Source: a virus (Duplodnaviria > Caudoviricetes). Taken from it: a stretch of 64,000 bases of DNA. Location of the stretch: IMG/VR virus record IMGVR_UViG_3300034095_001474, positions 128,001 to 192,000 of that record; one strand, 5' to 3'. Position numbers and translations under genes: made by a program. The first letter of the stretch is position 1; every line of letters starts with the position of its first letter. The notes beneath the pieces were generated by a model. That model was not told the origin of the DNA. It saw nothing but the letters and a program-made list of their open reading frames with translations, and ran no database searches. Shown here in pieces: positions 1-64,000 of this stretch.

Positions 1-486
1 TATGAATCCTTTTTGTGGTGAAAAATTCATTGGATTATAAATAGTTGGTGTTGTTGTAACACCAACACATTCTAGTATTTCAAAAAAATCTTCTTTATGT
101 TTAATTTGTCCTTTTAAATCTTTTAAAATTTGTGCATCAATTTCTTTGGCTATCTCATCACTTAATATTTTAATAAGTTCAGCTTCAGCATCCATTACAC
201 CATACCTTTGTAAATCAGTGATTTTATCAAATGACCATGTAGCTAGTAATTTTCTAGAACCTAATGAAAGATTATATGCGTTTTCATCATAACCCTTTGA
301 ATAATACCAATCTTTTAAAGTATCATGAGTAAAATCTACATCATGACAAAATATCTTAACTAAATATTCTAGTAAGTTAACACCCCATTCTTGCTCATGC
401 TGTTTATTAAAGAAAATACCTTCTTTTACAAAGTAATATCTATCTAAATATTTTACGATTTCTTCTTGTCTTTCAAAATTTTCCAT
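1..486 (-). CDS. Protein carrying T4 gp23 (major capsid)-like segments; runs off the window edge
   Basis: Translated by hand, ATG at 486 and open to base 1. Contains WSFDKITDLQRYGVMDAEAELIKILSDEIAKEIDAQIL and PTIYNPMNFSPQKG, which resemble gp23 motifs (DAEAEL..IL..EI..EI; YDP.NF.P..G). Confidence 0.6.
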   Translation of the reverse strand, partial: MENFERQEEIVKYLDRYYFVKEGIFFNKQHEQEWGVNLLEYLVKIFCHDVDFTHDTLKDWYYSKGYDENAYNLSLGSRKLLATWSFDKITDLQRYGVMDAEAELIKILSDEIAKEIDAQILKDLKGQIKHKEDFFEILECVGVTTTPTIYNPMNFSPQKGFI

Positions 487-522
487 ACATAAATATAAGG
501 AAAATTTTGAAAAAATCAAGGT

Positions 523-1236
523 TTAAGCTAATCTAAGTGGTCTTAAATAATCTCTAAGAAATGCGTTGACTGGACCACCAATCTTTTCTTCCCAATGTTT
601 ATAGTTAGAAGCATTCTTTTCTTCCAATTGAGACAAAGCTTTCTCAGATGGTTTATGTCTACTATATGGTATTGTTTCTGGAACAAAGTCTGGATACAAC
701 GTTCTATTGAATACCCTTTCATCAACCAAGAACACAAAAGCTGTCAATTGGTCACCCAAATCTGGTTCATGGAACCCTTGCAGATATACACCAACTTCAT
801 GCATCGTATTCATATGAGTATTCAATGTGCCTAATCTTTCTGGGTTGTTGTTGGTAGTACCACCATTAAGAATGATAAAAGTTTTATCTTTGTCAGCCCA
901 TTTTTTATAGATTGCGTTATGTGGATTAATATCTTCAACAGTTCTACCATAATCAACAACAGCATGTCCAAATTGGATACCTTGTTGAATTGGAGACATA
1001 TTGTAAGGTACAAGACCATACATTCTATATTCCAAATACATTTCAGTTTTACGTGGCATTGAATTAGTTTTTACACGACATAACTCAATACGTCTGTAGA
1101 ATTCTTGTACATCAATTTTCTCTTCATAATAAGAGTCAGTATAAAACGCCCAATCAGTTTCCCATGATGACATATCGATTATTCTCATGTTGGCATCTAA
1201 ACACCAATCATATCCAGTTTTAAGTATTTTTTCCAT
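523..1236 (-). CDS. Pth2-fold (peptidyl-tRNA hydrolase-like) protein with an N-terminal extension
   Basis: QQGIQFGHAV...W...KTFIILNGG...FHEPDLGDQLTA follows the Q..HA / W / EPD...TA pattern of phage Pth2-like proteins. Confidence 0.55.
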   Translation of the reverse strand: MEKILKTGYDWCLDANMRIIDMSSWETDWAFYTDSYYEEKIDVQEFYRRIELCRVKTNSMPRKTEMYLEYRMYGLVPYNMSPIQQGIQFGHAVVDYGRTVEDINPHNAIYKKWADKDKTFIILNGGTTNNNPERLGTLNTHMNTMHEVGVYLQGFHEPDLGDQLTAFVFLVDERVFNRTLYPDFVPETIPYSRHKPSEKALSQLEEKNASNYKHWEEKIGGPVNAFLRDYLRPLRLA

Positions 1237-2543
1237 TAGTTTCCTATTTCAATTAAGTGTGATATAGTACATTGTTCTGCTCTATATATAATATATTCGT
1301 TATTTCTTAAATCAGCACCACCTTTAGCAAACACACTGTTATAACCTTCATTGTCCATTACTTTTTGTGATAATTTATAACAGCTAGAATCGTGATGCAG
1401 TATTTCTTTTTCTTTCCCTAAATGAACATCATACAATGCCAAATAAGCTTTATTGTCACCACCATTAGCCCAATAAGAACCTCTCAATGATGAGTAACCA
1501 ATTGATTTCTGTGCTTTATCAGCAAAATAGATACCATCACCAAACATTGAACCAGTATGTACTGCACCAGAAGGTCTGATAAGCAATCCACTTTGCATAA
1601 TGTTAAACCAGTTCTCATTTCTGGAACCATGCCAGTAAAGTCTTTTCTTTTTAACGTCAGCTTTCTCCAAGTTTTTATCAAATTTAACTTGTGTTTTGTT
1701 ATTTCTAACTTTGAACACTTTTTTGATTTGATTAACATTTGAACCCATCAATTTTTTAATAAGTGCTAACATTTCAGTATCGTTTTCAACTTCAACTGTT
1801 AATCCCATTTGGTCAAGGATAGTTACATCTTCAACAACTTCTTCTTCACCTTTGGCTTCAGCTTCAGCAGCTTTTTTAGCAGCATCTCTTTGTTGTTTAA
1901 TCAACTCAACTTGTCCAGCCATCGTATCCAATGCTGATTGTTCATTATCAATCAACCTTTGAGCACTAGTCAAACTACCATCATCCTCAATACCACTAAA
2001 CAAGTAGTCTTTAACATTATCCATTCTTCTTGGGATAATAGTATATAATTTCAATAACATATCATTGATATGTTTGATATCAACACCTATTTGTATCAAC
2101 CCACTAATATTGGTAATAACCTCTTGTGCAGCTCTTACTTGTTGTTCAGATACAGCTTCTTGAGTTACCTTATAGTTTCTTTGGATTGATTTGTTAGCAA
2201 ATGACATTAAATCATCAATCAATTTCTTAACAATATCATCTTTTATGTTCTCAACCTTGTTATCCAATGGTTTTGATTCATCAATAACTGGTTCAGCTAG
2301 TAAATCAGTAACATCAGTATAACCTTTTGTTTTGGATAATTTCTGTTTCAACACACTATCCCACTTGCTGCTAGGTTTATATTCTTCAACCAAAGACTTA
2401 CCAACACGTCCATATTCACATTTGATACGTCCATCTGTCAATTCCTCCATAATATAAACCTTGTTACTGTTTCCAGTACTGCCATTATCCACTGATACGT
2501 GGATAAGTTTGGCATATCTTAAACCATTTTCCTTTGTTATCAT
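1236..2543 (-). CDS. Poly(ADP-ribose) polymerase-like protein (WGR + regulatory helical + catalytic domains)
   Basis: N-terminal CEYGRVG (WGR-like). Catalytic H-Y-E triad motifs: YWHGSR, MFGDGIYFADKAQKSIGY, NNEYIIY. Confidence 0.9.
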   Translation of the reverse strand: MITKENGLRYAKLIHVSVDNGSTGNSNKVYIMEELTDGRIKCEYGRVGKSLVEEYKPSSKWDSVLKQKLSKTKGYTDVTDLLAEPVIDESKPLDNKVENIKDDIVKKLIDDLMSFANKSIQRNYKVTQEAVSEQQVRAAQEVITNISGLIQIGVDIKHINDMLLKLYTIIPRRMDNVKDYLFSGIEDDGSLTSAQRLIDNEQSALDTMAGQVELIKQQRDAAKKAAEAEAKGEEEVVEDVTILDQMGLTVEVENDTEMLALIKKLMGSNVNQIKKVFKVRNNKTQVKFDKNLEKADVKKKRLYWHGSRNENWFNIMQSGLLIRPSGAVHTGSMFGDGIYFADKAQKSIGYSSLRGSYWANGGDNKAYLALYDVHLGKEKEILHHDSSCYKLSQKVMDNEGYNSVFAKGGADLRNNEYIIYRAEQCTISHLIEIGN

Positions 2544-2564
2544 AATAAAACCATTTTAATAATA

Positions 2565-2595
2565 CAAATGTAGCATTATTTTTTTAATAAAACAA
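2565..2595 (-). promoter_or_regulatory. Bacteroidota sigmaA-type promoter (TTG-N20-TACATTTG) upstream of the PARP gene
   Basis: Minus strand reads TTG at 2595-2593 and TACATTTG at 2572-2565, 20 nt apart. Confidence 0.75.
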
Positions 2596-2600
2596 ATTTT

Positions 2601-3089
2601 TTAGAATAAATCGTCTAAATTTTCTGGTGCATCAGCGACTACATGTTTTTTCCACCAAGTTTTTAGCTTTCTTTTCATTTTAATTCTGAAAATATACCAA
2701 CTCCATGCTATGTTAGCTACTTTTCTACCTAACCAAGTATAGTTTGCGAAACCTTCTTCATCATATTCGTATTCAGCACATGGATATGGTCTACCACGTT
2801 CATCTAAATACTGCCAATAACCTTCTTCCTTGGTAATAGCACCTTCATAATCATCAGCTTCTTTCTCAACCCATCTCCAATCTTTACCTTCCACACCCTC
2901 TGGTTCATCAGTAGGTAATCCTTCTTGAGGTAACCCATAGTTCCAATTGCATGAACATCCTACATCTTCTGGTGATGAAATACAATCATCACAGATATAA
3001 GGACTATCACCGTTGGCATAACCTGGCATGTATACCCATACAGCCATTTTACCACAGTCACATTTCTTTTTACCACGCTCTAGTATCAT
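2601..3089 (-). CDS. Hypothetical protein, Cys-rich N-terminus
   Basis: 162-aa ORF in operon orientation, with CDCG and CDDC motifs. Confidence 0.6.
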   Translation of the reverse strand: MILERGKKKCDCGKMAVWVYMPGYANGDSPYICDDCISSPEDVGCSCNWNYGLPQEGLPTDEPEGVEGKDWRWVEKEADDYEGAITKEEGYWQYLDERGRPYPCAEYEYDEEGFANYTWLGRKVANIAWSWYIFRIKMKRKLKTWWKKHVVADAPENLDDLF

Positions 3090-3273
3090 CTTTGAATAGA
3101 TTTGGGTTATTCAACACAAAATTAAAGAAAACTGTTTGTAAACGTGTATCTACCATGAAACCATTCACGTATACAACACCATTTAGTATCTCAATTTCTT
3201 GACCAGCTGGTAATGACATATCTTTGCCAACTTCAGCAGCTTTTAACAGCTTATAAACTCCATTTTTTAACAT
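3070..3273 (-). CDS. Hypothetical protein
   Basis: 67-aa ORF overlapping both neighbours in operon fashion. Confidence 0.55.
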   Translation of the reverse strand: MLKNGVYKLLKAAEVGKDMSLPAGQEIEILNGVVYVNGFMVDTRLQTVFFNFVLNNPNLFKDDTRAW

Positions 3274-4331
3274 ACTATAGTCAATTTAAAGAACATCTCT
3301 CTTACTTTTGTAGAGATGTATTTATTTACTTCTTTTGGTTCTACTTGGTTCTCAACCATAGTATCCATTTCTTCTTTGATAACGTCATTTACAACCCATC
3401 TAATAACATCACCCATCTTTTTAACATCGATTGGTTCTTGGTTAGGAAAAACGTTTTCCAATGCTTGATTAAAACGACTTTCTGTTACAGCGTAATCAAC
3501 AAACTTTTGAATACCATTTAATTTTTCAACATTAACATTCGCAAGTGTTTTAACTTTAGAACTAGAATGTTTTTCACCTTTCACCTTGAACCTATGTGTG
3601 TTACCTTTGAAATCAGCAGTCCAAACAATACCTTCACCAATTCCAGAAAAACCAAATGCTTTAGCAACTGGACATTCTTCTTCAACTTTGATAGTCAAAT
3701 TAGATAAGTCATTTTGTACCAATTGTGGCATATTGAAATCAATATCGATTGAATACGTTGGGTAGTCTTCGATGTTGTAAATATTATCCTCTGGACTAGA
3801 CAAGTAATGAGAAGGAATCCAATATGCTGGTTTAGCTTTCAATTCTTCCTCACTAGATGTATGTGGTGTTACCTTAACACCGAAGATAAAGAAAGATTTA
3901 GGTAAATTGGTAATACCAACACCTTTTTGAATGTTTCCACCACACCATTCACCATAAATAGTAACAGTATTATGTCTTACATCAAATAAATTTAATGAAT
4001 CGATTTGATTTGCAAATTTTCTAAATGCATGTTTCTTTGATTCAACAAAAAATGCAAATCCAGCGTTGTCTTTCTCTACTGTAATAATGTTCTCACGTGA
4101 TTGAGCCCAAAATTCGCTAGAATTTTCATCATAACCATAATCAAAAGATACACCAGCGTTTGTACCATGTAACTTTACTGTACCTTTGAACGTGATAACT
4201 GGTTTTGGTAAAGTTGGGTCATAAATTGCATCACCATTCTCATCCAAACCAACAAAATTGAAATGTCTATTGACATTAGATACAACTGTTCTAAATTGTT
4301 CAATAGACGGAAATTTAATCATTTTTTTCAT
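3267..4331 (-). CDS. RNA ligase, Rnl2-like family
   Basis: Nucleotidyltransferase motifs: I KLHGTN, III YGEWCG, IIIa FFIFGV, IV EGIVW, V FKVK, plus a C-terminal helical domain. Confidence 0.85.
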   Translation of the reverse strand: MKKMIKFPSIEQFRTVVSNVNRHFNFVGLDENGDAIYDPTLPKPVITFKGTVKLHGTNAGVSFDYGYDENSSEFWAQSRENIITVEKDNAGFAFFVESKKHAFRKFANQIDSLNLFDVRHNTVTIYGEWCGGNIQKGVGITNLPKSFFIFGVKVTPHTSSEEELKAKPAYWIPSHYLSSPEDNIYNIEDYPTYSIDIDFNMPQLVQNDLSNLTIKVEEECPVAKAFGFSGIGEGIVWTADFKGNTHRFKVKGEKHSSSKVKTLANVNVEKLNGIQKFVDYAVTESRFNQALENVFPNQEPIDVKKMGDVIRWVVNDVIKEEMDTMVENQVEPKEVNKYISTKVREMFFKLTIVC

Positions 4332-4335
4332 ATCC

Positions 4336-4797
4336 TTAAAAATTAAAAGTTATACTAGGAGTAACATAATCAACACCATCCCAGTTACTAAATGAAACAC
4401 CATATCCTAGTTTCTTATGTGTATAAGAAACACCAACACCATATTCAATAAAATTATGATTAGCGTTAAAGTAACCACCATAACCTAATATGATATTTCC
4501 ATATACTTTACCAATTGGAAAAGATGGAGATACTTTGAACTCATAGAAATAGTTACTCAATACATCATCATTTCTGAATATACCATCCAAACTACCACGA
4601 CCCAATACGATTGCTACCGCAACATCATGTTTAACCAAACCAAATTCTAACGAACTATATGAACCAGTGTTGAAGTCTGTGTTGTTTGATAAGGATAATC
4701 CCCATGAAACATACTTATTTACACTACATTTTGTTGAATCTTGTGCGAAAGTGCCGATAGCCCACATACACATTACTAATACTAATACTTTTTTCAT
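4336..4797 (-). CDS. Exported, probable outer-membrane beta-barrel protein
   Basis: Signal peptide (MKKVLVLVMCMWAIGTFA), alternating beta-strand pattern and C-terminal aromatic ITFNF. Confidence 0.5.
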   Translation of the reverse strand: MKKVLVLVMCMWAIGTFAQDSTKCSVNKYVSWGLSLSNNTDFNTGSYSSLEFGLVKHDVAVAIVLGRGSLDGIFRNDDVLSNYFYEFKVSPSFPIGKVYGNIILGYGGYFNANHNFIEYGVGVSYTHKKLGYGVSFSNWDGVDYVTPSITFNF

Positions 4798-4809
4798 TTC
4801 TTTTTTACT

Positions 4810-6207
4810 TTAAACTGTTAAACCTATTGCCGCATTTTGTATTTCAATACACTCGTCAAGTGAGTTAGCCTCTAATTTATCATCTCTGAAGTGTTTGAAT
4901 GCTGGATATAACAATGAATAAGCACCAGTACTATCAAAAGATAACCCAGAACACTTAACTTCGATAATAGTACCTAGTAATTTTTCTTGATTTTCTGTTA
5001 TTTCAACCATCAAATCTTCTTTTAACCCTTGTGGTCTTGTTTTTAACTTACCACATGATGTCTCAACCTTCAATGAACTAACAACATTTTCATTTTTAGT
5101 ACCTTTTGTACCGTAATTGAATCCAGTAATCACTAAATCTAGTGTTAATTCTAGTTTCATTTTGATTTGCCATGTCGGTTTACCATCTTTCCACTCACCA
5201 TTATATGCTTTTAAGATAGTTCCTTCATCACCACGAGCCAAAATATCTTGGAAATGTGAAATTGCTTCCTCATAATTACTAACAATTTTACCTTCAACGA
5301 TAGAAACGTGTGATGTTTCGATACTTTTAAGTGATTTATTCAACTCAATAGCACGAGCACTATATGGTATAATAGATTTTGCATCAAAATACTCATAAGT
5401 AGTGATTCTATCCCATACAGTATAGCGAATTTTAGCTAACGCTTCATAAAAGTTACCATGTTTTTCTTCAAACGCTGCTAATTTCTTCTCATTTTCTTTA
5501 TCTGTACGTTCAGATTTGTTCTTAGAGATGTCAATTATAGATGCAATGATACCATTTGACTCATAACGAGTGATACCGTCCATAGTTAACTCCCCATTCA
5601 ACACACAATCCTCAAGTTGTGCAAGTTCTTCTACGAATTTAGCACCAGTAACGATAGTAGGCTCACCTTGTCTAGACTCTAACTCAACTTCACCACCTAT
5701 AATAACAGCGTTGCAGTAACGACCATCCATTTTTACTTGTGAAATACATTTAGCACCTTTGTCAAACAATTTACGTGCTTTCTTTTCATCAAAAGATACT
5801 GCACCCATGTATGGAGTTTCTTCAATCAACCCTTTGAACACTTTGTTCATAAAAGTTGTACCCATACCAATCTTGCAATCTTTATCGATAATACGTTCAA
5901 CGATATATGCATCATCTGGTTCTAAACTAGCCAATACATCACGTAATAGATTTGATGCATCAGCACCAGTTACTACTCTGTTGGCAATTGAACGTAATTG
6001 TTCAACAGCATATACTAAATCATTGGTTTGCTCTGTATTTCTAGTATACTCTGGAATACGTTTTATAAAAAACTTAATTCGTTTAGAGTTAGCCATATAC
6101 AATACAACCTCTAACAGTTCGTTGTCTACATACTTTCTAAGAACATCCATCTTAGCATTGTTACCACCAGTGGTAGCAATTTCGTCAAAAATTTCTTTAA
6201 TTTTCAT
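4810..6207 (-). CDS. ATP-dependent DNA ligase (T4 gp30-like)
   Basis: KMDGRY adenylation motif, LNGEL, EGTILK, IKMK and a C-terminal OB domain (PAFKHFRDDK). Confidence 0.92.
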   Translation of the reverse strand: MKIKEIFDEIATTGGNNAKMDVLRKYVDNELLEVVLYMANSKRIKFFIKRIPEYTRNTEQTNDLVYAVEQLRSIANRVVTGADASNLLRDVLASLEPDDAYIVERIIDKDCKIGMGTTFMNKVFKGLIEETPYMGAVSFDEKKARKLFDKGAKCISQVKMDGRYCNAVIIGGEVELESRQGEPTIVTGAKFVEELAQLEDCVLNGELTMDGITRYESNGIIASIIDISKNKSERTDKENEKKLAAFEEKHGNFYEALAKIRYTVWDRITTYEYFDAKSIIPYSARAIELNKSLKSIETSHVSIVEGKIVSNYEEAISHFQDILARGDEGTILKAYNGEWKDGKPTWQIKMKLELTLDLVITGFNYGTKGTKNENVVSSLKVETSCGKLKTRPQGLKEDLMVEITENQEKLLGTIIEVKCSGLSFDSTGAYSLLYPAFKHFRDDKLEANSLDECIEIQNAAIGLTV

Positions 6208-6240
6208 ATTTTTTTATTTTGATATTACAAATGTACAAAA

Positions 6241-6750
6241 TTAAATTGAATCTACCAAAGCTAATTTCAATAAACTTTCCAAATAACCCCACATTTTTTT
6301 TGCAGAGTCTGGTGTATTCAAATACAACGTATCTTTAAACTCTTGGTATTCAGCAGCGTACATATCAATTTTACCACCATGTTCAATATTAGCAATTCTA
6401 TCACCTAATTTCAAAATGATAGCATCTGGGTTACTAGCAGTCTTAGGAAGAGTTTTGGTTTTCTTCTCTGCTCTATTTCTACCCAACTCGTCAGTAACAC
6501 AATAAACCATCTCAGCTATTTCTACACCAAAATGTCTTTTAATCTTGTTGAAAGATATTGCTCCATCCTCTATACTATCATGTAGGTATCCAGCAATTAT
6601 GAATTTGCCACTAAAACCAAATCTTTTCAATACTTCAACAACATCATCCAAGTGTTTCTCATATGGGTAAATTTCATCATATGATTGTGATGCGTGTAAC
6701 TTAACAGCAACCATTCTTGCTTCTTTGTAATCTTTCTCTGTATACATCAT
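6241..6750 (-). CDS. HD-domain (p)ppGpp hydrolase-like protein (SAH/Mesh1 type)
   Basis: PYEKHL...LHDSIED...VTDE...KLGDRIAN matches the RelA/SpoT hydrolase-domain motifs. Confidence 0.85.
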   Translation of the reverse strand: MMYTEKDYKEARMVAVKLHASQSYDEIYPYEKHLDDVVEVLKRFGFSGKFIIAGYLHDSIEDGAISFNKIKRHFGVEIAEMVYCVTDELGRNRAEKKTKTLPKTASNPDAIILKLGDRIANIEHGGKIDMYAAEYQEFKDTLYLNTPDSAKKMWGYLESLLKLALVDSI

Positions 6751-7157
6751 AACTCTTTTGTTTTTATTTTATTTTCTCTTTCTTCTGCATGCTTATCACA
6801 CAGTGTTTTCATCCAACCACCTTTTCTTCGTTCACCTTCTTCACCACATTCCTCACAAATAGAATATGACATTTGTTCATATGTCAATATTACTTCTCTC
6901 ATCTCTTGTGTTGTATTTTTAATAAAAAAACAAAGACCACCAAACTTCTCTTTCGATTGAATCATGTGTCTATCCCAACCCAACGATATAAGTTCGTCTA
7001 TAAGGTTCTTTAGCAACTCAAACCAACCTTCACCAACACCAAACATATATGGATTGGTAGAGGTAAGACTTTTCCAATCATAAACACCGTCAATGGATAC
7101 TAGATACTCTTCAAATTCTTCTTTATTCATCTTTCGTAGGTATTTCTTTAACTTCAT
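6747..7157 (-). CDS. Conserved phage hypothetical protein with C-terminal CxxC...C-x-x-H
   Basis: GWFELL...KEKFGGL...ICEECGEEG...GWMKTLCDKH is a pattern often seen in large phages. Confidence 0.65.
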   Translation of the reverse strand: MKLKKYLRKMNKEEFEEYLVSIDGVYDWKSLTSTNPYMFGVGEGWFELLKNLIDELISLGWDRHMIQSKEKFGGLCFFIKNTTQEMREVILTYEQMSYSICEECGEEGERRKGGWMKTLCDKHAEERENKIKTKEL

Positions 7158-7314
7158 ATTGAGGATGGTCCTCTGATATTTGTCTTATTGTTATCTTACC
7201 ACTCATATCAACACCAAATGAGTCTTGATTAATATAACAGTCACCATATTGGTCAAAGAAGTATTGTTTTGTAACTTCTCTTTTATTGATTTTATCCCAA
7301 AGTATCTTTCTCAT
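7123..7314 (-). CDS. Hypothetical protein
   Basis: 63-aa ORF coupled to both neighbours. Confidence 0.5.
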   Translation of the reverse strand: MRKILWDKINKREVTKQYFFDQYGDCYINQDSFGVDMSGKITIRQISEDHPQYEVKEIPTKDE

Positions 7315-7315
7315 T

Positions 7316-7630
7316 TTACCAAGTTATTGAGGAGTAAGAACCATCACGTTGGTCACCAGTATATTTGGTAACTTTAAAACCACGTTTTTCTAATTCTTGT
7401 TTGGTTAAATCATTAATATAAGCAGTAACAGTTGTGCTAAAGTTATTCAATTTAACAGCACTTTTAATACTGTCTAAACACATGTTTATCTCTTTCTCTA
7501 TTTTCTCCCCAAGAATATTCTCAGCAGTTTTTCTAGCCCAATCCGCTGTTATTTCACTATTATCCATCTTTTTTTCTTTTTCTACATGAAATATTTGGTA
7601 CCCTTCTGGTCCACCGTCTATTAATACCAT
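7316..7630 (-). CDS. Hypothetical protein
   Basis: The ATG at 7630 follows the ligase stop codon by 1 nt. Confidence 0.55.
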   Translation of the reverse strand: MVLIDGGPEGYQIFHVEKEKKMDNSEITADWARKTAENILGEKIEKEINMCLDSIKSAVKLNNFSTTVTAYINDLTKQELEKRGFKVTKYTGDQRDGSYSSITW

Positions 7631-7631
7631 C

Positions 7632-8756
7632 TTACAACATTTTATATAATAATTTATCATCGTATTCAAACATAAAGTCTTCAACGCTATTTATTTTGTA
7701 TTGAGCCAATCCGAAATACAATCCAGTGAATTGTTTTACTTCATATTTATCACATACTTCAAATACAGCAGCTGCATACTTTTTTTGTTCTTCTTTTGTG
7801 ATGTTTTTTGGTCTAAGCAATTGTAACTCAACCCAAATAACGTTCAACTTACCAACCAACTCATCGTATCCTTCTTTAAGACGATATAGTTCTTCTGTTC
7901 TTTCTGGGAAAGTAGCAGCAAACTCTTCTATCTCGTTGGTTTTTACGATTGTTAATATGTTGTGTTCAGCAGTTTTACCTTTTAAGTGGTGAACTGCAAC
8001 ATAAGCTGGGTTTTTCACCTTCACACGATTGTCGTTACCATCACGTACTACATATCCTTCTTCAGACCATGGCATGTTTTCAAATGTTTTCAACAAGTGA
8101 CCAACATTTGATGCGTTGATATCAAAAGACTTTACCAATGGTATACCTATTGACACAGCAGCCATTTCTAAGTCTTTTCCAGAAAACTCAACTAGTGTTT
8201 CTCTGTCTCTCACAGTCAATAGTGTTGCTGATGATTCACCATGTGGTTTTACCACTATGTTGTATGGTGTAGTCAACTCAAATACGTATATAAGGTCTTT
8301 GTTCAGTAAACATTCATTGAATGTGTATTTGTTATTTACAGTTTCCCAAAACAAGTCATTAAATGTTGTTCCGTTTTTGTTGTTCACTTCACCTTCACCT
8401 TCAGCAGTACCAGTAGTAGCTGCAAACCATTTTTCTTCATACCAATCCCAATAGACTTGTATCATAGTACCATCCAATTTTTCAAGTACATGTGCAGTAT
8501 TCCAATCTATCTTTGCAGCGTTTCCTTCTTCAGAATTGAAGAATTTACGGAATGCCAACGACATTACGTTCCAAGTATTTTTTTCAAGGATAATTCCACG
8601 ACAATCTTGCATTTCTGGCAAGGCCATAAGTGTTGGTGACACCAATTGGTCATACTTAAAAAGTATTTTACCATCATACTCTCTAGTTTTTAAACTAAAA
8701 GCTTTGATTGTTTTTTCTAATCCGTGTTTTATTAAGTAATTTTGTATCGCTAACAT
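7632..8756 (-). CDS. RNA ligase 1 (T4 Rnl1-like)
   Basis: CRGIILE, FRKFFN, EKLDGTMI (motif I), YVFEL, EGYVV, RVKVKN. Start moved to ATG 8756. Confidence 0.88.
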   Translation of the reverse strand: MLAIQNYLIKHGLEKTIKAFSLKTREYDGKILFKYDQLVSPTLMALPEMQDCRGIILEKNTWNVMSLAFRKFFNSEEGNAAKIDWNTAHVLEKLDGTMIQVYWDWYEEKWFAATTGTAEGEGEVNNKNGTTFNDLFWETVNNKYTFNECLLNKDLIYVFELTTPYNIVVKPHGESSATLLTVRDRETLVEFSGKDLEMAAVSIGIPLVKSFDINASNVGHLLKTFENMPWSEEGYVVRDGNDNRVKVKNPAYVAVHHLKGKTAEHNILTIVKTNEIEEFAATFPERTEELYRLKEGYDELVGKLNVIWVELQLLRPKNITKEEQKKYAAAVFEVCDKYEVKQFTGLYFGLAQYKINSVEDFMFEYDDKLLYKML

Positions 8757-8816
8757 AATATAATTTTTTAATGTTAGACAAAAGTACAAAATAAAAATGA
8801 AATAACAAAATAAAAC

Positions 8817-9158
8817 TTAATTTATTTTGTTATCGTCATCATCTTTCTTTAAATCGTTGATTCTTTTGATGTATTCGTCATATGATGTTTCTTCACTAGC
8901 TTTCTTTATCATTTCAGTAAACAAACCACCTTCAGCTTCTAACCCATCTAAAATACTTCTAGCTGAGAACATTGAGCATAAATCAGAGAATTTGTTGATA
9001 TCGTCATTTTCACCCAATAGTAACCCACTCATAAAAATAAGTATTGTACCTATTTGTGATATCGAAATATCATTTTTCTGTTCTCCTTCTAAAATGAGTG
9101 ATTGACCCATCTGCATAAATTTTGCACTTAAATCTAAGTGTCTATTAATATTTTCCAT
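8817..9158 (-). CDS. Hypothetical protein
   Basis: Acidic ORF in the same orientation as its neighbours. Confidence 0.5.
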   Translation of the reverse strand: MENINRHLDLSAKFMQMGQSLILEGEQKNDISISQIGTILIFMSGLLLGENDDINKFSDLCSMFSARSILDGLEAEGGLFTEMIKKASEETSYDEYIKRINDLKKDDDDNKIN

Positions 9159-9194
9159 AAAACAATTTTTTAACAAATTTACTTAAACTTTTTC

Positions 9195-9830
9195 TTACTT
9201 GCAATAATAACTTGTATCAATTCTGATAGTAACACCATATTTTCTTGACAATGCATCAAATCTAGCATCTAACTTCTTGTCAGAACCAAAAGTTTCTTCC
9301 AACTCACCACTTTCATCAACAAAATAAACAACATATGAATTATCACCCCAAGATTTTCTAACAAACTCAACTTTAAGTTCACCTTTGAAATGTTCATCAA
9401 TAACTTTAGAAACATCTTCTTTGATTGCCATAACATCTACATTGTATTTGTAAGCAATTTTCATATCATTCAATGATTCAGATACCAATTTGTTATATTT
9501 ACCAAATCTACCATTTACCAATACTTCCATTGGTTGCCATTTAACCACATGTGGTTCATTGTGTTCTATGGTACCAGAATATTCTGCCAAATAAGTATAA
9601 CCCATAAAACCATCTTTATGTATCGCAAAGATTAACCTTAAATCTGTGATATCCAATCCAGTTTCTTCTTTTGTTTCTCTGATAGCCGTTATTTTTGGGT
9701 CATCATTATCTTCTGGGTCCATCTTACCTCCAGGTAAACCAAAATCATTATGGTCATCTTTTCTTGACACACCCAGAACATACCCTTCTGGGTTTATCAA
9801 TATCACTTGTGCTGATTTATTCACTATCAT
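9195..9830 (-). CDS. NUDIX hydrolase
   Basis: Nudix box GLPGGKMDPED...AIRETKEETGL. Confidence 0.9.
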   Translation of the reverse strand: MIVNKSAQVILINPEGYVLGVSRKDDHNDFGLPGGKMDPEDNDDPKITAIRETKEETGLDITDLRLIFAIHKDGFMGYTYLAEYSGTIEHNEPHVVKWQPMEVLVNGRFGKYNKLVSESLNDMKIAYKYNVDVMAIKEDVSKVIDEHFKGELKVEFVRKSWGDNSYVVYFVDESGELEETFGSDKKLDARFDALSRKYGVTIRIDTSYYCK

Positions 9831-9848
9831 ATTTACTTATTTTTTTTT

Positions 9849-10211
9849 TTAATTTTCAATTAATCCGTTAATAATGTCAGTTAGTACATCTAACTTAATT
9901 GGTTTATCAACAAATTGACTCGCACCAGTTCGCATTGCATGTAATATTTTATAATCATCAGTAACTGCCGTTAAGAATACGATTGGTGTTATTGTGTTTT
10001 GTTTTTTAATTTCATGACACATTTCTATACCATCCATATTTGGCATACGTATATCTGTTATAACAATATCGAATGTTTCTCGTCCAAATTCTAATAAACC
10101 CATAACACCATCAGAAGCTGTAGTTACAATAAAACCATTTTTATTAAAGTAATATGATAAAAATATTAATATATCTTCTTCATCATCCACAATAAGCATT
10201 TTTTTCCCCAT
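9849..10211 (-). CDS. Stand-alone response-regulator receiver (CheY-like)
   Basis: IVDDE acidic pair, phospho-Asp in ITDIRMPNMDG, FLTA, and VDKP lysine-proline. Confidence 0.92.
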   Translation of the reverse strand: MGKKMLIVDDEEDILIFLSYYFNKNGFIVTTASDGVMGLLEFGRETFDIVITDIRMPNMDGIEMCHEIKKQNTITPIVFLTAVTDDYKILHAMRTGASQFVDKPIKLDVLTDIINGLIEN

Positions 10212-10334
10212 GTCTTAATCTCTTTTAATTTTTATTACATAAGGTGAATATAATGGTTAAATACCTTTAGGACTATATCACTTAATAGACAATCATCCGT
10301 TTTTCTAACCATATGACATATACACGTAGTTAAT

Positions 10335-10553
10335 TTATTCACTATCATATTTACTTATATTTAGATTTCCATCAATAAAAACTTCACTTAGATTCAATAT
10401 TTCTTTTGCGTGAAATACTTCAACACCTTCCAATGGAAATGCTTCGCCAGTATAATAAAAGAATCTTATCTTATACAATGGACCTTCAACCCAAAGTATT
10501 TCACTTTGACAAAGACCATAGTGTTTTAATTGTAATTTTACTTCTTGTTTCAT
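10335..10553 (-). CDS. Hypothetical protein
   Basis: 72-aa ORF translationally coupled to the upstream gene. Confidence 0.5.
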   Translation of the reverse strand: MKQEVKLQLKHYGLCQSEILWVEGPLYKIRFFYYTGEAFPLEGVEVFHAKEILNLSEVFIDGNLNISKYDSE

Positions 10554-11455
10554 TATTTATTAGTATTTGTAATCTCAGTAACAACACCTTTTATCATAAA
10601 TGATTTAATGTCTTGCCACTTTGTTATTTCATTGCTCATTACTGGCTTACCACCTTCTGGGTTTATCGCAATGGTTATGTGTGGTATTTCATTTTTGGAA
10701 TTAAACCCTTCAACTTGTACTGCCAAAGCCATATCAGATAACCCTAATTTGGTCACAGTAAGTACCACTTCTTTACCCAATTCAGATTTATCTTTCAACT
10801 CACCCAAATTTATTGTCATATGATGTGCAAATACTTTCCAATCTTGTGGTATCCATATACCCAACTTATCCATCAACGTACCTTTGGATTGTCCATCCAA
10901 CAATACACAAGAGTACAACACATCAGATTTTTTGTACATATCTTTAGATGCAAGTATTTTCTTTATGGTTAATGGACCAACAGATTTATGTGATTGTATC
11001 ATTTTTTGTATTTCAACCAATGGAACACCATGTGTATTTGATTCAGCTAATTGTTCAGCAGACAAACCTCTAGTACCCACATCAAATATTTGTATGTTGT
11101 TATCATCTAACCCCATTTCCAATGCTGCAACAACGTATGCTTTAGCACCATTAGCCTTTATGTTGGTGTTATCTATAACAACTGGCGTAATACCATCTTT
11201 AATAGATTTGATTGCGTTAGATAAGTTCTTAGAGTGCATTCTATTGAATGCTTTAGAATCGCCAGAAGTTTTTATCTTAGCAAAGAAACCTCTGTAATCA
11301 CCAGTCGCTGTTATAAGGTCATCAGTTGAATGGATAATACCGTCCAGCACAATAGACTTAGCCATTGTAGACTTTCCAGCACCTGGAATACCACGCATCA
11401 CAAACAATTCTTGTGTTGGTCTAGTTACATCGATATTTAATATATTCTTTTTCAT
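10553..11455 (-). CDS. P-loop polynucleotide kinase fused to a 2H cyclic phosphodiesterase (tRNA end-healing type)
   Basis: MRGIPGAGKST Walker A, IHSTDD, VIDNTN; C-terminal paired HHMTI and PHITI 2H motifs. Confidence 0.8.
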   Translation of the reverse strand: MKKNILNIDVTRPTQELFVMRGIPGAGKSTMAKSIVLDGIIHSTDDLITATGDYRGFFAKIKTSGDSKAFNRMHSKNLSNAIKSIKDGITPVVIDNTNIKANGAKAYVVAALEMGLDDNNIQIFDVGTRGLSAEQLAESNTHGVPLVEIQKMIQSHKSVGPLTIKKILASKDMYKKSDVLYSCVLLDGQSKGTLMDKLGIWIPQDWKVFAHHMTINLGELKDKSELGKEVVLTVTKLGLSDMALAVQVEGFNSKNEIPHITIAINPEGGKPVMSNEITKWQDIKSFMIKGVVTEITNTNK

Positions 11456-11492
11456 ACCACAAAAGTACGAATTTAATTCTTATAAAACAAAC

Positions 11493-12425
11493 TTATTTAA
11501 TTATTTTAATAATACTAGGGTTATATATTACATAGTGTGTTGTGTCTCTATATTCATCACCAACCATAATACCATCAATACCTAACTTAACGCAATTCCT
11601 AACAAATCCAACACCATCATACCTATAAAAATCAATCCAAACTTGCAATAAAACATCTTTGTCATTATCATTATATTGAAAAGCAGATTGTAAAAATTTA
11701 ACTAACCCTTTAGGGTATGGGTAATCATAATTAACTACATCATCTTTCCAATCCTCAGCCATCATAACCAACTTTTTTACAATTGCTGGTGTAATGGTTA
11801 ATTTACCAACTTTATCACCATACATTATCCTAGGAGTTAACTCAACATTAAAAACTCTACCTTTTTCTCCAGCATATCCGTATGCTTCTTGTTCTGATGA
11901 TGTAAAATAAACACCAGGACCATTTTGGTCAGTTGCTTCTTTACCACCTACAAACTCATCGCTAAAACCAGAAAAATCATTAGGACTACCGTGGTATGCT
12001 ATTAAATTTAAATTTTTGTATTTGTCTTCACCTAATAAAGATTCTTTAAGCATCTTCTTAATTATTTTTTTTGTTTCGTTTTCTCCCATCATAAATTTTG
12101 AATTAGGGAATAGTACTATTTCACCAAACTTACCATCTGGATATTTTGTTATAATAGCATCATATCCCTTGCTCATTAGTATGTTAGTTAGTTTTTCACC
12201 TTTAGCTTTATATTGCTTAGCTAAATCTCTTTTATATTCTATTTGAGTATCATCAGTGATATCTATATATAAAGGGTTATTTATTATAGCTTTACCTTCA
12301 ATCCAACCGTCTGGTACAAAATTAGTATTTTGCCTAACATATGTACCTTTTGGTTCAACATCTTGACCAAACCTAGAACCCAATTTAGGTGCTGGTTCTG
12401 TATTTTTAATTATATTTAATTCCAT
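11493..12425 (-). CDS. Protein with an ADP-ribosyltransferase-like C-terminal domain
   Basis: AYHGSP...GPGVYFTSSEQEAYGYA...YVIYNP follows the H..Y pattern of phage ART-like domains. Confidence 0.5.
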   Translation of the reverse strand: MELNIIKNTEPAPKLGSRFGQDVEPKGTYVRQNTNFVPDGWIEGKAIINNPLYIDITDDTQIEYKRDLAKQYKAKGEKLTNILMSKGYDAIITKYPDGKFGEIVLFPNSKFMMGENETKKIIKKMLKESLLGEDKYKNLNLIAYHGSPNDFSGFSDEFVGGKEATDQNGPGVYFTSSEQEAYGYAGEKGRVFNVELTPRIMYGDKVGKLTITPAIVKKLVMMAEDWKDDVVNYDYPYPKGLVKFLQSAFQYNDNDKDVLLQVWIDFYRYDGVGFVRNCVKLGIDGIMVGDEYRDTTHYVIYNPSIIKIIK

Positions 12426-12441
12426 ACTAATAAATATTGTT

Positions 12442-13833
12442 TTATTCGTTAAAGATTTTTTTAACTGAACCATCTTCATATATCAAAATCAACACCCCTT
12501 TGGTGTTCAAATCAACATCAGTACCATATAAGTTAACGATACGAACAACAATACGTATTTTTTTAGAGTTATCGACAGAAATTATATCATGATTTTTAAA
12601 TTTACCATCATAATCAGTTTGTTTTAATCTATAATAAGTAACGTTATCGTTTAAATCGTAATCATCATACTCATAATAATTTTGTGTGTTAGAATTACCA
12701 GCACCATTTATTGTTGCTATATTATAGAAGATAACACCATCTTGTGTCTTTTCGATATTGAAATAATCATTGTTGATTTCACTAGCTGTTGACCAAGTTA
12801 AATGGTTGTATCTTTCATTAACCTCTGCTTCAAAATATAATAATTCAATTGGTAACGCAACTGGGTCGGCTAATCCAATTTTAATGTTAGCTCTTAAACC
12901 ACCTCTAACTCCATCAGCAGTTGGATATGAAGCATCTAAAACTTTATAAGCAACTGCATTTGTTTTTGGTGTATAATAAAACCACGGTTCATCACTTGAC
13001 CAACTATTATTACGATTTTCCCACTTAATAAGTAAATTATTTATATTGTTCCAAGGGAAAGGAGTTTGCAACACAATTTCAACCCACCCAACAGTCCAAT
13101 TTACAGTCCCATCATACACTAATGTATAATTTGAAGATACGTAATTTGTTTGAGCATTCTCTTTTACAGTAGAAGACGGAAATGATGATAATGTGGTATG
13201 ACCCATATAAATCTTTTGGTTTGTTGCCGTATAAGGAATTGATGTTGCTGGGTCAACTTGAAAACGGATTTTTGTAATATTACCAACAGTGTTAATTTCT
13301 GACTGGAGATAAATCATATCAGTCCAACCATGTTTATAATAATGATTTGATGGAACATTATAATCACTAACTTCTCCACCACCAATACTTACAATAGTAC
13401 CTCCACTAGAATTACCTTTTTGGTATTTGATACGTGCATTTATTCCATTAAGAGTAGCACACGTATTACTAGATGTCCATCTAGTAAGTAACACCGAATA
13501 AGTTCCAGAAGTTGAACAATACCAAGTTATTTCAGATTGTGTGTTATTATAATCATCACTCTCTGCTAATAAAGTACCACCAGTACCAGTTGAATATAAT
13601 CTAAGGTAGGTATCAACAGTTGTTTCACCTACTGTTGAAAATGTGTATTCACTACCAGCAGTGGCGGCAAAATTAAATGCTCTCCTACCAGAACTATAGG
13701 TTGTACTATATTGTATAGTAGTAGTTGGTGTTATTGCAACATTTGTATTTGCAGTATTGCAATATTGAGATAAGGAGAAATTACTCGATAAAACTAATAT
13801 AACTAGACTTAATAATATATTTAACTTTTTCAT
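12442..13833 (-). CDS. Secreted Bacteroidota-type surface protein (PPC-like domain, LPIELLYF Ig-like module, T9SS-like C-terminal domain)
   Basis: Signal peptide; VDTYLRLY...ESDD (PPC-like); ALPIELLYFEA...WSTASEINNDYFNIEK...YYRLKQTDYDG; C-terminal IVNLYG...GVLILIYEDGSVKK. Confidence 0.75.
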   Translation of the reverse strand: MKKLNILLSLVILVLSSNFSLSQYCNTANTNVAITPTTTIQYSTTYSSGRRAFNFAATAGSEYTFSTVGETTVDTYLRLYSTGTGGTLLAESDDYNNTQSEITWYCSTSGTYSVLLTRWTSSNTCATLNGINARIKYQKGNSSGGTIVSIGGGEVSDYNVPSNHYYKHGWTDMIYLQSEINTVGNITKIRFQVDPATSIPYTATNQKIYMGHTTLSSFPSSTVKENAQTNYVSSNYTLVYDGTVNWTVGWVEIVLQTPFPWNNINNLLIKWENRNNSWSSDEPWFYYTPKTNAVAYKVLDASYPTADGVRGGLRANIKIGLADPVALPIELLYFEAEVNERYNHLTWSTASEINNDYFNIEKTQDGVIFYNIATINGAGNSNTQNYYEYDDYDLNDNVTYYRLKQTDYDGKFKNHDIISVDNSKKIRIVVRIVNLYGTDVDLNTKGVLILIYEDGSVKKIFNE

Positions 13834-13886
13834 AACATATTGTTTATTATAAATATACACAAAAAATATTGAATAGCAATAAATAA

Positions 13887-14141
13887 TTAATCAATTTTTT
13901 TTAATACATCATCACCAAATTCTTCAACTAATTTATCTTTAGTTAAAAAATATGATTTTTCTTTACCATATATGTCATATTCAATAACGCAATATTTAGT
14001 TTGTTTTGATTTATAACCTTTGATTTTAATTATAATAAATTCATCATGACCACCATTATTTAAATGGTTTTGGTCAATCATGTTGATAACATTAACCTTT
14101 TTGTTATACACAAACAATTCTCTTTTATTTTCTTTACTCAT
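13887..14141 (-). CDS. Hypothetical protein
   Basis: Short ORF downstream of the tRNA array. Confidence 0.45.
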   Translation of the reverse strand: MSKENKRELFVYNKKVNVINMIDQNHLNNGGHDEFIIIKIKGYKSKQTKYCVIEYDIYGKEKSYFLTKDKLVEEFGDDVLKKID

Positions 14142-14190
14142 AATATTTTGTTTATACAAATATACTAAAAAAAATATTGGTTATCAATAG

Positions 14191-14276
14191 CGGAAGAAGT
14201 AGGTCTCGAACCCAATACGGTTTCCCGTACCAATTGATTAGCAATCAACGCTCACACCCCGATGAGTTCATCTTCC
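14191..14276 (-). tRNA. tRNA-Ser(GCT)
   Basis: Cloverleaf with anticodon loop TT-GCT-AA, long variable arm, TTCGAGA T-loop and G73. Confidence 0.9.
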
Positions 14277-14280
14277 ATTG

Positions 14281-14353
14281 TGACCCTACAGAGATTCGAA
14301 CTCCGATTCCACCCTTAGAAGGGGCGTGTCCTATCCAGTTGGACGATAGGGCC
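14281..14353 (-). tRNA. tRNA-Arg(TCT)
   Basis: GGCCCTA/TAGGGTC acceptor, CT-TCT-AA loop, TTCGAAT T-loop. Confidence 0.93.
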
Positions 14354-14356
14354 AGA

Positions 14357-14839
14357 TTATTTTAATCTTTGTAAATGTTCTTTAATTGAATCCTTTTGTT
14401 TCTTAACCCCTTTGAAACTAGGACCATTTTTATTTATAGGAACTTCTATTGTTTTAGGTGATTTATCACCTTTTAAATTTATTGTGTATTTCCTATCATC
14501 AGTAAATGTGATTTTATTGTTGGTCTTGTTTATTGGTTCAATTTCCATTTTTAATTTTGGACCATCACCAGATTTAATTCTATGTATTTGAACATCACCG
14601 TCATATTCACCTTGAATAATGTTGTTTAAATCACCATCATCACTTCTTTCTTTTGAAAATTGTTTTGCTTCAAAGTAATCATTTCTTATACCAATAACTT
14701 CACAATCACCACCAACAGTTGCTGATATCATATCATCATTATATTGACCACCAGATTCACCACATTCACATTTTCTCCATTTGGTGTGAACTAATCTTAC
14801 AATATCTTCACATTTTTTACATCTAATTAATTTACACAT
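14357..14839 (-). CDS. Hypothetical protein inside the tRNA array
   Basis: 160-aa ORF with CKKC/CECG motifs and its own ATATTTATA upstream motif. Confidence 0.65.
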   Translation of the reverse strand: MCKLIRCKKCEDIVRLVHTKWRKCECGESGGQYNDDMISATVGGDCEVIGIRNDYFEAKQFSKERSDDGDLNNIIQGEYDGDVQIHRIKSGDGPKLKMEIEPINKTNNKITFTDDRKYTINLKGDKSPKTIEVPINKNGPSFKGVKKQKDSIKEHLQRLK

Positions 14840-14880
14840 ATTTCAATCGTTTATTATAAATATAATATTAATTCGATTTG

Positions 14881-14953
14881 TACACCTACAGAGATTCGAA
14901 CTCCGATTTAACGCTTCGTAGGCGTTTGTCCTATCCAATTGGACGATAAGTGC
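14881..14953 (-). tRNA. tRNA-Arg(ACG)
   Basis: AACGC CT-ACG-AA GCGTT anticodon arm; D and T arms nearly identical to those of tRNA-Arg(TCT). Confidence 0.93.
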
Positions 14954-14959
14954 GTGTTG

Positions 14960-15032
14960 TAGCGATAACAAAACTCGAATTTGTAATTCTGCCTTATGAG
15001 AGCAGCGTGATAACCAGTTTCACCATATCGCC
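14960..15032 (-). tRNA. tRNA with CAT anticodon (elongator Met or Ile2)
   Basis: CTGCT CT-CAT-AA GGCAG arm; AU-rich T stem ACAAA/TTTGT. Confidence 0.8.
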
Positions 15033-15044
15033 ATTTGAAATTTG

Positions 15045-15119
15045 CGGGTCCAGTCAGACTCGAACTGACATCATCCTGGTTAACAGCCAGAAGTTTTATC
15101 CAATTAATACTACAGACCC
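15045..15119 (-). tRNA. tRNA-Asn(GTT), copy 3
   Basis: TCTGG CT-GTT-AA CCAGG arm, weak D stem, G73. Confidence 0.85.
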
Positions 15120-15128
15120 GTAGTTTTG

Positions 15129-15200
15129 CTCTTCGAGGGAATTTCGAAATCCCGACCTATCCGTTAACAGCGGAGTGCTCTGCCTCTGAGCTACCGAAGA
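15129..15200 (-). tRNA. tRNA-Asn(GTT), copy 2
   Basis: TCTTCGG/TCGAAGA acceptor, CT-GTT-AA loop, G73. Confidence 0.88.
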
Positions 15201-15208
15201 ATATTTGT

Positions 15209-15285
15209 TGGAGGACTAGGTGGGACTCGAACCCACGACTTTCGCATTAACAGTGCGGAGCTCTAACCAACTGAGCTACCAATCC
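15209..15285 (-). tRNA. tRNA-Asn(GTT), copy 1 (encoded CCA, atypical U73)
   Basis: GCTC AGTTGGTTA GAGC D arm, CT-GTT-AA loop, GTGGG TTCGAGT CCCAC T arm. Confidence 0.88.
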
Positions 15286-15295
15286 TTATTTTTTG

Positions 15296-15368
15296 TGCTC
15301 CCAGAGAATTACGATATCCCGACTTCCGCATTATGAGTGCGACACTCTGACCTCTGAGTTATGAGAGC
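15296..15368 (-). tRNA. tRNA with CAT anticodon (Ile2 or Met), non-canonical T-loop
   Basis: TCGCA CT-CAT-AA TGCGG arm; T-loop is ATCGTAA rather than TTCGAAT. Confidence 0.75.
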
Positions 15369-15962
15369 TTATTTGTTGTTAATTTTGTGATGTATTTCTC
15401 TATGACAATTTGCACATACCATAATACATTTATCTAATTCTACTTTAACCTTTTCCCACGATAATACAGAATATGAACCTATAGCAAAATCTTTTTCTTT
15501 TGGGTCTAAATGATGGAATTCTAATGCTGAATCACATCTATCATATCCACATTTTCCACAACAACCACCTTTATATTCAATAGCTTTTTCTTTTAACTTT
15601 TGACGGAAGTTTTTAACTTTTTGATAGTTTCTAATTTTTAACTCTTCATCACTTAATTTAACGTACTTATTATTTGTATGTTTAGTTACTGTTGATTTAC
15701 CTATGCTAAATTTAACCATACAATCCTCAATTGTATTATTTTTATAGAATTCATTTAACTCATATATTTCAAGTTCAGTTAATTTAACCCTTTGTTCACT
15801 AATTAGATTTCCACCTAAATTATTATTATTACAATGAAACGAAATAGTACTTTTGGTACAACCCAACACTTTAATAATTTCATTATAAGTTTTACCTTCG
15901 TTTCTCAACGATAATATATTTTCTTTTAAACTCGTAGCCATATCCATATCATGTTTTTTCAT
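15369..15962 (-). CDS. HNH homing endonuclease with an N-terminal HTH
   Basis: CCGKCGY...LEFHHLDP...LVCANCHREIH; its stop codon abuts the tRNA at 15368. Confidence 0.9.
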   Translation of the reverse strand: MKKHDMDMATSLKENILSLRNEGKTYNEIIKVLGCTKSTISFHCNNNNLGGNLISEQRVKLTELEIYELNEFYKNNTIEDCMVKFSIGKSTVTKHTNNKYVKLSDEELKIRNYQKVKNFRQKLKEKAIEYKGGCCGKCGYDRCDSALEFHHLDPKEKDFAIGSYSVLSWEKVKVELDKCIMVCANCHREIHHKINNK

Positions 15963-15999
15963 AAATATACTAAGAGTTCGAAAAAAGTCAAGTTATTTG

Positions 16000-16080
16000 T
16001 TGGGGTAATGGGATTTGAACCCACATTTGCAATAACCAGTTACGAATATACACGTTATCAGCGTGCCTCGATATACCCCA
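16000..16080 (-). tRNA. Atypical tRNA-Ile(GAT)-like RNA with no D arm and a long extra arm
   Basis: TGGGGTA/TACCCCA acceptor; GCACG CT-GAT-AA CGTGT anticodon arm; GTGGG TTCAAAT CCCAT T arm. Only 7 nt lie between acceptor and anticodon stems, and there is a 25-nt variable region. Confidence 0.6.
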
Positions 16081-16091
16081 AGATGATGGAA

Positions 16092-16280
16092 TTACTTCCA
16101 TCTTGTTTTTCTGTAGTGTTTCCAAGTTTTATACATTCTAACTTGATAACTCATTTTGTTTCCATAGAAACTAATACCTTCATCCCAATATATTGGGTAA
16201 AAATCATTGATTAACATGATTCGGTATTGTCTACTATTTTGTGCTTTGTTCAGTTTTGCTCTGTTAATGTTAATGCTCAT
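16092..16280 (-). CDS. Small basic hypothetical protein inside the tRNA array
   Basis: 62-aa ORF ending MYKTWKHYRKTRWK. Confidence 0.55.
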   Translation of the reverse strand: MSININRAKLNKAQNSRQYRIMLINDFYPIYWDEGISFYGNKMSYQVRMYKTWKHYRKTRWK

Positions 16281-16400
16281 AATGTTGTGAGTCTGTGAAT
16301 AGCAGACCTTACAACATATCAAATTTCTTTTTCATAGTTTTAAATTATTAGGTTATAACCTTATATTGTATCATTATTAGGTCTAGACCTAATAATCTTG

Positions 16401-16487
16401 CGGAGAGGGAGAGATTCGAACTCTCGGAACCCTTTCGGGTCCACTGGTTTTCAAGACCAGCACCATAAACCACTCGGACACCCCTCC
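16401..16487 (-). tRNA. tRNA-Ser(TGA)
   Basis: GGAGGGG/CCTCTCC acceptor, CT-TGA-AA loop, long variable arm, G73. Confidence 0.95.
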
Positions 16488-16493
16488 AGTTAG

Positions 16494-16564
16494 CACGACT
16501 AGTAGGATTCGAACCCACATCAAGGGATTTGGAGTCCCGTATGCTACCATTGCACCATAGTCGT
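16494..16564 (-). tRNA. tRNA-Trp(CCA)
   Basis: ACGACTA/TAGTCGT acceptor, CT-CCA-AA loop, G73. Confidence 0.93.
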
Positions 16565-16586
16565 GTATTTATTAATAACCAATACG

Positions 16587-16595
16587 TCAAAGAAC
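16587..16595 (-). promoter_or_regulatory. boxA-like antitermination element
   Basis: GTTCTTTGA in the spacer between tRNA-His and tRNA-Trp. Confidence 0.5.
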
Positions 16596-16603
16596 TTTTC
16601 TTT

Positions 16604-16679
16604 TGGGGTGACTGAGGAATTTCGAAATCCCGACCTCTAGAATCACAATCTAGCACTCTTCCTCTGAGCTACAGACACC
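16604..16679 (-). tRNA. tRNA-His(GTG)
   Basis: G-1:C73 pair, CTAGA TT-GTG-AT TCTAG arm, encoded CCA. Confidence 0.92.
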
Positions 16680-16850
16680 ATTTATTGTAACCATTATAAT
16701 AATGTTACCTTTTTCTTTTTTAAATCTTAGGTCACCGTTGTAACCCAAGTCTTTTGCTTTTTGTTTAAACTTATCAACTACTGCATCAAAGTCTTTTGTG
16801 AACTTATCCGCTTTTACCGTTCCGAGTGTTCTAACCAATTCTTCTTCCAT
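16650..16850 (-). CDS. Hypothetical protein whose last 10 codons overlap tRNA-His
   Basis: 66-aa ORF; its TAG stop lies within the tRNA-His anticodon stem. Confidence 0.55.
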   Translation of the reverse strand: MEEELVRTLGTVKADKFTKDFDAVVDKFKQKAKDLGYNGDLRFKKEKGNIIIMVTINGVCSSEEEC

Positions 16851-16863
16851 AACTTATAGGCAT

Positions 16864-16893
16864 AAAAAAAAGCCTTGATTGTAGTCAAGGCTT
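16864..16893 (-). terminator. Intrinsic terminator (attenuator) upstream of the tRNA array
   Basis: AAGCCTTGA-CTACAA-TCAAGGCTT followed by a run of T residues. Confidence 0.88.
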
Positions 16894-16918
16894 CTTTGTT
16901 AATATTATCTGGAGTGTT

Positions 16919-17017
16919 TTACCACTCTATGATGTCATTAAGCATACCTTGACCGTTATGGTGACTATTGCGTCTCCAATTCGAAATCGAAATCATATGT
17001 ATGTTAATTGTTCTCAT
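16919..17017 (-). CDS. Leader peptide MRTINIHMISISNWRRNSHHNGQGMLNDIIEW (putative attenuator uORF)
   Basis: 33 codons from ATG to TAA, lying between a promoter and a terminator. Contains GGTCAAGG, complementary to the terminator 5' arm. Confidence 0.8.
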   Translation of the reverse strand: MRTINIHMISISNWRRNSHHNGQGMLNDIIEW

Positions 17018-17067
17018 CGTTTTTATATTAAATATATTGTTTTTTCTAAAAGTTTTAATTTATACTA

Positions 17068-17098
17068 CAAATGTACGAACTTTATTTTGATTTGTCAA
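17068..17098 (-). promoter_or_regulatory. Bacteroidota-type promoter driving the leader and tRNA operon
   Basis: TTG-N20-TACATTTG. Confidence 0.78.
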
Positions 17099-17127
17099 GT
17101 TTTTTTGTAATTATTTTTATTTATTTT

Positions 17128-17571
17128 TTAAAATTTAACACCTCTACCTTGAACAACATCATTATCGGTAGGGTTTGATATAACTTTTGCTGAGAATAAA
17201 TAAATATCACTTAAACGCATTTCTTCATTAAAATCATCAGCAGCCTTTGCTTCAGCTTCTTCTGGGCTATTAGCTTCAATTTCATAAACCCAACTATGTT
17301 TATAACCACCATCTTTTTCAGCTTCTTTACCAATAACTTCAACTTTGAACTTATTTAAACTACTTAAATCTTCTGGTTCAATTTCTGGATTGATACCAAA
17401 TTCTTGTTGTCTAGAATACAATGGGTTTTCTTCTTCAAATTCGTTTATTTCATTTTCATCAATACGTTTGATTTTATTGAATGTTTTTGCAAATGACTCA
17501 ATTATCGCCTTTTCTTTTTCGGAAATAATTGCTTTTCTTTTTGCTTCTGTTAAAAATTCTTTCTTTTTCAT
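17128..17571 (-). CDS. Hypothetical protein (LTE/INE motifs, possible head-internal protein)
   Basis: 147-aa acidic ORF. Confidence 0.6.
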   Translation of the reverse strand: MKKKEFLTEAKRKAIISEKEKAIIESFAKTFNKIKRIDENEINEFEEENPLYSRQQEFGINPEIEPEDLSSLNKFKVEVIGKEAEKDGGYKHSWVYEIEANSPEEAEAKAADDFNEEMRLSDIYLFSAKVISNPTDNDVVQGRGVKF

Positions 17572-17591
17572 ATATGTTTGTTTTATTTATT

Positions 17592-19058
17592 TTATTTAAA
17601 CGTCTCTAAATTATCTATAAAATAATCTTTTAACCCTCTAAATGCAGAGAAACTTCTTTGTGAAGCTGAATATAATTTAGAATTAAAATTAGCTAATATG
17701 TTACTTTTAGTATCTAGTAATGATTGCTTCTTTTTCCCTAAATCAGCATTAGGGTTAACTTTTTTTATAAGATTTAAAATTTGCGTTAGTAATAAGTCTT
17801 CATCAACGTTATCCCAATCAAAAGCGATTGACAAACCTTTATTAGGGTCATTAGACCAACCTATATCAGCATCTTCTAACCCTTCAATAGCATCAATTAA
17901 ACTTTTATCATCAACATTTTCATAAATACCCATAATAGGACCTTCATTTACAGCATTACTTTTTGGTAATGATGCTTCTATAAACTCTGAAAATTCACCT
18001 TGATTTAAGCCACTAGGTACAGCGTTTTTGTTTATGTATGAAAACTTTTTATTATCACCATCAATATTCATAGTACAATTTATGTAAAAAATATTATCTA
18101 AATTAAAGTTTTTAAATTCATACAGACTTTCCATATTCCAAATCTCTCTAGCCGCTTCTTGATTTGCCATATCAGCTAATCTTTTAGGCATTCCACTTTC
18201 TTTAGATTTAGAGTTAGCAAAAATAAAGTTAGCTTCTTCTGGTGTTAATTCTGCGATATCACCTTCAAAATTTATAAAAAATTTAGATTTATGTGACTTA
18301 ACACCACCCTTGGCGTAGAAATCAATCATAGTGTTTTTAGTCCCTTGGTGTTGTTTAAATGGAGTCATAGGAATTCTTTCATATCCAAGTCCTCTCATGT
18401 CATCTGTAGCTATAGAACCTTCTTCACCACTGATACCATGTTTATCCCTTAATGCTGTAATTTCAGCATCTCTATCCGCTTTAGTTTTTACGTTATTCCA
18501 TTGTATAGTAAAACTTTTAGTAGAATAAACTTTAGATGGTATTGTGATGTCTTCCTTAGTTTCACTATCTTTATATTTTCTACCAGCATATGGATTGGTG
18601 TAAGTTGCTTTTCCAGGGCTTTTTGATTTTAATCCTCTAGCTGCTCTTTCTTGGTCTACTGCGTATTTGTTTTTAACTGCACTCCATTCTTCAGAACCAA
18701 CCATACTATCTAAATACCTTTTTAGTTTTGGGTTATCTAATTTGGCTGCAATCCCTTCAAATTCAGCTAAATTTTCTGGATTAATATTAACTGGTAATGA
18801 AGATGAACTAACATTATTAACATAACCAACTGTCATGAACCAACTATTATTTGGTTTGTATTTAGAAAACATTTTAAGTAATGTATCAACATTATCTGTT
18901 ACATCACCAAAAAATTCAGACATTGACGTTCTATCGGATTCATATAAATCTGATTCATCAATCATATTTTCTGTTATAAAACCTTTCGATTGTAAATACC
19001 TTTGTTCAGCTAACAAATTAGCTTTTTTTAAGTTTTTTGTTTTATCAATTCTTCTCAT
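17592..19058 (-). CDS. Hypothetical protein (possible head-internal protein)
   Basis: 488-aa ORF; N-terminus NLKKANLLAEQRYL...ITE. Confidence 0.7.
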   Translation of the reverse strand: MRRIDKTKNLKKANLLAEQRYLQSKGFITENMIDESDLYESDRTSMSEFFGDVTDNVDTLLKMFSKYKPNNSWFMTVGYVNNVSSSSLPVNINPENLAEFEGIAAKLDNPKLKRYLDSMVGSEEWSAVKNKYAVDQERAARGLKSKSPGKATYTNPYAGRKYKDSETKEDITIPSKVYSTKSFTIQWNNVKTKADRDAEITALRDKHGISGEEGSIATDDMRGLGYERIPMTPFKQHQGTKNTMIDFYAKGGVKSHKSKFFINFEGDIAELTPEEANFIFANSKSKESGMPKRLADMANQEAAREIWNMESLYEFKNFNLDNIFYINCTMNIDGDNKKFSYINKNAVPSGLNQGEFSEFIEASLPKSNAVNEGPIMGIYENVDDKSLIDAIEGLEDADIGWSNDPNKGLSIAFDWDNVDEDLLLTQILNLIKKVNPNADLGKKKQSLLDTKSNILANFNSKLYSASQRSFSAFRGLKDYFIDNLETFK

Positions 19059-19091
19059 TATAATATTTTTATTATAAATATGTAAAAATTA

Positions 19092-19535
19092 TTAAAAAAT
19101 CTCTGCTGTTATATAAGTAGTTGTAGTTTCAAAAAGTATTTCTCTTCGCTTTAACCAGTCCCCTATATTGTTAAGTGTTTTTAATTGTATACCCCAAATA
19201 TAATCAACTTGAAGTGTCTTTGGGTACTCTTTTAATTTGTTTCCCCAACCTTGCCCTCTGATTTCTTTATCAACAACCAACAACACACCTTCAATACCTT
19301 TTAACCCATCATATTTTTCGTTTGACCAGAATGAATATAATTGATTATTACCCAAAAGATACAACCCTTTTATTTTATCTTCGTCATCCAATATGATTGC
19401 TGATATATCCCAATTGGTTTCCTCTTCTATAATTGTAAAAAAATATTTTTTGTAGATAACATGTTTAAAATATTGAAAAGACCATTGCATGGCTTCTAAT
19501 CTCATTTCTTGTGGAATTCCGTATCTAATGTTCAT
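19092..19535 (-). CDS. GNAT-like acetyltransferase
   Basis: LLVVDKEIRGQGWGNKL acetyl-CoA binding motif. Confidence 0.6.
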   Translation of the reverse strand: MNIRYGIPQEMRLEAMQWSFQYFKHVIYKKYFFTIIEEETNWDISAIILDDEDKIKGLYLLGNNQLYSFWSNEKYDGLKGIEGVLLVVDKEIRGQGWGNKLKEYPKTLQVDYIWGIQLKTLNNIGDWLKRREILFETTTTYITAEIF

Positions 19536-20019
19536 AACCAGTAATTTCAAAAAATTGATAATCTCTTACTTTCCAAATTGAATCTAATTGTTGTATTGAA
19601 TATTTTATCTCACCCAACCATGGGTCTAAAACATTAAAAACATTTTCATCATACCCATTAACAATTATCCAGTGAGGAACACCTTTTGTTATTGTTCTAA
19701 GCATTGATACATTTCCACTATCTATGATTGTTCTTAGTAAATCATATGGGTGTGGCGATGATATGTATTCAATATAATTAAAATTTAATTTTTCCATACC
19801 TTTTTCCATTCTATCTGGTGGTGTACCTACAATCCAATCAGTACCACAAAAATGTGCGATATCTCTTATATCGTACTTCATTTCTATAAAACCATCAGAA
19901 TCTTTACACGTTCTGTAAATTATATTGTCTTTGTTCACCAAATAAAACCACACCATATAAATACATGTTGGTCCACATGTATTCCCAGTAGGTTGATAGA
20001 AATGTTTAATAGTTGTCAT
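19525..20019 (-). CDS. Peptidase C39-like cysteine protease
   Basis: YQPTGNTCGPTC (Q/C), PHWIIV (H), VLDPW (D). Confidence 0.75.
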   Translation of the reverse strand: MTTIKHFYQPTGNTCGPTCIYMVWFYLVNKDNIIYRTCKDSDGFIEMKYDIRDIAHFCGTDWIVGTPPDRMEKGMEKLNFNYIEYISSPHPYDLLRTIIDSGNVSMLRTITKGVPHWIIVNGYDENVFNVLDPWLGEIKYSIQQLDSIWKVRDYQFFEITGYEH

Positions 20020-20383
20020 TGAAGTCTTCGTCATAATAAGGTGAATCATCTTCATCGTCTTCTTCCTCATCAAAGTCATCATCTTCCTCACCAACGACAT
20101 TTTCCAATGTATCAAACCCTATAAAAACTCCAAATTCATCATTGAATAGTTTTTTAAATGTTTTTGCTTCATCATTTGTGATTTCATTAAAATCAATCTT
20201 AGATAATAAATCTTCACCACTAGAAAACTCCAACTCATCTTCACCCATATTGTGTGTAAATGGCCATGTGATGCTCAACGCTAATTCTTCGTATTCTTCG
20301 ACTTCTCTTTCTGTCATTACGATAAATCCGTTCACTTCAATCTCATCGATTGTGTCATTAAAAATTGCTAAAAATTTTGCCAT
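20006..20383 (-). CDS. Hypothetical acidic protein
   Basis: 125 aa with an Asp/Glu-rich tail. Confidence 0.6.
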   Translation of the reverse strand: MAKFLAIFNDTIDEIEVNGFIVMTEREVEEYEELALSITWPFTHNMGEDELEFSSGEDLLSKIDFNEITNDEAKTFKKLFNDEFGVFIGFDTLENVVGEEDDDFDEEEDDEDDSPYYDEDFNDNY

Positions 20384-20436
20384 AGTTTAAATAATAAAAA
20401 CATAATATAATGTTGTTTTAATAAAAATAAATATCT

Positions 20437-21552
20437 TTATAAAAGTTTTTTAAAGTTCTCTATTTCTAACTCAACAATTTTGTCACCCAATTCTTTGCTT
20501 GGTTTCAAATTGAACTCTTTCATTACTTCTTCACCACTAACTGTAAGTTCAAAGTCTTCCAACGCATTTAACAAATTTCCAGAAATCATATTACGAATTC
20601 CAAAGTTAAATAACTGTTCACTAGATATGTCACTTTTAATCAACGATTTTTTCAACGTAACAGCAGTATCTATTTGTTCAATAGTGTGCAGCGTTAATAA
20701 AAAACTTATTTTATTTATATCTGATGTTGGATGAGTCAATTTATTCAACTTTGTTGTTATAAAAGATAAATCATTATCTTTTAACAATGTAGCCAACACA
20801 AGTATTGGGTCTTTTTCATCAATAAAGTTTTTGTTAATAACCATGTTTGGGAATATCCAATCAAACAAATTAAACGTATCCAACAACTCCATAAACTTGA
20901 TTACAGATTTAGCTGATTTCAAACCTTTGATGAACTCATCTCTGATTCTTTCAGCTGATATACCTTCCAAGCTGCTATCTAGAATAAGTGTAAGTATTAT
21001 ATCTTTGGATAAAACACCATCAAATCTACTTACAAATCTTATCGCTCTAAGAATACGTAACCTATCTTCTTCAAATCTTTCAGCAGCATCACCAACAGTT
21101 CGTATTATACCCTTTTTAAGGTCTTCAACACCACCAACCATATCAACTATTTCAGATGTATCTAAATCAAAAAATAATGCATTAATCGTTAAATCTCGTC
21201 TCAATACGTCACCTTCTATTGTTGTAAATTTAACGCTGTCTGGTCTACGACCATCTGAACCAATATCCTCACGAAAAGTTGCAATTTCGAATTCATCTGT
21301 ATCTGTAAATACGTTGATAACACCGAAAGCTTTCCCAGTAGCAAGTGTTCTAAGACCAGCTTCTTCCATCATCGATTCAACCTTATCTGGAATAGCATCA
21401 GTAGCTAAATCCCAATCTTTTGGGACTTTTCCTAACAATGCATCACGTATGCTGCCACCAACGATAAATAATTTAAAACCGTTATCACTAAAGATACGGT
21501 GTATAATTTTAATATCGTTTGGTACTTCTAGTTCAAATTTTATTCTTTCCAT
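20437..21552 (-). CDS. cca: CCA-adding tRNA nucleotidyltransferase (class II)
   Basis: VGGSIRD...KDWDLAT, EIATFR, RRDLTINAL, EDRLRILRAIRF. A poly(A) polymerase assignment cannot be fully excluded. Confidence 0.85.
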   Translation of the reverse strand: MERIKFELEVPNDIKIIHRIFSDNGFKLFIVGGSIRDALLGKVPKDWDLATDAIPDKVESMMEEAGLRTLATGKAFGVINVFTDTDEFEIATFREDIGSDGRRPDSVKFTTIEGDVLRRDLTINALFFDLDTSEIVDMVGGVEDLKKGIIRTVGDAAERFEEDRLRILRAIRFVSRFDGVLSKDIILTLILDSSLEGISAERIRDEFIKGLKSAKSVIKFMELLDTFNLFDWIFPNMVINKNFIDEKDPILVLATLLKDNDLSFITTKLNKLTHPTSDINKISFLLTLHTIEQIDTAVTLKKSLIKSDISSEQLFNFGIRNMISGNLLNALEDFELTVSGEEVMKEFNLKPSKELGDKIVELEIENFKKLL

Positions 21553-21631
21553 AATACAAATGTAATCATTTTATTTTAATAAAACAAAAAAACCCAGACA
21601 AAAATCTGGGTTTAATTATTTTTTAATAAGA

Positions 21632-22048
21632 TTAGGCTACTTCAACTACTTCTAAATCGAAGATTAAGTCTTTACCAGCCAATGGGTGATTAGCATCCAA
21701 AACAACAGTGTTTTCTTTTATCTCTGCAACTACAACCATCATTTGACCTTGTGGTCCTTCAGCTGTTAATTGATGTCCAACTTCAACACCTTCTGGTACA
21801 AATTGTTTTTCCACTTCTTGAGTCATTTCTTCTCTGATTGGACCATAAGCTTCATCAGATGGAATAGTGATTGTTCTTTTCTCACCAGCTTTTAAACCTT
21901 GTAATCCTTTTTCAAATCCAGGGATTAATAAACCTTTCCCTAATTCAACCGCTAATGGGTCTCTACCTTCTGATGTGTCAAAAACTGTGTTGTCTTCTAA
22001 TCTTCCAGTGTAATGTACTTTAACATTACTGTTTTCTGTTACTGTCAT
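21632..22048 (-). CDS. slyD: FKBP-type peptidyl-prolyl isomerase (SlyD-like)
   Basis: VKVHYTGRL...FDTS...LIPGFEKGL...AYG...DANHPLAGKDLIFDLEVV. Confidence 0.93.
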   Translation of the reverse strand: MTVTENSNVKVHYTGRLEDNTVFDTSEGRDPLAVELGKGLLIPGFEKGLQGLKAGEKRTITIPSDEAYGPIREEMTQEVEKQFVPEGVEVGHQLTAEGPQGQMMVVVAEIKENTVVLDANHPLAGKDLIFDLEVVEVA

Positions 22049-22088
22049 ATTTTTTATTTAAGTTAAAATTATTTTAGCAAATATACGA

Positions 22089-22508
22089 TTAAATTTCTGG
22101 TTTGTCAACATAATTTACAGATATTTTTTTAAGTTCAATGATTTTATTCATATATTCAACATTTTTCACAGCATCTGTTGTTAAATTACCACGTAAATGA
22201 CTAAAGAATATATTGATAGCTTTGAAATGTTTGATTGAAACAGCTTCATCATTATGGTATATACTTTTAAAAAAGAAATAGTCTTTCCATGTTCTTTTTA
22301 AGTCATCACTACCATATCTAAACACTTTACGTACTGTTGATTCAGTAGTGTTATCACTTTTTATAGTTATTTTAGTAACGTATAATTCACCATCAACGTC
22401 AAATGGTATTATTTTGAATAATTCACTTTTTTTATTTTTGAATAAGTGTAATTCTGATTTAGTTAAATAATTTTTAACTTCTAATTGTTTTTCTTCTATA
22501 GTTTTCAT
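22089..22508 (-). CDS. Hypothetical protein
   Basis: 139-aa ORF downstream of the amber minigene. Confidence 0.55.
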   Translation of the reverse strand: MKTIEEKQLEVKNYLTKSELHLFKNKKSELFKIIPFDVDGELYVTKITIKSDNTTESTVRKVFRYGSDDLKRTWKDYFFFKSIYHNDEAVSIKHFKAINIFFSHLRGNLTTDAVKNVEYMNKIIELKKISVNYVDKPEI

Positions 22509-22591
22509 AATGTCTATGTTTTTAAATTTATTTTATAATTTTCGTAGTACTTGGACACGATGTCCTAGTAAATGTCCTAGTTAAAATAAAT

Positions 22592-22618
22592 TTAAGGAGG
22601 TGCTTTAATCTAATTCAT
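22592..22618 (-). other. Minigene ATG-AAT-TAG-ATT-AAA-GCA-CCT-CCT-TAA (M-N-amber-I-K-A-P-P)
   Basis: Read directly from the sequence; begins 11 nt after the stop codon of the Pth2-like gene. Confidence 0.6.
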
Positions 22619-22629
22619 AATCTATAGTT

Positions 22630-22974
22630 TTAGTTATTGTTATTTTTACCCAATAGAGGACACGAACTAGTAATTTTTTTACTAGCATCAGATGGTTCAA
22701 AAGCTATTGCGGTAATTTCGTTATTGATGTCTGGCTCTCGGAATATAGTATATTTAATTCCTCTGATTGCAGCTTTCTCTGAGAGTTTATATAACTCTTC
22801 CTCATTTGCTACTGTTAATAATGCCAAATAATTTGATTTTGTTTGCCATTCTGACGCTTCTTTAGGATGAGCGTGCTGAAAATCAATGGCAGCATGTGCT
22901 GATTGCACTGCTTGTGTTGGTAATGATAAGTCACGTCTTGTGACAACTCTTAATTTTGAAATCTAATTTTTCAT
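22630..22974 (-). CDS. Pth2-like peptidyl-tRNA hydrolase with an in-frame TAG at codon 4
   Basis: ATG AAA AAT TAG ATT TCA ... gives MKN*ISKLRVVTRRDLSLPTQAVQSAHA...W...L..V.....L......FREPDINNEITAIA. The conserved first strand lies upstream of the annotated GTG start at 22908. Confidence 0.75.
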
Positions 22975-23024
22975 TTTCTTTTTTATATAAATATATCACT
23001 TTTTTTAAAAAGGTAAACCTTTTG

Positions 23025-23095
23025 TGGTCTTAGAGGGAATCGAACCCTCACTATCGGTTTTAGAGACCGTTACGCTGCCGTTACATCATAAGACC
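23025..23095 (-). tRNA. Amber-suppressor tRNA (anticodon CTA)
   Basis: GGTCTTA/TAAGACC acceptor with A73; ACGGT CT-CTA-AA ACCGA arm; GAGGG TTCGATT CCCTC T arm. Confidence 0.9.
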
Positions 23096-23107
23096 AAATC
23101 TATAGTG

Positions 23108-23138
23108 CAAATATACTAAAGATTTTTTAATTTGTCAA
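23108..23138 (-). promoter_or_regulatory. Bacteroidota-type promoter of the tRNA-CUA gene
   Basis: TTG-N20-TATATTTG. Confidence 0.72.
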
Positions 23139-23140
23139 CT

Positions 23141-23413
23141 TTATTCTTCAGAATCTTCAACTCTATATGAATATTCTTCATTATTTATTTTATCTCTAAT
23201 AATATCTTTCTCAACTAATTCATCTGATAATGAGTCATAATACTGTTCATTTTGAGGTTTCATTTCAGATGAATTACCTTCTAGATAATCAATTATTTCA
23301 TCGTTGGTCAACTTTTCTAATTCTGGATATTCATCCAAATCAATTGTGATTGGTTCTCGTACAATATATGTTGTATACGACTCTGTTTGATAAATTTTAA
23401 CTTTTCTTCCCAT
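23141..23413 (-). CDS. Hypothetical acidic protein
   Basis: 90-aa ORF. Confidence 0.55.
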   Translation of the reverse strand: MGRKVKIYQTESYTTYIVREPITIDLDEYPELEKLTNDEIIDYLEGNSSEMKPQNEQYYDSLSDELVEKDIIRDKINNEEYSYRVEDSEE

Positions 23414-23418
23414 AGTTT

Positions 23419-23982
23419 TTATTTTAATAAAGTTTTACCTAATCTTAATACTTTTGCTTTGAATTCTTCAAATGTACCGTTGTTTTCAATTATAACATCA
23501 GCACATGATTTATCAATGTTGAATGAACTTGCATCTTCGTTTGGTAATCTATCTGAAGCATCTACCCAAATAACCAAATCAAAAATACCTTGTCTTAAAC
23601 ATTCTTCGATTTCATCTCTGTCACGCATTCCTACATAACAATCAGAACGTTCTAGTATGCCTTTGGCTAATCTTGCTCTATCATCTTTGTTATAGTCGCA
23701 AATAGCTAAATACCATTCTTCTCTGTGATTCACTCGGTCCTCAAAACATTCTTCTGGTGTTTTGTAACCATACTTACCCTTTAACTCGTCATACAAAAAA
23801 ATATTTGCTGCTGATTGAGATGAAGACTCGAATGTATACCCAAATTCCTCATTAAACATTTCAGCTAAAGTATCTTTTCCATGTCGCATGTTACCGATAA
23901 TCAATAACTTTGGTTTTTTCTTTTTAGATAACTCTAAATCTTCAAGGTGTTCCCTTAACATGTTTTGTCCTATTCCTCCCAT
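23419..23982 (-). CDS. Deoxynucleoside-monophosphate kinase-like P-loop protein
   Basis: IIGNMRHGKDT Walker A; GMRDRDE. Confidence 0.65.
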   Translation of the reverse strand: MGGIGQNMLREHLEDLELSKKKKPKLLIIGNMRHGKDTLAEMFNEEFGYTFESSSQSAANIFLYDELKGKYGYKTPEECFEDRVNHREEWYLAICDYNKDDRARLAKGILERSDCYVGMRDRDEIEECLRQGIFDLVIWVDASDRLPNEDASSFNIDKSCADVIIENNGTFEEFKAKVLRLGKTLLK

Positions 23983-23999
23983 TTTATTTTAGTTTTAAA

Positions 24000-24257
24000 T
24001 TAATCCCATTCTTCAAATGTCTGTTCTCTATTTTCGATTACACAAAGTAACCCTTTCAATATGTCGCAGTGATAAGTAATAAAGTTACCTTCAATATTCA
24101 TAACTGTGTTAACACCTAAAGCTGTGAAAAACTTTTCATTGTCAATATCATATTTTTCTAAGATAGCCATTATCTCACTACCCATGAATCCTTGTACATA
24201 TTTAGTTGGGTAATCATAAACAAATTCCTCAACATTTTCACTAGTTAATTTTTCCAT
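24000..24257 (-). CDS. Hypothetical protein
   Basis: 85-aa ORF with its own TTG-N20-TACATTTG promoter at 24262-24292. Confidence 0.6.
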   Translation of the reverse strand: MEKLTSENVEEFVYDYPTKYVQGFMGSEIMAILEKYDIDNEKFFTALGVNTVMNIEGNFITYHCDILKGLLCVIENREQTFEEWD

Positions 24258-24301
24258 ATTACAAATGTACTAAAAGTTTTTCGATTATACAAATTTTTAC
24301 A

Positions 24302-24334
24302 TAAAAAAAAAAGCCCATCATATGATGAGCTTTT
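24302..24334 (-). terminator. Intrinsic terminator closing the ncRNA cluster
   Basis: AAAAGCTCATCATATGATGGGC followed by poly-T. Confidence 0.8.
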
Positions 24335-24340
24335 AATAAT

Positions 24341-24424
24341 GTCAGAATAGTTTTGGGAATTGAACCCTTTCATCTAAATTTATGCAAATTTTAATTTAAC
24401 CTTAGTTTTGCTGAAACTATCCTT
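24341..24424 (-). ncRNA. Y-RNA (Yrl)-like RNA A with a tRNA T-arm
   Basis: 5' AGGATAGTTT pairs with 3' AAACTATTCT; TCAGCAA follows the 5' strand; GGG-TTCAATT-CCC T-arm. Confidence 0.6.
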
Positions 24425-24430
24425 TCTTTG

Positions 24431-24501
24431 TAGCGTAGCGTGGAGTCGAACCACCCTTCAAGGTTATGAGCCTCATGTGCAACCACTTACACCATAACGC
24501 A
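24431..24501 (-). tRNA. tRNA-Met(CAT), mismatched acceptor stem (initiator-like or degenerate)
   Basis: TGAGG CT-CAT-AA CCTTG arm and TTCGACT T-loop; unpaired 1:72 and further acceptor-stem mismatches. Confidence 0.65.
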
Positions 24502-24506
24502 ATATG

Positions 24507-24584
24507 TGCCCTAGACTGGCTACGAACCAATTATCCCATAGATACCTTTCGATACCCATCTGATAAAGTCTAAACTTCTAGGAC
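24507..24584 (-). ncRNA. tRNA-like RNA with a GAAA tetraloop in place of an anticodon loop
   Basis: 8-bp acceptor GTCCTAGA/TCTAGGGC plus A; TTGG-TTCGTAG-CCAG T arm; central ATGGGTATC-GAAA-GGTATCTAT hairpin. Confidence 0.55.
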
Positions 24585-24588
24585 ATTG

Positions 24589-24659
24589 TTGGCCAAAATC
24601 TGTTTTTTTTTTCTTTTAAGTATAGATAGTTTTAATTGCTGAAAAGATTTTTTTGCCAA
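24589..24659 (-). ncRNA. Y-RNA-like RNA B (minimal)
   Basis: TTGGC...AAAATCT pairs with AGATTTT...GCCAA; TTTCAGCAA follows the 5' strand. Confidence 0.5.
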
Positions 24660-24670
24660 TATTGTTATCA

Positions 24671-24923
24671 CAAGATGATTGTTTGCTTTTTTCATCCCAG
24701 CGGATTAACCCATTTTACGTCTTCGGCTTTGCTTTGGCGAGAGTCTACTGTTGTTCGACTACATCCTACTTGCACCTTTTGGGGTGGTCTGACGTTGACT
24801 TTTGTTTTCATTGGAAGTCTTACCATGTTATCTATATCCGTTGTTTGACAATGTTTTCACATTCTCTCACATACCATTTAGATTCTATCATAGTTTGTAT
24901 TTTTTGGTTGCAGAACCCATCTT
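24671..24923 (-). ncRNA. Y-RNA-like RNA C (about 250 nt)
   Basis: 5' AAGATGGGTTCTGCAACCAAAAAA; the 3' end ATCATCTTG closes the stem. GC-richer non-coding interior, with promoter (24974-25004) and boxA (24946-24956) upstream. Confidence 0.55.
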
Positions 24924-25027
24924 TCTTGATAATATTTTTAATAAATTAAAGAACGTTTTGAAATAAATATATACAAATGTACGAACACTTTATTGTTTTG
25001 TCAACTAAAACATCAATTATTTTTAAT

Positions 25028-25273
25028 TTATTTTATAACTGATTGATTCTTAGTTGCTTCTAATACGTTTTTTTGAGAGAACTCTTCAACAATAATTAGT
25101 ATCTGATGTTTTATAGTGAGATTATGTACCACGTTTAATACTTGGTAATACATATCATTAATATAAATGTATTCGTCTTTTCTTGGGATAACTTTAAAAA
25201 TTACACCATTTTTTATTACGGACCATTTACTATCTAGTAGTGTTGTTATATATTTTGTCTTGAACATAAGCAA
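25028..25273 (-). CDS. Hypothetical protein
   Basis: 81-aa ORF with an upstream TATATTTG motif. Confidence 0.55.
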   Translation of the reverse strand: MLMFKTKYITTLLDSKWSVIKNGVIFKVIPRKDEYIYINDMYYQVLNVVHNLTIKHQILIIVEEFSQKNVLEATKNQSVIK

Positions 25274-25341
25274 ATATATGATTAATTTTCATATTAGTCA
25301 ATATTTATTATAAAATAACAAGTAAATTAAAATTTAAAGTC

Positions 25342-25410
25342 ATGGGATGCGGATGTGGAAAACCAAAAACGAATACAACACCACCACCACCACCACCTCC
25401 AAGCGAGTAA
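25342..25410 (+). CDS. 22-aa microprotein MGCGCGKPKTNTTPPPPPPPSE
   Basis: ATATTTATT motif upstream and a hairpin/poly-T terminator (25426-25460) downstream. Confidence 0.55.
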   Translation: MGCGCGKPKTNTTPPPPPPPSE

Positions 25411-25456
25411 GGTTGTGTAAACATTAAAAAGGGTTCAGATTTGAATCCTTTTTTTT

Positions 25457-25738
25457 TTATCCTATATTTTCGTCTGTATTTTCTGGTTCTTCTTTTTTAT
25501 CACCTTTACCACCATTGCTTTTCAAAGAATGATAAGTTGTCATTCCAAATAATGCTGCAATAAATGCATAATCAATACTCAAAACCATTTCTAATTGTGT
25601 AAGATTACCCAACATTAACCATTTGACATGTATTATAATAACCAACAATACAATAACAAACGCTGTTAGTTTTCTAGAGCTATAACCTTCTCTTTTCGTG
25701 TTAAAGCTTTTTAAGATGTTGTCAATTATTTCTTTCAT
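25457..25738 (-). CDS. Two-TM membrane protein (holin-like)
   Basis: SSRKL followed by two hydrophobic segments and a charged tail. Confidence 0.55.
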   Translation of the reverse strand: MKEIIDNILKSFNTKREGYSSRKLTAFVIVLLVIIIHVKWLMLGNLTQLEMVLSIDYAFIAALFGMTTYHSLKSNGGKGDKKEEPENTDENIG

Positions 25739-25924
25739 ATCTATTTTTATAATAAATATATGAAAGAAATTTTTTAAAACGAAAATGCCTAATATAAGCG
25801 ACTATATTAGGCATATTATTACTGTTGTCCTTGGCAAGGCAGTAGTTTTTAAACAATTTTTGTTAATCTCTTAGTCATCATTTCTGACGTGCAACCACCA
25901 CTACGTGAAAGGTACAAGATTGTT

Positions 25925-26303
25925 TGGTGGAGTATTGGGGAGTCGAACCCCAGTGTTGAATATTCTTCAATGCTTTCTACATGTTTATCTAGTTTCTAAT
26001 CCTAGCAAAGTTGTGCTACGTTATTTATACCGATGGAGGTGCAGCGACCATCGTTGCTAATTTTTACAACTAAGAAATGTTGGTTCTTGGTGGATTACCA
26101 CTATCGGTGGACTTTACCACCATTTGCAATATTAGGCTACTGCAAGCTCTCCGTTAGAAACGAATGTCGCTTCATCTAGGAAATTTTCTGATACGATAAA
26201 ATCGTTGTCAATTCAAATTTTAATAGACAGATTTAAGTGCTTCCAATCTAGCACTACATGCTTACTACCTACGACTATATTCAGTCAATACCATTAATAC
26301 CCC
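25925..26303 (-). ncRNA. ssrA: tmRNA; tag reading frame 26209-26132 encodes (A)DNDFIVSENFLDEATFVSNGELAVA
   Basis: 5' GGGGTATTAATGGTATTGAC and 3' GGGGTTCGACTCCCC-AATACTCC-ACCA; G3:U alanine identity pair; TGAATT precedes the resume codon; 25-codon ORF ending in TAA. Confidence 0.93.
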
Positions 26304-26418
26304 ATAAAATTAAAGAACGTGTTTAATAAATACGTGGGTTTCGGTTAAAAAACCCACTTATTTAATTTCTTATTACAAATGTACGAACATTATTTTGATT
26401 ATGCAAGTTTTTTTGTAA

Positions 26419-27144
26419 TTATTTTTTAGCTTTAACAATTTTATTTGTTATAATACCATCGATAATACCATAAGCTTTAGCTTCATCAGCATTCAACCAC
26501 ATATCACGATTTGTGTCTTCCAATACTTGTGCTGGGTCTTTATCAGTATATTCACCTAATAATCTGAACAACTCAGTATTGTATTTTTCACCTTCAGCAA
26601 TAGAAACACGAATATCTTGTAAGTTACCTTGTGCACCAGTTGATACTTGATGTAACATTACTCTACTATGAGCAAGACTATAACGTTTCCCTTTTGTACC
26701 AGCACCCAATAAGATACTTCCCATACTTGCTGCCATACCAGTGTTGATTGTAACTAAATCAGATGAGATGTAGTTCATAACGTCAACGATTGATAGACCG
26801 CTTTTAACGCTTCCTCCTGGACTATCGACATGCAGTGTGATGTCTTTTACTTCTAAGTTATCCAAGAACATTAGCTGTGCTTGTACAACTGTACTCATTC
26901 TGTCGTTAACTGGACCAGCTAACCAGATAATTCTATCCATCATCAAACGTGAGAAGATATCCATCTGTGTTACACGTAATTCTCTTTCTTCAAGAATATA
27001 TGGTGTTAATGATGAAGAAGGAACCATAAGTGAAGCTTGCGACCCATAAAGTTTTTCTTGCATTTGTTCCCATTGGTAATATTCCATTGAGGAAACTCCC
27101 ATATGCTTAATAGCATAGTCTCTAAATTCGTTATTTAAATCCAT
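26419..27144 (-). CDS. clpP: ATP-dependent Clp protease proteolytic subunit
   Basis: MDIFSRLMMDRIIWL, DSPGGSV, MAASMGS (Ser), RVMLHQ (His), NRDMWL (Asp). Confidence 0.96.
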   Translation of the reverse strand: MDLNNEFRDYAIKHMGVSSMEYYQWEQMQEKLYGSQASLMVPSSSLTPYILEERELRVTQMDIFSRLMMDRIIWLAGPVNDRMSTVVQAQLMFLDNLEVKDITLHVDSPGGSVKSGLSIVDVMNYISSDLVTINTGMAASMGSILLGAGTKGKRYSLAHSRVMLHQVSTGAQGNLQDIRVSIAEGEKYNTELFRLLGEYTDKDPAQVLEDTNRDMWLNADEAKAYGIIDGIITNKIVKAKK

Positions 27145-27147
27145 ATT

Positions 27148-27453
27148 TTAATCAAAATTTGTTGTTATAATTATTGGTGTGTTTTCACCCATCCATGTTG
27201 ATTTGATATTGTAACCATAATAATCAAATGCCATCTCTACCTTTACATCAAACTCATCTCTTCCGTCTAAATCATCTAAATCTGGTTCCATTTGAGCGAT
27301 AAGAATATCGATTATTTTTTCTTCATCATAAGCTACTATCGGACCTAAATTAGGTCTCTCGGCTATACCTATTATTGCATCATCAAACCCATCCATAAAT
27401 AATGCTTCTGGGTTTGAATCAGCTAATAATTCTTCTACTTCGTCTCTAGTCAT
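27148..27453 (-). CDS. Conserved phage hypothetical protein
   Basis: MDGFDDAIIG...VAYD...AFDYYGYNI...GENTP. Confidence 0.65.
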   Translation of the reverse strand: MTRDEVEELLADSNPEALFMDGFDDAIIGIAERPNLGPIVAYDEEKIIDILIAQMEPDLDDLDGRDEFDVKVEMAFDYYGYNIKSTWMGENTPIIITTNFD

Positions 27454-27908
27454 TATGAGAATTGTTTTTTACCTTTAGATGTTGCGTTAGCGGCTTCATC
27501 TTCAACTTGTTTTTCAGCAGCATAAAGAGTTTTGATGGACTCACGCAATGCTTCCCACTTATCAAATGTATGTTTAGCTAACACACCACTGAATGTTACC
27601 ACATCTGGTTTAGTGATAATTAATTTATCATTTTCCATATCATAATGGATACTAGCCAAAGATTCTTCAACAACAATTCTACGTTGGTCCTCAGTTAATC
27701 CTTCAAAAATCTTTTCATTCAAAACGATAATGATATCATCACCAGTTCTATACTTTAACAACTCATTCGCTTTGTTAATTTTGAAAAGTTCTTTTGCTTT
27801 GTTATTTACCAAAATCGTAATGTTTACGTGTTGGTCTAACCCAGCTGTTTTGATGACTTCATTATATAAGTCTTGTGTGTCTTCAAATGGTTCTTCAAAT
27901 TTTGCCAT
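27453..27908 (-). CDS. Hypothetical protein (phage metallopeptidase-like fold possible)
   Basis: IVVEESLASI...KPDVVTFSGVLAKH, without a canonical HExxH. Confidence 0.45.
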   Translation of the reverse strand: MAKFEEPFEDTQDLYNEVIKTAGLDQHVNITILVNNKAKELFKINKANELLKYRTGDDIIIVLNEKIFEGLTEDQRRIVVEESLASIHYDMENDKLIITKPDVVTFSGVLAKHTFDKWEALRESIKTLYAAEKQVEDEAANATSKGKKQFS

Positions 27909-27952
27909 ACTCTTTTTTTTTTAGTTTATATTAAATTATTTATACAAATATA

Positions 27953-28978
27953 CTAATTAGTTTGATGTGTTGCAACATTTTTTGTTAATTTTTCTTTTAA
28001 ATCGATAATTATCGATTTAACTTCATCATCAACACTTTTTGGCATATAAACGCCCAATGTAATCAATAAGTCACCTCTACCATCTTTACCGTATGTTTTT
28101 ATACCTTTATAAGGGATTCTAAGGTTGTTTCCAACATCACTATACTCTGGAATACTAATTCTTATTTTAGAACCCTCTATCGTCTCTATTTCGATTTTAT
28201 CACCCAATACTAATTGAGGATAAGATAACTTTAAGTTCATTTTTAAATCAGAACCAGACCTAGTGTATGTTTTATGTGGTGCTTCATGAATTTTTATATG
28301 TAAATCACCTTCATTACCACCCTTTACCCCATGACCTTTACCAGACATAACAAATGTCATTCCTTCTATAACCCCAGCTGGTATATCAACTTCAACATTT
28401 TCAACTGTATCAACCAAACCATAACCACTACATGTTTTACATTCTTTGGTATAAGAATTACCTATACCATTACATGCAGTACATGTAGTTACTTGTTGAA
28501 TTTGACCCATTGGTGTGTTGTATATATTTACAACATGTCCACTACCACCACACATAGAACAATCAACAATATCTTCACCACCATGACCTTTACAAGTTCC
28601 ACATTTTGCTTTTCTATTATATTTGTATGTTTTTTTAGTACCAGTAAATATTTCTTCAAGTGTTAATTTAACTAGAAGTGACATATCGGCACCAACGATA
28701 GTTTGAGGTTGGGTATGAAAACCACCACGGAAATGGTTTCTACCACCAAATGGTGAACCTTGTTGATTACCATTTGAATGACCAAATCTATCGTATTTAT
28801 TTTTCTTATCTGAATCTGACAATGTATCATAAGCTTCAGATATCTCTTTAAATTTATCTTCAGACCCACCTTTATCTGGATGATGCTCTTTTGCTAGCTT
28901 TCTATAAGATTTTTTAATTTCATCAGATGTAGCACCTTTTTTAAGTCCTAAGACTTCATAATAATCTTTTTTGCTCAT
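27953..28978 (-). CDS. dnaJ: DnaJ chaperone
   Basis: J domain with HPD, four CxxCxGxG repeats and a C-terminal domain. Confidence 0.96.
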   Translation of the reverse strand: MSKKDYYEVLGLKKGATSDEIKKSYRKLAKEHHPDKGGSEDKFKEISEAYDTLSDSDKKNKYDRFGHSNGNQQGSPFGGRNHFRGGFHTQPQTIVGADMSLLVKLTLEEIFTGTKKTYKYNRKAKCGTCKGHGGEDIVDCSMCGGSGHVVNIYNTPMGQIQQVTTCTACNGIGNSYTKECKTCSGYGLVDTVENVEVDIPAGVIEGMTFVMSGKGHGVKGGNEGDLHIKIHEAPHKTYTRSGSDLKMNLKLSYPQLVLGDKIEIETIEGSKIRISIPEYSDVGNNLRIPYKGIKTYGKDGRGDLLITLGVYMPKSVDDEVKSIIIDLKEKLTKNVATHQTN

Positions 28979-29035
28979 GCTAAATATTTATTTTTTTACA
29001 AATGTACTTAATATTATAATAAAAAACAACTTTTT

Positions 29036-29689
29036 ATGATTTATAGGGTAATATTAACATCAAACGGGAAATACAAGAAGACTTTACATAGATGTAAAAC
29101 CAAAGAAACCGTTTTTAACAATTTTCATAAATTGATAGATGAGAATAATATTTTATATCCTAAAAGATTTTTAATTACCAATGTAATTAAAAAAGTTAAA
29201 TATCAAATTTGTGTAACTAAACCCACAGAAGAAACTGATACTTTCAGAATTCTTAGGGATGATTATGGTAAATTATATACTGAAAAACCTCTGGGTGATT
29301 GGACTATCTTGACTTCTGAAGATTATGATGTTGAAGAAACATTTTCTATCTATGGATATGAAGGAGAAGAAAGACCTACAATTAGAGAAATAGTTAAAAG
29401 GTTGATGTATGGTGCTCACGCCAAAAAAATGGTCAAACAAATTATTGTCGTTCATAATAAACTAATTATTTATAATGAGGACCAATTTGACATGGTTTTA
29501 TGTAAAAATCTAGTAGATGCACAAAGACTGCATCACACCCTAGCAAAGATAGTTAAAAAACAAAAGATAAAAAGTCTTATGTTTATGGGGACAGCCACAC
29601 CAGCTAGTGTAGGACGAATTTATGATATCATACATGAAGAAACTGGCTGGCCATACACCAAAATTAGAAGAACTAGTGCTAGACCTTAA
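29036..29689 (+). CDS. Hypothetical protein
   Basis: 217-aa ORF, one of the few on the plus strand. Confidence 0.65.
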   Translation: MIYRVILTSNGKYKKTLHRCKTKETVFNNFHKLIDENNILYPKRFLITNVIKKVKYQICVTKPTEETDTFRILRDDYGKLYTEKPLGDWTILTSEDYDVEETFSIYGYEGEERPTIREIVKRLMYGAHAKKMVKQIIVVHNKLIIYNEDQFDMVLCKNLVDAQRLHHTLAKIVKKQKIKSLMFMGTATPASVGRIYDIIHEETGWPYTKIRRTSARP

Positions 29690-30066
29690 ACACGTGTTTC
29701 TGTAACGAAATCAATTAGTATTTCACCAATATTTTCGTCAACACCTTTTTGATAAACATATACTTTATCTTCTGGTAATCTTGCATCTAAATTAACTGGG
29801 TAACGCATCGAAACATAAGTTACATCACCTTCTTGTTTATTAAAAGGAATGTGCTTGATTAATGTTTCATATAGGTTTGGGTGTACAGATACACCTATTT
29901 CAGCTTTTTCATCCAACCCTTTAATTTGAACGACTAAAAGTTTTATTTTAGTAACAAATGTACTATTCCAATCTTTTTGCATAGTATCACGTTCTGGCAT
30001 TATATCTAAATATTCTTTCCAACCGTAATAGTTCCATTTTTCTTGCCATTTACTTTCCATAATCAA
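29686..30066 (-). CDS. Hypothetical protein
   Basis: 126-aa ORF. Confidence 0.55.
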   Translation of the reverse strand: MIMESKWQEKWNYYGWKEYLDIMPERDTMQKDWNSTFVTKIKLLVVQIKGLDEKAEIGVSVHPNLYETLIKHIPFNKQEGDVTYVSMRYPVNLDARLPEDKVYVYQKGVDENIGEILIDFVTETRV

Positions 30067-30305
30067 TCAACAAATAAATTTTCCAATTTTTTAACCAATT
30101 CTGTTATTTTAACATTGTTGGTTAAAATTCTTGTTTCAACATGTTCTGGTATGTTCACAACATATTCTGATTTCAATTTTGAGTTCTCTCTTTGTAGTTT
30201 ATCGCTCTCTCTTAGGTATTCATCATATAGTTTACCTTTATCTTCTCTAGTCATTACATTTACATTTACCATTTGGGTTATTACCACAATCACATGGTTT
30301 TTCAT
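30063..30305 (-). CDS. Hypothetical coiled-coil protein
   Basis: 80-aa ORF; the start may be further downstream (MTRED). Confidence 0.5.
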   Translation of the reverse strand: MKNHVIVVITQMVNVNVMTREDKGKLYDEYLRESDKLQRENSKLKSEYVVNIPEHVETRILTNNVKITELVKKLENLFVD

Positions 30306-30654
30306 TTAGAATTTCTGCCATTTTAGCAATTTCTTCAACAATTTCTTCGTCAGTCATATCAATTTCTTCATCTAAAACGTTGATATCTTCAGCAATAGCA
30401 AAACTTTTCTTGATGTCTTGAACCATTTCATTTATTTTAGACATATCAGCTTCAGCAACGATTGATGGATTGATGCACTCAACTCTTTCTTCACCTTTTG
30501 TTGGAATAAAGAATGCCATTGCGTTTGCATTTTTATGTATCAACATAGTGTTTATTGATTCAGCAAATGGTTGGATAATTTCTTTAACTTTCATCATTTC
30601 TGCATCTAAGTAAAAGACAAGCACCATCGGATAATTTGTTTCATTTTCTTTCAT
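30247..30654 (-). CDS. Hypothetical protein
   Basis: 135-aa ORF with a Cys-rich tail. Confidence 0.6.
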   Translation of the reverse strand: MKENETNYPMVLVFYLDAEMMKVKEIIQPFAESINTMLIHKNANAMAFFIPTKGEERVECINPSIVAEADMSKINEMVQDIKKSFAIAEDINVLDEEIDMTDEEIVEEIAKMAEILNEKPCDCGNNPNGKCKCND

Positions 30655-30658
30655 TTTT

Positions 30659-30928
30659 TTAATTGTTTAAGTATTCCTCGAATTTAACTTCTTGGATTAT
30701 ATCTTTTTTATTTATTTTAACTAGCGATTCATTGCTCACAAAATGTTCAACAATAAGCTCATTTATTCTGGATTCTTTATTTTTTTCACCGTATTCGGTA
30801 AAACCGTTTAGTTTAACGTCACCACCACCTTGGTTCAATATCAAATAAATTAGATATTCTGTGATAACTTTTTCACCATCCATGGTGCTTTTTAATTTGT
30901 CAATTTCTTTTACAACAATTCTTTTCAT
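30659..30928 (-). CDS. Hypothetical protein
   Basis: 89-aa ORF. Confidence 0.5.
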   Translation of the reverse strand: MKRIVVKEIDKLKSTMDGEKVITEYLIYLILNQGGGDVKLNGFTEYGEKNKESRINELIVEHFVSNESLVKINKKDIIQEVKFEEYLNN

Positions 30929-31040
30929 TCGTCTTTCTTTAAATATAATGTTATGTATTAAATAATAAACAATAGTATCGATTTTTTTTCATAGTGTAAA
31001 CACTAAAAACAAAAAAACCCCACAATTGTGAGGCTTTTTA

Positions 31041-31217
31041 ATGACTTGTTACAAGATACGGGGGCATTTACTTCAAACCCAGTTAAGAAGTTTTCCAATT
31101 TTATAAAAATAGAGGTTTTGGGAACCTACGTGGAATCTTTCGATTCACTTTCCATGTATATAATTGTTTTTTTTAAGTTTTTTGGTTGCAGAATGCATCT
31201 TTTAAAAAACAAGTCAT
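31041..31217 (-). ncRNA. Y-RNA-like RNA D, directly downstream of the TROVE/DUF2828 gene
   Basis: Outer 10-bp stem ATGACTTGTT/AACAAGTCAT; 5' AAGATGCATTCTGCAACCAAAAAA pairs with 3' GTATCTTG; terminators on both sides (31013-31037 and 31219-31256). Confidence 0.6.
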
Positions 31218-31262
31218 AAAAAAGAGGGATGGGTCATTTAACCATACATCCCTCTTAATATT

Positions 31263-32690
31263 TTAAATAGTTACTGGTGCGTAACGCTCAGAGTCAATAA
31301 CACTCAACATCATAGATATTGGAGTCATGTCTTTACCAGCTAATAAATTAGTAAGCAATGCTGGAGAGAAACCAGATACCAACGCAGTACCTTCTTTATC
31401 AAATTGTACTGGTTTGTTATTATCTCCTCTTGATTGGATGTTCCAATATACTAACTTAGGCATTGTGTACCCAGCTTGAGTATAAAGAGACTCAACCATA
31501 TCTTGAGCAGTCCACCCACGAACACTACCACAATTGAATTCCATGTCTGACAACATAAGAATCATTGTTGGCATTTCTTCTGGTGCAACATTTGACTCAA
31601 CAGCTTTGTTTAAAAGCATTCTAAACGCTTTTTCAACATTAGTATCATATCCAACTGGCCCTTGAATTTGTCTGTATCTCTCAGACAAACTACCTTTAAG
31701 GTATTGTAATGTTGGGTTAGATGTAAACGTAATGAATGCATCTTTGAAAGGACCTTCGTTTCTTTCTGAAATGTATAACCCCAAAGAGATTGCTACATCC
31801 ATACAAGTTACGTTAGCGTTGTTCCCAGCTGGAGTACCCATTGACCCAGAAACATCCACCATTGGTAAAAGTCTCTCGTTGTTACCTTCCATGTAGTTAG
31901 GCAACGCATCCCATTGTACGTTAGCACCTTTGGTGTTACCAGTTTTCATGTTTTTAACGATGTCGTATGGATATACTGCACCAGCATTTATTTTAGCCTC
32001 ACCTTTCTCAACACTTGTCAAGTAAGCTTGGAAACGCTCTAAATCATTTTTAGAGAATGCTTTCATCAAATCACTCATTGCTTTTGATGGCAATTTAGAG
32101 TATTCAATTTTAGTCCACTCTTTTGAACACATTAATTGCTCAACAGTGTTAGAGTTTTCAACCAATAACTTACGGTAATCTTTTGGTGTTAACCCTAAGT
32201 ATTTTCTAAGAGCAGAAGCTTGTCTTTTCTTGTCACGGTTACCAACGTTTGGACGTGGCATCCATTTAGCACAAAGACCGTTTTTATCTTCCAACCCTTT
32301 AGCGATGTAACCCAACGCTGCGTTTTCTAATGGTGTACCAACCAAAACCAAAAGGTCATCCCATCTACCGTACTCAGCAAATAAACCTAAGTTTTTCGCA
32401 AGAGATTCAGTACGATTCTCAGACAAGTAAGTAACGATATCTCTAAAGATTTGTCTCTCACCAGCACCACCTCTTACGTCACGAGCCCAGAATAATAAAC
32501 GCATAGCATTTAAAGGATTCTCAGAATAAGCTTTTGTAAACGCATTGATAAGACGAGTCTTATCTTGACCTCTCATCGCACCAATTTGGAAGAACAAGTC
32601 AACACAAAGGTTTAAAGATGAAGAGTTAGTTACCATTCCGTTTTCAGTTAACGAATTTTTTGTTTGCATAGCTTTTAATAATGTACTCAT
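31263..32690 (-). CDS. DUF2828-type TROVE/Ro60-like protein with a vWA domain
   Basis: TENG...NSSS...VDLFFQIG, ARDVRGGAGER, EYGRWDDL, AKWMPR, YPYDIV, VDVSGSM (MIDAS), LSDMEF, VYWN, VSGFS. Confidence 0.85.
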   Translation of the reverse strand: MSTLLKAMQTKNSLTENGMVTNSSSLNLCVDLFFQIGAMRGQDKTRLINAFTKAYSENPLNAMRLLFWARDVRGGAGERQIFRDIVTYLSENRTESLAKNLGLFAEYGRWDDLLVLVGTPLENAALGYIAKGLEDKNGLCAKWMPRPNVGNRDKKRQASALRKYLGLTPKDYRKLLVENSNTVEQLMCSKEWTKIEYSKLPSKAMSDLMKAFSKNDLERFQAYLTSVEKGEAKINAGAVYPYDIVKNMKTGNTKGANVQWDALPNYMEGNNERLLPMVDVSGSMGTPAGNNANVTCMDVAISLGLYISERNEGPFKDAFITFTSNPTLQYLKGSLSERYRQIQGPVGYDTNVEKAFRMLLNKAVESNVAPEEMPTMILMLSDMEFNCGSVRGWTAQDMVESLYTQAGYTMPKLVYWNIQSRGDNNKPVQFDKEGTALVSGFSPALLTNLLAGKDMTPISMMLSVIDSERYAPVTI

Positions 32691-32809
32691 GATTTTAAAT
32701 TTTAAGATTTTTAATTTTGATATTGCAAATGTACGAACAATTTTTCGGTTTGCCAACTTTTTTTATAAGTTTTTTTAATTTATTTTTTACTTAACTGATT
32801 CTCAGTCTT

Positions 32810-33289
32810 TTATTTTCGTGCATCTAAGAAATCCATATCATATAATTCACGATTTACTAGTTTCCTAACACCGTTAACCTTTTCGTATGTTCTAGTATAA
32901 TGTTCTTGGTAAAGTATTGTTACAGTATCACCAACAGATGCTGCTAACTTATTATATAGCACTCTATGTTTTGTTTCTTCACCTTCAACGGTAAACGTTC
33001 CATGTTCACATTGGAAAGCAACACCAAAACGTTCTGGAACTGTAGTTGTTGTTACTTGATAATCGTTACCAATCTTTACACCAGAATTACCATCGTAATC
33101 TGTACCAGTATAACCACCATGGTCATACATTGTTCTAGTCACTTCGGTATTATGTTCCGAAGGTGAAAATAATAGTGTTACGACTACTGCTTTCTCCTTT
33201 AATACTGGGGTTGTCTCTGATTCCGTATCAGCACAACTAACTAACGCAAACAATGATACGATAATTAAAAATTTACTCTTGTTTTTCAT
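32810..33289 (-). CDS. Lipoprotein
   Basis: Lipobox ALVSC after a hydrophobic signal. Confidence 0.6.
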   Translation of the reverse strand: MKNKSKFLIIVSLFALVSCADTESETTPVLKEKAVVVTLLFSPSEHNTEVTRTMYDHGGYTGTDYDGNSGVKIGNDYQVTTTTVPERFGVAFQCEHGTFTVEGEETKHRVLYNKLAASVGDTVTILYQEHYTRTYEKVNGVRKLVNRELYDMDFLDARK

Positions 33290-33300
33290 ATATTCTATTT

Positions 33301-33816
33301 TTAAATTTTTACAAACCAAGCTTTTACTGTTGATGTGGTGTTCTGTATGTTCATAAATTCACAGTTATTAATTACACCATCAGTAACAAAAAATTGTCCA
33401 ACTTCACCACTATAATGACTACCACCAAATGGATAAAAGTAATACAATGTAAGTGTTTTATTTGTTGATGCTACACCAGCAGATATTTGATAAGGTCTAA
33501 CTGCGTTGCTATTCAATATGTAATTGTTATTATTGATGAACTTTAAAGTATCATTTGGATATGACGTTGAAAAAGCTGTTACCACTTTTGTCAATAACCA
33601 TTTTGTCCCAACTAAATCATATAATTGATTACCAGTATTATTGGGTAATGTTCCACCGTTGGTATATTGCCATTCCCATGTTGTTGTATCGTCAACTGGT
33701 AAAGTACCAGCTTTATAATTTCCAGGTGTTATCGGTTCTTTGTTGCAAGATGCGAACAAACTTAAAAATAAAAACAACCCAACACTTTTTATTACATATA
33801 TTATCTCTTTTTTCAT
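33301..33816 (-). CDS. Lipoprotein
   Basis: Lipobox LFASC after a hydrophobic signal. Confidence 0.6.
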   Translation of the reverse strand: MKKEIIYVIKSVGLFLFLSLFASCNKEPITPGNYKAGTLPVDDTTTWEWQYTNGGTLPNNTGNQLYDLVGTKWLLTKVVTAFSTSYPNDTLKFINNNNYILNSNAVRPYQISAGVASTNKTLTLYYFYPFGGSHYSGEVGQFFVTDGVINNCEFMNIQNTTSTVKAWFVKI

Positions 33817-33874
33817 ACTATTACCTTTATATTAATATAACAAATGTAAGTATTATTTTTCAATAAAACAAATT

Positions 33875-34498
33875 TTAAACAAAGTTTCTCACATATTTTT
33901 TTCTATGATACTTGTTAGCACCATGTTCTTTCAATGCTTCAATATGGTCTGGCGTTAAATACCCCTTGTTTCCACACCAATTATATTGTGGGTATTGTAA
34001 ATGTAGTTTACACATATATTCATCACGTCTTACCTTGGCAACAATAGCTGCTGCTGCAATGCACGTATATGTATCATCACCTTTGGGTACTAGTGTTACT
34101 TCTGGGTCTTGTTCACGTTCATCCCATACTGTTCCATCAACAAGTATGTGTTCTGGGTTAATTGATAATTCATCTAAACACTTATACATAGTATTAAACG
34201 TTGAAGGATTTATACCTATTTCGTTTATTTCGTTTACAGAACCAGCTTGACATGAAATAGCAATAGCATTATCCATTATTAGTTGATATGCTTCGTTTCT
34301 TTGTTTTGGGGATAGTTTTTTGGAATCTCTTATAAGTGGAGATTTGAAACCTTTCGGCATTATTACTGCTGCTGTCACAACTGGCCCAGCACCGCAACCT
34401 CTACCAACTTCATCTAAACCAGCAACCAATTCGTAGTCACCAAAGTCTTCAAGAATTTTCTTCTCTTTTACCATCTTTTCTTTTTTTAAAGTAATCAA
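33875..34498 (-). CDS. rnhB: Ribonuclease HII
   Basis: AGLDEVGRG...GPVV, RDSKKL, LVDG, KGD...IAAAAIVAKV.RD, NKGY.T..H. Confidence 0.95.
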   Translation of the reverse strand: MITLKKEKMVKEKKILEDFGDYELVAGLDEVGRGCGAGPVVTAAVIMPKGFKSPLIRDSKKLSPKQRNEAYQLIMDNAIAISCQAGSVNEINEIGINPSTFNTMYKCLDELSINPEHILVDGTVWDEREQDPEVTLVPKGDDTYTCIAAAAIVAKVRRDEYMCKLHLQYPQYNWCGNKGYLTPDHIEALKEHGANKYHRKKYVRNFV

Positions 34499-34715
34499 AT
34501 AAAGCCCACATAGAAATTAGTGTCCAAGTACCTTCTAATATTATAAAAGGTTCGTATTGAATAATACAAGATGCTGTGCATGAAAGAATACCTCCAATTA
34601 TATTTAAAACAATATATAATGGATGGTCGTTGTCTAGTCTATCTAGAATATTTAAAAGGAAAGCGAATAGCATTAAAACTACTCCAGCAGAACCTATCAT
34701 ATCACTTATCGTCAT
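34449..34715 (-). CDS. Small three-TM membrane protein (CBU_0592-like)
   Basis: IGSAGV..ML.AF...Y..LN..G...PF..LE..W. Confidence 0.65.
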   Translation of the reverse strand: MTISDMIGSAGVVLMLFAFLLNILDRLDNDHPLYIVLNIIGGILSCTASCIIQYEPFIILEGTWTLISMWALFDYFKKRKDGKREENS

Positions 34716-34759
34716 GTGTTTTTTTTACAAATGTACGAAATAATATTTAATGAACCTAA

Positions 34760-34990
34760 TTATTCTTCTATTTTTTTAATAAATCTAACCAATATACCAT
34801 CAAATTCAACTTCGAATTCATCTGTATAGTCACATTTAGCTGATGGTGGGTTTGATTTATAAAACAATTGTTCAGTCATTGCTTTATGGTTTCTAGGGTT
34901 TAATTCATATGTCAAACTCAAACCATTTTTTTCAATGTTTTCGTTTTCAAAAATTTCAGAAACTGTTTTTATTAATTTATTGTAATCCAT
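34760..34990 (-). CDS. Hypothetical protein
   Basis: 76-aa ORF. Confidence 0.55.
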   Translation of the reverse strand: MDYNKLIKTVSEIFENENIEKNGLSLTYELNPRNHKAMTEQLFYKSNPPSAKCDYTDEFEVEFDGILVRFIKKIEE

Positions 34991-34991
34991 T

Positions 34992-35210
34992 TTAAAATTT
35001 TGTAAATATCTTTTTTATATTAAATATAAATCGTTGAAACCAAGATTTTTTAATTAGTTTTGCTTTATTAGGATTCTTTTTTATTTGTTCACCTAAACCA
35101 GATTTAATCTCGTTTATAAGCTGTGCTTTTTTTAATGCAGTTTTATATTTGTCATTTAAAATAGCGTTTCCAGCTTGATTCATTTCTCTATCTAACATTT
35201 TATCGTTCAT
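34992..35210 (-). CDS. Hypothetical protein
   Basis: 72-aa ORF. Confidence 0.55.
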   Translation of the reverse strand: MNDKMLDREMNQAGNAILNDKYKTALKKAQLINEIKSGLGEQIKKNPNKAKLIKKSWFQRFIFNIKKIFTKF

Positions 35211-35252
35211 AACTTTTTCAGTAAATATAAGTATTATTTTTTACATTGTAAA

Positions 35253-35522
35253 TTATTTAACATAAGAAGATTCATTGTCATGGTCGCATTTATGACAAAT
35301 GAATAAATCAGATTTATTTGAGTCAGATGCCATCCAGTGCCAATCACATTTTTTGCAAGTTATTTCAAAATCTTTTTCATCGATAATCTCCCAATATTTA
35401 TCTTTTTTATTTTTTCTATAATAAACATTAGAACCACCGATATCTCTCATTTGATATTGGTACTCATCTTTTTTACTTTCATTAAGTAAAACGCTTAATC
35501 TATTTTTTATAAAAGTTTTCAT
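35253..35522 (-). CDS. Small zinc-ribbon protein with an N-terminal LNE motif
   Basis: MKTFIKNRLSVLLNES...CKKC...CHKC. Confidence 0.55.
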   Translation of the reverse strand: MKTFIKNRLSVLLNESKKDEYQYQMRDIGGSNVYYRKNKKDKYWEIIDEKDFEITCKKCDWHWMASDSNKSDLFICHKCDHDNESSYVK

Positions 35523-35588
35523 TATAAACTATTTTAATATAAATATTGACTATTTCAAGTATAATCATTATATTTGAAATAAAAAACT

Positions 35589-35933
35589 ATGATTACATTA
35601 ATTTTTATTCTTATTTGCTATGGAGCGTGTAACAACTTGATTTACGGTTCTGTATTTGAAGGTTGGAGAAATCTTCTAGCAAAAATGGGTACTGGAGGTT
35701 ACAGTATCCACAAATTATTCACATGCTTTATGTGTTTAGGTACTTGGATGGGTTTTGCAGTATCCGCAATCATGTTGCACTTTGGATACGGTAAATTAAC
35801 CCCTATGGGTAGTTTAGGTGTTGATAATCCTTACTTAATCGTTTTCTTAAACGGATTATTAGCAACAGCTGGTGTTTGGTTAATACACACAGCTCAAGAA
35901 GCTTTTGAAAGAGCTTTCAATAAAGAAAATTAA
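35589..35933 (+). CDS. Membrane protein (DUF1360-like)
   Basis: LFTCFMCLGTWMG motif and three hydrophobic segments; bidirectional terminator at about 35945-35975. Confidence 0.6.
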   Translation: MITLIFILICYGACNNLIYGSVFEGWRNLLAKMGTGGYSIHKLFTCFMCLGTWMGFAVSAIMLHFGYGKLTPMGSLGVDNPYLIVFLNGLLATAGVWLIHTAQEAFERAFNKEN

Positions 35934-35992
35934 TTACCACCAACAAAAAAAGCCCTATTTAATAGGGCTTTTTTATTGTTAATTAATTAGAA

Positions 35993-36682
35993 TTATCTAG
36001 GTGGTAATTCTACTTTGTTTGAAACATTTTTAAATTTATCAGTTTGTTTTTTACCTTTTAAATATTCAATATTTTTTCTAGCTCTTTCTTCTTCCTCGAT
36101 AATTTCAAGTTCCTCTTCAGATAATTCTATAGGGTTACCATTCTCATCTAAAAAAGTGTGTTGTTGTGTATCGATAGTTTCTTCAAATTCTTTTTCACCA
36201 GAGGTAGCATATTCATCTACGTTTTCTGGATATAGATTTGGCGTAATTTCTTCAACAACTTCTTCTTCATAAGTTTCATCGTAACTTTCATCAATATCAA
36301 AATCATCTAATTTTGGTACCAAATCTTCTTCTAAAAAACTAAATTTAAGTCTTTTTAATTTATCTAAGCTATTTTTTTTAAATACTTCTTTAAGTTCGTT
36401 GACTTTTTCTCGAAGTAAATCATGTTTTTTCTCACGTTCAACGTTGATATCAATAGTTTTCTTTACGTAAGCTAACAATTCATCTAACCCAACACCCTCA
36501 ACTTCGCTAAATAACATGAAATAATTCATTTCATCGTTACCTTTAACTTTTTTAACTTTTGGGTCTTCTGGAACTGTCCAGCCTTCTTTAAAAACAGCAT
36601 CTACCAATGGAGTACCTTCTAAATAACGTATTCCAATAACATATGGTTGTAAAGAATCTAGTGTTTTTTGTATATTTGACAT
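35993..36682 (-). CDS. Hypothetical acidic protein
   Basis: 229-aa ORF. Confidence 0.65.
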   Translation of the reverse strand: MSNIQKTLDSLQPYVIGIRYLEGTPLVDAVFKEGWTVPEDPKVKKVKGNDEMNYFMLFSEVEGVGLDELLAYVKKTIDINVEREKKHDLLREKVNELKEVFKKNSLDKLKRLKFSFLEEDLVPKLDDFDIDESYDETYEEEVVEEITPNLYPENVDEYATSGEKEFEETIDTQQHTFLDENGNPIELSEEELEIIEEEERARKNIEYLKGKKQTDKFKNVSNKVELPPR

Positions 36683-36692
36683 ATTAATTCTT

Positions 36693-36905
36693 TTAAATTG
36701 TTATACCAGTAAATATTACCGATAAAATATATGCAATAGATATACTCAACAAATATAATGATATGTCTGAAATTTTGTATTTTCTAGGTTCCTCTTCACT
36801 TGAAAGTAAAGCTGCTTGTAAAAAGTAGTATGAATGTCTAATTAGATTTAAACATGACATAAAGAATATGATTAAAAATATTTTATTGAGTATAACTATT
36901 AACAT
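36693..36905 (-). CDS. Small membrane protein
   Basis: Two hydrophobic segments. Confidence 0.5.
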   Translation of the reverse strand: MLIVILNKIFLIIFFMSCLNLIRHSYYFLQAALLSSEEEPRKYKISDISLYLLSISIAYILSVIFTGITI

Positions 36906-36919
36906 AATTTTATTTTTAA

Positions 36920-37105
36920 TTAAGCAGTCTTAACTGTCTTATTTTTTGCTGAAACGTCTTGTCTCAAAGTTTGTGATAAAGTTCTGATTTCTTGCAACCC
37001 TTTTCTAAGTCTTACACCAGCAGCTTTATTACCTTTTTCATAAAATTTACTTGCATCATCTTCGATAGAAGTGATTAACGTTTTTAATTCTTCAAATTTT
37101 TCCAT
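36920..37105 (-). CDS. Histone H1-like Hc1-family protein
   Basis: KFYEKGNKAAGVRLRKGLQEI...LR matches the Hc1 core motif (GNKAA..R.RK). Confidence 0.85.
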   Translation of the reverse strand: MEKFEELKTLITSIEDDASKFYEKGNKAAGVRLRKGLQEIRTLSQTLRQDVSAKNKTVKTA

Positions 37106-37106
37106 T

Positions 37107-37328
37107 TTAGTTTTCTTTTTGGATATTGTTATTGTTATTTATTAAGTTGCTAAATTTAGCAATACTGTTTTCAACTGTTGATGTTCTAGCTAAAATACTT
37201 TTGATTTTCATAATTTTAGTGTCAACATCTTCAGTTGAATTGATAGCGGTTTCTAATTCGGTTTCCAATTTCAATTTATCAATTGATAGTTCACCAATTA
37301 CAATGTTAAATAGTCTTTCTGTATTCAT
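37107..37328 (-). CDS. Hypothetical coiled-coil protein
   Basis: 73-aa ORF. Confidence 0.55.
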   Translation of the reverse strand: MNTERLFNIVIGELSIDKLKLETELETAINSTEDVDTKIMKIKSILARTSTVENSIAKFSNLINNNNNIQKEN

Positions 37329-37379
37329 GATATAAAACTAATGTATTATTTATAAAAATAAATAGTAAAACGTATTTTT

Positions 37380-37853
37380 TTATTGATTAATCAATGATTT
37401 CTCAAAAATTTTATATATTTCAACCAGTGTATCCATATCTGCTTGTGTTTTTGACTTGTCATAAGTAAAAACATCACTCCATATTTTTAACACACCTTCA
37501 TCAGTGAAATCATATGGTTTTTTACCATCATATGTATAAAACACTTCAAGCATAAACTCTAAGAAATAATCATATAGTTTATCGCTTTTAATTGATATCC
37601 CTTCTTCTTTGAAATTCTCAATCACTTTATCCCAACACCATTTAAAATGTTTTTTCTGGTCCTCAACACCCATTACATCATCACCCATATAAGTATCAAA
37701 TGCAAGCATCAACAGTGATTGAACAAAATCACTATATAGCTCACATTTTTCGTACTTTATATTATTGGAAGCATAAATTACAGCTATGCTTTCCTTACTT
37801 ATCGGGTTATGTATATATGCCAAGAAACTAAGTTTATCGTATTTATTATCCAT
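37380..37853 (-). CDS. Hypothetical protein
   Basis: 157-aa ORF. Confidence 0.6.
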   Translation of the reverse strand: MDNKYDKLSFLAYIHNPISKESIAVIYASNNIKYEKCELYSDFVQSLLMLAFDTYMGDDVMGVEDQKKHFKWCWDKVIENFKEEGISIKSDKLYDYFLEFMLEVFYTYDGKKPYDFTDEGVLKIWSDVFTYDKSKTQADMDTLVEIYKIFEKSLINQ

Positions 37854-37897
37854 TTTCTTTTTTATTGAATGTAATACATATTCATTAAAAATAAAGG

Positions 37898-38494
37898 TTA
37901 TTTGATGTCGTTTGACTCTATTAGTGTGTAAGTGAATGAATTACCATGAATTTTTGCTGATTTTTTTACAATCTTCATAAATTCATCAAAATCTTTAACT
38001 CTTTTGAATACTTGACATCCTTCACTCCAGTTCTCAACCCATGTAGAATCTTGTCCAGCTTTGTGAATATTGATACCAAAGATACCTTCATCAATCTTTG
38101 TTTCGTCAAAGGTTAAATCTTTGTTTTTATCACGATAAACTTTTACTGATTTTGCTTGTCTTAAAGCCTCGTACTTGCCTTGGTGAAGACCTAACGCATG
38201 TGAACCTCTATATTGTCCTTCAACGAGCCTAGCAACGCCATTTACATTATGATATTGCATAACACCTTTTTTCCCTGGTTCGGTTGTGTTCATCCATTCT
38301 TTATAAACCCAATTACCAGTTTCATCTTTATACGATACTGTAATCATATCATCAAATAAGTTTGTTACTTTGTTTCCAGTTGCTGAGTTTCTAACACCTA
38401 CGATATTAACGTCATAAGTCTTATTTGCTGCGTCTTCGAAATAGACGTAACCCTTTGCAGTTAATGCTGCTTGAATTTGTTCTCTTGTATACAT
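37898..38494 (-). CDS. Putative peptidoglycan hydrolase, YkuD/L,D-peptidase-like
   Basis: GINIHKA...WSEGCQV (H...SxGC motif); located next to the holin-like and GH19 genes. Confidence 0.6.
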   Translation of the reverse strand: MYTREQIQAALTAKGYVYFEDAANKTYDVNIVGVRNSATGNKVTNLFDDMITVSYKDETGNWVYKEWMNTTEPGKKGVMQYHNVNGVARLVEGQYRGSHALGLHQGKYEALRQAKSVKVYRDKNKDLTFDETKIDEGIFGINIHKAGQDSTWVENWSEGCQVFKRVKDFDEFMKIVKKSAKIHGNSFTYTLIESNDIK

Positions 38495-38504
38495 AAAATT
38501 GTTT

Positions 38505-38720
38505 TTATTCTTCTTTATTATCTTTTTTGGTTGTATCGAACCAATAATCAATTATTTTACCGTATGACCCTATAAAAGCACCCAACAATAATAATAACAA
38601 TTCTTTCCATTCACCAGCTACTTCTGTATTGGTATGGATTGAAAGCAAAATACCCAATGTGATTACACAAAAGGTAATTATAACTATTATTGTTAATAAA
38701 AATCTTCTAAAATTTGTCAT
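38505..38720 (-). CDS. Holin-like two-TM protein
   Basis: Two TM segments, IIDYWFDT, placed between lysin genes. Confidence 0.55.
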   Translation of the reverse strand: MTNFRRFLLTIIVIITFCVITLGILLSIHTNTEVAGEWKELLLLLLGAFIGSYGKIIDYWFDTTKKDNKEE

Positions 38721-38722
38721 GT

Positions 38723-39337
38723 TTATTTTGTTAACCATGAGTAATACCTTTTGGTTAACGAACTTCTATCATCAAGACCATTTGTACCTCCATTAATTGC
38801 TTTTGTCATAAGTAATATAGTATTATCATTAATACCTTTATCAGCAATTTTCCATAAATTATTTTTTTCAAAATAAAATAACGCTGATTCAAATGAATAA
38901 TCAGTTGCGACCAAATCTGGGTTAGTTAATATCTCTGGTTTACCTAAATGCTCTGAGAAAGACTTATAGTTTCCCTTTCCAGTGGTTTGCAAAGCACCTC
39001 TACCACGAAATTTCCAACCTTCTTGTGATGCTTCATTACCATTATCCATTCTATTAGCATAAACTCTAGAAGCAATCTTGATTGGTTGTCTAGCGTAAGC
39101 TTCAGCTGTTGTAGTGTTGAAGTACTTTCCGAATGTACCTAACAATCCTTTGGCACCGTAATTTAAGTTTTCACTAAACGCTACGTAACCACCAGTCTCG
39201 TGGGCTGTTTGACCAAAGAAGTGTGCTGCTCTTTCTGGTGTCATTTTAAAATAAACCATTGCTGCTTTAAGTGTTGCTGGTCCAAAAGAACCATCATTTT
39301 TAACCCCAATCTTTTCTTGTAATTTTATTAAACTCAT
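38723..39337 (-). CDS. GH19-family endolysin
   Basis: AHFFGQTAHETGG, SENLNY, FRGRGALQTTGKGNY, INGGTNGLDDR. Confidence 0.9.
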   Translation of the reverse strand: MSLIKLQEKIGVKNDGSFGPATLKAAMVYFKMTPERAAHFFGQTAHETGGYVAFSENLNYGAKGLLGTFGKYFNTTTAEAYARQPIKIASRVYANRMDNGNEASQEGWKFRGRGALQTTGKGNYKSFSEHLGKPEILTNPDLVATDYSFESALFYFEKNNLWKIADKGINDNTILLMTKAINGGTNGLDDRSSLTKRYYSWLTK

Positions 39338-39435
39338 AATTTATTGTTTAAAAATGTTATCTGTTTATAAATATCATATAATAAAAAAAGGTACCCTTTA
39401 TGAGTACCTTTTTTTATATTATATTTTATTTAAAA

Positions 39436-41034
39436 TTACATTTCTGTATTTTCATCTTCTTCTTGTTCTTCCTCTTCTTCTTCAGATTCAGTAACATAAT
39501 CGTCCATTTCTTCAGAAAGTGGTGCGAAAAAGTTTTCACCAATTTTAACACCTTCATCTACACTACCTTTAAACATGTGAATATCTTTTTTTGCATCAGC
39601 AGCGTGAGGAACTGTAATTTTATCCCAATTTTTTTCACCAACTTTTACACTTTCGATTTCTTCAGTTTCAGTTATATCAATGTTTAATTTTTTTGGTGGT
39701 TTTGGCATTTGGTTTTTATCTTTTTTACCCATACTGTAATCAATTCTAGTATCTTCTTCATCATCATCGTCTTCTTCTTCATCATCTTTTGCTTCAGATT
39801 CTTTAAGAGTTACATGTTTAGTTGCGTCAGCAGATTTTTTCTTAACATCTTCCCAGTTACCATTTTTAGGTGCTGGTGCTTTTGTACCTTTTTCAGTTGA
39901 TACAGAACCTTCAACGTGTTTTTTAGCTTCTGGTGCATGTGATACAGCATCATCTAAATCACCTTCTTTAGCAGCTGGTGCTTGAGTTCCTTTATCTTTA
40001 GATACAGAACCTTCAACATGTTTAGTTGCTTCTGGAGCTTTTTTCTTGATATCTTCTAAGTTACCAGTTTTAACTTTTACACTTTCGATATCAGCACCTT
40101 CCATCAAATCTTTAGTTTTAGCCCAAATATCTGTAAATGCAGCATTTTCATCTAATCTAGCTTTACCTTTTACAAGACCAAGAGTTTCGTTTGATTTGTA
40201 ACCCATAAGATGTTTCATGTGAGCCATATCTTCGTTAACCATAGTTTTGTCAGATGCCATAAGAACAATAGCTCTACCTTCAGTCAAAGTACCTTCCCAA
40301 CGGATTTTATAGTTTTCAACACCATCAGTCATTTCGAATGTTTTATTATCTACTCTGTATGATTCTGGTATCATTTTAAGTGCGTTTCCAACACCGTTAA
40401 ATTCTTTTTTAAAGTTAAGTCTTTTCATTCCTTCTTTTATTTGTGGTTTATTATTATTTTTGTTATTATTTTCACCTAATGCTGAGAAAATTTGCATTGG
40501 TTGTGCTCCTTTAGGTATTGTTTCAATATCATCACCAAAACTCATAATACCAGTTGAAGCAGCTACTCTTTTATCAAATGATGCTCTAGCGTTTTTAACT
40601 AAATTTTTACCAAAATCTGGTCCAGTAAAACCTATTTGTTCTGGTACTACATTAGCCCATTCTGGATTGTTACCCATTCTAGTTGAACCTTCAATTGCTT
40701 CTAAAGCTCTTTCTTGAAATTCAGTAATTGGGTCTCTATCATATTGAATCATTTCTTGACCGTTCATGATTTCCATTTGTTCATGGAATTCTTTTTCTTT
40801 TTCATCACTATAATTGAATTTGTTCTTAACAATTTCAGTGTTGTCTATATTTGTGTTCAAAGATTTTTCATAACTAGCTAAATCTTTATTCATATCGTTA
40901 ACACCTTTTTTGTTCTCTTCACCAGATTTTTTAATAACAGCTTTAGTCCCATCTATTCCAGGTGTTTTTGATGTTTCATTTTTGGCTTCGTTAACAAATT
41001 GTGTTAAGTGTTTTTTAATTATGTTTTTGTCCAT
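39436..41034 (-). CDS. Acidic low-complexity protein, probable prohead core/scaffold
   Basis: Many (I/L/V)xE motifs; internal repeats APEAxKHVEGSVSxxKGTxAPA. Confidence 0.55.
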   Translation of the reverse strand: MDKNIIKKHLTQFVNEAKNETSKTPGIDGTKAVIKKSGEENKKGVNDMNKDLASYEKSLNTNIDNTEIVKNKFNYSDEKEKEFHEQMEIMNGQEMIQYDRDPITEFQERALEAIEGSTRMGNNPEWANVVPEQIGFTGPDFGKNLVKNARASFDKRVAASTGIMSFGDDIETIPKGAQPMQIFSALGENNNKNNNKPQIKEGMKRLNFKKEFNGVGNALKMIPESYRVDNKTFEMTDGVENYKIRWEGTLTEGRAIVLMASDKTMVNEDMAHMKHLMGYKSNETLGLVKGKARLDENAAFTDIWAKTKDLMEGADIESVKVKTGNLEDIKKKAPEATKHVEGSVSKDKGTQAPAAKEGDLDDAVSHAPEAKKHVEGSVSTEKGTKAPAPKNGNWEDVKKKSADATKHVTLKESEAKDDEEEDDDDEEDTRIDYSMGKKDKNQMPKPPKKLNIDITETEEIESVKVGEKNWDKITVPHAADAKKDIHMFKGSVDEGVKIGENFFAPLSEEMDDYVTESEEEEEEQEEDENTEM

Positions 41035-41080
41035 CTTTAATTGATTTTATTATAAATATCTTAGTTTTTAGTAAAGTTTA

Positions 41081-42718
41081 CTACTTATTATTTTTTGATT
41101 CAATTATTCTTTTAACTGCATCCATTGATAAACCAGTCTTTTTAGCAATTGTTTTGTAAATTTTGTTTTCATCTAAAGAAGGTGCACTTACATTTCCTTT
41201 TGTTTTCTCAACACTAACTACACCATCAATAGCACCAGAACTACAACCAGAACCAGCTGGTTTATTGTTTAAATCAACACAGTCGTTAAATTTAACGAAT
41301 CCACCATTGTTTAATTGTGTTTCTTTGAAAGCATTTGGTTTTTTAGCTAATCCCTCAAAAACTACTGGTACATTTGTAACTATCGGCATTTCTTTTTTAA
41401 TTGGTTTAGCACTTAATTTAGTAGTATAATCAAATCCACGTCCACCAGTATTCGTAGCACCACCACCAAGTGACATTTCATCAATACCCTTATCGAACAA
41501 TCTGTATTGTCCAACTGGTTCTTTAACTGGTTCTTTTATTGGAACTATTTTTGATTTTAATCTATCTATTGTTGATTGGTCTGTTGATTGGTCTGCTTTT
41601 TGAGTTGCGACATCATTTGCCAAATCACGTGCATCAAATCTAGCAGTATCTTGGTCACGTGAGGTTTTTTGTGTGTCGTATAAAGCTTTAGCAGTTGTTT
41701 GTGATAAACCTTGACCCATTTTTCTTTGAATGAATGCTTCTTCATCTTCACCATGCATTTCATTCAATGGTTCTTCATTAAACTTCATTTTTCGTAAAAA
41801 TGCAAGAAAATCTATATTTTCTTCTTGATTAGGGTCATATTTAATACTTAAAACCCAATTTTTTAAATCTTCATCAAATTTATTGATGTTCATTCCATCA
41901 TGCCAACCTTTGATACCTTCACCTACACTTAATTCACCTATATTTTTATTAACATAATTTTTAATAGCTTCGTTTGTTCTTTCGTAATCACCATATTCAT
42001 AGTCAATATCATTATCAGTTTCATCACCAACTGGTTCTTGTTGTAATTCACCACCAGTTATTTCTTTATTAAAAATATCATCTATGAACGGATGATAATA
42101 AAAAGAATAGTATTCACCATCAGAACCTTCTAAAATAGCAATTTCTTCATTAAATACAACAACAGCAAAACTTAATTGTTGTTGTCCTTCTTCTTCATCT
42201 AATTCACCAGTAACTTCACTATCTTGTTCACCACCACTAATCATTTGTGATAATTCATTTTCGATTGTTTGTTTAGCTTCTTCAGCTGAACCTAAATCTC
42301 TAGATATACTATATTTACCATCTTTTTTAATGATAAGTCCTTTTGATTCCAATTCACCATAAATTTCATCATAACTTAAACCATTTTCAGACCAAAATTC
42401 TGAATAACTATAAAGATTTTTTATTAGCTCTAATGTTTCTTGTTTTAAATCACCATTACTAGTAGATTCATGAATTGGAGGTTTAGGTACTAGTGTTTTA
42501 CCGAATTTACTTAGTTTAGACGTAGGCACCCCTTTAACTGTTACATTTTTTTTAATATTAAAATCAGTAGAGACCTCACCCAAATTTTTAATTTCTTTAC
42601 CAGCAAATCCTTTTTTAAAAGTATTATCTACTATATTTTTTTTAAGTTTTGGAAAACCTTCCTTTAAAAGATTTGTAATTTTGTCAAATTGTTCTTTGGT
42701 GATTTTTATTTTTTTCAT
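41081..42718 (-). CDS. Acidic protein, probable head-internal/core protein
   Basis: Many (I/L)xE motifs; ends in tandem TAG TAA. Confidence 0.55.
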   Translation of the reverse strand: MKKIKITKEQFDKITNLLKEGFPKLKKNIVDNTFKKGFAGKEIKNLGEVSTDFNIKKNVTVKGVPTSKLSKFGKTLVPKPPIHESTSNGDLKQETLELIKNLYSYSEFWSENGLSYDEIYGELESKGLIIKKDGKYSISRDLGSAEEAKQTIENELSQMISGGEQDSEVTGELDEEEGQQQLSFAVVVFNEEIAILEGSDGEYYSFYYHPFIDDIFNKEITGGELQQEPVGDETDNDIDYEYGDYERTNEAIKNYVNKNIGELSVGEGIKGWHDGMNINKFDEDLKNWVLSIKYDPNQEENIDFLAFLRKMKFNEEPLNEMHGEDEEAFIQRKMGQGLSQTTAKALYDTQKTSRDQDTARFDARDLANDVATQKADQSTDQSTIDRLKSKIVPIKEPVKEPVGQYRLFDKGIDEMSLGGGATNTGGRGFDYTTKLSAKPIKKEMPIVTNVPVVFEGLAKKPNAFKETQLNNGGFVKFNDCVDLNNKPAGSGCSSGAIDGVVSVEKTKGNVSAPSLDENKIYKTIAKKTGLSMDAVKRIIESKNNK

Positions 42719-42724
42719 AGTATG

Positions 42725-42967
42725 TTAGTTATTTTTATTAGTGATATTATTTACCCAAGTTGCTCTCTTAACCCAAAGAGTTTTATATAATTGTGTCAAC
42801 ACGTTTTTAGTTATATCAACAATTTTATCTTCCAACTCTTTTTCGTTTTTTATTCTATCTTTAACAATCTTCTCAATTTTGTTTTTAAACTCACGACTGT
42901 CCATATAGACACTGATTTGTTTATTGACTTCAGTTTTAGTTAAATCCTCGTTTATTTTCTTTTTCAT
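42725..42967 (-). CDS. Hypothetical protein
   Basis: MKKKINED start; 80 aa. Confidence 0.6.
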   Translation of the reverse strand: MKKKINEDLTKTEVNKQISVYMDSREFKNKIEKIVKDRIKNEKELEDKIVDITKNVLTQLYKTLWVKRATWVNNITNKNN

Positions 42968-43052
42968 TTGGGTAACTTGTTTTATATTAATAAATATAAT
43001 AATTTAACAAAAAAAGCCCTAACTAGGGCTTTTATTTATTATTTATTAAATT

Positions 43053-43751
43053 TTATTTTATTTTGTAATTACCAACTTCTAACTTTAAAGTGCAATTCAT
43101 AAAATCACCACTATTATAGCTTAAATCTTCAACGTTTATTTCTTTTATTAAACAATCAGAATACATCCATGTTTGATAAGGTACAGCTGCTGAATCTAAA
43201 ATTTCAACTGAAAAATTAAATGCTTTACCTTCGCTTGAAAAAACATGCAACGTTTTAAGTACGTTGCTGAACATTTGAATTTTAAAATTTATTTCAATAT
43301 CTTCAAATATATATTTTTTTATTGGTGATTTAAGTCCCAAAATTTTAACGTTGTCATATTTTGATTTAGGTCCACTAATTTTATTTATTAAAAAAGCTGG
43401 TATTCCCATATCTTTTGGTAAATTAATTAAAAATCTATTTTTCCTACCATATTCAACATTTACTGGTACTAGATTTTTTAATTGTTCTTCTTTAAGGTTA
43501 ATGCCTCCTCCCAATACGTTTTTACCTTGATTCAACGGATTTTTCTTTCCAGTTAATTGTTCATAATAAGGATTAGCTTCACCAGTAAATGGGTCATATA
43601 GAGGAATTTCCCTTTTCTTTTCTTCAATATAAACTTTTGGCAACGGTTTAGCAGCTGGTGCTGATTTTCTAACTCTAGGTTTGTAATTTTTCTTTTTTGG
43701 TGTTACCTCTGGTTTTGGTGGTGTTGGAGGTGTTGGAACATTTTGTGTCAT
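43053..43751 (-). CDS. Tail-tube (gp19)-like domain with a Pro/Lys-rich N-terminal extension
   Basis: RKNRFLINLP...F..IEINF...VEILD...QTWMYSDCLI...LSY....CTLKL resembles jumbo-phage tube proteins. Confidence 0.5.
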   Translation of the reverse strand: MTQNVPTPPTPPKPEVTPKKKNYKPRVRKSAPAAKPLPKVYIEEKKREIPLYDPFTGEANPYYEQLTGKKNPLNQGKNVLGGGINLKEEQLKNLVPVNVEYGRKNRFLINLPKDMGIPAFLINKISGPKSKYDNVKILGLKSPIKKYIFEDIEINFKIQMFSNVLKTLHVFSSEGKAFNFSVEILDSAAVPYQTWMYSDCLIKEINVEDLSYNSGDFMNCTLKLEVGNYKIK

Positions 43752-43757
43752 AAAACT

Positions 43758-44321
43758 TTATTTTTTTATTTTAATGTTATTTAAGATACTTACAGTGTCT
43801 TTCATACAATCACTATATACTTTAGCTGTATAATAAGGTTTAAATTTTAATAAACCCCAGAAGTATTTGTGCTCGTAATCTTTATATAAGAATGTTGTTA
43901 ATTTATCGTTGAACTCTTTATTTGTAAATGCTATTGAGTCTTTTTTTATGTAACCAGATAAATTATAACATTTTTCTTTAAGTGAAAAATAACTCTTTTC
44001 AGATACACTATCTTTTCTTAGTATACTACTTGTAATAACTGAATCTCTAAAATTGTATCTAGTTTCAATTATGTTGGTGATAAATTTTGTTTTAATATTT
44101 AATTCATTAGCCAAACTATCATATTTTGGATATAGTTTCTCCAATTCTTTTGCTGTTAACTCTTGTTGTCTTGATTTATCAGTCATCACAGCAACATAGT
44201 TGTCATTGAATCTTTTTCTTTCACTTTTCTCATTTTGGTATAGTTTAAATACTAAACCCAATGATGTGAATAACAATAATACAACAATAAACAATCCTAT
44301 TATAATTTTATTTCTTATCAT
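43758..44321 (-). CDS. Membrane-anchored protein (spanin-like possible)
   Basis: Single N-terminal TM followed by a coiled coil. Confidence 0.45.
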   Translation of the reverse strand: MIRNKIIIGLFIVVLLLFTSLGLVFKLYQNEKSERKRFNDNYVAVMTDKSRQQELTAKELEKLYPKYDSLANELNIKTKFITNIIETRYNFRDSVITSSILRKDSVSEKSYFSLKEKCYNLSGYIKKDSIAFTNKEFNDKLTTFLYKDYEHKYFWGLLKFKPYYTAKVYSDCMKDTVSILNNIKIKK

Positions 44322-44323
44322 AA

Positions 44324-44887
44324 TTAAATTCCTTTTTTATCATCTAAATTATCATCATACAAATATTGTTTAGTATCTTTCATATTTGAATTTAAGTTAT
44401 CTCTAAACCCTTGTAATTTTTTTGATTCATTATCATTTGCTGTAGATGTACCATTTAATTTAACGTCAGTTACGTTTAATGACATAGTAAAAGTTAAACC
44501 ATTTTGTAAACCAGTGATTACCAAGTCTTTTTCTTTACCATTTTCACCAGATGAAATATATATACTAGTTACAGTTGAATTAGTCACATTCATTAATTCA
44601 TCAGATAAATCTTTATATCTTTGGTCATCTTTATCCAATTCGATATAAGTATCATCAATAACAAAACCTTCCAATGGTTCGGCTGAATTATTTTCTGGTG
44701 ATTCAGCCATTTCTGGTTCTTCCTCTGGTAAATCATCACCAGGTACCATAGCATTTTGCGGTTCAGCCACTGGTGCTGCCATTGGTGCTGGAACTTCATC
44801 AGCTTCTTTGATTAATGGTTTTTGACTATTTCTAATGATATCCATCATTCTTTTAGTCATGTCGTGTTCATTGATGTTTTCTTTCAT
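44324..44887 (-). CDS. Hypothetical acidic protein
   Basis: 187 aa with INE/IKE motifs. Confidence 0.6.
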   Translation of the reverse strand: MKENINEHDMTKRMMDIIRNSQKPLIKEADEVPAPMAAPVAEPQNAMVPGDDLPEEEPEMAESPENNSAEPLEGFVIDDTYIELDKDDQRYKDLSDELMNVTNSTVTSIYISSGENGKEKDLVITGLQNGLTFTMSLNVTDVKLNGTSTANDNESKKLQGFRDNLNSNMKDTKQYLYDDNLDDKKGI

Positions 44888-44892
44888 ATTCT

Positions 44893-45498
44893 TTATATTT
44901 GTTCAATTTTATTTTTAAATTCTTCACAATTCCAAGCTGGTGATAAATCAGTATAATATTTTTCAATATTACTTTTATAAACAACACCATGGTAGTCACT
45001 TAAATCATCTATTTTAGTATTGTGAGACATAGCCACATTTGGAATAAAAAATTCATCACATAACATGGTAACTAGTTCAGCACTTGCTTCAAATTGTTTA
45101 TCAGAATAGTGAGACCACATATTAAAACCTCTCCATAACTTACCAATAACTTTACCATTATAAATATCACCTTTCCAGTTATAAAACGCAGAATTAGCAT
45201 TTTTTCTTGTTAACCACCCATCATTTTCCAATAAAATAATGATTGATTTGGTATCTAGTTCTAGTTTCCCAAAATATTTTGACTGATACTTTGGGTCGAA
45301 GTGTTTATAAACAACACCAGCCGCATCTATTGTAAATGCAGCTGTTTTATTATATTTTCCATTATGTCTTTTTTTCCAACCCACAACATGTTTCATTTCA
45401 TTGTTGTTGGTGTGACCGATTACTATTTGTTTTTTAATACATTCAATCGGTATATAGTTTTTTTCTTCTAGTTGATACGTTTTATCATCAATTACCAT
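44893..45498 (-). CDS. N-acetylmuramoyl-L-alanine amidase-like protein
   Basis: IVIGHT, FTIDAAG.V, SI.I.LEN.G, SHN, TDLSPAWN follow the amidase_2 layout. Confidence 0.65.
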   Translation of the reverse strand: MVIDDKTYQLEEKNYIPIECIKKQIVIGHTNNNEMKHVVGWKKRHNGKYNKTAAFTIDAAGVVYKHFDPKYQSKYFGKLELDTKSIIILLENDGWLTRKNANSAFYNWKGDIYNGKVIGKLWRGFNMWSHYSDKQFEASAELVTMLCDEFFIPNVAMSHNTKIDDLSDYHGVVYKSNIEKYYTDLSPAWNCEEFKNKIEQI

Positions 45499-46847
45499 TA
45501 TCCACGTTTAAAATATACTTTGTTATTGTCACCGTTTTTAACGATTTTATTTGAACCAATCCTTTCTATTGTATTATTTGTTTTAGGATTAGGAATTTCT
45601 ACTGAAAAACCTCTACCTTCTTTAATTTCTTTGATATCTTCCAAATTAACTTTACCAGTTGTAACTACTGGTTGTTTTTTGTATACTGGAACTTCAACAC
45701 TTTTATCACTAACAGTTGTTGATTCATCATTTACAGCATCATTTACAACATCATTTACAACATCACTTACAGCATCAATTTCAGCATCATCATGTTGTTC
45801 ATCTTCTAGTATTGGTTCTTCAGATTTTGACATTAAAATATAATCTTCATCATTTATTTGTGCATCATAAAACAAATTTATTTCACCAGTTTCTTCCGAA
45901 ATCGTTCCGAAATCGTTCCGAATTTCTATTTCATCATTTACACCCTCATTTACACCCTCATTTACACCCTCACTCTTAGCTTTGATAACTTCAACAATAG
46001 TTGTTGGAGTTTCAGCAGATGGAACAAAAATAGTTTTTGGTTCCAGAGGTGTTTGTTTTCCTTCCAATTCAAATACTCTGTTGGTTGCTAATATTAGTGC
46101 GATTGCCAATGGGTCAAAAACAAATATAAGAAGAAGTATCATATAGTTAACAACGTTAGCCATAGGTGTTCCAGTCAATTCAGAAACATATTTAAGAGGA
46201 CCAACTTCACCAGCTACTTCGCTGCCAGCTTTTAATTCAATTGCTTTTACGTTATAAACATTTACTGAATCTGACAACACAATGTTTTTAGCATTAAGTC
46301 CATCTATTTCAGTATTTAAAAGTTGAATCTGTTTATCTGAACCTTCAATGTCTTTTCTAGCGTTTCTTTGATTTCTATTGTTGGTTGAATTATCCAAACG
46401 TGATTCTTGATTACCTCTAAGGTTATTTAATTGTTCAGCACGTTTAGTTTTTGTTTCAATAATTTTAGCGTTATCAGCTATTGTTTTTTCAAATATTTGC
46501 TTTTTAGCTTCCAACACACCCAATTCACCCTCATGTAACTCTAATTTGTTTGCAGTTGATTGGTAAGCATTTGATAGGAAACCATAGATACCAGCAGATG
46601 TGATAATCATAAGAACACCAACACTTATAGTTAAATAAATTTTTAACCCTCTGGCTAATTTATGCCAATATGTGTGCAATGCTGTTGTAGTGACAATCTT
46701 ACCAACTTCTAACACACTAGCCATTATTATAACAGCAGTGCTCGCACCAGCAAATAATTGACTTAAACCCCATACTGAAAAGTATGCAGCACAACCAGCA
46801 ACTGAAAGTGCTAATATTAACATTATGTAACTAAATCTTATCTTCAT
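45498..46847 (-). CDS. Multi-TM coiled-coil membrane protein
   Basis: Three N-terminal TMs, a coiled coil, IFVFDPLAI, and VNEG/VNDV tandem repeats at 45724-45972. Confidence 0.65.
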   Translation of the reverse strand: MKIRFSYIMLILALSVAGCAAYFSVWGLSQLFAGASTAVIIMASVLEVGKIVTTTALHTYWHKLARGLKIYLTISVGVLMIITSAGIYGFLSNAYQSTANKLELHEGELGVLEAKKQIFEKTIADNAKIIETKTKRAEQLNNLRGNQESRLDNSTNNRNQRNARKDIEGSDKQIQLLNTEIDGLNAKNIVLSDSVNVYNVKAIELKAGSEVAGEVGPLKYVSELTGTPMANVVNYMILLLIFVFDPLAIALILATNRVFELEGKQTPLEPKTIFVPSAETPTTIVEVIKAKSEGVNEGVNEGVNDEIEIRNDFGTISEETGEINLFYDAQINDEDYILMSKSEEPILEDEQHDDAEIDAVSDVVNDVVNDAVNDESTTVSDKSVEVPVYKKQPVVTTGKVNLEDIKEIKEGRGFSVEIPNPKTNNTIERIGSNKIVKNGDNNKVYFKRG

Positions 46848-46907
46848 CCTTTTTACTTTTAAAATAAATATTCAAAAAACAAAAAAGGGAACATATTCCC
46901 CTTTTTA

Positions 46908-47738
46908 TTATTCATTGATTAAATCATATAAGTCATGAGCGTTATGTCTTAATTTACGAATCGCTTTTTCTTTTATCTGTCTAATTCTTTCTTTTGTTAA
47001 ACGGTATTTATCACCAATTGCTTCAAGTGTCATAGCCTCACATTCAGTATCAATACCAAAATAACATTCAATAATACTTCTCTCTCTATCATCTAAAACA
47101 GAAAGTGTTTCATTTAATTGTTTTTTTATTCTATCATCAATTTCTAATTGATTTTCTTCTGGAATCTCACCAGGAATTAAATCAATCAATTCATCACCTT
47201 CTTCATTTATAAATTCATTAAGTGATGCACATTTAGGATATCTAGTCATTGACAGTTCTGTATCACCATCCATAATTTCACCAAATATTGGTTCTCTTTC
47301 GTTTGCGTATTCAAACTTAGCAATCTCTTTATTTAATTTTGAGATTTTACTAATAACATTTGCTGGTAATCTTACAATTCTGGCATTGTCATTAAGACTT
47401 TGAATTATTGATTGTTTAACCCACCATACAGCATATGAAATAAATCTAAACCCTCTTTTATAATCAAACCTAGTTGCAGCTTTTACCAACCCATAATTAC
47501 CTTCACTTATCAAATCTGACAATTGTAATCCTTGACCTTGATATTCTTTAGCTATGGATATGACAAATTTAAGATTGGCGTTTACCAATTCTTCTATTGC
47601 TTTACCATCACCATTTTTTATTCTTTTTGCTAATTCTACCTCTTGTGTAGATGTTAAAATCACTGATTTTCTTACATCTTTAAAATATTTTGAAATACTG
47701 TCTTCAGTCTCAAAATTAACATATCTTTTATTTACCAA
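46908..47738 (-). CDS. Sigma-70 family RNA polymerase sigma factor (RpoD-like, no region 1.1)
   Basis: ANLKFVISIAKEY, DLISEGNYGLVKAATRFD, FISYAVWW, RIVRLP, TLEAIG...LTKERIRQIKEKAIRKL. Confidence 0.95.
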   Translation of the reverse strand: MVNKRYVNFETEDSISKYFKDVRKSVILTSTQEVELAKRIKNGDGKAIEELVNANLKFVISIAKEYQGQGLQLSDLISEGNYGLVKAATRFDYKRGFRFISYAVWWVKQSIIQSLNDNARIVRLPANVISKISKLNKEIAKFEYANEREPIFGEIMDGDTELSMTRYPKCASLNEFINEEGDELIDLIPGEIPEENQLEIDDRIKKQLNETLSVLDDRERSIIECYFGIDTECEAMTLEAIGDKYRLTKERIRQIKEKAIRKLRHNAHDLYDLINE

Positions 47739-47824
47739 AACGTTTCATTTTTACTCTCTCTTTTCGTTATTTTACTTATGTAAATATACGACAAAAAACC
47801 CTAAAAGTCAAGGGTTTTTGTCAT

Positions 47825-48361
47825 TTATTTTACTAAAAGTGGCATTATTTTTTTATCATAATCTGACATATTTTCAATGCCATTATCGATAATTTTATTC
47901 ATAATAGTTTCTCTTTCTTTGGGTGTCATATCTTCAATTTCTGATTCAGTAAATCTTCTGGGTCTTACATCTCTTTTAATATGAATACCTTTTTCTTTAA
48001 AAGTTCTACTATTTTCTTGAATAATCTTAGCATCTTCAATAGCATCCATCAAATTTGATGCCCTTTTTTTCAAGATATCTTTATTCATTTCATCTAAAAA
48101 ACCAAATAACCCCTTATGAATTTCTTCTTTGGTTATATTATAACCAGAATTTTCTGGGTCTAAATCAAACACAAAAAAACTTCTTTGGTTTAATTTGAAC
48201 CAATCCGTAAGCTCTTTAGGTTCTAGAGCAGAGGAAAAAGTAGCAATAACAATACCTCTAGCATCTAAAATATTTGGTTTATCATCGCTAACTTTTTCGA
48301 TTTCAATGGTAACACCCTTGGTGTCCCCCATTATAACAACACAATAATTTCTAAATTTCAT
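47825..48361 (-). CDS. Hypothetical protein
   Basis: 178-aa ORF. Confidence 0.6.
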   Translation of the reverse strand: MKFRNYCVVIMGDTKGVTIEIEKVSDDKPNILDARGIVIATFSSALEPKELTDWFKLNQRSFFVFDLDPENSGYNITKEEIHKGLFGFLDEMNKDILKKRASNLMDAIEDAKIIQENSRTFKEKGIHIKRDVRPRRFTESEIEDMTPKERETIMNKIIDNGIENMSDYDKKIMPLLVK

Positions 48362-48408
48362 ATATCACTTTTTAACAAATGTACGTTTATTTTTATAATA
48401 ATACAATT

Positions 48409-50787
48409 TTATTTCATAGAAATTTTTGAGAGGTTGTTACTTCCTTTAATAACAGTAACAACATTATCACCCCAATCACGAACTAAGTCATTGTGTGTGA
48501 TGAAGAAAACTATCTCATACATATCTTTTATTTTATCAAAAAGAACTTTCAATTTCTCTAAATTTTCTGGTGCTACCTTACCTAATACTTCATCAAAAGT
48601 GATAAAATTAGGCATTGGCAGCGTAGATAATTTACCCAACACAGCTCTCAACGCTAAACTAGCCGCTGTTTTCTCTAAACCAGAACCAGATTTTAACAAT
48701 TTAGATACTTCATCTTTAACCAATAGAAACTGAACATCATTCTTATCATTAATAAATATCTCGACATCGAAATCTACAACATCATCTAACAATCTTTGTA
48801 CTTCAGAATTTATAATTGGCAACACAGAACGCAGTACCAATTTACTAACACCTTTCTTTCCGACCAATTCAATATATATTTTGAAAATTTTATCAATCTC
48901 TTCTTCTTTTTTTATTGTTTCGATTAATTTGGTTTTTACCTCAATACTTGTTTTATGGTTTTTGATATCAGTTTGAACACGTTCTATCTTTGCTATTGCA
49001 TCATCTTTAGAATATTCCAATACTGAAATGTCAGTTTTAACTCTGGATACTTCAATATCAATCTTTTTATTTAACTCAATAGCGTCTAAATTAAGTTTGT
49101 ATTTCTTTAAATCATTACGTTTTGAAACTATATCGTTTTTCAATGAACCAATTTGAACTTCTAATCTATCTCTGTTTAACTCATGTTTATTTTTATCATC
49201 AATAAGCACTTTAGTTTCATTAAGAACATCCAATTCAGTATTTATGGTTTTAATTGCATTAGATAATTTGGTAGACTCTTTTTTTAATTTTTCAATATCT
49301 AACTCATGTTTAGCAATGTGTTCAGTATTATCAACATCATCTAATTTTCTGTTGCATGATTGACAGATACCTCCAGCAACCAAACCTTCAACAACCAATT
49401 CCAATCTTTCTACTTCAGCATTCTTTACAGCTTTTGCCGATGTTTGTGTTGATAAATCTTTTGTCAATGCATGATGACGGTCTTCATCAAATGATACAAC
49501 ACCAATTTTATTTATTTTTAAAACCAACTCATCAACACTAGTTTTAAAACCAACACCTTTTTCAATCAAATTTGAAATATCAATTTCTAAATTAGAAGGG
49601 TTTAATTCAGAGATAGTTACATCGATTTTTTCTTTGTTATTTATCAATTTATCATTCTCTTCATTCAAACTAGTAATTTCTAATTTAGCTTTTTCTAATT
49701 TATCATTAAGACTAGTTTCTAATTCAACAGCTAAGATACCTTTTTCTTTATGGTCATCAATTTCTTCAGTCAATGTAATAACATCATAATCGTTAGATTT
49801 TTTCTTTCTAGCAAATTCATTGTACATTGTTCTAGCAGCAGCTTCTTTCAATTCTAGTATCTCCAACCCAATAAGTCTTGTCAAAACTTTTCCAGATTCA
49901 CTAGTAGTCAATCCTATTAAATCATCCAAGTTCTTCTCTGTAGCTAATACAAGCATCTCAAAATCTTTTTCGCTACCAATAGTTTCTTTTAATCTTTTAG
50001 TCGTTCTAGTAGCATCTTCTTCATTTAATTGCTCTTCTTCACCATCTGGTAATAACTTGTAATAGTTTACTCTATTTGTTACAGTCCAACCACCACCTTT
50101 TTTAGCGGTACGTTTCATTTTACGTTCAATGATTGTTTCTTCATTCTCAATATCAATCATACCACGTACAGTCAATTCATTCTTATCACTATATGTGTTG
50201 AATATCTGCTCGTTTGTATCAGTTTTTGTTGTACTACCATGCAACAAGAATTTAACAGCATCAATTGTAAGTGTTGTTTTACCACCTTGATTAGCTGGAA
50301 TAGAATTTACAACAGTCAAACCTCTCAATTTACTCAAAGGTAAATAATTATCTTCACCAAAAGATAAAAAATTATTTACCATAAGCCATTTAAGATTCCA
50401 ACTTCTATGTTGTGTTTCATTCAAGTCAACGTTTAATTCACCGTTTACTTTGTCATCTAAAGCAATGATACGATTAAAGTCAATCGTTTTACCATCTCTA
50501 TCAATTAACTCCTTCATAAGAGCTCTTTGATAGTTCACGTCCATGATGTTCTCAATACCAGCACCAGTGATTTCAATTACATCACCATTGGCAGTTGTTC
50601 TTACTGGTCTATAAACAACATTGATATTGCTCTTGTTTACACCATACTTGTTAGCAAAATAGTTTCTTACTCTATTTTTAGCTTCTTTGCTATAGTTCTC
50701 TGGACGGTCATCCCAATAAACTTTAATCTTTGCATACGGTGATATTGCTTTAATATCCATAACTTCTACTTGTTCATTATTCTCCAT
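48409..50787 (-). CDS. SMC-like recombination exonuclease ATPase (gp46/SbcC-like)
   Basis: NFLSFG, NQGGKTT Walker A, CQSC zinc hook, SGSGLEK signature, TFDE Walker B, FFITH. Confidence 0.9.
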   Translation of the reverse strand: MENNEQVEVMDIKAISPYAKIKVYWDDRPENYSKEAKNRVRNYFANKYGVNKSNINVVYRPVRTTANGDVIEITGAGIENIMDVNYQRALMKELIDRDGKTIDFNRIIALDDKVNGELNVDLNETQHRSWNLKWLMVNNFLSFGEDNYLPLSKLRGLTVVNSIPANQGGKTTLTIDAVKFLLHGSTTKTDTNEQIFNTYSDKNELTVRGMIDIENEETIIERKMKRTAKKGGGWTVTNRVNYYKLLPDGEEEQLNEEDATRTTKRLKETIGSEKDFEMLVLATEKNLDDLIGLTTSESGKVLTRLIGLEILELKEAAARTMYNEFARKKKSNDYDVITLTEEIDDHKEKGILAVELETSLNDKLEKAKLEITSLNEENDKLINNKEKIDVTISELNPSNLEIDISNLIEKGVGFKTSVDELVLKINKIGVVSFDEDRHHALTKDLSTQTSAKAVKNAEVERLELVVEGLVAGGICQSCNRKLDDVDNTEHIAKHELDIEKLKKESTKLSNAIKTINTELDVLNETKVLIDDKNKHELNRDRLEVQIGSLKNDIVSKRNDLKKYKLNLDAIELNKKIDIEVSRVKTDISVLEYSKDDAIAKIERVQTDIKNHKTSIEVKTKLIETIKKEEEIDKIFKIYIELVGKKGVSKLVLRSVLPIINSEVQRLLDDVVDFDVEIFINDKNDVQFLLVKDEVSKLLKSGSGLEKTAASLALRAVLGKLSTLPMPNFITFDEVLGKVAPENLEKLKVLFDKIKDMYEIVFFITHNDLVRDWGDNVVTVIKGSNNLSKISMK

Positions 50788-51187
50788 AAATATCTCTTTT
50801 ATTTTTCTTTTGTTCAATTTCTAATTTCTGTAAAGTATCATTCCATTCTTTTTGGAAGTGTTCAGCATCTTTTTTGTAAGTATTTCGTTCATCTTCCAAT
50901 TTTGTTATCTTTTCAGATAATTTTTTCACTTGTTTATCATCAGTGATATACACTTCTTTTTCAGTAGGAACTTCAACTTTAACTTCTACAATTTTCTCTA
51001 CGATTTTTTCAACGATTTTTTCTACTTCAATTTTCTTTTCTATTACTTGAGGTGTTGCCCCAAACTTTTCAACAGTAAAACCTTGTTTAAGTATTTTAAT
51101 TGTGAACTCATCAATATTCGTGATATTGTTTATCCTACAATAATCCCAAATTTCATCTTTTAAGTCTTTAGATATCTCCATCTTCAA
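50777..51187 (-). CDS. Hypothetical protein
   Basis: 136 aa with a VEKI repeat and a coiled coil. Confidence 0.6.
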   Translation of the reverse strand: MKMEISKDLKDEIWDYCRINNITNIDEFTIKILKQGFTVEKFGATPQVIEKKIEVEKIVEKIVEKIVEVKVEVPTEKEVYITDDKQVKKLSEKITKLEDERNTYKKDAEHFQKEWNDTLQKLEIEQKKNKRDIYGE

Positions 51188-51398
51188 ATTTTCCTAAGTC
51201 TTCTCTTGTTTGATTCAATAGAACAACTTCATTGTCTTTTTCATCAACATTTATCATTAATACTGGTTTGTCAACTCGATAGATTAAACTGTTGTCATCC
51301 TCTGGGTCTAAATAACCGAACTCACCATTTACTACGGTAAAGTTATCCATGTGTTCTGGGAGTTTGTTTATAAACTCTTTTAATTCTGATAGCATCAT
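51168..51398 (-). CDS. Hypothetical protein
   Basis: 76-aa ORF. Confidence 0.55.
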   Translation of the reverse strand: MMLSELKEFINKLPEHMDNFTVVNGEFGYLDPEDDNSLIYRVDKPVLMINVDEKDNEVVLLNQTREDLGKFEDGDI

Positions 51399-51399
51399 A

Positions 51400-51651
51400 T
51401 TAATTACTTTTTATATTACCTTTTATTGTTTCTTTTATTTTATCATACTCAGAACTAGTATAAGCATTTTCAGTTTCAATAACTTCATCGAAAGATTTGG
51501 AACAAACATGTTCTGGTTTCATAACCAATACATAAAGTGTTTCATCAACTCTTATGCTGGTTTTTGTACCAATTTCAGTTGTATATAGATTATTTTCTCT
51601 CCATGATAAAAAATCATCAACACATGAAGAGATAACAGCTATTGTCTTCAT
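51400..51651 (-). CDS. Hypothetical protein
   Basis: 83-aa ORF. Confidence 0.5.
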   Translation of the reverse strand: MKTIAVISSCVDDFLSWRENNLYTTEIGTKTSIRVDETLYVLVMKPEHVCSKSFDEVIETENAYTSSEYDKIKETIKGNIKSN

Positions 51652-52460
51652 AAGTTTGTAATTTTTTCTTCACCATTCTCAATATCTTCTAATGATTTAA
51701 TCTTGAATTGGTAATAAGGAGATTTATTTTCTACATCATGTTCTGTAAATGTTTTTGTTTCAACATCCCAAAACAAGAAACCATGTTTACTTACATTCTC
51801 ACCAAAGTTTTGTTGAATAAGTGATGATGGATAAGCAATGATAATACCTTTATGGTTAAATGTTTGTCTTTTGTGAATATCACCCAACATGACCATATCA
51901 CAACCTTCAAAGATATCCAACTCAGCACCATGGTCAATTTCATAACCAATATCTGTTTTAGCATTAATCAAAGGTGCGTGAAACAACCCAATATATGTTT
52001 TATCATCACCAAATTCACCTCTTGCTGACTCAATGTCTGGTCTAGCGTTTTCTTCAAAGATAGAATAAGTACACCAAACAATATTGTCATCTAAATAACA
52101 CTTTGATTCTTTGAAATAGTTAATATCTTTATCACCCAAGAATTGTACCATAGGTGACACACTATCCATTCTACCTATATTGTTTTCCAATAAGTCATGA
52201 TTTCCAGCAATAAGTATAACTGGTGCTATTTCTTCTAGTTTTCTCAAGAACCATGTACATAGAATCAACTGCTCATTTGAAATAACAATCTTCTGGTGAA
52301 CCAAGTCACCAGCAACTACTATTCTAACTTCTTCTCTAGTGTAATCTGAAACAAGTTCTTTTACGTCTTTCAACATAGTTTTAAAAACATCTTTATACTC
52401 GTCATGTAATCTAAGAGTTCTGATATGTATATCAGCTAAATGGATAACGGCTTTGACCAT
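51648..52460 (-). CDS. Mre11/SbcD/gp47-like metallophosphoesterase nuclease
   Basis: HLADIH, AGDL, AGNHD, LFH, LGDIH, YPSSLIQQNFGE. Confidence 0.9.
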   Translation of the reverse strand: MVKAVIHLADIHIRTLRLHDEYKDVFKTMLKDVKELVSDYTREEVRIVVAGDLVHQKIVISNEQLILCTWFLRKLEEIAPVILIAGNHDLLENNIGRMDSVSPMVQFLGDKDINYFKESKCYLDDNIVWCTYSIFEENARPDIESARGEFGDDKTYIGLFHAPLINAKTDIGYEIDHGAELDIFEGCDMVMLGDIHKRQTFNHKGIIIAYPSSLIQQNFGENVSKHGFLFWDVETKTFTEHDVENKSPYYQFKIKSLEDIENGEEKITNL

Positions 52461-52461
52461 A

Positions 52462-52740
52462 TTATAAAATATCTTTATCTTTTTCAAGTGGTTGAAGTCT
52501 GAACGCTTCAATTATTTCGTTATTCTCAACTCTAATTAACGTTTGTTCACCCATACCTTTAAACAAATCATCTTTTAAATAAAAACCATCTTCCCATTCA
52601 TTACTTAACTCCCATGCAACTGGATTCATCATCTTATAGTCTGTTGGTAACGTGAATGGGTCGTATCTAACACCTCTAGTGTCAGTTAGTTTAAATTCTT
52701 TTTCCTCACCTTTTATTGGTTTGTTTTCTTTTTCTATCAT
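52462..52740 (-). CDS. Hypothetical protein
   Basis: 92-aa ORF. Confidence 0.5.
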   Translation of the reverse strand: MIEKENKPIKGEEKEFKLTDTRGVRYDPFTLPTDYKMMNPVAWELSNEWEDGFYLKDDLFKGMGEQTLIRVENNEIIEAFRLQPLEKDKDIL

Positions 52741-52741
52741 A

Positions 52742-53524
52742 TTATGCGTTTTTCATTAAATTATAGTGATGCATTTCAATAAGTTTTTTCGCTTCATGTT
52801 TCATATACATGATTTGAATCTTTTCGAATGATTTAGTTTCTTTATCCCAATACCCAATACATATTTGTCTACATTTACGACCAGGAAATTCCATTTCATA
52901 CATGTAAGTATATACTGATAACTGAAGTGTATAAACTGACCATTGACAAGACTGCATATGGTCAAATGGTTTAAAAAGTGTTTTGTAACCAAATTGGTCA
53001 AAGAAGTTAAACTCTCTATTGGTTTTCCAATCCCAAACATCAAAGAAAACATCATCAATATCAATAATTAAATCCGACATACCAGCCAACTCATATTCTT
53101 CAGAAAATAGAATTCTTTCTGGCCATACTGCAATACCTTCATCTATCTTTAGATTTTCATATCCTTCAATTACTTTTTGTTCAAATTCACCTTCTTCATC
53201 TTCAGTTGGAAAATACCATTTGTTAGCCAATAAATAACGTTCAACAATATCATGAACCTTTGTACCATAAATGTTAGCCTCATCATTAAGTTGTTGCCAA
53301 AAATCTAAAATTTGTTGTTGGTTCAAACCAATGTAACGCTCTTGCTTTGCGTTGTCTGGTTGTCTAGTAATAGCCAAAGATACTGCTTCTGAATCGAAAT
53401 GCGGTTCAATAGAAGAAAGTGTTGTAGTTACAGATTTGTAAATCTTTCCAGTTACTCTATGATGATACTTATGTTCAATTGGTTCCAAGAAAACTGGACC
53501 CTCCCATAATTTTGCTTTACTCAT
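52742..53524 (-). CDS. PD-(D/E)XK exonuclease (Cas4/RecB-like)
   Basis: SVTTTL, GTKVHDIVE, LAGMSDL, DWKT, LQLSVY. Confidence 0.85.
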   Translation of the reverse strand: MSKAKLWEGPVFLEPIEHKYHHRVTGKIYKSVTTTLSSIEPHFDSEAVSLAITRQPDNAKQERYIGLNQQQILDFWQQLNDEANIYGTKVHDIVERYLLANKWYFPTEDEEGEFEQKVIEGYENLKIDEGIAVWPERILFSEEYELAGMSDLIIDIDDVFFDVWDWKTNREFNFFDQFGYKTLFKPFDHMQSCQWSVYTLQLSVYTYMYEMEFPGRKCRQICIGYWDKETKSFEKIQIMYMKHEAKKLIEMHHYNLMKNA

Positions 53525-53591
53525 AATTTATTTTTAATACAAATATACTATATTTTTCTTCTATATGCAAGTATTTATTGTAAAACTTATT

Positions 53592-54050
53592 ATGAAAGAT
53601 TTTATAAAACGTAAACTTAATGAAGTACTTGTTAAAGAATACTATGATGATGATTTTGATTCAGAGTTTGTAGATTTTAGTAATGAAAAACCTAAAAAAC
53701 CTAAAAAAGAAGATAGTTTTAAACTTTTAATACAAAAATTAAAAGCTTTTAAAACACCAAATAAAATAAATATGTATACTTTCAAATTTGGTAATACTGA
53801 AATATTTTTCAAACAAACTGGTAAAAAAAATACAATAGAATTAGATTTAATCAAAACACCAGACCAATATAAAGGTAAAGGTAGTGCTAGAACCGCAATA
53901 ACCCAATTTTTAAATATTATAGATGAATTAAAAATTAGAGTTGTTTTGTCTGTTGTTCCTAGAGATAAAACAACTTCTGAAAAAGGATTAGAAGATTTTT
54001 ATCAATCAGTAGGTTTCCATAAAACTAGTGATTTTGAAATGATGCGTTAA
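53592..54050 (+). CDS. GNAT-like protein with an N-terminal LNE motif
   Basis: YKGKGSAR motif A and LEDFYQSVGF motif B. Confidence 0.65.
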   Translation: MKDFIKRKLNEVLVKEYYDDDFDSEFVDFSNEKPKKPKKEDSFKLLIQKLKAFKTPNKINMYTFKFGNTEIFFKQTGKKNTIELDLIKTPDQYKGKGSARTAITQFLNIIDELKIRVVLSVVPRDKTTSEKGLEDFYQSVGFHKTSDFEMMR

Positions 54051-55003
54051 TATATATCAGATTCTTCCAATTTATATGCAGTTCTAAGTAAAGCAACAAT
54101 ACCCTTGTTACTGAACTTTTCAAATAGTTTTGATGGGTCATAACCTTCTGGTGGTTTAACCAAACGTATTCTATCTCTTAGGTTACCAAAATTAAGCTCT
54201 CTATACAATCTTTTTGCATCTACTAACGCATCATCATCCAAGACGATAACAACGAAGCCTTGAGCCTTATCTTGCAGCAACTCTAATAATTGTGCTGATA
54301 AGAATTTACCCAATAAAGGAATTGAGTTAGGTGTTACTATATGGTCAGTGGCACCTTCAACCAAATATATTGTTGCATCCCAATTTACCTTGCCTTCATT
54401 GAATATTATTTCTTGTTTTTCAGCATCTGGGTTTAGATATTTCAGTTTTGTAGGTTCTTTAGAAAACCATCTAGCAATAAAATAATTCAATTCACCTTCA
54501 GCATCATAAGATGGAATAATAACCCTATTAAAGAATTTACCTTTGAATGTATAACCTATTTCGTAATTTTCTATGATTTCATCAGTAATACCTCTTTCAC
54601 GCAAATAAGCCATTGCTTGTGGATATTTAAAATCTTTTTCAGTACATTCTGATAATTTTTTATATCCTTCTGGTAATGTTAGTATTATTTTAGGTTTATC
54701 TTTATTGGTTATTAAATCAGTATCTGGTTTAACCAATAGATAATCTCTAATGTTTTTTGGTGTTGCGTATTTTTTAAGTAATTTGATAACTGGTCCATGC
54801 ATGTGATGTGTTTCACCACAAGACCAACATTTAAACATACCTCGATTGTAATTGATTTCTAAGTTTCCTTTACCATCACCTTCAGCCAAATTCTTTTCGT
54901 CAGAACAAGCTGGACAATCAAATGCCACTTGTCCAGTATCTTCATTATGCTTTCTAGGTTCACCCAAAAAACTCTTTAAAATATCAACTACTAAGAAATC
55001 CAT
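54047..55003 (-). CDS. DNA primase (zinc ribbon + TOPRIM)
   Basis: CPAC...CWSC, YLRERG, RVIIP, KYLN, LVEGATD, LDDDA. Confidence 0.9.
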   Translation of the reverse strand: MDFLVVDILKSFLGEPRKHNEDTGQVAFDCPACSDEKNLAEGDGKGNLEINYNRGMFKCWSCGETHHMHGPVIKLLKKYATPKNIRDYLLVKPDTDLITNKDKPKIILTLPEGYKKLSECTEKDFKYPQAMAYLRERGITDEIIENYEIGYTFKGKFFNRVIIPSYDAEGELNYFIARWFSKEPTKLKYLNPDAEKQEIIFNEGKVNWDATIYLVEGATDHIVTPNSIPLLGKFLSAQLLELLQDKAQGFVVIVLDDDALVDAKRLYRELNFGNLRDRIRLVKPPEGYDPSKLFEKFSNKGIVALLRTAYKLEESDIY

Positions 55004-55057
55004 AATACAAATGTACTAAATTCTTTTGTAACCACCAAAAAAATATATATATTTTAT

Positions 55058-55705
55058 TTATCTAGGCCAAATACCAACCTTATTCATATAACCTATACCA
55101 CATACGTAGGCATCTGATGTATCAAATGTTTCTTTTTTCAATTTGTTGTTTTTATCATAAAACCAAGTTACTTGTGGTTCCAATTCAGCAACTTTTTCCC
55201 AAAGTATATATTTTTTATCTACATCAAACGGATATTCACCAAATAAAACGGGTGTATTTTTTGCAATTACTTTTTCAGCCAATGCAACACCATCTTTTTT
55301 GAATTTTCTAACAGCCATAAGTTCTGGAAAAGCATATTTACGAGCATCATATGATGAAATGAATTCTGGAACAACACCTATAGTATCATACACTGATTTT
55401 GATATCATACCATTGAAACGTAACAATGTTGCAATAGTATAAACATTATTAGATTGTAAAAGAGGTTCTTCAATAACTACTTTAGTAATCCCAAAATCGC
55501 TATAATGCGTTAGAAATTCTTGTTCAAAAATTTCAACTTTTCTGAACAACTCTTCCATTTTATTTTCTGGTTTAGGTTTCACTTTAGGTGACACATGATG
55601 TAATAATTTTAATTCACCATGGTTACCCATATCTTCAAATATCGCAATACCAATTGTTGAAGTTGATACATCTAAACTTAGTAAGAATTCTGGTTCTTTT
55701 ATCAT
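55058..55705 (-). CDS. RuvC-like Holliday junction resolvase
   Basis: LSLDVSTSTIG, VVIEEP, FDTSDAY. Confidence 0.75.
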   Translation of the reverse strand: MIKEPEFLLSLDVSTSTIGIAIFEDMGNHGELKLLHHVSPKVKPKPENKMEELFRKVEIFEQEFLTHYSDFGITKVVIEEPLLQSNNVYTIATLLRFNGMISKSVYDTIGVVPEFISSYDARKYAFPELMAVRKFKKDGVALAEKVIAKNTPVLFGEYPFDVDKKYILWEKVAELEPQVTWFYDKNNKLKKETFDTSDAYVCGIGYMNKVGIWPR

Positions 55706-55751
55706 AAAATTTTTATTATTAATTTAAGATACTTTATTCAAAAATAAAGGC

Positions 55752-56954
55752 TTAAATTGTAATATTTACAGAAAGAGCTAAAAATTGATTAACATTTTTA
55801 GAAATTTGACGGTCCGTTTTACCATAAGCAATCAAATTTCCTAATTCATCATATAAACCCACTTCACTAATTCTAGGAACGTCACCATCACCAAATGTCA
55901 AGTTAGTTGTTCCACCAAATTCACCTCTATCAGCAATACATGTAATCATTTGAGTCACACTTGTTGATACACTATCTAAAGTTACTGTAGTAGCAGTTGC
56001 AGCAGAAGCAGTATAATTACCTACAATTGTTGGGTCCGTTATTACTATGAATCCTTTATCTAAATAAGACATACCAACAGCAGTGTCAGCTGTAAGACTT
56101 AAATTAGTGTTTGTTTGTAAATTATATGTTTGTTTGTTGTTTACACTAAAAGGTTTTCCTAAACCGTAACCAGTAGCCCAACTCAATGAAGCATTACCAC
56201 CATTAGGTGTCATGATTGCATCACAGAACATTGGAGCAACGTTGTAACCAAATTGACCAGTTGCAGCGGCTGTATCAGCAAATAATGCATCTAATTCATG
56301 TATAGGCGTTAAACCACCTAAATACGTACTATAAAGAGTATATGTACCAGCACTAGTTGGTAATTCAACTTTTACTGTTTTACCATCAATCAATTCACCA
56401 TATTGTGAATTATCAACACCAATAACAATTATTTTAGATGTACCTAAACCACTCAAAGCAGTATCGGAAAAACCACCATTTATATATGTTGTTCCAGTAA
56501 AGTTTGTATCGTTACTAGAATTTACAGACAAACCAAATGAGAAAAACAAATTAACCAATGAATCAGTTAAAAAATTAGCTCTATCAACATAATTTACTGT
56601 TACATTTGAACCAGTAAGTACAACTGAACCCAATACACCATTTTCAGTGATGATAGTTGTTGATTGAGAAGAAACTTCTTTACGGATTGAACCAGAAGGA
56701 TTAGCAATAAGGTATGTAGAGAGATTTATATTTCTAGCAGTACTATTACTAACACTGTTACCAAAACCAATGTTACCGTTGATACCTGGTACTTGACCAG
56801 ATTCCAAAGTTAAATCCATTTCATAATTAGCATCTGAATCACCTAAACTAAAAGTTTGGATTAATGCGTTATTTGTAGACACAAGCTTTTCTCTCCCTAT
56901 CGGAGTTAATTTAGCTGTTAGTGTAATTGTCGAAGCAGTGTTATTAAATCCCAT
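55752..56954 (-). CDS. Virion tail/baseplate structural protein
   Basis: Thr/Ser/Gly/Asn-rich; C-terminal ISEVGLYDELGNLIAYGK (tail-collar-like). Confidence 0.65.
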   Translation of the reverse strand: MGFNNTASTITLTAKLTPIGREKLVSTNNALIQTFSLGDSDANYEMDLTLESGQVPGINGNIGFGNSVSNSTARNINLSTYLIANPSGSIRKEVSSQSTTIITENGVLGSVVLTGSNVTVNYVDRANFLTDSLVNLFFSFGLSVNSSNDTNFTGTTYINGGFSDTALSGLGTSKIIVIGVDNSQYGELIDGKTVKVELPTSAGTYTLYSTYLGGLTPIHELDALFADTAAATGQFGYNVAPMFCDAIMTPNGGNASLSWATGYGLGKPFSVNNKQTYNLQTNTNLSLTADTAVGMSYLDKGFIVITDPTIVGNYTASAATATTVTLDSVSTSVTQMITCIADRGEFGGTTNLTFGDGDVPRISEVGLYDELGNLIAYGKTDRQISKNVNQFLALSVNITI

Positions 56955-56955
56955 A

Positions 56956-59121
56956 TTAAAAATCCATTGATAATTCTAGCATAATTGTATTCCCGTTGGT
57001 TAAAGCAACTGGAGTACTTAGTTTTCCAATACATACTAAGTTTTTGTCTGTATCATAGATACCAACCTCACTAATTTTAATATTAGGTGGGTTTGTTGTT
57101 GTATCTGTACTTCTAGTAGAGTTAGTTGTTGCAACGTACTCACTGCTATTAACTTTTATGTCGAAGATTGTTTTGTATATCGTAGCACCAATATAAGTTG
57201 AAAGGTTTCCGTAGAAAAATCTTTCATCACCAAATTGTAATTTTTCTGGTGATACATTTGGTGGTAAGTTCAATAAATCTATTAAATTAAATATTGTTGA
57301 TGCGTTTCCTTTTAAAACATCTAATATAAACCCAGTAGCCAATGGCGATTGATTCTCCAATAATTTAGGGTCAATTGTTTCACCAGCAACACCAGTAATA
57401 GCTGTAGTAGTAAAATCATACTCTTTCCAAGCACCAGCTTCTGGTCTATCCATTGAGTCAGAAACAATTTGATACAATAATTTAAAATTATAAGCATAGA
57501 AACCATAACCATCAGTAGATGTTTCTTTCTTTCTCATGTATGGTAACATATCAGTTTCATTTATTTTAAATGAAACGTCTTTTGGTGACGATGTATTGTT
57601 TGTGATTTTAATATATGATTGACAAGGCAACGCTGAAGTAAATCCAGTTTGACCAATGTTATCCAATGAGTAAGTTAAATACATTGTTTCGTTTGTATTC
57701 AACACACCAGTAGATGTACCACCAGAAGGTGATGATAATGTAGCAGATAATTCTGGTAATGTCCAGTTTCTATTTGATTTGTAAGACATTGCAGCAACTA
57801 TATCGTCATTATGAATAACAACAGTTTTTAATTGTGGATAAACTCTACCAACAACATTTGGTGTTGCACTAGTATTTAAAAATGTTGGGTCTTCGATTAA
57901 TTCAATATATTCAATATCTTGAGTTGTAAGATATGTACTACCAGTAGCAATAAATTTCATACCCATAGTTGTACCACTAGCTGTACCACCATTTCTTCTA
58001 TGATACATTAAATCTGGTAAATTAATACTTAAATTTTTGTTGTTTATAGCATCTGTATAGAAGAATTCACCATATAAGTTTGAAATCGTATTGTTTGTAT
58101 AATGCAATATTGAAATTGATTTTGACACATCATCTAAATAACTTTGTCCAGGTCCAGCACAATTAAACGCCAATGCAGTTTCAGTTGTTGCTGTTGTTTT
58201 ACACAAATACCCTAAATATGGGTTTTTTGTACCTAAATAAGGATAAGAACCATATTTGGTAAAGTCTTCATATAAATTTGTTGTTGTTAAACCAGTAACA
58301 CCAGCCAACGTCTCACACCACACATTATTCATATTCCATACTGGAACATCACTACATGTGATATTGTTCGCTGAATCGAATGATAACGTACCAGAATCCC
58401 AATACGCAGTTGTGTTGTTAGCTCCAAAAGAATCAGCCACTTCACCACCTTTATAAATAAAAATTTGAGAGTACCCAGTCCAACTATTTAAATCTGGTAA
58501 ATTTCTATCAACTGTAAGTGTTGCATCAGTTGGTCCATTAACTGTTATCGCTTCTACTTTATACCATAAATTTTGTAACGGTTTGTCGTTGGTATTTGGT
58601 ATTAAATAATCACCATTTTCAGCACCATGTTTAACCAATACAAAATCACCAACTGTAACAGCTGAATAACTAATACTAAATTGAGTTCCACCAGTGAAAA
58701 TAATAGTGCTAGGGTTTGAATTAAACTGTTGATAAATAATATATTCAGTATCGGTTTTAGTTGTATAACTTGAACCAGATAATTCAAAGAATCCTCTTTC
58801 AGTTGCTTCATTATTTACAACTACTTTAACAACACTCATAACAGAACCATCTACTGGTTTGTAATAATCACCAGTCAAAGATGGATAAATAAATGATTTT
58901 AATTTAGGTTGTCTATCAAAAGGTCTCATTACAACACTAGTTGCTGATAACGTAACGTTTGTAGGGTTAGCATCAACTATCGCTTCTCTTTCGTAATTTA
59001 TTTCTGAATCGCCAATAGCAAAATAAGAAAATGTTAATTTTCCTTGTGACAACATTTCTCTACCAGTTTGAGTCAATTTGATACTTACAAATGGACTAGT
59101 GTTTTTAATTATGTAACTCAT
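56956..59121 (-). CDS. Virion tail/baseplate structural protein (paralogous termini to 55752-56954)
   Basis: IKLTQTGREML...FAIGDSEINY at the N-terminus; ISEVGIYD...LVCIGK at the C-terminus. Confidence 0.65.
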   Translation of the reverse strand: MSYIIKNTSPFVSIKLTQTGREMLSQGKLTFSYFAIGDSEINYEREAIVDANPTNVTLSATSVVMRPFDRQPKLKSFIYPSLTGDYYKPVDGSVMSVVKVVVNNEATERGFFELSGSSYTTKTDTEYIIYQQFNSNPSTIIFTGGTQFSISYSAVTVGDFVLVKHGAENGDYLIPNTNDKPLQNLWYKVEAITVNGPTDATLTVDRNLPDLNSWTGYSQIFIYKGGEVADSFGANNTTAYWDSGTLSFDSANNITCSDVPVWNMNNVWCETLAGVTGLTTTNLYEDFTKYGSYPYLGTKNPYLGYLCKTTATTETALAFNCAGPGQSYLDDVSKSISILHYTNNTISNLYGEFFYTDAINNKNLSINLPDLMYHRRNGGTASGTTMGMKFIATGSTYLTTQDIEYIELIEDPTFLNTSATPNVVGRVYPQLKTVVIHNDDIVAAMSYKSNRNWTLPELSATLSSPSGGTSTGVLNTNETMYLTYSLDNIGQTGFTSALPCQSYIKITNNTSSPKDVSFKINETDMLPYMRKKETSTDGYGFYAYNFKLLYQIVSDSMDRPEAGAWKEYDFTTTAITGVAGETIDPKLLENQSPLATGFILDVLKGNASTIFNLIDLLNLPPNVSPEKLQFGDERFFYGNLSTYIGATIYKTIFDIKVNSSEYVATTNSTRSTDTTTNPPNIKISEVGIYDTDKNLVCIGKLSTPVALTNGNTIMLELSMDF

Positions 59122-59178
59122 ATGTTATAAATATGTTTTTATCTTATTTTAGTTATAAATATACAATAGTAAATATTA

Positions 59179-60609
59179 TTAGTATGAATTTATTGCATTT
59201 GATTGTATGACAACTGGAATTATATCGCTATATGCAATAGTAGTTACAATGTCACCACACAAAGTTTCGTAATTTTTTTGGTTCTTTACTCTATAATACA
59301 GCGTTGTACCAATAGTACCAGTTGCTATAAATGAATCAGAATAAAAAACAGATGATGTATTATAAATTGAATATCCAGAGTAATAAAAATTAGTAAAAGT
59401 ATTTGCAGTACTAACTTCCAATGAGAAATATCCGTTATTTTTTTGTGGTAATTCAGTTATTGACCAAGAAACAATTGGTGTATTGGTATTTAATCCGTTT
59501 ACAGTACTATTTGCTGGAAAATAAACTATCGTAATAATATCACCAACAAATATATCACCTTCTAAAATAATTCTTTTAGAATTGGTTGTTGATTGATAAA
59601 AATCCACATTATTTGAAAGTGTAACGCCATTAAGCATTACAATTAAATCATTTATTTGCGATGGTATTACAGAAGTATAAATTTCATATTTACCACTAGT
59701 TGTGTTGAAATATGCTAAATTAGAACCTTGATTATTTGATGTACCACTAACTATTGACGTTACAATATCGATATTATCAGATATTAAATTAGGACCACCA
59801 GAAGATGTGTAAATAAATGTAATTATATCATCATCAACTGTTAAACCATTAAGTGTTACAACATCACCACTATATGAATAATCTAAATTATTTGCCAACA
59901 CCAATCCATTAAGTGTCAACACAAAATTACCAATATTTGGTGGTTTTGGGATATATTGACTACCAGAAACTGGTAAAATTACACTTTGAGTCAATGCATT
60001 TGCTGATGAATCATTCGTACCATTATTTATAAAATTAGGTATTTCAGCTTGTTTTATAGCAACAAAATAATAATCTAAATTTTTATCATAAATACCATAT
60101 TGGTCACCATAAATATAATTGATAGTATCAACACCTTTTCCTAATCTTTTCAAGAAATCTGTACAAGCACTAAATTGGTAAAAACCTTTTATCATATAAT
60201 CACCATCTATTGTTATACCACTAGATGGAATATATTGTGTTGTTGTATTTGTTGCACTAAATGCTGAATATTGTAACGTTTCTGATTTATAAACTGGAAT
60301 ACCATTAAATACATCTAAGATACTATCGTATTTATAAATTTGATATCTAAAGTTGGCTTCGGTATCAATAAAAGTTTGAGTGTTGGCTGTAAAATCAAAC
60401 GTCAAAGGAATAGTTTGAGTATTCGCACTAATAATATATGTAGCACCAGTTACAGTACTACCAGTACAATTTATTTTTGTAGCACCGCTTATATTATATA
60501 AAGGGCTATTAAAAACGCACATATCAGAACTCATATTGAAATTATTAAAATTTCTATTCCTAACTGCCGAATTCTGATTCTGTATGTATATTCTTTCTTG
60601 GTATCTCAT
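59179..60609 (-). CDS. Virion structural protein with repeated beta modules
   Basis: Two LNG(LV/VT)L..N.D(Y/F)...I.(F/I)(I/V)Y repeats. Confidence 0.6.
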   Translation of the reverse strand: MRYQERIYIQNQNSAVRNRNFNNFNMSSDMCVFNSPLYNISGATKINCTGSTVTGATYIISANTQTIPLTFDFTANTQTFIDTEANFRYQIYKYDSILDVFNGIPVYKSETLQYSAFSATNTTTQYIPSSGITIDGDYMIKGFYQFSACTDFLKRLGKGVDTINYIYGDQYGIYDKNLDYYFVAIKQAEIPNFINNGTNDSSANALTQSVILPVSGSQYIPKPPNIGNFVLTLNGLVLANNLDYSYSGDVVTLNGLTVDDDIITFIYTSSGGPNLISDNIDIVTSIVSGTSNNQGSNLAYFNTTSGKYEIYTSVIPSQINDLIVMLNGVTLSNNVDFYQSTTNSKRIILEGDIFVGDIITIVYFPANSTVNGLNTNTPIVSWSITELPQKNNGYFSLEVSTANTFTNFYYSGYSIYNTSSVFYSDSFIATGTIGTTLYYRVKNQKNYETLCGDIVTTIAYSDIIPVVIQSNAINSY

Positions 60610-60851
60610 TAGTAACTGATTTCCAATGTTTTTATTTCAATGTTATTTGTATTTACCAACCCAAATTCCATTGGTTTAATTAATTCAGTAGTTTTTTCAA
60701 TTCTAGAGAAATTTTGTAGATACGCAACAAAACCATTAAGATTTATGTAATCTTCTTGTTGTATTTGACCATAAACATTACTAACAAATCTAACGTCACC
60801 GATTACGTTTGTTAATATTTCCCCTTGTACTTTTTTTAATAACTGTGGCAT
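60609..60851 (-). CDS. Hypothetical protein
   Basis: 80 aa, coupled by a TAATG overlap. Confidence 0.55.
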   Translation of the reverse strand: MPQLLKKVQGEILTNVIGDVRFVSNVYGQIQQEDYINLNGFVAYLQNFSRIEKTTELIKPMEFGLVNTNNIEIKTLEISY

Positions 60852-60897
60852 ATCTATAAATATAATTTAATTTGTTTAATTTTTATTTTATTTAAAT

Positions 60898-61992
60898 TTA
60901 ATACACCAATATAGTATTATCACTATTAGGTACAGTATTTTTATTTACAGTTTTTAAGTTAGAAATATTTACTTTACCTCTAAATTCAGAACCATTATCC
61001 ATTTGTTTCATATAAACACCAATACATTTTGTTGTTTTTGGTTTAACAATACCATCGGTTGGATAGATTGTAGTTGATAAAACTTCAATATCTGATTGGA
61101 CACCTATATTTTCTTCATTTTTAAAACACGTAAATAAAGTACCTTTTTTATACATGAATTTTTGCTGATGAAACATTGTGTTGCTATATATTTTAGTACT
61201 TCCCCAAATTGTTGTTGCTGGAATTACTTGTTCAATCATATCAACCCAATATGTTCCAACCATATTTGCAAGACCATCCATTTTTCTATAATCATAAGCA
61301 GAACTTTGAACCCCAGTGTAAATAGATGAATTAACATATCTATCATACAATGCTCTAATTGTTGGGTAACCAGATAAAGTTTTTCTATCTTTAACATCAA
61401 TAAGTTCAGTTGTTAAATAATTATCAAATTGTTCATTTGTGGTCATCGATGATAACGATTCAGTCATCAAATCATTGAAATTAACTTTGAAATTATCACC
61501 ACAACATAATGATGAATAAGTACCATCTTCGTTTTCACCACCCATTGGGTGTATTTTCGTAACACATGTGTTTCTTCTTCTATCCCAATAACAATTAGGT
61601 ATGTTTCTGTATGTATAAGTTTGAAAATAAGTTGCAAATCTTTCAGAAGCACATATATAAATAGAATAACTGGATGGGTCAGCACATTCTGGTGTTTGAT
61701 TTTCGCTATAATAAAATGCTGATATTAATTCATTTCTAGTTTCGTCAAATTTATTACTTAATAGACTACAAAATTCTTCAGTAACTTGTGATGTAAAATT
61801 TTGTATTGTATCTGTTGACCCAGTAAAATAATTTGAGTCATAATAAACACCCAATTTACCATCTGGGTTGTTAACAAACACAAAATCTTTCATATAGTAA
61901 TGACTATACCAAGTATCTCTAGTGAATATTTGTAAGTTTGATGTTGCTGAACCTTTTGGAAAGGCAAAATCATATGGGTCGAAAAAATACAT
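60898..61992 (-). CDS. Probable virion structural protein
   Basis: 364 aa; W..MIEQVIPATTIW...IYSNT.FH.QKF motif. Confidence 0.55.
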   Translation of the reverse strand: MYFFDPYDFAFPKGSATSNLQIFTRDTWYSHYYMKDFVFVNNPDGKLGVYYDSNYFTGSTDTIQNFTSQVTEEFCSLLSNKFDETRNELISAFYYSENQTPECADPSSYSIYICASERFATYFQTYTYRNIPNCYWDRRRNTCVTKIHPMGGENEDGTYSSLCCGDNFKVNFNDLMTESLSSMTTNEQFDNYLTTELIDVKDRKTLSGYPTIRALYDRYVNSSIYTGVQSSAYDYRKMDGLANMVGTYWVDMIEQVIPATTIWGSTKIYSNTMFHQQKFMYKKGTLFTCFKNEENIGVQSDIEVLSTTIYPTDGIVKPKTTKCIGVYMKQMDNGSEFRGKVNISNLKTVNKNTVPNSDNTILVY

Positions 61993-62021
61993 ATATTTAT
62001 TTTATTATTATTTTTATATTA

Positions 62022-63998
62022 TTAACAATTAGTACAATTATTTAAAGCGTAATCTAAATCTTCTTGTATTTGACCTAGAATAGTTGTTTTAAATGTATTA
62101 ATACTATTTAATGCTGTTGTTATGTTAAATGTTTGTGTTGACGCTGACGTTGGACAAACAATCGGTAATGTTCTATCTTTTAAATTAAAATCGTTATTCG
62201 TTACATGGTAAACTTCGTTAGTGTTATCATTAACAACATCAAAATGAACATAATAATTTTCATCAAATTCCCAATTTCTATCAATACCGTTATCACTGGC
62301 ACCAGCTAATGGTAATGTGCTAGTACTACCAGAAATATAAGTACCAAACTCACTACTGCTACATTGATTTGTATAATCCCATTGTGATGCATTTATATCC
62401 CAATAAGCACTATTAGGGTCTGTTATACCAACATATACTTTAACCCTAGCTAAACCTACACCAGTCGTGCTTCTAAAAGGACATGTTGATGTTGGGTCAT
62501 TAAGAACATATTCTTCTTTGAAAACAATATCACCATTTTGACTACCTTTTCTTACAGTTGTTGTTACTTTAATCGGAATATAACCACTAGTTTCATCTGG
62601 AGTCAAATTGGTAGCTGGGTCTATTATATAAATAAAATATTCTGGTGTTCTTTCTAATAATTTTGTTTCATTTGCTAATTTTTTGTTAGTATCACTATGA
62701 ACTCTATTTAATTGTGATATATCAACACTAATATTTGGCCAAGTAAAATCAAAACCACTACAAGCAGTTGTACCACTGTTTCTTAAATAAACATCCACAA
62801 CACATTGTGGTGTTTCACCTATAGGGTTACCTCCATAATTTGTCCAGAAATTCAATGATGTAATAGGATAATGCATACTAAATTGTTCTGGAACAACTTC
62901 TTTAAACATATTTGTCATACATTTACCCTTTATTGAATCCCATTCTATATAAAAACTATCTTCAACTGGGTTAACCCATTCATTGTGTGCTGTATTATTA
63001 TTTGTTTGGTAATGAAAAGACATCATTTGAATCCATGTAGTATAATTAGTTGGCATCAATATTTTACAGAAAAATGATGCTTTTTCTGGTGTATACGGTG
63101 GAACAAGACCACCGTATATCGCATCATCTTCTTGTACGAAACTAGTAATATCAATCCATGTTTTATTTCGTGGAGCATAATCTGAATTAGCCCAATAAAC
63201 TTTAAGTTCTTTTGTTGGTGATTCAACAAAATACATATATCCACCTTCAGCTATTACTTTTAAAATCCTACCACTTTTTGTGTTAAACATCATCGGTGCT
63301 AATTTCTCATGTAAAGAAAAAGTTTTACTAACATATTCGTCTATTTCATCACCAGATATTAACTCCTCATCAATTGTTAACCCCTCAATAAAACCACCAC
63401 CAGAAGCCAGATTAAATTCATCCAAAGCTTTTATCCATGCAGCTCTAGTATCTCTATAAATCATCATAGCGTCATCAGATGGATTTGGGTGATAAATAGC
63501 ATCTTTCAAATCCAAATATGGTGCAGTAGCTAACATAAATTCATTCCAAGACTTTAACCATGCATCTCTTACTGCTCTAGAATTTGTTAATAAATCTTCT
63601 GGGTCTAGAGGTGATGGTATAAGACCACTAGTAAGTGCATCTTCATAACTAATTATCTCAAAAACATCTTCATAAGATTCTAATAAACATTCACAATCAA
63701 TTGAAGGAACTGAATCTAAAAGACCTAAATTATCATTTATATAGCATTGTACATCATTTTCTATAGCACTTGCTATGTTGATATCCAAATCAATTTCTTT
63801 GGTGTTTATAACCAATCTTTCATCATTAACGTCATAATTAGTTTTCCTAATCATGTTTTGACCAACATTATTTGAAATATCAAAATCTCTGTTTACACGT
63901 GTTATGTTTTTAAGCCATGATTTTTTGTTATCAATAATTTTTTCTAAATGAAAACCTGGTGATTCATTAATAAATACAGATTGACCATTTCCATCAAT
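62022..63998 (-). CDS. Large probable virion protein, 5'-partial
   Basis: The frame of the 62022-63854 ORF stays open to the window edge (...HLEKIIDNKKSW...TNYDVNDERLVINTKEIDL). Confidence 0.6.
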   Translation of the reverse strand: MDGNGQSVFINESPGFHLEKIIDNKKSWLKNITRVNRDFDISNNVGQNMIRKTNYDVNDERLVINTKEIDLDINIASAIENDVQCYINDNLGLLDSVPSIDCECLLESYEDVFEIISYEDALTSGLIPSPLDPEDLLTNSRAVRDAWLKSWNEFMLATAPYLDLKDAIYHPNPSDDAMMIYRDTRAAWIKALDEFNLASGGGFIEGLTIDEELISGDEIDEYVSKTFSLHEKLAPMMFNTKSGRILKVIAEGGYMYFVESPTKELKVYWANSDYAPRNKTWIDITSFVQEDDAIYGGLVPPYTPEKASFFCKILMPTNYTTWIQMMSFHYQTNNNTAHNEWVNPVEDSFYIEWDSIKGKCMTNMFKEVVPEQFSMHYPITSLNFWTNYGGNPIGETPQCVVDVYLRNSGTTACSGFDFTWPNISVDISQLNRVHSDTNKKLANETKLLERTPEYFIYIIDPATNLTPDETSGYIPIKVTTTVRKGSQNGDIVFKEEYVLNDPTSTCPFRSTTGVGLARVKVYVGITDPNSAYWDINASQWDYTNQCSSSEFGTYISGSTSTLPLAGASDNGIDRNWEFDENYYVHFDVVNDNTNEVYHVTNNDFNLKDRTLPIVCPTSASTQTFNITTALNSINTFKTTILGQIQEDLDYALNNCTNC

Positions 63999-64000
63999 AC

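What the first reader, a model, noticed from the sequence alone, without database searches (positions are those of the whole stretch)
523..32690. Integrated translation-rescue region: sense, replace, repair, recycle, degrade
One 32-kb region holds a tRNA-status sensor (attenuator), replacement tRNAs, tRNA repair and CCA enzymes, two Pth-like proteins (one amber-gated), tmRNA with ClpP, DnaJ and SlyD, an alarmone hydrolase, tRNA mimics and a Ro/Y-like RNP. Most parts have precedents in large phages. The cis-regulatory wiring visible here suggests an inducible response to tRNA-targeting abortive defences (inference).
Basis: inference. Interest (0 to 1): 0.65.

Follow-up and report, generated by a model that had tools for sequence, protein, structure and literature searches.

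The report
Jumbo-phage translation-upkeep block with two switches
A roughly 360-kb lake phage keeps tRNAs, RNA-repair enzymes, ribosome-rescue parts and chaperones in one conserved early gene block; the gene kinds are known from giant phages, but two built-in switches look new: a leader-peptide sensor in front of the tRNA genes, and a hydrolase gene that only the phage's own amber-suppressor tRNA can unlock.

Summary
Every listed part is in the sequence: 14 tRNA or tRNA-like genes, Rnl1, an Rnl2-type ligase, a kinase-CPD healing enzyme, a CCA-adding enzyme, two Pth2-fold proteins, tmRNA beside ClpP, DnaJ, an FKBP/SlyD, an alarmone-hydrolase-type HD protein, a Ro60-fold protein with an adjacent structured RNA, and a leader-peptide attenuator.

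It is not one wired regulon. I count 17 separate host-type promoters. The block also holds unrelated genes: a DNA ligase, NAD/ADP-ribose enzymes, a homing endonuclease and more than 20 unknowns. This gene set is already described for jumbo phages (PMC7824862, PMC7162821).

Only two units show conditional control.
- **Attenuator.** A trp-style attenuator whose leader, MRTINIHMISISNWRRNSH, spells the amino acids of the downstream tRNAs (P about 9e-10). It is conserved in about 18 relatives, and the antiterminator covaries with the terminator. This scan had already reported such attenuators elsewhere in the same genome.
- **Amber module.** It comprises a tRNA-CUA, a Pth2-like gene with TAG at codon 2-5, and an amber mini-ORF ending Pro-Pro-stop. 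The amber start is present in 60 of 65 dereplicated loci from diverse huge phages, none of which show general TAG recoding.

A link to anticodon-nuclease defences is untested. General tRNA shortage explains the switches equally well.

The parts
523..1236 (-). Second Pth2-fold protein (237 aa, no amber codon). Its start overlaps the end of the PARP-like gene.
   Evidence: hhalign against the Pth2-like family A1: probability 91%, E 1e-6, residues 79-174. phrog_3668 'hydrolase'. Conserved in 5 relatives.
1236..2543 (-). PARP-like ADP-ribosyltransferase. This is NAD/ADP-ribose biology, not translation rescue as such.
   Evidence: Pfam PARP, E 2.4e-27. Promoter at 2565-2595.
3267..4331 (-). Rnl2-type RNA ligase (PF09414)
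   Evidence: Pfam RNA_ligase, E 9.8e-12
6241..6750 (-). Stand-alone HD_4 protein of the small-alarmone-hydrolase / Mesh1 type
   Evidence: Pfam HD_4, 43.5 bits. Sequence matches to solved structures: Lmo0812, MESH1, a small alarmone hydrolase and Rel hydrolase domains.
7632..8789 (-). T4-type RNA ligase 1
   Evidence: Pfam RNA_lig_T4_1, E 5.4e-16. 72-93% identical copies lie at the same relative place in 5 relatives.
9195..10211 (-). NUDIX hydrolase (9195-9830) plus a stand-alone receiver domain (9849-10211). Jumbo phages are reported to carry a divergent receiver linked to NAD/ADP-ribose enzymes; this pair may be that type, but membership of that divergent receiver family was not tested.
   Evidence: Pfam NUDIX and Response_reg. 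The linkage is described in PMC7824862.
10553..11455 (-). P-loop kinase plus a 2H/CPD-like domain: an RNA end-healing enzyme of the Trl1 type rather than the T4 Pnk type
   Evidence: Pfam AAA_33, E 2.2e-7. tRNA_lig_CPD scores 23.8 bits against a cut-off of 23. Found near Pth2 in 7 loci.
14190..16678 (-). tRNA array: His, Trp, Ser(TGA), Ile(GAT)-like, CAT, Asn x3, Met(CAT), Arg(ACG), Arg(TCT), Ser(GCT). It is interrupted by an HNH homing endonuclease (15369-15962) and small ORFs.
   Evidence: ARAGORN and Rfam. PHROG HNH, E 4.6e-30. 12 of the window's 14 tRNA genes lack an encoded CCA.
16862..17098 (-). Leader-peptide attenuator: promoter 17068-17098; uORF 17017-16919 (MRTINIHMISISNWRRNSHHNGQGMLNDIIEW); terminator 16893-16870 followed by a T-run
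   Evidence: Sequence and terminator scan. 19 of 20 leader codons fall in the array's amino-acid set, P 9e-10, and the leader uses the rare codons TCG and CGC. Conserved in about 18 loci. 1:2 pairing is seen in the free fold. The antiterminator covaries with the terminator arm.
20437..21552 (-). CCA-adding enzyme / poly(A) polymerase family nucleotidyltransferase
   Evidence: Pfam PolyA_pol, E 1.2e-35, plus the RNA-binding domain. Within 10 kb of Pth2-like in 28 of 66 loci.
21632..22048 (-). FKBP-type prolyl isomerase (SlyD-like)
   Evidence: Pfam FKBP_C, E 2.5e-22
22592..22618 (-). Amber mini-ORF: ATG AAT TAG ATT AAA GCA CCT CCT TAA (M-N-amber-I-K-A-P-P-stop), 11 nt after the Pth2-like stop codon
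   Evidence: Sequence. The same pattern (amber, then an ending of PP- or GP-stop) lies within 160 nt of the Pth2-like stop in 12 of 65 loci, against 0.11 expected. It is the only such ORF in the window.
22630..22974 (-). Pth2-like gene with an in-frame TAG as codon 4 (22965-22963)
   Evidence: Pfam PTH2, 39.2 bits over profile positions 2-103 once the TAG is read through. AF2 plus Foldseek: TM 0.71-0.79 to archaeal Pth2 and human Bit1, with strand beta-1 at residues 8-13. The amber start is conserved in 60 of 65 dereplicated loci.
23024..23138 (-). Amber-suppressor tRNA (anticodon CUA, 23024-23095) with its own host-type promoter (23108-23138). It lies 50 nt upstream of the Pth2-like ATG and has no encoded CCA.
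   Evidence: ARAGORN, and Rfam at 60.1 bits. Promoter. 3' end. A same-strand tRNA-CUA is present in 54 of the 60 amber loci.
24309..25004 (-). Non-coding RNA unit, in order: promoter 24974-25004; element C 24668-24930; element B 24591-24657 (weak); tRNA-like 24506-24584; Met-like tRNA 24430-24501; element A 24343-24425; terminator 24309-24334
   Evidence: Sequence and folds. A homologous unit with a true tRNA-Pro is present in L001.
25925..26406 (-). tmRNA (25925-26303) with its own promoter (26376-26406). The tag ends ...GELAVA.
   Evidence: Rfam RF00023, 60.1 bits, and ARAGORN. The clpP-then-tmRNA order is kept in every clade locus that has ClpP. Related tags end GELAVA or GEVAVA.
26419..27144 (-). 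ClpP protease subunit
   Evidence: Pfam CLP_protease, E 2.3e-58
27953..28978 (-). DnaJ with J domain, zinc-finger domain and C-terminal domain
   Evidence: Pfam DnaJ, DnaJ_CXXCXGXG and DnaJ_C
31012..31216 (-). Structured ncRNA (element D, 31042-31216) with paired 5' and 3' ends, followed by terminator 31012-31039. It lies directly 3' of the Ro60-like gene.
   Evidence: Found in the same place in 7 relatives. RNAalifold: 20 pairs, 10 of them with compensatory changes. The MFE fold keeps both closing stems, z -2.1.
31263..32690 (-). Ro60-fold protein (helical ring plus vWA domain with a DxSxS motif), assigned to Pfam DUF2828 + DUF7788
   Evidence: Pfam. phrog_850 'RNA-binding protein', E 3.9e-150. 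AF2 mean pLDDT 91.6. Foldseek's top 13 hits are all Ro60/TROVE, including the Thermus phage phiLo Ro60. D301, S303 and S305 are invariant.

Best explanation
The region is the early, host-promoter-driven 'translation upkeep' arm of a roughly 360-kb Bacteroidota-type jumbo phage.

It is a syntenic mosaic of at least 17 short, independently promoted units, not one operon or regulon. The units supply:
- tRNAs;
- tRNA maturation and repair (CCA enzyme, Rnl1, Rnl2-type ligase, kinase-CPD);
- ribosome rescue and proteolysis (tmRNA next to ClpP);
- chaperones (DnaJ, FKBP);
- an alarmone-hydrolase-type enzyme;
- a Ro60-fold protein with its neighbouring RNA.

Two units carry real conditional control.

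1. tRNA array attenuator. The array lies behind a trp-style multivalent attenuator. If ribosomes stall on leader codons read by the array's tRNAs (including the rare TCG and CGC), segment 2 is freed and pairs with the 5' arm of the terminator, so transcription runs on into the tRNA genes. If ribosomes read the leader quickly, or if it is not translated at all, the terminator forms.

2. Amber module. It has three parts: tRNA-CUA, a Pth2-like gene with TAG at codon 2-5, and a mini-ORF with TAG that ends Pro-Pro-stop. The Pth2-fold protein is made only when processed, CCA-tailed and charged suppressor tRNA outcompetes release factor 1. Its output therefore tracks suppressor activity.

Shown here: the anatomy, its conservation, the covariation and the folds. 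Inferred: the stalling logic, read-through of the TAG, and the enzyme's substrate. Not shown: what triggers the switches. General tRNA shortage and a tRNA-targeting defence would both work.
For: - Parts.
- Many units: TTG-N20-TAnnTTTG occurs 24 times against 2.3 +/- 1.4 expected. 17 copies lie on the coding strand at 2.5-34 kb, each just upstream of a gene or RNA.
- Block synteny: CCA is within 10 kb of Pth2-like in 28 of 66 loci, ClpP in 23 and DnaJ in 14. Rnl1 and the second Pth2-like gene lie at the same relative places in 5 relatives.
- Attenuator: 19 of 20 leader codons match the array's amino-acid set, P 9e-10. TCG makes up 3% of phage Ser codons and CGC about 0% of Arg codons. The leader is identical or nearly so in about 18 loci in which the neighbouring protein is only 39-68% identical. 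1:2 pairing appears in every free fold. The segment 2 / terminator-arm duplex averages -11.6 kcal/mol against -5.4 +/- 2.3 for shuffles, and it ranks first for the lineage-specific terminators. Unrelated leader/array matches occur in L042, L046 and L055.
- Amber module: 60 of 65 dereplicated loci have ATG, then 1-4 codons, then TAG, and it is always TAG. 54 of these have a same-strand tRNA-CUA, 27 of them within 250 nt. The base after the TAG is a purine in 60 of 60. The mini-ORF is present in 12 of 65 loci against 0.11 expected.
- No general recoding.
- Fold: strand beta-1 follows the TAG directly, so a later start would truncate the fold.
- CCA: 12 of 14 tRNA genes lack an encoded CCA.
Against: - There is no expression, ribosome-profiling or tRNA data of any kind.
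- MFE folding keeps the terminator in most masked states. The antiterminator appears as the MFE structure in only 2 of 18 loci, so the switch rests on complementarity and covariation, not on thermodynamics.
- The Pth2-like family lacks the GKGK lysine, and its RDAG.T motif is replaced by REPD..N. Peptidyl-tRNA hydrolase activity is therefore not assured.
- The amino acid inserted at TAG is unknown. L078/79 carry Gln at that position, which is only a hint.
- No SmpB or ClpX was found in 0-34 kb.
- Synteny within one clade can reflect descent alone.
Confidence: 0.62

Rival explanations
1. The whole 32 kb is one integrated, inducible counter-defence regulon aimed at tRNA-targeting abortive-infection nucleases: it senses tRNA loss, replaces and repairs tRNAs, recycles peptidyl-tRNA and degrades stalled products.
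For: - The gene set matches the published counter-defence toolkit of jumbo phages (PMC7824862).
- Phage tRNAs are shown to defeat anticodon nucleases, retron effectors and PARIS (PMC10264068, PMC11555353, PMC11464382).
- The attenuator would respond to tRNA cleavage.
Against: - There are 17 separate promoters of one host type, with no shared conditional element.
- Only two units are conditionally controlled.
- The block also holds a DNA ligase, PARP/ART/NUDIX/receiver genes, an HNH endonuclease, peptidases and more than 20 unknowns.
- The CCA enzyme has a housekeeping explanation.
- In distant phages only the tRNA-CUA/Pth2-like pair stays linked.
- No defence system or host is known for this phage.
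Confidence: 0.2
2. Suppressor-centred reading. The amber-suppressor tRNA is the primary agent, for example to disturb host termination or to time phage expression. The nearby rescue and proteostasis genes (Pth2-like, tmRNA with its own ...AVA tag, ClpP, DnaJ, FKBP) exist to cope with, or to exploit, read-through products and non-stop ribosomes. The amber gate scales Pth2-like output to suppressor activity.
For: - The tRNA-CUA/amber-Pth2-like pair is the one linkage kept across diverse huge phages.
- The phage itself uses TAG rarely: 5 of 85 ORF stops.
- The clpP-tmRNA pair with a non-canonical tag end is conserved.
- The mini-ORF ends Pro-Pro-stop. From my own knowledge of Hayes, Bose and Sauer 2002 (not checked here), that ending slows termination and provokes tmRNA tagging.
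Against: - No clients of the suppressor other than the Pth2-like gene and the mini-ORF are seen in 64 kb.
- ClpP-tmRNA lies near Pth2-like in only one clade.
- There is no evidence on host stop-codon use.
Confidence: 0.13
3. No functional integration and no gate. The clustering is inherited gene order in an accessory arm, and the TAG in the Pth2-like gene is a pseudogene lesion, an assembly error or a mis-called start.
For: - Synteny is clade-limited.
- Code-11 gene callers do give truncated 92-106 aa products.
Against: - TAG, and never TAA or TGA, is kept at codon 2-5 in 60 of 65 independent loci, down to about 45% protein identity, while the flanking codons vary.
- The codon after the TAG is often not a possible start codon (GTT, GTA, GGC, ACT).
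- The beta-1 strand needed for the fold lies between the TAG and the first alternative start.
- The suppressor tRNA co-occurs with the gene.
Confidence: 0.05

Closest known systems
RNA-repair / ribosome-rescue toolkit of jumbo and huge phages (Iyer et al. 2021, PMC7824862; Al-Shayeb et al. 2020, PMC7162821)
   Same: The same gene kinds: many tRNAs, Rnl1 and Rnl2 ligases, kinase and phosphoesterase healing enzymes, a CCA-adding enzyme, a TROVE-like protein, PTH2, an HD alarmone phosphodiesterase, a NUDIX gene beside a receiver-domain gene, ADP-ribosyltransferases and tmRNA.
   Different: In the passages I searched, those surveys list genes. I found no mention of a leader-peptide attenuator on tRNA arrays, an amber codon at the start of PTH2 tied to a suppressor tRNA, an amber/Pro-Pro-stop mini-ORF, or the clpP-tmRNA pairing with an ...AVA tag.
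Multivalent leader-peptide attenuators of enterobacterial amino-acid operons (trp, his, ilvGMEDA, thr); recalled from my own knowledge
   Same: A short leader ORF rich in the relevant codons, four RNA segments with 1:2, 2:3 and 3:4 pairings, and an intrinsic terminator.
   Different: The regulated genes are tRNAs rather than biosynthetic enzymes. The leader covers seven amino acids at once. The host is a Bacteroidota-type cell and the element is viral.
Stop-codon-recoded (code 15) phages with suppressor tRNAs (Borges et al., bioRxiv 10.1101/2021.08.26.457843; Peters et al. 2022, PMC9523058)
   Same: A phage-encoded tRNA-CUA, a low-GC genome with TAG depleted as a stop, and the idea that suppressor supply gates translation.
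   Different: Here there is no genome-wide recoding. In 64 kb the only clients seen are one Pth2-like gene, with the TAG always within the first five codons, and one mini-ORF.
T4 Rnl1 + Pnk repair of PrrC-cleaved tRNA-Lys (recalled from my own knowledge; cited in PMC7824862)
   Same: An Rnl1-family ligase and a 5'-kinase are present in a T4-like (Gp23 capsid) phage.
   Different: The healing enzyme pairs the kinase with a 2H/CPD-like domain (Trl1-like) instead of the T4 3'-phosphatase. The genes are about 2 kb apart in separate units. No cognate nuclease is known.
Ro60-Y RNA particles of bacteria and phages (Chen et al. 2014, PMC4201824; Thermus phage phiLo Ro60, PMC12135203)
   Same: A ring-plus-vWA fold, with a structured ncRNA whose ends pair encoded next to the gene, and tRNA-like RNAs nearby.
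   Different: The protein belongs to Pfam DUF2828/DUF7788, not TROVE. The RNA does not match Rfam Y_RNA or YrlA. Binding is untested.
Lambda bar minigenes, and C-terminal Pro-Pro termination stalling (recalled from my own knowledge, not checked here)
   Same: A two-codon ORF (M-N-stop when unsuppressed), and an ending in Pro-Pro-stop when suppressed. Both kinds of ORF are known to load cells with peptidyl-tRNA or to provoke tmRNA tagging.
   Different: Here both features are combined in one mini-ORF, switched by an amber codon and placed 4-22 nt after a Pth2-like gene.

Membership tests
Leader-peptide transcription attenuator (trp/his/ilv type) | Short translated leader enriched in codons tied to the regulated product | tested here: met
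   19 of 20 codons fall in the array's amino-acid set, P 9e-10, and the leader uses the rare TCG and CGC
Leader-peptide transcription attenuator (trp/his/ilv type) | Intrinsic terminator between the leader and the regulated genes | tested here: met
   Stem plus T-run at 16893-16862. Present in all 18 related leaders.
Leader-peptide transcription attenuator (trp/his/ilv type) | Mutually exclusive antiterminator that overlaps the 5' arm of the terminator | tested here: inconclusive
   Complementarity covaries with the terminator arm (duplex -11.6 against -5.4 kcal/mol for shuffles). However, the MFE structure shows the antiterminator in only 2 of 18 masked folds.
Leader-peptide transcription attenuator (trp/his/ilv type) | The regulated genes encode amino-acid biosynthesis enzymes | tested here: not met
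   The downstream genes are a small ORF and 12 tRNA genes. It works like an attenuator but is a new use of one.
Pth2 peptidyl-tRNA hydrolase (PF01981) | Profile match above the curated cut-off | tested here: met
   39.2 bits against 23, profile positions 2-103 of 115
Pth2 peptidyl-tRNA hydrolase (PF01981) | Pth2 alpha/beta fold | tested here: met
   TM 0.71-0.79, rmsd 2.1-3.2 A, to 2zv3, 3erj, 1q7s, 1wn2 and 1xty
Pth2 peptidyl-tRNA hydrolase (PF01981) | Catalytic residues reported for archaeal Pth2: the Lys of GKGK and the Asp/Thr of RDAG.T (recalled from my own knowledge) | tested here: not met
   The aligned positions read SLPTQ and REPD..N. The family's own invariant residues are H27, D31, R79-E80-P81-D82 and T88.
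Pth2 peptidyl-tRNA hydrolase (PF01981) | Hydrolysis of peptidyl-tRNA | not testable with these tools
   Needs an enzyme assay
Ro60 / TROVE with Y RNA | TROVE sequence family (PF05731) | tested here: not met
   Pfam gives DUF2828 + DUF7788 only. There is no sequence hit to solved Ro60 chains.
Ro60 / TROVE with Y RNA | Helical-repeat ring plus a vWA domain with a MIDAS motif | tested here: met
   Foldseek's top 13 hits are all Ro60, E 5e-10 to 2.5e-6, TM 0.53-0.59 for most chains (0.33-0.59 overall), full length. D301, S303 and S305 are invariant.
Ro60 / TROVE with Y RNA | Neighbouring ncRNA with paired 5' and 3' ends | tested here: met
   Element D lies 3' of the gene in 8 loci. Two closing stems; 10 of 20 pairs are compensatory.
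Ro60 / TROVE with Y RNA | The RNA matches the Y_RNA or YrlA models or carries the Ro-binding helix | tested here: not met
   The only match is a sub-threshold YrlA hit that lies on the tRNA-Asn repeats.
tmRNA trans-translation system | tmRNA gene above the Rfam gathering score, with a tag reading frame | tested here: met
   RF00023 at 60.1 bits against 47. ARAGORN tag ...GELAVA.
tmRNA trans-translation system | Phage-encoded SmpB partner | tested here: not met
   No SmpB hit among all minus-strand ORFs of 60 aa or more in 0-34 kb. The rest of the genome was not available.
Code-15 (TAG-recoded) phage | Many genes with in-frame TAG, and coding density that rises when TAG is read as sense | tested here: not met
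   The gain from reading TAG as sense is about the same as from reading TGA as sense, in the window and in 80 loci. Only one N-terminal amber gene is present in 64 kb.
T4 Pnk-Rnl1 tRNA repair pair | Rnl1-family ligase | tested here: met
   PF09511, E 5.4e-16
T4 Pnk-Rnl1 tRNA repair pair | Bifunctional kinase plus HAD-type 3'-phosphatase | tested here: not met
   The kinase domain is joined to a tRNA_lig_CPD-like domain that scores at the cut-off. There are no matches to solved structures.
Small alarmone hydrolase (RelA/SpoT HD domain) | HD_4 profile match and similarity to solved SAH/Mesh1 structures | tested here: met
   43.5 bits against 27.2. 4yf1, 5vxa, 6z3o and others.

The most novel reading that the evidence does not exclude
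The trio of tRNA-CUA, an amber-started Pth2-like gene and an amber/Pro-Pro-stop mini-ORF is an autonomous translational feedback circuit carried by standard-code huge phages. On this reading the suppressor exists mainly to gate, and be tuned by, a Pth2-fold enzyme that acts on the suppressor's own acyl- or peptidyl-tRNA, or that senses RF1 competition or peptidyl-tRNA drop-off. Together with the leader-peptide attenuators on the tRNA arrays, the phage would then measure the state of the host's translation system directly and adjust its own tRNA supply. That would be a regulatory layer not described for viruses.
Probability: 0.35. Interest if true: 0.85.

Novelty: new variant of a known kind. 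Interest (0 to 1): 0.6.

Why it matters
**What is known.** The gene content is ordinary for jumbo phages. As a catalogue, the finding adds a well-resolved member of a known toolkit.

**What appears new.** The control logic looks new, and it can be tested directly.
- tRNA genes placed under ribosome-mediated attenuation would be a way for a virus to read tRNA availability codon by codon. I found no paper on this in the library searched.
- A single gene gated by a co-encoded amber suppressor, conserved across dozens of otherwise unrelated huge phages that keep the standard code, gives a function to phage suppressor tRNAs outside code reassignment. It also shows that code-11 annotation routinely truncates this gene.

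**Wider relevance.** Both devices bear on the open question of why phages carry tRNAs: codon supply or counter-defence. They would also supply natural parts for synthetic control by tRNA level or by suppression.

Tried and rejected
- **General TAG recoding: rejected.** ORF coverage gains from reading TAG as sense are about the same as from reading TGA as sense, in the window and in 80 loci. Only one N-terminal amber gene is present in 64 kb.
- **Re-initiation at the codon after the TAG: rejected.** That codon is GTT, GTA, GGC, GGA, AGA or ACT in many loci.
- **u139 (22089-22508) as the second Pth-like protein: rejected.** hhalign probability is 0.1%. The second copy is 523-1236.
- **Rfam T-box, leader or Y RNA families.** Nothing reached threshold. 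The Phe_leader hit (E = 1) and the YrlA hit are below threshold, and the YrlA hit lies on the tRNA-Asn repeats.
- **Element B as a structured RNA: not supported.** z is about 0.
- **Close phage relatives in GenBank.** None; only short matches at 69-75% identity to ClpP and DnaJ genes of huge uncultured phages and Lak phages.
- **Whole genome.** None is held for this window.
- **The look-up of encoding contigs was closed.** The DNA behind the protein hits could not be fetched, so IMG/VR loci were used instead.
- **Unknown ORFs.** Pfam at E <= 5 and PHROGs gave nothing useful for about 20 small ORFs.
- **Literature.** I found no paper on amber-gated PTH2 or on attenuator-controlled tRNA genes. 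The library is incomplete, so this is not proof of absence.

Full report
**Setting**

The window has about 31% GC. Nearly all of its genes lie on the minus strand. It ends in a T4-type Gp23 capsid fragment.

A promoter motif of the Bacteroidota type, TTG-N20-TAnnTTTG, occurs 24 times against 2.3 +/- 1.4 expected. Seventeen copies lie on the coding strand between 2.5 and 34 kb, each just upstream of a gene or RNA.

No genome is held for this window, and GenBank phages hold no close relative. IMG/VR holds relatives whose CheckV completeness implies genomes of about 360 kb.

**Check of the parts**

- tRNAs and tmRNA. ARAGORN and Rfam find a 12-gene tRNA array at 14190-16678: His, Trp, Ser-TGA, an Ile-GAT-like gene, two CAT tRNAs, three Asn, Arg-ACG, Arg-TCT and Ser-GCT. 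They also find a tRNA-CUA at 23024-23095, a Met-like tRNA at 24430-24501 and a tmRNA at 25925-26303.
- Proteins. Pfam identifies an Rnl2-type ligase, Rnl1, a kinase with a CPD-like domain, a CCA-adding enzyme, an FKBP, PTH2, ClpP, DnaJ and an HD_4 protein. The HD_4 protein matches solved small alarmone hydrolases and Mesh1.
- Second Pth-like protein. It is 523-1236, which explains the finding's left border (hhalign probability 91%).
- Ro-like protein. The DUF2828/DUF7788 protein (31263-32690) gives a confident AlphaFold model (pLDDT 91.6). Its 13 best structural matches are all Ro60, among them the Ro60 of Thermus phage phiLo. It keeps a DxSxS motif.

The same 32 kb also carries an ATP-dependent DNA ligase, PARP-like and ART enzymes, a NUDIX gene beside a stand-alone receiver-domain gene, an HNH homing endonuclease inside the tRNA array, two peptidases and more than 20 unknown ORFs. 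Iyer et al. describe a divergent receiver linked to NAD/ADP-ribose enzymes. Whether this receiver belongs to that divergent type was not tested.

**Is it one system?**

Anchoring on the Pth2-like gene, I fetched 80 IMG/VR loci.

- Within a clade of roughly 25-30 contigs, the order Ro-like ... DnaJ - metallopeptidase - ClpP - tmRNA ... tRNA-CUA - Pth2-like ... CCA ... leader - tRNA array - kinase-CPD is kept.
- Rnl1 and the second Pth2-like gene keep their places in five relatives.
- clpP is followed by the tmRNA in every clade locus that has ClpP. The tags end GELAVA or GEVAVA rather than LAA.
- In more distant phages the block dissolves, and only the tRNA-CUA/Pth2-like pair stays together.

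With 17 separate promoters of one type, this is a conserved early arm of independent units. It is not a wired regulon.

The gene kinds, and the idea that they answer attacks on the translation apparatus, are already published (PMC7824862; PMC7162821).

**Switch 1: the attenuator**

After the promoter at 17068-17098 comes a 32-codon ORF, 17017-16919: MRTINIHMISISNWRRNSHHNGQGMLNDIIEW. Next come a strong terminator (16893-16870 plus a T-run), a 66-aa ORF and the tRNA array.

- Codon match. Of codons 2-21, 19 encode amino acids served by the array. From the phage's own composition, P is about 9e-10. The leader uses TCG twice and CGC once, which make up 3% and about 0% of the phage's Ser and Arg codons.
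- Conservation. The first 19 residues are identical or nearly so in about 18 distinct relatives, although the next protein is only 39-68% identical. The tail of the leader differs between lineages.
- Pairing 1:2. Free folds pair ATTAACATAC (segment 1) with GTATG.TTAAT (segment 2) in all loci.
- Pairing 2:3. Segment 2 also complements the 5' arm of the terminator, and it changes when the terminator changes. The self duplex averages -11.6 kcal/mol against -5.4 +/- 2.3 for shuffles. It ranks first for the lineage-specific arms of L001, L015, L036 and the window.
- Caveat. MFE folding with masked ribosome footprints mostly keeps the terminator, so the switch is inferred from covariation, not from energy.
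- Independent cases. Unrelated leaders that spell the amino acids of their own arrays occur in L042, L046 and L055.

Earlier notes of this scan report the same device at other arrays of this genome. I did not re-test those.

**Switch 2: the amber module**

Fifty nucleotides after the tRNA-CUA the sequence reads ATG AAA AAT TAG ATT TCA AAA TTA AGA GTT GTC.

- Read-through is needed for the fold. With the TAG read through, the PTH2 profile match runs from profile position 2, three residues after the TAG. The model has strand beta-1 at residues 8-13 and superposes on archaeal Pth2 and human Bit1 at TM 0.71-0.79.
- Protein homologues. All 221 either carry a 'Q' at position 2-7 or are truncated code-11 calls.
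- DNA evidence. Of 65 dereplicated loci, 60 read ATG, then 1-4 codons, then TAG. The stop is never TAA or TGA. The neighbouring codons vary, and the next base is a purine in 60 of 60.
- Suppressor linkage. 54 of the 60 have a same-strand tRNA-CUA within 10 kb, and 27 have it within 250 nt, either before or after the gene.
- No general recoding. The loci and the window show none.
- Mini-ORF. A third part follows the gene by 4-22 nt: a mini-ORF with its own TAG that ends Pro-Pro-stop or Gly-Pro-stop. In the window it is M-N-TAG-I-K-A-P-P-stop at 22618-22592. It is present in 12 of 65 loci against 0.11 expected.
- Inserted residue. L078/79 have Gln where the others have TAG, a weak hint at the residue inserted.
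- Activity. The family lacks the Lys and the Asp/Thr that I recall as catalytic in archaeal Pth2, and it has its own invariant H, D and REPD residues. Fold membership is met. Enzymatic identity is open.

**Ro-like protein and RNAs**

Directly 3' of the Ro-like gene lies a 175-nt RNA with two nested closing stems. It is found at the same place in seven relatives, with compensatory changes in 10 of 20 predicted pairs.

A separate promoter-to-terminator unit at 25004-24309 holds further elements, listed here in window coordinates (they are transcribed in the reverse of this order):
- element A: 10-bp closing stem, z -2.0;
- a Met-like tRNA;
- a rod-like tRNA mimic at 24506-24584, z -4.2;
- element B: no support;
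- a 263-nt element C.

None matches the Rfam Y RNA models. This fits a Ro/Y-type particle in form. Binding is untested.

**Reading**

The best-supported account is an early 'translation upkeep' arm built of independent modules, two of which sense translation status.

Twelve of the 14 tRNA genes, the suppressor included, lack an encoded CCA. The CCA enzyme may therefore simply mature phage tRNAs.

The attenuator would respond to any shortage of the matching charged tRNAs. A defence nuclease is one possible cause among several: host shut-off, codon demand or starvation would do the same.

**Limits**

- There are no expression data.
- No host is known.
- Only 64 kb of about 360 kb was seen.
- Loci were limited to +/-10 kb flanks, so co-occurrence beyond that distance was checked only in five contigs.

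Noticed in passing
window 25342-25410 (+), terminator 25426-25453 (+): A 22-codon ORF on the opposite strand, MGCGCGKPKTNTTPPPPPPPSE, with seven consecutive prolines. It is followed by a terminator shared with the convergent gene. A near-identical ORF with eight prolines is present in L001 (about 300-362, opposite strand).
   Followed up: partly
window 15369-15962 (-): An HNH homing endonuclease with an N-terminal HTH sits inside the tRNA array (PHROG E 4.6e-30). Relatives carry it at varying places in the array, which suggests a mobile insertion.
   Followed up: partly
window 523-2543 (-): A PARP-like ADP-ribosyltransferase and the second Pth2-fold protein overlap by one base and share a promoter (2565-2595). 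An ART paired with a Pth2-fold hydrolase may point to an RNA- or tRNA-directed ADP-ribosylation cycle.
   Followed up: no
window 9195-10211 (-): A NUDIX gene next to a stand-alone receiver domain resembles the receiver/NAD-ADP-ribose linkage described for jumbo phages in PMC7824862. I did not test whether this receiver is of that divergent type. The pair probably belongs to NAD/ADP-ribose conflict systems rather than to translation rescue.
   Followed up: partly
window 25925-26303 (-) and related loci: Phage tmRNA tags in this clade are often long (up to 25-31 residues) and end GELAVA or GEVAVA rather than the usual ALAA. The tmRNA always follows a phage clpP. No SmpB or ClpX was seen in 0-34 kb.
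   Followed up: partly
window about 22566-22590 (-): A direct repeat, TAGGACAT x2, lies between the amber mini-ORF and the next gene. Similar doubled words (TAGACA / TTGGACA) occur at the same place in L001, L002, L003 and L009. It may be an operator or a processing site.
   Followed up: no
window 14190-24501: 3' ends of the tRNA genes: 12 of the 14 tRNA genes lack an encoded CCA. Most are followed by C-A-A-type trailers. Only one tRNA-Asn and tRNA-His encode CCA.
   Followed up: yes
window 16000-16080 (-): A tRNA-Ile(GAT)-like gene carries an extra stretch of about 10-20 nt in the variable region. Rfam scores it at 40 bits and ARAGORN misses it. L001 has a normal tRNA-Ile(GAT) at the equivalent place.
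   Followed up: no
loci L042, L046, L055: Unrelated huge-phage contigs carry different short ORFs upstream of tRNA arrays. Each spells the amino acids of its own array. For example, MITTLTYSPFQLPQTQLCEELFY precedes an array serving Cys, Glu, Phe, Leu, Pro, Gln, Thr and Tyr.
   Followed up: partly
protein database hits P0002-P0121: Public gene calls for this Pth2-like family are either truncated at an internal GTG/ATG (92-106 aa) or translated with Q at the TAG. Standard code-11 annotation therefore mis-calls this gene as a matter of routine.
   Followed up: yes

What the first reader, a model, noticed from the sequence alone, without database searches (positions are those of the whole stretch)
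16864..17098. Multi-tRNA-sensing leader-peptide attenuator controlling the phage tRNA operon
Seen in sequence: host-type promoter, then a 32-aa uORF, then an intrinsic terminator, then the tRNA array. The first 21 codons are ATG AGA ACA ATT AAC ATA CAT ATG ATT TCG ATT TCG AAT TGG AGA CGC AAT AGT CAC CAT AAC. All except ACA match tRNAs encoded downstream (His-GTG, Trp-CCA, Ser-TGA, Ile-GAT-like, two CAT, three Asn-GTT, Arg-ACG, Arg-TCT, Ser-GCT). The match reaches isoacceptor level: both Arg boxes (AGA, CGC), both Ser boxes (TCG, AGT) and both Ile types (ATT, ATA, assuming one CAT tRNA is lysidine-modified). Codons 22-24 hold GGTCAAGG (16954-16947), complementary to CCTTGACT in the terminator 5' arm, which gives an antiterminator. 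A second hairpin, GAGTG/CACTC, spans the stop. Established logic (trp/his attenuators): stalling in the leader frees the antiterminator. Inference: the phage senses loss of any of about 10 host tRNAs, such as through anticodon nucleases, and switches on replacements. I know of no described attenuator that matches a tRNA array this way. Stalling at codons 19-21 may itself cover the antiterminator, so the effective sensing window is uncertain.
Basis: partly seen in the sequence, partly recalled or inferred. Interest (0 to 1): 0.95.

Follow-up and report, generated by a model that had tools for sequence, protein, structure and literature searches.

The report
Leader-peptide attenuator gating phage tRNA genes
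A lake-water jumbo phage puts a tiny test gene, written in the codons read by the tRNA genes behind it, in front of a switchable transcription stop. It therefore probably makes that tRNA set only when ribosomes read those codons slowly, a control I could not find published for tRNA genes.

Summary
On the minus strand lie a Bacteroidota-type promoter, a 32-codon leader ORF, an intrinsic terminator, a small conserved ORF and a 12-tRNA array. The cassette recurs in 49 distinct uncultured phage contigs. The strand in codons 22-24 that pairs with the terminator 5' arm covaries with it (24 variants, up to 6 pair types per position). Codons 5-18 are about 100% readable by the array tRNAs, against a 27% background. 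That is exactly the window in which a stalled ribosome leaves the antiterminator free. The decisive test is that other tRNA arrays in this genome, in relatives and in published phage LR745206.1 each carry their own leader spelling their own amino acids. True leader-array pairings beat all 24, 24 and 720 permutations. Translation of the leader, response to tRNA supply and the physiological trigger (tRNA cleavage, host shut-off or simple feedback) remain untested. Exceptions exist: two relatives keep the leader but lack most or all of the array. Rfam and the literature library hold nothing comparable. This scan has noted and confirmed the same design before on other phage DNA.

The parts
17068..17098 (-). 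Promoter of the Bacteroidota type: -33 TTG(ACA) at 17098-17093 and -7 TACATTTG at 17075-17068. The predicted transcription start is near 17063.
   Evidence: TTG-N20-TAnnTTTG occurs 24 times in the window against 2.3 expected, 20 of them on the coding strand. The consensus and the G at -5 are described in PMC6847099. The same promoter heads every related cassette.
17018..17063 (-). A-rich 5' UTR of about 46 nt with no Shine-Dalgarno sequence and A at -3.
   Evidence: Read from the sequence. Only 4 of 58 long ORFs in the window have an SD-like motif. Bacteroidota initiate without SD (PMC6847099).
16919..17017 (-). Leader ORF of 32 codons plus TAA: MRTINIHMISISNWRRNSHHNGQGMLNDIIEW.
   Evidence: The ORF is intact in 49 distinct related contigs, and gaps inside it are multiples of three.
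16964..17005 (-). Proposed sensing window, codons 5-18 (N I H M I S I S N W R R N S). Each codon is readable by a tRNA species of the downstream array.
   Evidence: The array-readable fraction is 0.88-1.00 at codons 5-18 and falls to 0.24-0.41 at codons 20-22 and 0.24 at codon 3 (background 0.27). The antiterminator survives a ribosome mask at A-site codons 1-18 only.
16946..16954 (-). Antiterminator 5' strand (region 2), GGTCAAGGT, in codons 22-24.
   Evidence: It pairs with 16891-16883. There are 24 distinct 9-mers across relatives, with matching changes in the terminator arm.
16943..16946 (-). Invariant TATG directly after region 2. Its role is unexplained (pause site or pairing partner).
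   Evidence: Invariant columns in alignment A1. Also seen in other leader classes.
16912..16927 (-). Apical hairpin GAGTG / CACTC with the stop codon in its loop.
   Evidence: An apical hairpin at or next to the stop codon is found in 48 of 49 relatives.
16883..16954 (-). Complete antiterminator: one long imperfect hairpin. Its 5' strand is codons 22-32 and its base is the helix between region 2 and the terminator 5' arm.
   Evidence: -21.2 kcal/mol with z = -3.95 for the window, and mean z = -4.1 over 49 sequences.
16864..16893 (-). Intrinsic terminator: arms AAGCCTTGA (16893-16885) and TCAAGGCTT (16878-16870), loop CTACAA, and a T run of 8 at 16871-16864, whose first two T also close the 3' arm.
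   Evidence: A terminator lies 19-38 nt after the leader stop in every relative. Seven of its 5'-arm bases are shared with the antiterminator.
16650..16850 (-). First gene behind the terminator: a 66-aa ORF for a conserved protein of about 56 aa and unknown function. Here its end runs 29 nt into tRNA-His.
   Evidence: Present behind 35 of 49 type-4 terminators. 67 homologues, none named. The AlphaFold model has pLDDT 82 and a beta-alpha-alpha-beta-beta order, with no significant fold match.
14190..16678 (-). tRNA array, in order: His-GTG, Trp-CCA, Ser-TGA, aberrant Ile-GAT-like, [HNH ORF], CAT, Asn-GTT x3, CAT, Arg-ACG, [160-aa ORF], Arg-TCT, Ser-GCT.
   Evidence: ARAGORN, Rfam and the anticodons read. 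The same set follows the leader in nearly all relatives.

Best explanation
This is a ribosome-mediated transcription attenuator that gates a phage tRNA operon.

Transcription starts at a host (Bacteroidota-type) promoter. A ribosome then translates a 32-codon leader. Codons 5-18 sample the ten codon families read by the tRNAs encoded downstream: ATA, CAT, ATG, ATT, TCG, AAY, TGG, AGA, CGN and AGY.

- Fast decoding: the ribosome moves onto codons 19-33 while RNA polymerase makes the terminator. This occupies or melts the 5' strand and apex of a long antiterminator hairpin, so the terminator forms and the array stays off.
- Slow decoding: if any sampled codon is read slowly because its aminoacyl-tRNA is scarce, the ribosome lingers in codons 5-18. 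The antiterminator forms first and sequesters the terminator 5' arm. Polymerase then reads into the small ORF and the tRNA genes.

The result is negative feedback on tRNA supply. No conserved anti-antiterminator is seen, so an untranslated leader should also read through (default ON when translation fails).

Shown here: the anatomy, the mutually exclusive helices with covariation, and the match between leader codons and array content across several leader classes and genomes. Inferred: that the leader is translated, the kinetic coupling, and the physiological trigger.
For: 1. The cassette is conserved in 49 distinct contigs. All 15 distinct leaders in the ascertainment-free subset (the window plus loci reached only through the neighbouring protein) keep TCG ATT N6 TGG AGA CGN AAT AGY.
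2. The 2:3 helix covaries. At positions 3-8 before TATG, 86-100% of sequences are paired, with 3-6 pair types per position. There are 24 distinct region-2 9-mers. A leader's duplex with its own terminator averages -13.6 kcal/mol against -9.4 with other terminators. Region-3 bases are shared with the terminator in up to 49 of 49 sequences.
3. The antiterminator is one long hairpin with the stop codon at its apex in 48 of 49 sequences, mean z = -4.1.
4. Codons 5-18 are array-readable in 88-100% of leaders against a 26.7% background. The variable positions 8, 9, 12 and 13 swap only among array-readable codons. Codons 20-22 return to background.
5. Ribosome-mask folding puts the last permissive stall at codon 18, the same boundary.
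6. Rare codons are fixed. TCG is 3% of Ser codons and CGC is 0.2% of Arg codons in this phage. Codons 15-16 are always AGA then CGN, one from each Arg box.
7. Other arrays have their own matched leaders. These are Cys/Val/Leu, Phe/Glu/Asp/Ala and Pro/Gln/Tyr/Thr/Gly/Lys in G002, G004 and G005, two of them also in this genome (L233). Phage LR745206.1 has six cassettes with a different partition. The true pairing is the best of 24, 24 and 720 permutations.
8. The suppressor tRNA and the tmRNA in the window lie directly behind promoter motifs (their promoters end 13 and 73 nt upstream), which leaves no room for a leader-terminator cassette.
Against: - No experiment or usable transcript data exist. 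Contigs from four freshwater RNA libraries cover the leader of relatives, but they cannot separate RNA from DNA or show transcript ends.
- At equilibrium the terminator always wins, so the switch must be kinetic.
- The stop codon lies 26 nt after region 2. A terminating ribosome therefore does not cover region 2, and the model needs a steric or timing argument.
- The order W-R-R-N-S, AGA-CGN and TATG are more invariant than a codon-set sensor requires. A peptide-level or RNA-level constraint is not excluded.
- Exceptions exist. L001/G006 and L002 keep the leader and terminator but lack most or all of the array. L114, L119 and L179 lack a detectable Arg-ACG tRNA yet keep CGT in the leader.
- In this genome the Ile-GAT tRNA is aberrant.
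- A promoter-like site at 15991-15964 could feed the distal half of the array.
Confidence: 0.78

Rival explanations
1. The same attenuator exists, but its natural signal is amino-acid starvation (uncharged tRNA) as in trp or his operons, not tRNA abundance or integrity. The tRNA genes are then just cargo expressed under starvation.
For: The device reads aminoacyl-tRNA supply and cannot by itself tell a missing amino acid from a missing tRNA. This follows from the established logic of leader-peptide attenuation. All structural evidence fits both readings.
Against: Extra tRNA does not relieve amino-acid starvation. Each leader is matched to the tRNA species behind it, down to isoacceptor boxes: AGA plus CGN, TCG plus AGY, ATA plus ATT here, and TTA/CTT/TTG/CTA in the Leu leader. 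That is the signature of regulating tRNA supply. tRNA repair genes lie next to the arrays.
Confidence: 0.1
2. The conserved N-terminal peptide (NIHMISISNWRRNS) is a sequence-specific arrest peptide. It stalls the ribosome in response to a small molecule or factor, and the match to the array is secondary.
For: The order W-R-R-N-S is invariant. Ser at codon 18 switches box (AGY to TCT) while staying Ser in six divergent leaders. That looks like selection on the amino acid.
Against: - Rare codons are fixed and the AGA-CGN split is invariant.
- Variable positions make radical amino-acid swaps (M/R/I and I/N/H/M) yet never leave the array-readable set.
- Unrelated leader sequences upstream of other arrays follow the same rule. 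One arrest motif cannot explain this.
Confidence: 0.05
3. The attenuator mainly controls the small conserved protein (16850-16650) or, by read-through, the tRNA repair genes. The tRNA array merely lies in the same transcription unit.
For: The small ORF follows the terminator in 35 of 49 type-4 cassettes. In L001/G006 and L002 the leader is retained while the array is absent or reduced, and kinase-CPD and RNA ligase genes follow.
Against: Type-4 cassettes without the small ORF run straight into tRNA-Trp (L011, L012). Most cassettes of the other leader classes have their first tRNA within about 20-100 nt of the terminator, with no room for an intervening gene of that size. The codon match is to the tRNAs, not to any protein. 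The repair genes have promoter motifs of their own.
Confidence: 0.05
4. It is an ordinary terminator ending an upstream transcript, plus a chance short ORF. The array is transcribed from elsewhere.
For: AT-rich DNA is full of short ORFs and promoter-like hexamers. One promoter-like site lies inside the array.
Against: The ORF, terminator and their complementary strand are conserved and covary in 49 contigs. The composition match has P about 1e-8 and recurs for other arrays. No consensus promoter lies between the terminator and tRNA-His.
Confidence: 0.02

Closest known systems
Multivalent leader-peptide attenuators of enterobacterial amino-acid operons (ilvGMEDA with Leu/Val/Ile codons; thr with Thr/Ile codons)
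   Same: A promoter-proximal short ORF carries regulatory codons for several amino acids. Antiterminator and terminator hairpins are mutually exclusive, and the ribosome's position decides the outcome. (Own knowledge of these systems; the features here are shown.)
   Different: - The cargo is tRNA genes, not biosynthetic enzymes.
- Up to ten different tRNA species are sampled, mostly once or twice each, instead of runs of one to three amino acids.
- No conserved 1:2 pause or anti-antiterminator hairpin is present.
- The stop codon sits at the apex of the antiterminator.
- Initiation is SD-less and the promoter is Bacteroidota-type.
- Several such leaders together partition all 20 amino acids within one phage genome.
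trpL, hisL, leuL and pheL single-amino-acid attenuators, and the pheST leader
   Same: The kind of switch is the same. pheST shows that a component of the translation apparatus can be controlled this way (own knowledge).
   Different: Those use one amino acid in tandem codons, and a four-region architecture in which the leader stop lies in or beside region 2. Here the stop lies 26 nt past region 2 and there is no region 1. No Rfam leader family matches.
T-box riboswitches
   Same: They sense tRNA status and choose between a terminator and an antiterminator.
   Different: T-boxes bind one uncharged tRNA directly, have no leader ORF, and control synthetase and amino-acid genes. No T-box or other Rfam family hits 16860-17100 even at E up to 1.
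Phage tRNA arrays (T4, T5, huge phages such as LR745206.1)
   Same: Clustered phage tRNA genes interspersed with homing endonucleases, next to tRNA repair enzymes.
   Different: To my knowledge, published accounts treat these arrays as codon-usage compensation or as replacements for degraded or cleaved host tRNAs. I found no report of leader-peptide control in eight searches of the paper library. That library omits most subscription journals.

Membership tests
Ribosome-mediated leader-peptide transcription attenuator | A short ORF with start and stop codons lies between the promoter and the regulated genes. | tested here: met
   32 codons at 17017-16919. Intact in 49 relatives, with gaps in multiples of three inside the ORF.
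Ribosome-mediated leader-peptide transcription attenuator | The leader is enriched in regulatory codons that relate to the regulated genes. | tested here: met
   Codons 5-18 are about 100% array-readable against a 26.7% background. The match recurs for other arrays and beats all permutations.
Ribosome-mediated leader-peptide transcription attenuator | An intrinsic terminator lies between the leader and the first regulated gene. | tested here: met
   Located at 16893-16864. A terminator is present 19-38 nt after the leader stop in all relatives.
Ribosome-mediated leader-peptide transcription attenuator | An antiterminator is mutually exclusive with the terminator and is placed so that a ribosome stalled at the regulatory codons leaves it free. 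| tested here: met
   Compensatory covariation and shared bases. The mask analysis allows codons 1-18 and blocks codons 19-28.
Ribosome-mediated leader-peptide transcription attenuator | An anti-antiterminator or pause hairpin (1:2) terminates transcription when the leader is not translated. | tested here: not met
   RNAalifold finds no conserved structure in codons 1-24. The only candidate is an untestable 6-bp ACAUAC/GUAUGU complementarity between invariant blocks. This feature defines the trp/his subtype, not the class as a whole.
Ribosome-mediated leader-peptide transcription attenuator | The leader is translated, and read-through rises when cognate aminoacyl-tRNA is limiting. | not testable with these tools
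   No cultured phage-host pair is available. Contigs from RNA libraries are uninformative.
T-box riboswitch | Stem I with a specifier loop, plus the conserved T-box sequence in the antiterminator bulge. | tested here: not met
   No RF00230 or any other Rfam hit in 16860-17100 at E up to 1.
Rfam leader families (Trp, His, Leu, Thr, Bacteroid-trp and similar) | A match to the curated covariance model. | tested here: not met
   cmscan of 12000-28000 against all 4227 families returns only tRNA, tmRNA and chance-level hits.

The most novel reading that the evidence does not exclude
The leaders of one phage together form a genome-wide monitor of decoding capacity. Four of them partition all 20 amino acids in this lineage, and six do so differently in LR745206.1. 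This monitor would work as an alarm for tRNA damage. When host anticodon nucleases or host shut-off remove a tRNA species, or when translation collapses altogether (default ON, as there is no 1:2 hairpin), the matching operon is derepressed. It would act together with the adjacent heal-and-seal enzymes (Rnl1-like and Rnl2-like ligases, kinase-CPD, CCA-adding enzyme). In some relatives these enzymes now sit directly behind the same leader. That would make it a regulated counter-defence regulon rather than simple supply feedback.
Probability: 0.35. Interest if true: 0.95.

Novelty: new variant of a known kind. Interest (0 to 1): 0.88.

Why it matters
tRNA genes are generally thought to be controlled at the promoter (growth rate, stringent response), and phage tRNA arrays are treated as constitutive cargo. 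Here each tRNA block appears to be under feedback from the decoding speed of its own codons. The mechanism is the textbook attenuator, re-used for a new purpose.

If confirmed, this has several consequences:
- It explains how large phages dose dozens of tRNAs.
- It gives a direct genomic read-out of which tRNA species a phage treats as limiting or vulnerable.
- It links tRNA arrays to tRNA-targeting host defences and to repair enzymes.
- It offers compact, modular, codon-specific sensors of aminoacyl-tRNA supply for synthetic biology.

The conserved cassette is also a useful annotation marker, and it points to Bacteroidota hosts for this group of uncultured lake phages.

Tried and rejected
- Close cultured relatives: megablast of the region against 50,697 phage records gave only a tRNA-Asn fragment, so no host is named.
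- Own genome: not held. I reached 7.7 kb beyond the window through an identical contig, L233. I did not reach the fourth array about 20 kb away and verified that leader class only in relatives.
- Genome collection scan with the leader pattern: 3 hits, about the number expected by chance. One (L069) is a true cassette on a 20-kb contig binned as a gammaproteobacterium, probably phage DNA.
- Two looser pattern scans gave mostly chance hits but did yield six divergent leaders.
- 1:2 hairpin: none conserved.
- Equilibrium folding with ribosome masks never gives the antiterminator once the 3' arm exists. Only the pre-3'-arm state is informative.
- RNA evidence: four freshwater RNA-library runs hold pieces of relatives' leaders. 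These are assembled contigs, include promoter sequence, and cannot show ends or strand. This is inconclusive.
- Small protein behind the terminator: no Pfam or PHROG family and no significant fold match in PDB or AlphaFold clusters.
- A second run of 10 array-readable codons at 16289 lies at the start of an ordinary small basic ORF, not in a leader.
- Preference for wobble-read codons as the rationale for codon choice: rejected as a general rule, because codon 5 is AAC while codon 17 is AAT.

Full report
**1. What is there**

All features lie on the minus strand.
- A promoter: TTGACA at 17098-17093 and TACATTTG at 17075-17068.
- An A-rich 46-nt leader without a Shine-Dalgarno sequence.
- A 32-codon ORF at 17017-16919.
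- A small hairpin whose loop holds the stop codon: GAGTG at 16927-16923 and CACTC at 16916-16912.
- An intrinsic terminator: arms at 16893-16885 and 16878-16870, and a run of eight T at 16871-16864 whose first two T also close the 3' arm.

GGTCAAGG in codons 22-24 (16954-16947) is complementary to CCTTGACT (16890-16883). Seven bases of that stretch belong to the terminator 5' arm.

Behind the terminator come, in order:
- a 66-aa ORF (16850-16650);
- His-GTG, Trp-CCA, Ser-TGA;
- an aberrant GAT-anticodon tRNA;
- an HNH endonuclease gene;
- a CAT tRNA, three Asn-GTT, a second CAT, Arg-ACG;
- a 160-aa ORF;
- Arg-TCT and Ser-GCT.

**2. Host type**

- The motif TTG-N20-TAnnTTTG occurs 24 times in the window against 2.3 expected. 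None of 100 shuffles reaches 24, and 20 of the matches are on the coding strand.
- Only 4 of 58 long ORFs have an SD-like motif.
- Both properties are hallmarks of Bacteroidota (PMC6847099). With G at -5, that paper's consensus puts the start near 17063.
- The missing SD is therefore no argument against translation. The leader also has A at -3.
- The DNA recurs in lake-water metagenomes from 20 studies. The contig carrying the window's own 66-aa protein is 304 kb long.

**3. More than chance**

- Codons readable by the array tRNAs make up 26.7% of codons in the phage's long ORFs.
- Fourteen of fourteen for codons 5-18 has P about 9e-9.
- The leader holds the only long run of such codons in all six frames of the window.
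- The leader uses codons that are rare in this phage. TCG is 3% of Ser codons and CGC is 0.2% of Arg codons.

**4. Conservation**

- Searching with the neighbouring 147-aa protein found 15 related viral contigs, and every one carries the cassette. In this ascertainment-free subset (the window plus those loci), all 15 distinct leaders keep TCG ATT N6 TGG AGA CGN AAT AGY.
- Pattern scans raised the set to 49 distinct sequences. Some lie on contigs of 190-370 kb.
- Gaps inside the ORF are multiples of three. Gaps after the stop are not.

**5. The switch is real**

- Every relative has a terminator 19-38 nt after the leader stop.
- The 8-12 nt just before an invariant TATG pair with the terminator's 5' arm in all 49 sequences. 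There are 24 different 9-mers.
- At the six central positions, 86-100% of sequences are paired, using three to six different standard pair types per position. The same arm bases also pair in the terminator.
- A leader pairs better with its own terminator than with others: -13.6 against -9.4 kcal/mol.
- When the 3' arm is left out, the stretch from region 2 to the 5' arm folds into one long hairpin. The mean z-score is -4.1, and the apex lies at or beside the stop codon in 48 of 49 sequences.
- RNAalifold finds no conserved structure in codons 1-24. There is thus no trp-like 1:2 hairpin, and an untranslated leader should read through.

**6. The sensing window**

- Aligned on the Trp codon, the array-readable fraction is 0.88-1.00 at codons 5-18.
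- It is 0.78 at codon 19, 0.24-0.41 at codons 20-22 and 0.24 at codon 3.
- Positions 8, 9, 12 and 13 vary through radical amino-acid swaps (M/R/I; I/N/M/H/S; S/N/M/I) but never leave the set.
- Codons 15-16 are always AGA then CGN, one from each Arg box.
- Folding with a ribosome footprint, before the 3' arm exists, keeps the antiterminator for A-site codons 1-18 and loses it for codons 19-28. Two independent lines therefore give the same boundary.

**7. The decisive comparison**

The tRNA set behind this leader is nearly constant across relatives: His, Trp, Ser-TGA, Ile-GAT, CAT, Asn, Arg-ACG, Arg-TCT and Ser-GCT. Variation had to be sought in other arrays.

In relatives G002, G004 and G005, three further arrays each have the same promoter-leader-terminator layout:
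- Cys/Val/Leu behind a leader rich in L, V and C, which uses TTA, CTT, TTG and CTA;
- Phe/Glu/Asp/Ala behind FDFAFEFAAEAD;
- Pro/Gln/Tyr/Thr/Gly/Lys behind TTTTYTGKQYPQGKQG.

With the present class, these partition all 20 amino acids.

A contig identical to the window over a 2.2-kb overlap (L233) shows the Cys/Val/Leu and Phe/Glu/Ala cassettes in this very genome.

The published 634-kb phage LR745206.1 partitions its 61 tRNAs differently. Its six leaders follow that partition:
- His/Phe/Trp/Lys
- Arg/Ser
- Glu/Tyr
- Ile-TAT/Gly/Met/Ala
- Asn/Arg/Leu/Val/Ile/Thr/Met
- Pro/Asp/Gln

Scoring codons 4-18 of each leader against each array, the true assignment is the single best of 24, 24 and 720 permutations.

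**8. Mechanism and its weak points**

The best reading is feedback attenuation. Slow decoding of any sampled codon holds the ribosome in codons 5-18, the long antiterminator forms first, and polymerase reads into the array. Fast decoding puts the ribosome on the antiterminator's 5' strand and apex, so the terminator forms.

Weak points:
- The terminator is always the equilibrium structure, so the choice must be kinetic.
- The stop codon lies 26 nt past region 2. A terminating ribosome blocks the hairpin's apex, not its base.
- The order W-R-R-N-S and the TATG are invariant beyond what a codon-set sensor needs.
- The Ile-GAT tRNA of this genome lacks a D arm.
- A promoter-like site precedes the HNH gene inside the array.
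- L114, L119 and L179 show no Arg-ACG tRNA but keep CGT.
- Two relatives keep the leader but not most of the array. In L001/G006 the leader is followed by a 63-aa ORF and then by kinase-CPD, NUDIX, Rnl1-like and Rnl2-like genes. That 52-kb fragment has no tRNA above the Rfam cut-off.
- RNA-library contigs cover relatives' leaders but prove nothing.

**9. Context**

The window also encodes the following:
- Rnl2-like and Rnl1-like RNA ligases;
- a kinase-CPD fusion;
- a CCA-adding enzyme;
- a PTH2-like hydrolase;
- ClpP;
- a tmRNA;
- a CTA suppressor tRNA.

This fits a phage for which tRNA damage is a recurrent problem. It does not show that damage is the signal.

**10. Comparison and novelty**

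- In mechanism, this works like the multivalent ilvGMEDA and thr attenuators.
- It meets the class-defining features that can be tested on sequence. It lacks the 1:2 hairpin of the trp/his subtype. It is not a T-box or any Rfam family.
- New features are the cargo (tRNA genes), the one-to-one sampling of up to ten tRNA species, the apex-stop architecture, and the partition of the whole code among a phage's leaders.
- Eight searches of the paper library found no description. That library omits most subscription journals.
- Earlier notes of this scan describe the same design in many other phage genomes, and follow-up agents confirmed several. Those notes are unpublished and unreviewed. I used them as leads and re-tested what I cite.

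Noticed in passing
window 16000-16080 (-): This tRNA-like gene has a GAT anticodon loop and canonical acceptor and T arms. Only about 6 nt stand where the D arm should be, and a D-loop-like GTAACTGGTTATTGC sits in a 25-nt extra arm. Only Rfam detects it (40 bits). Relatives have a normal Ile-GAT tRNA at this place.
   Followed up: partly
window 15369-15962 (-), with a promoter-like site at 15991-15964: An HNH homing-endonuclease gene (PHROG 2255, E = 5e-30) is inserted in the array between the Ile-like tRNA and the CAT tRNA. Its promoter-like site could transcribe the distal tRNAs independently of the attenuator.
   Followed up: partly
window 16650-16850 (-): A conserved protein of about 56 aa (motif ELVR.LG...FD.IVDKY..KA...GY.GEL.F.KE.G..IFV) is the first gene behind 35 of 49 type-4 terminators. 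The confident AlphaFold model has a beta-alpha-alpha-beta-beta order. There is no family or fold match.
   Followed up: partly
L001 1239-5771 (contig G006) and L002 6555-12279: These relatives have an intact type-4 leader and terminator, but the array is missing (L001) or reduced to one tRNA-Ser (L002). The next genes are kinase-CPD, NUDIX, Rnl1-like and Rnl2-like tRNA repair enzymes.
   Followed up: partly
L007 5015-5110 and 6575-6673: Two tandem type-4 cassettes lie 1.5 kb apart in one contig. Each has its own promoter, leader, terminator and small-protein gene.
   Followed up: no
window 3267-4331, 7632-8789, 10553-11455 and 20437-21552 (-): A tRNA repair set is present: Rnl2-type ligase (PF09414), T4 Rnl1-type ligase (PF09511), a kinase plus fungal-tRNA-ligase CPD domain fusion, and a CCA-adding enzyme.
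   Followed up: partly
window 22630-23095 and 25925-27144 (-): A PTH2-like peptidyl-tRNA hydrolase lies just downstream of a CTA (amber suppressor) tRNA, and a phage tmRNA lies just downstream of clpP. The suppressor tRNA and the tmRNA lie directly behind promoter motifs, with no room for a leader cassette.
   Followed up: no
window 16943-16946 (-), and the same place in L233, L228 and L220: TATG directly after the antiterminator 5' strand is invariant in 49 type-4 leaders and recurs in other leader classes. It is complementary to the invariant ACATAC in codons 5-7 and to ATAACA before the terminator. Its role is unknown.
   Followed up: partly
L233 5410-5484: The Cys/Val/Leu leader of this genome ends in TAG, while the phage encodes a CTA suppressor tRNA. 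Read-through of that stop would lengthen the leader.
   Followed up: no

What the first reader, a model, noticed from the sequence alone, without database searches (positions are those of the whole stretch)
22592..22618. Amber minigene M-N-TAG-I-K-A-P-P-TAA after the Pth-like gene
It repeats the AAT-TAG-ATT context of the Pth gene's internal amber, which argues against chance. Without suppression it is a 2-codon minigene. Such minigenes (lambda bar) cause peptidyl-tRNA drop-off that Pth must recycle, and here the trapped tRNA would be tRNA-Asn. With suppression it ends in Pro-Pro-stop, a known termination-stalling motif. It is followed by a CTAGGACAT direct repeat and a hairpin (about 22548-22581) in front of the next gene, so it may be a cis sensor of suppression or release-factor activity (inference).
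Basis: partly seen in the sequence, partly recalled or inferred. Interest (0 to 1): 0.75.

Follow-up and report, generated by a model that had tools for sequence, protein, structure and literature searches.

The report
Amber-gated stalling leader peptide in phage
The tiny "minigene" is a real, conserved leader peptide of a lake-water giant phage. It can be read to its proline-rich end only if the stop codon UAG is read through, so it most likely lets the next gene be translated only when the phage's own UAG-reading tRNA is working.

Summary
On the minus strand, 22618..22592 reads ATG AAT TAG ATT AAA GCA CCT CCT TAA, followed by a direct repeat and a hairpin.

It is not a chance ORF. The same frame precedes 24 of 28 distinct loci that encode homologues of the downstream 139-aa gene (22508..22089). 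Those loci carry 17 different peptides, with the consensus M-x-TAG-I-x(0-2)-[R/K]-x-P-(P/T/N)-stop.
- TAG is invariant.
- Changes at the conserved codons are synonymous.
- Length changes come in whole codons.

The peptide is therefore read through the amber codon.

The leader's stop codon opens a long-range helix of 10-17 bp. There are 12 co-varying versions. The other strand lies 2-27 nt before the main AUG.

The element follows the downstream gene, not Pth2. About half the loci have a tRNA gene upstream instead.

Best reading, by inference: only ribosomes that pass UAG reach the [R/K]xPP-stop. The phage tRNA(CUA) that starts the same operon could supply the read-through. At that motif the ribosomes pause, melt the helix and open the start site of the next gene.

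The lambda-bar / tRNA-Asn drop-off reading is not supported.

Caveat: this window has Lys where RAPP arrest peptides need Arg.

The scan has met this class before on other DNA. I found no published description.

The parts
23110..23138 (-). Promoter-like site (TTGACA, 17 nt, TATATT; 11 of 12) in front of the tRNA(CUA); probable start of the operon
   Evidence: Consensus scan only; not evidence of function.
23024..23095 (-). tRNA with anticodon CUA (amber suppressor). No CCA is encoded. It is the candidate reader of the two TAG codons downstream.
   Evidence: ARAGORN; Rfam tRNA 60.1 bits. A tRNA(CUA) lies upstream of Pth2 in L001-L006 and L012/L013.
22630..22974 (-). Pth2-like gene with TAG as codon 4 (ATG AAA AAT TAG ATT...)
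   Evidence: Pfam PTH2 E 7.9e-10; the profile starts at residue 7. An early TAG at codon 3-5 is kept in 10 of 11 related loci.
22592..22618 (-). Leader uORF: ATG AAT TAG ATT AAA GCA CCT CCT TAA (M-N-amber-I-K-A-P-P-stop)
   Evidence: Sequence. The frame is conserved in 24 distinct loci, with 17 peptides and synonymous-only change at the conserved codons.
22582..22595 (-). 5' strand of long-range helix P1 (UUAAAUUUAUUUUA). It starts at the last base of the final Pro codon and contains the uORF stop codon.
   Evidence: Present in the MFE structure of every leader folded. 12 distinct fully paired versions. Covariation test.
22572..22580 (-). First copy of the direct repeat CTAGGACAT; unpaired duplicate of the 5' arm of hairpin P2
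   Evidence: Sequence. Relatives keep two copies that change together with the hairpin's 3' arm. Role unknown.
22548..22570 (-). Hairpin P2: 10-bp stem with one mismatch and a 3-nt loop. Its 5' arm holds the second copy of the repeat.
   Evidence: Folds. 5 of 10 pairs show changes on both sides across 17 leaders.
22522..22535 (-). 3' strand of helix P1 (UAAAAUAAAUUUAA), at -27..-14 from the main AUG
   Evidence: Cognate duplex -10.0 kcal/mol against a null mean of -4.2; 0 of 70 control start regions of the window do as well.
22511..22519 (-). Third repeat-like copy (ACATAGACA) just before the main start codon
   Evidence: Pattern search. Also present in L001, L002 and L022, with a one-base variant (ACATAGAAA) in L027. 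Role unknown.
22089..22508 (-). Regulated gene: 139-aa protein of an unnamed family (N-terminal MKTxEQK, conserved Y-L-x-K-T-S-K-H-L-F). Function unknown.
   Evidence: No Pfam or PHROG hit. 137 cluster representatives at E<=1e-3. Model pLDDT 91 with no fold match.

Best explanation
The minigene is a translated leader peptide that makes translation of the downstream 139-aa gene depend on read-through of UAG.

Shown:
- The frame M-x-UAG-I-x-[R/K]-x-P-P-stop is conserved as a coding frame across the amber codon.
- Its stop codon and the next ~12 nt form a co-varying helix (P1) with the A-rich region just upstream of the main AUG.
- A tRNA(CUA) gene heads the same gene string.

Inferred:
- A ribosome that meets release factor 1 at UAG (codon 3) ends about 9 nt short of P1. 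The helix stays closed and the SD-less start site of the next gene stays masked.
- A ribosome that decodes UAG, presumably with the phage tRNA(CUA), runs 5-6 codons further. It pauses on the [R/K]-x-Pro-Pro-stop motif, either by slow Pro-Pro bond formation or slow termination after Pro, in the manner of RAPP-like arrest peptides.
- While paused it sits on the 5' strand of P1. This frees the start region, or hands the terminating ribosome on to the main AUG.

The element thus reports the balance between suppressor tRNA and release factor. Together with the amber-gated Pth2 gene, it licenses a second product of the operon only when suppression works.
For: (1) Conservation as a coding frame.
- WIN, L001, L002 and L030 differ only by GCA/GCT and by CCT/CCC/CCG/CCA.
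- L022 and L034 differ by CGA/AGA and CCA/CCG.
- 8- and 9-codon forms differ by whole codons.
- There are 14 nucleotide versions in the first 18 leaders, and 17 peptides once searches are added.

(2) TAG is invariant in all 24 distinct leaders. In the window, TAA ends 78 of 86 called ORFs and TAG only 5.

(3) Linkage to the downstream gene. The leader lies 73-102 nt before the AUG in the 18 closer loci, whether Pth2, a tRNA or another ORF is upstream.

(4) Helix P1.
- It is in the MFE structure of all 18 closer leaders.
- There are 12 distinct helices, with A-U, G-C, G-U and U-A at position +3.
- The cognate duplex is -8.5 to -11 kcal/mol against a null mean near -4.3. None of 70 control start regions does as well in most cases.
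- 84.6% of cells are paired, against 31-46% with slid partners. The covariation score is 0.159 against 0.072+-0.013, reached by 0 of 500 shuffles.
- In L043, L045 and L047 the helix includes the main AUG itself.

(5) Geometry. Masking a ribosome footprint at TAG leaves the main start region as closed as in free RNA (mean unpaired probability 0.50 to 0.52). Masking one at the uORF end opens it to 0.82.

(6) Window genes lack Shine-Dalgarno motifs: 6 of 71, against a background of 13.6%. They have A-rich leaders, so structure is the plausible control point.

(7) The motif matches published arrest cores. RAP/RGP sits in the P site with Pro in the A site, and Gly, Pro and Ser are tolerated at the middle position (PMC10951233, PMC12992588).

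(8) The tRNA(CUA), the amber-gated Pth2, the leader and the gene lie head to tail between a promoter-like site and a terminator-like site.
Against: - No expression or ribosome data exist for this uncultured phage, and no RNA run was listed.
- Stalling is not shown. The window's motif is K-A-P-P, and in ApcA, ApdA and ApdP the Arg could not be replaced by any residue (PMC12992588). The pause here may therefore be weak, or may depend on Pro-Pro-stop rather than on the RAPP mechanism.
- The peptide is only 8 residues long, shorter than the tunnel contacts used by known RAPP peptides.
- In the window, P1 ends 13 nt before the AUG, so masking of the start site is partial. The modelled opening is only 0.31 to 0.60.
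- In the most distant leaders (L043, L046-L048, L050) the helix is not better than controls by the duplex test.
- The amino acid carried by the tRNA(CUA) and its activity are unknown.
- The role of the direct repeat and of hairpin P2 is unexplained.
- The function of the regulated protein is unknown.
Confidence: 0.65

Rival explanations
1. Suppression-gated termination-reinitiation shuttle without programmed arrest. Ribosomes that read through UAG simply terminate at the leader's UAA. They reinitiate at the main AUG, which helix P1 holds close to the stop codon. The prolines only tune termination and are not an arrest module.
For: P1 is anchored on the stop codon (it starts at -1 or -2) whatever lies between the R-x-P and the stop. 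Lys replaces the Arg that published arrest cores need. The peptide is very short.
Against: The strong conservation of [R/K]-x-P-(P) at the amino-acid level, with free third positions, is not needed for a mere shuttle. The permitted middle residues (A, G, P) are those that support RAPP-type arrest.
Confidence: 0.2
2. Bar-like drop-off minigene. The functional product is the 2-codon ORF ATG-AAT-TAG. It releases dipeptidyl-tRNA(Asn) that the neighbouring Pth2 must recycle.
For: Two sense codons before a stop, as in lambda barI/barII (own knowledge). It lies next to a Pth2 gene in the window. The window also holds three tRNA-Asn genes.
Against: Codon 2 varies (Asn, Met, Lys, Ile, Leu) and L043 has four sense codons before TAG. 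The stop is always TAG, never the commoner TAA. The frame after TAG is under coding constraint. About half of the loci have no Pth2 directly upstream.
Confidence: 0.07
3. No translation is involved. The region is a conserved structured RNA or a protein-binding site (P1, P2, direct repeats), and the ORF is incidental.
For: P1 and P2 co-vary. The direct repeats change in concert. No ribosome data exist.
Against: The uORF lies mostly outside the helices, yet it keeps ATG, TAG, Ile, a basic residue and Pro-Pro. All four bases occur at the third position of the first Pro codon, AGA/CGA is exchanged, and indels come in whole codons. No Rfam family matches.
Confidence: 0.05

Closest known systems
RAPP/RGPP-type ribosome arrest peptides (ApdA, ApdP, ApcA; SecM with RAGP) upstream of sec/yidC genes
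   Same: A C-terminal basic-small-Pro-Pro core lies at the very end of a small upstream ORF. The paused ribosome would sit on one strand of a structure that masks the start of the next gene. The middle residues seen here (A, G, P) are those that support arrest (PMC10951233, PMC12992588).
   Different: The peptide is 8-9 residues rather than 50-170. It has no signal peptide or membrane anchor, so no pulling force can release it. An in-frame UAG lies before the core. The window has Lys where Arg is reported irreplaceable. It is phage-encoded, and the regulated gene is unrelated to protein export.
Short leader-peptide translational attenuators (ermC/ermB, cat, cmlA leaders)
   Same: The leader has fewer than 20 codons. 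A ribosome paused in it remodels mRNA pairing and exposes the start site of the next gene.
   Different: Those leaders need a ribosome-bound antibiotic as input. Here the input would be decoding of a stop codon. Here one long-range helix and a nested hairpin replace the four-segment alternative pairing.
Engineered amber codons in leader peptides (unnatural-amino-acid transcriptional switch built on the tna/trp leaders; reviewed in PMC6412442, section 6)
   Same: The logic is the same. The downstream gene is expressed only if the leader is translated beyond an inserted UAG by a suppressor tRNA.
   Different: That switch is synthetic and acts through Rho or transcription attenuation. This one is natural, phage-borne, and appears to act on translation initiation.
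Lambda bar minigenes (AUG-AUA-stop) and Pth
   Same: Without suppression this is a two-codon ORF, and in this window it lies next to a peptidyl-tRNA hydrolase gene.
   Different: Bar function lies in the two codons and in tRNA sequestration. Here the conserved part lies after the stop, codon 2 is variable, and the link is to the downstream gene.
Release-factor-sensing recoding sites (prfB in-frame UGA; tnaC Pro-stop stalling; AMD1 read-through followed by a C-tail arrest peptide, PMC13025110)
   Same: An in-frame stop codon serves as a sensor of termination efficiency, or read-through leads to an arrest at the next stop.
   Different: There is no frameshift site, no small-molecule ligand is known, and the read-out is a separate downstream cistron.

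Membership tests
RAPP-like arrest peptides (ApdA/ApdP/ApcA/SecM class) | Core R-[A/G]-P followed by Pro or Gly; Arg irreplaceable | tested here: not met
   The window has K-A-P-P. 12 of 17 peptide versions in relatives do have R-[A/G/P]-P. The Arg requirement is from PMC12992588.
RAPP-like arrest peptides (ApdA/ApdP/ApcA/SecM class) | [quoted passage not shown] | not testable with these tools
   Needs toeprinting, profiling or cryo-EM.
RAPP-like arrest peptides (ApdA/ApdP/ApcA/SecM class) | Arrest site placed so that the stalled ribosome disrupts a structure masking the start site of the downstream gene | tested here: met
   P1 starts at the last base of the final sense codon and pairs with -27..-14 of the main AUG. 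It co-varies. Footprint masking opens the start region.
RAPP-like arrest peptides (ApdA/ApdP/ApcA/SecM class) | N-terminal export signal or membrane anchor that releases the arrest by force (monitoring substrate) | tested here: not met
   The peptide is 8 residues in all.
Leader-peptide translational attenuation (erm/cat type) | Short translated leader ORF directly upstream of the regulated cistron, with a pairing that includes the regulated start region | tested here: met
   The uORF has 8-11 codons and ends 73-102 nt before the AUG in the 18 closer loci, with helix P1. Translation is inferred from coding-type conservation, not observed.
Leader-peptide translational attenuation (erm/cat type) | Stalling induced by a ribosome-bound antibiotic | not testable with these tools
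   Nothing in the sequence points to a drug. The regulated gene is not a resistance gene by Pfam or PHROGs.
Lambda bar-type minigene | Function resides in a 2-3 codon ORF ended by any stop; the sequence after the stop is irrelevant | tested here: not met
   The post-TAG frame is conserved at the amino-acid level and the stop is always TAG.
Lambda bar-type minigene | Toxic in Pth-limited cells through sequestration of the tRNA for the last sense codon | not testable with these tools
   The last sense codon before TAG varies (AAT, ATG, AAA, AAG, ATA, TTA), so no single tRNA is implicated.
Whole-genome TAG reassignment (code 15-type phages) | Many genes carry in-frame TAG, and TAG is not used as a stop | tested here: not met
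   In 64 kb only Pth2 and this leader have an internal TAG that continues a conserved frame. TAG ends 5 of 86 called ORFs, three of them clear genes with a back-up stop 1-9 codons on.

The most novel reading that the evidence does not exclude
The phage carries a natural sensor of the state of the genetic code. One operon makes an amber-suppressor tRNA. It then tests that tRNA twice: at codon 4 of Pth2, and in an arrest-type leader whose read-through unmasks the next gene. A protein family with no match to known folds (the KHLF-motif family, 137 clusters) is thus made only once UAG is being decoded. This would give a function to the so far target-less suppressor tRNAs of standard-code giant phages. 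It would also be the first natural riboregulator whose input is stop-codon suppression.
Probability: 0.5. Interest if true: 0.88.

Novelty: new variant of a known kind. Interest (0 to 1): 0.8.

Why it matters
Giant phages that use the standard code often carry amber-suppressor tRNAs with no known targets. The authors of the XacN1 genome paper state that they could not identify any (PMC5852040).

This element, with the amber-gated Pth2 gene beside it, provides concrete and conserved targets. It also suggests a mechanism: expression is licensed by read-through.

If confirmed, it would add a new input, decoding of a stop codon, to the list of signals read by leader peptides. It would be a natural counterpart of the engineered amber-in-leader switches used in genetic-code expansion. 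It would show that an [R/K]xPP core can act in an 8-9-residue peptide. It would also point to an uncharacterised protein family whose production the phage ties to suppression.

The design is compact, about 130 nt, and could be tested directly with reporters.

Tried and rejected
1. Anti-Shine-Dalgarno mimic. The minus strand reads CACCTCCTTA, like the 3' end of 16S rRNA, and the plus strand reads AAGGAGGTG, a perfect SD look-alike. Rejected because relatives have CTCCCCCTTA or CACCGCCTTA and the phage's genes do not use SD.

2. Whole-window TAG recoding. Rejected.

3. Direct repeat as a genome-wide motif or promoter. ACWTRGACA occurs 3 times in the window against 2.7 expected, two of them inside this leader, so it is local.

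4. DNA similarity to cultured phages. None for 21600-24300, and no tblastn hit for the 139-aa protein.

5. Exact-pattern scan of IMG/VR for ATGAAYTAGATHAARGCNCCNCCNTAA. It gave only the two loci already found. Homology to the downstream protein was the productive route.

6. Function of the 139-aa protein.
- No Pfam or PHROG hit.
- Two models, pLDDT 77.5 and 91.3.
- Foldseek against PDB, AFDB clusters, Swiss-Prot and the ESM atlas, plus VIA-align wide search, gave nothing above noise. The best Z was 5.2. Weak partial hits to barnase/EndoU/RelE-like nuclease domains had TM below 0.3.
- Two longer proteins in the hit list (P0094, P0116) matched no Pfam family. P0115 joins only the first ~55 residues to a histidine-kinase-type ATPase domain and may be a miscall.

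7. Intrinsic terminator between Pth2 and the next gene. None found. The hairpin has no T run.

8. Rfam. No family matches in the leader.

9. Expression. No RNA holder was listed. Only DNA contigs could be laid. One lake variant had 11 differences in the flanking genes and none in the 121-nt leader, which is suggestive only.

10. Amino-acid identity of the tRNA(CUA). Alignment with the window's tRNAs was not decisive.

11. A possible third amber-gated gene at 19525..20100 (TAG-ATA). The next ORF is in another frame, so this is an ordinary stop.

Full report
**1. What is in the sequence**

All genes in this part of the window run on the minus strand. Reading 5' to 3' on that strand, the order is:
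- a promoter-like site at 23138..23110;
- a tRNA with anticodon CUA at 23095..23024;
- a 114-codon gene at 22974..22630 that matches Pfam PTH2 (E 7.9e-10) and has TAG as its fourth codon;
- 11 nt later, the reported minigene ATG AAT TAG ATT AAA GCA CCT CCT TAA at 22618..22592;
- two copies of CTAGGACAT, the second forming the 5' arm of a 10-bp hairpin at 22570..22548;
- a 139-codon ORF at 22508..22089 with no Pfam or PHROG match;
- an FKBP-type prolyl isomerase gene, a terminator-like hairpin at 21613..21590, and a CCA-adding enzyme gene.

The window is 30.7% G+C and comes from a large phage of lake water. Its relatives are IMG/VR contigs of 120-360 kb, and the stretch is held by lake metagenomes of 14 studies.

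**2. TAG is not generally recoded here**

Under the standard code the window is densely coding. TAA ends 78 of 86 called ORFs, TGA 3 and TAG 5. Three of the five TAG-ended ORFs are clear genes, with a back-up stop 1-9 codons on.

Among all ATG-x(1-3)-TAG-[A/G]T[T/A] sites on both strands, only two continue into a conserved frame, namely Pth2 and the minigene. The suppressor tRNA therefore has two visible targets in 64 kb, and both are in its own operon.

**3. The minigene is a conserved coding frame that runs through the amber codon**

The two closest loci found through Pth2 carry the same peptide with only synonymous changes: GCA/GCT for Ala, and CCT/CCC/CCG for the first Pro. I then searched with the downstream 139-aa protein rather than Pth2, in three sources: IMG/VR, JGI metagenomes, and contigs that encode distant cluster representatives.

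This gave 28 distinct loci with enough upstream DNA, and 24 of them have the element.

The 17 peptide versions, with * marking the in-frame TAG, are:
- MN*IKAPP (the window and six other loci; four nucleotide versions)
- MM*IYRAPP, MM*IDRAPP, MM*ILRAPP, MM*IIRAPP
- MN*ITRAPT
- MM*IARPPN
- MK*IIKVPP, MK*IRKKPP, MK*ILKKPP
- MN*IAKQPP
- MI*ISRPP
- MK*IRPPT
- ML*ISRGP, MI*IIRGPT, ML*FIRGPT
- MRTK*IVSRGP

The following features are kept:
- The ATG.
- One sense codon before the stop (three in one case).
- TAG, always.
- AT[T/A] after TAG, in 23 of 24 leaders.
- A basic residue, a small or variable residue, then Pro.
- Zero or one further codon (Pro, Thr or Asn), then the stop.

The first Pro codon uses all four third bases. 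Arg is written AGA or CGA. The 8- and 9-codon forms differ by whole codons.

This is the signature of a translated peptide. It also means the amber codon is decoded.

The four loci without the element are:
- L024, where an HNH endonuclease gene (Pfam E 1.5e-6) has replaced the 5' half of the leader;
- three distant homologues that sit directly behind another ORF.

**4. The element belongs to the downstream gene, not to Pth2**

Directly upstream of the leader there is a Pth2 gene in about 11 distinct loci, a tRNA gene in about 11, and another small ORF in 3. In L003 that tRNA is tRNA-Cys.

In the 18 closer loci, the gap from the leader's stop codon to the AUG of the MKT-type gene stays within 73-102 nt.

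Pth2 has its own early amber, at codon 3-5 in 10 of 11 loci. This was the subject of another finding on this window (e1-5365194). The two elements share the start design ATG-x-TAG-AT[T/A].

**5. A co-varying long-range helix joins the leader's stop codon to the next gene's start region**

In every one of the 18 closer leaders, the minimum-free-energy fold pairs two segments. One begins at the last base of the final sense codon and contains the UAA. The other lies 2-27 nt upstream of the main AUG. In the window, 22595..22582 pairs with 22535..22522.

Evidence for this helix (P1):
- There are 12 distinct helices of 10-17 bp. They are paired throughout apart from one 3-nt bulge in L035. Position +3 is A-U, G-C, G-U or U-A, a one-base insertion in L021 is matched on the other strand, and further swaps occur at +7 to +13.
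- Cognate duplexes score -8.5 to -11 kcal/mol. The same 5' strands score about -4.3 on average against the start regions of 70 other genes of the window. In most cases none of the 70 does as well.
- On a plain MAFFT alignment, where three or four rows are out of register, 84.6% of cells pair against 31-46% when partners are slid by 1-3 columns. The covariation score is 0.159 against 0.072+-0.013, reached by 0 of 500 shuffles.
- The inner hairpin P2 also shows changes on both sides at 5 of its 10 pairs.

In more distant leaders the pairing takes other forms. In L043, L045 and L047 it includes the main AUG itself. In L043, L046-L048 and L050 the duplex test is not significant.

**6. Geometry**

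A ribosome with UAG in its A site has its P-site codon 21 nt (18 in the window) before the final stop. Its leading edge therefore ends about 9 nt (6 in the window) short of P1. A ribosome at the Pro codons or at the final stop covers the 5' strand of P1.

I modelled this by forbidding pairing within a footprint. The mean unpaired probability of -25..+3 of the main AUG was:

| State | 21 leaders | Window |
|---|---|---|
| Free RNA | 0.50 | 0.31 |
| Ribosome at UAG | 0.52 | 0.35 |
| Ribosome at the leader's end | 0.82 | 0.60 |

The genes of the window do not use Shine-Dalgarno sequences: 6 of 71 have one, against a background of 13.6%. They have A-rich leaders, with A enriched at -12, -11 and -3. 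This pattern is known from Bacteroidota (own knowledge). An unstructured leader is therefore likely to decide initiation.

**7. Mechanism proposed, and what is only inferred**

Shown: the coding-type conservation across UAG, the invariant UAG, the link to the downstream gene, and the co-varying helix anchored on the leader's stop.

Inferred:
- ribosomes pause at [R/K]-x-P-P-stop;
- the pause, or simply arrival at the stop, opens the start site or hands ribosomes to it.

The pause is plausible for three reasons:
- R-x-P-P with x = G, A, S or P was selected as an arrest motif, and such motifs are avoided in proteomes (PMC12992588).
- Pro-Pro and C-terminal Pro slow elongation and termination (own knowledge).

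The main caveat for this window concerns the basic residue. Arg could not be replaced in ApcA, ApdA or ApdP, yet the window's clade has Lys.

The Lys versions (KAPP, KVPP, KKPP, KQPP) always keep Pro-Pro-stop. The Arg versions tolerate Thr, Asn or the stop itself after R-x-P. This suggests two grades of the same device.

The direct repeat of the hairpin's 5' arm, and a third copy next to the main AUG, are conserved in concert but remain unexplained.

**8. Rivals**

- A bar-like drop-off minigene is disfavoured by three things: the variable codon 2, the exclusive use of TAG, and the constrained sequence after TAG.
- A pure RNA element is disfavoured by the codon-wise pattern of change.
- A read-through-dependent reinitiation shuttle without true arrest remains possible. 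It shares the same input logic.

**9. Comparison with what is known, and novelty**

The nearest natural relatives in mechanism are the RAPP-like arrest peptides and the erm/cat leader peptides. The nearest in logic is synthetic, namely amber codons engineered into leader peptides to make downstream expression depend on a suppressor tRNA (PMC6412442).

Five full-text searches found no description of a natural amber-gated leader. The XacN1 paper states that the targets of its CUA tRNAs could not be identified. Most subscription-journal papers are outside the library that was searched.

This scan has reported the same class before, on other phage DNA:
- e1-5208604
- e1-5368883
- e1-5378946
- e1-5363455
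- e1-5379223
- e1-5319524
- e1-5363444
- e1-5319433

I reached the reading before seeing those notes. They are not independent evidence.

I class the element as a new variant of a known kind: a leader-peptide or arrest-peptide riboregulator whose input is stop-codon suppression.

**10. The regulated protein**

The 139-aa product belongs to a family of 137 cluster representatives at E<=1e-3. The family has a near-invariant Y...H-L-F in the motif Y-L-x-K-T-S-K-H-L-F.

A deep-alignment model reaches pLDDT 91.3. Its order of elements is a helix, a four-stranded sheet, a helix (70-79), a short strand, then two more helices. It matches nothing above noise in PDB, AlphaFold DB or the ESM atlas.

Its neighbours are translation-related: Pth2, a CCA-adding enzyme, FKBP, tRNAs, and in L045 an ArfB-like RF-1-domain protein. 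Its function is unknown.

Noticed in passing
L024:137-592 (IMG/VR contig 3300017917_003339): An HNH endonuclease gene (Pfam HNH, E 1.5e-6) ends inside the leader. It replaces the uORF and the 5' strand of P1, and leaves the 3' half of the hairpin and the 3' strand of P1. This is a natural knock-out of the switch in front of an intact downstream gene.
   Followed up: partly
window 22089..22508 (-) and alignment A5: The regulated 139-aa protein belongs to a family of 137 cluster representatives with the conserved motif Y-L-x-K-T-S-K-H-L-F. The model is confident (pLDDT 91) but matches no known fold or family.
   Followed up: partly
L045:2014-2391: In a distant relative, a 125-aa RF-1-domain protein (ArfB-like peptidyl-tRNA hydrolase, Pfam E 3.9e-25) lies just downstream of the homologue of the regulated gene, which itself follows a Pth2 gene and an MI*ISRPP leader.
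   Followed up: no
window, 71 gene starts on the minus strand: Shine-Dalgarno-like 4-mers are depleted upstream of genes (6 of 71, against a 13.6% background). A is enriched at -12, -11 and -3. This hints at a host with SD-independent initiation, such as Bacteroidota.
   Followed up: partly
window 27953..28978, 30247..30654, 41081..42718 (-): The three clear genes that end in TAG each have a second in-frame stop 1-9 codons later (TAG TAA; TAG AGA AGA TAA; TAG plus 8 codons then TAA). This would limit damage from the phage's own amber suppressor.
   Followed up: no
window 22595..22603 (+) / 22603..22594 (-): The plus strand reads AAGGAGGTG, a perfect Shine-Dalgarno look-alike. The minus strand reads CACCTCCTTA, like the 3' end of 16S rRNA. 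Relatives do not keep it, so it is a by-product of the Ala-Pro-Pro codons.
   Followed up: yes
L003:3574-3644, L004:3592-3661, L005:3587-3662, and the upstream flanks of L021, L022, L025, L026, L033, L034, L037, L042, L047, L048: In many relatives a tRNA gene sits directly in front of the leader. It is tRNA-Cys(GCA) where ARAGORN could call it; one copy was called with a two-base anticodon. The mRNA 5' end there may be made by tRNA processing.
   Followed up: no
window 23024..23095 (-) and 20437..21552 (-): The tRNA(CUA) gene does not encode its CCA end. A phage CCA-adding enzyme gene lies 1.5 kb downstream, so the suppressor may depend on a phage enzyme for maturation.
   Followed up: no
window 22509..22629: A variant contig from another lake study differs from the window at 11 places in the flanking Pth2 and 139-aa genes, but at none in the 121-nt leader region.
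   Followed up: partly
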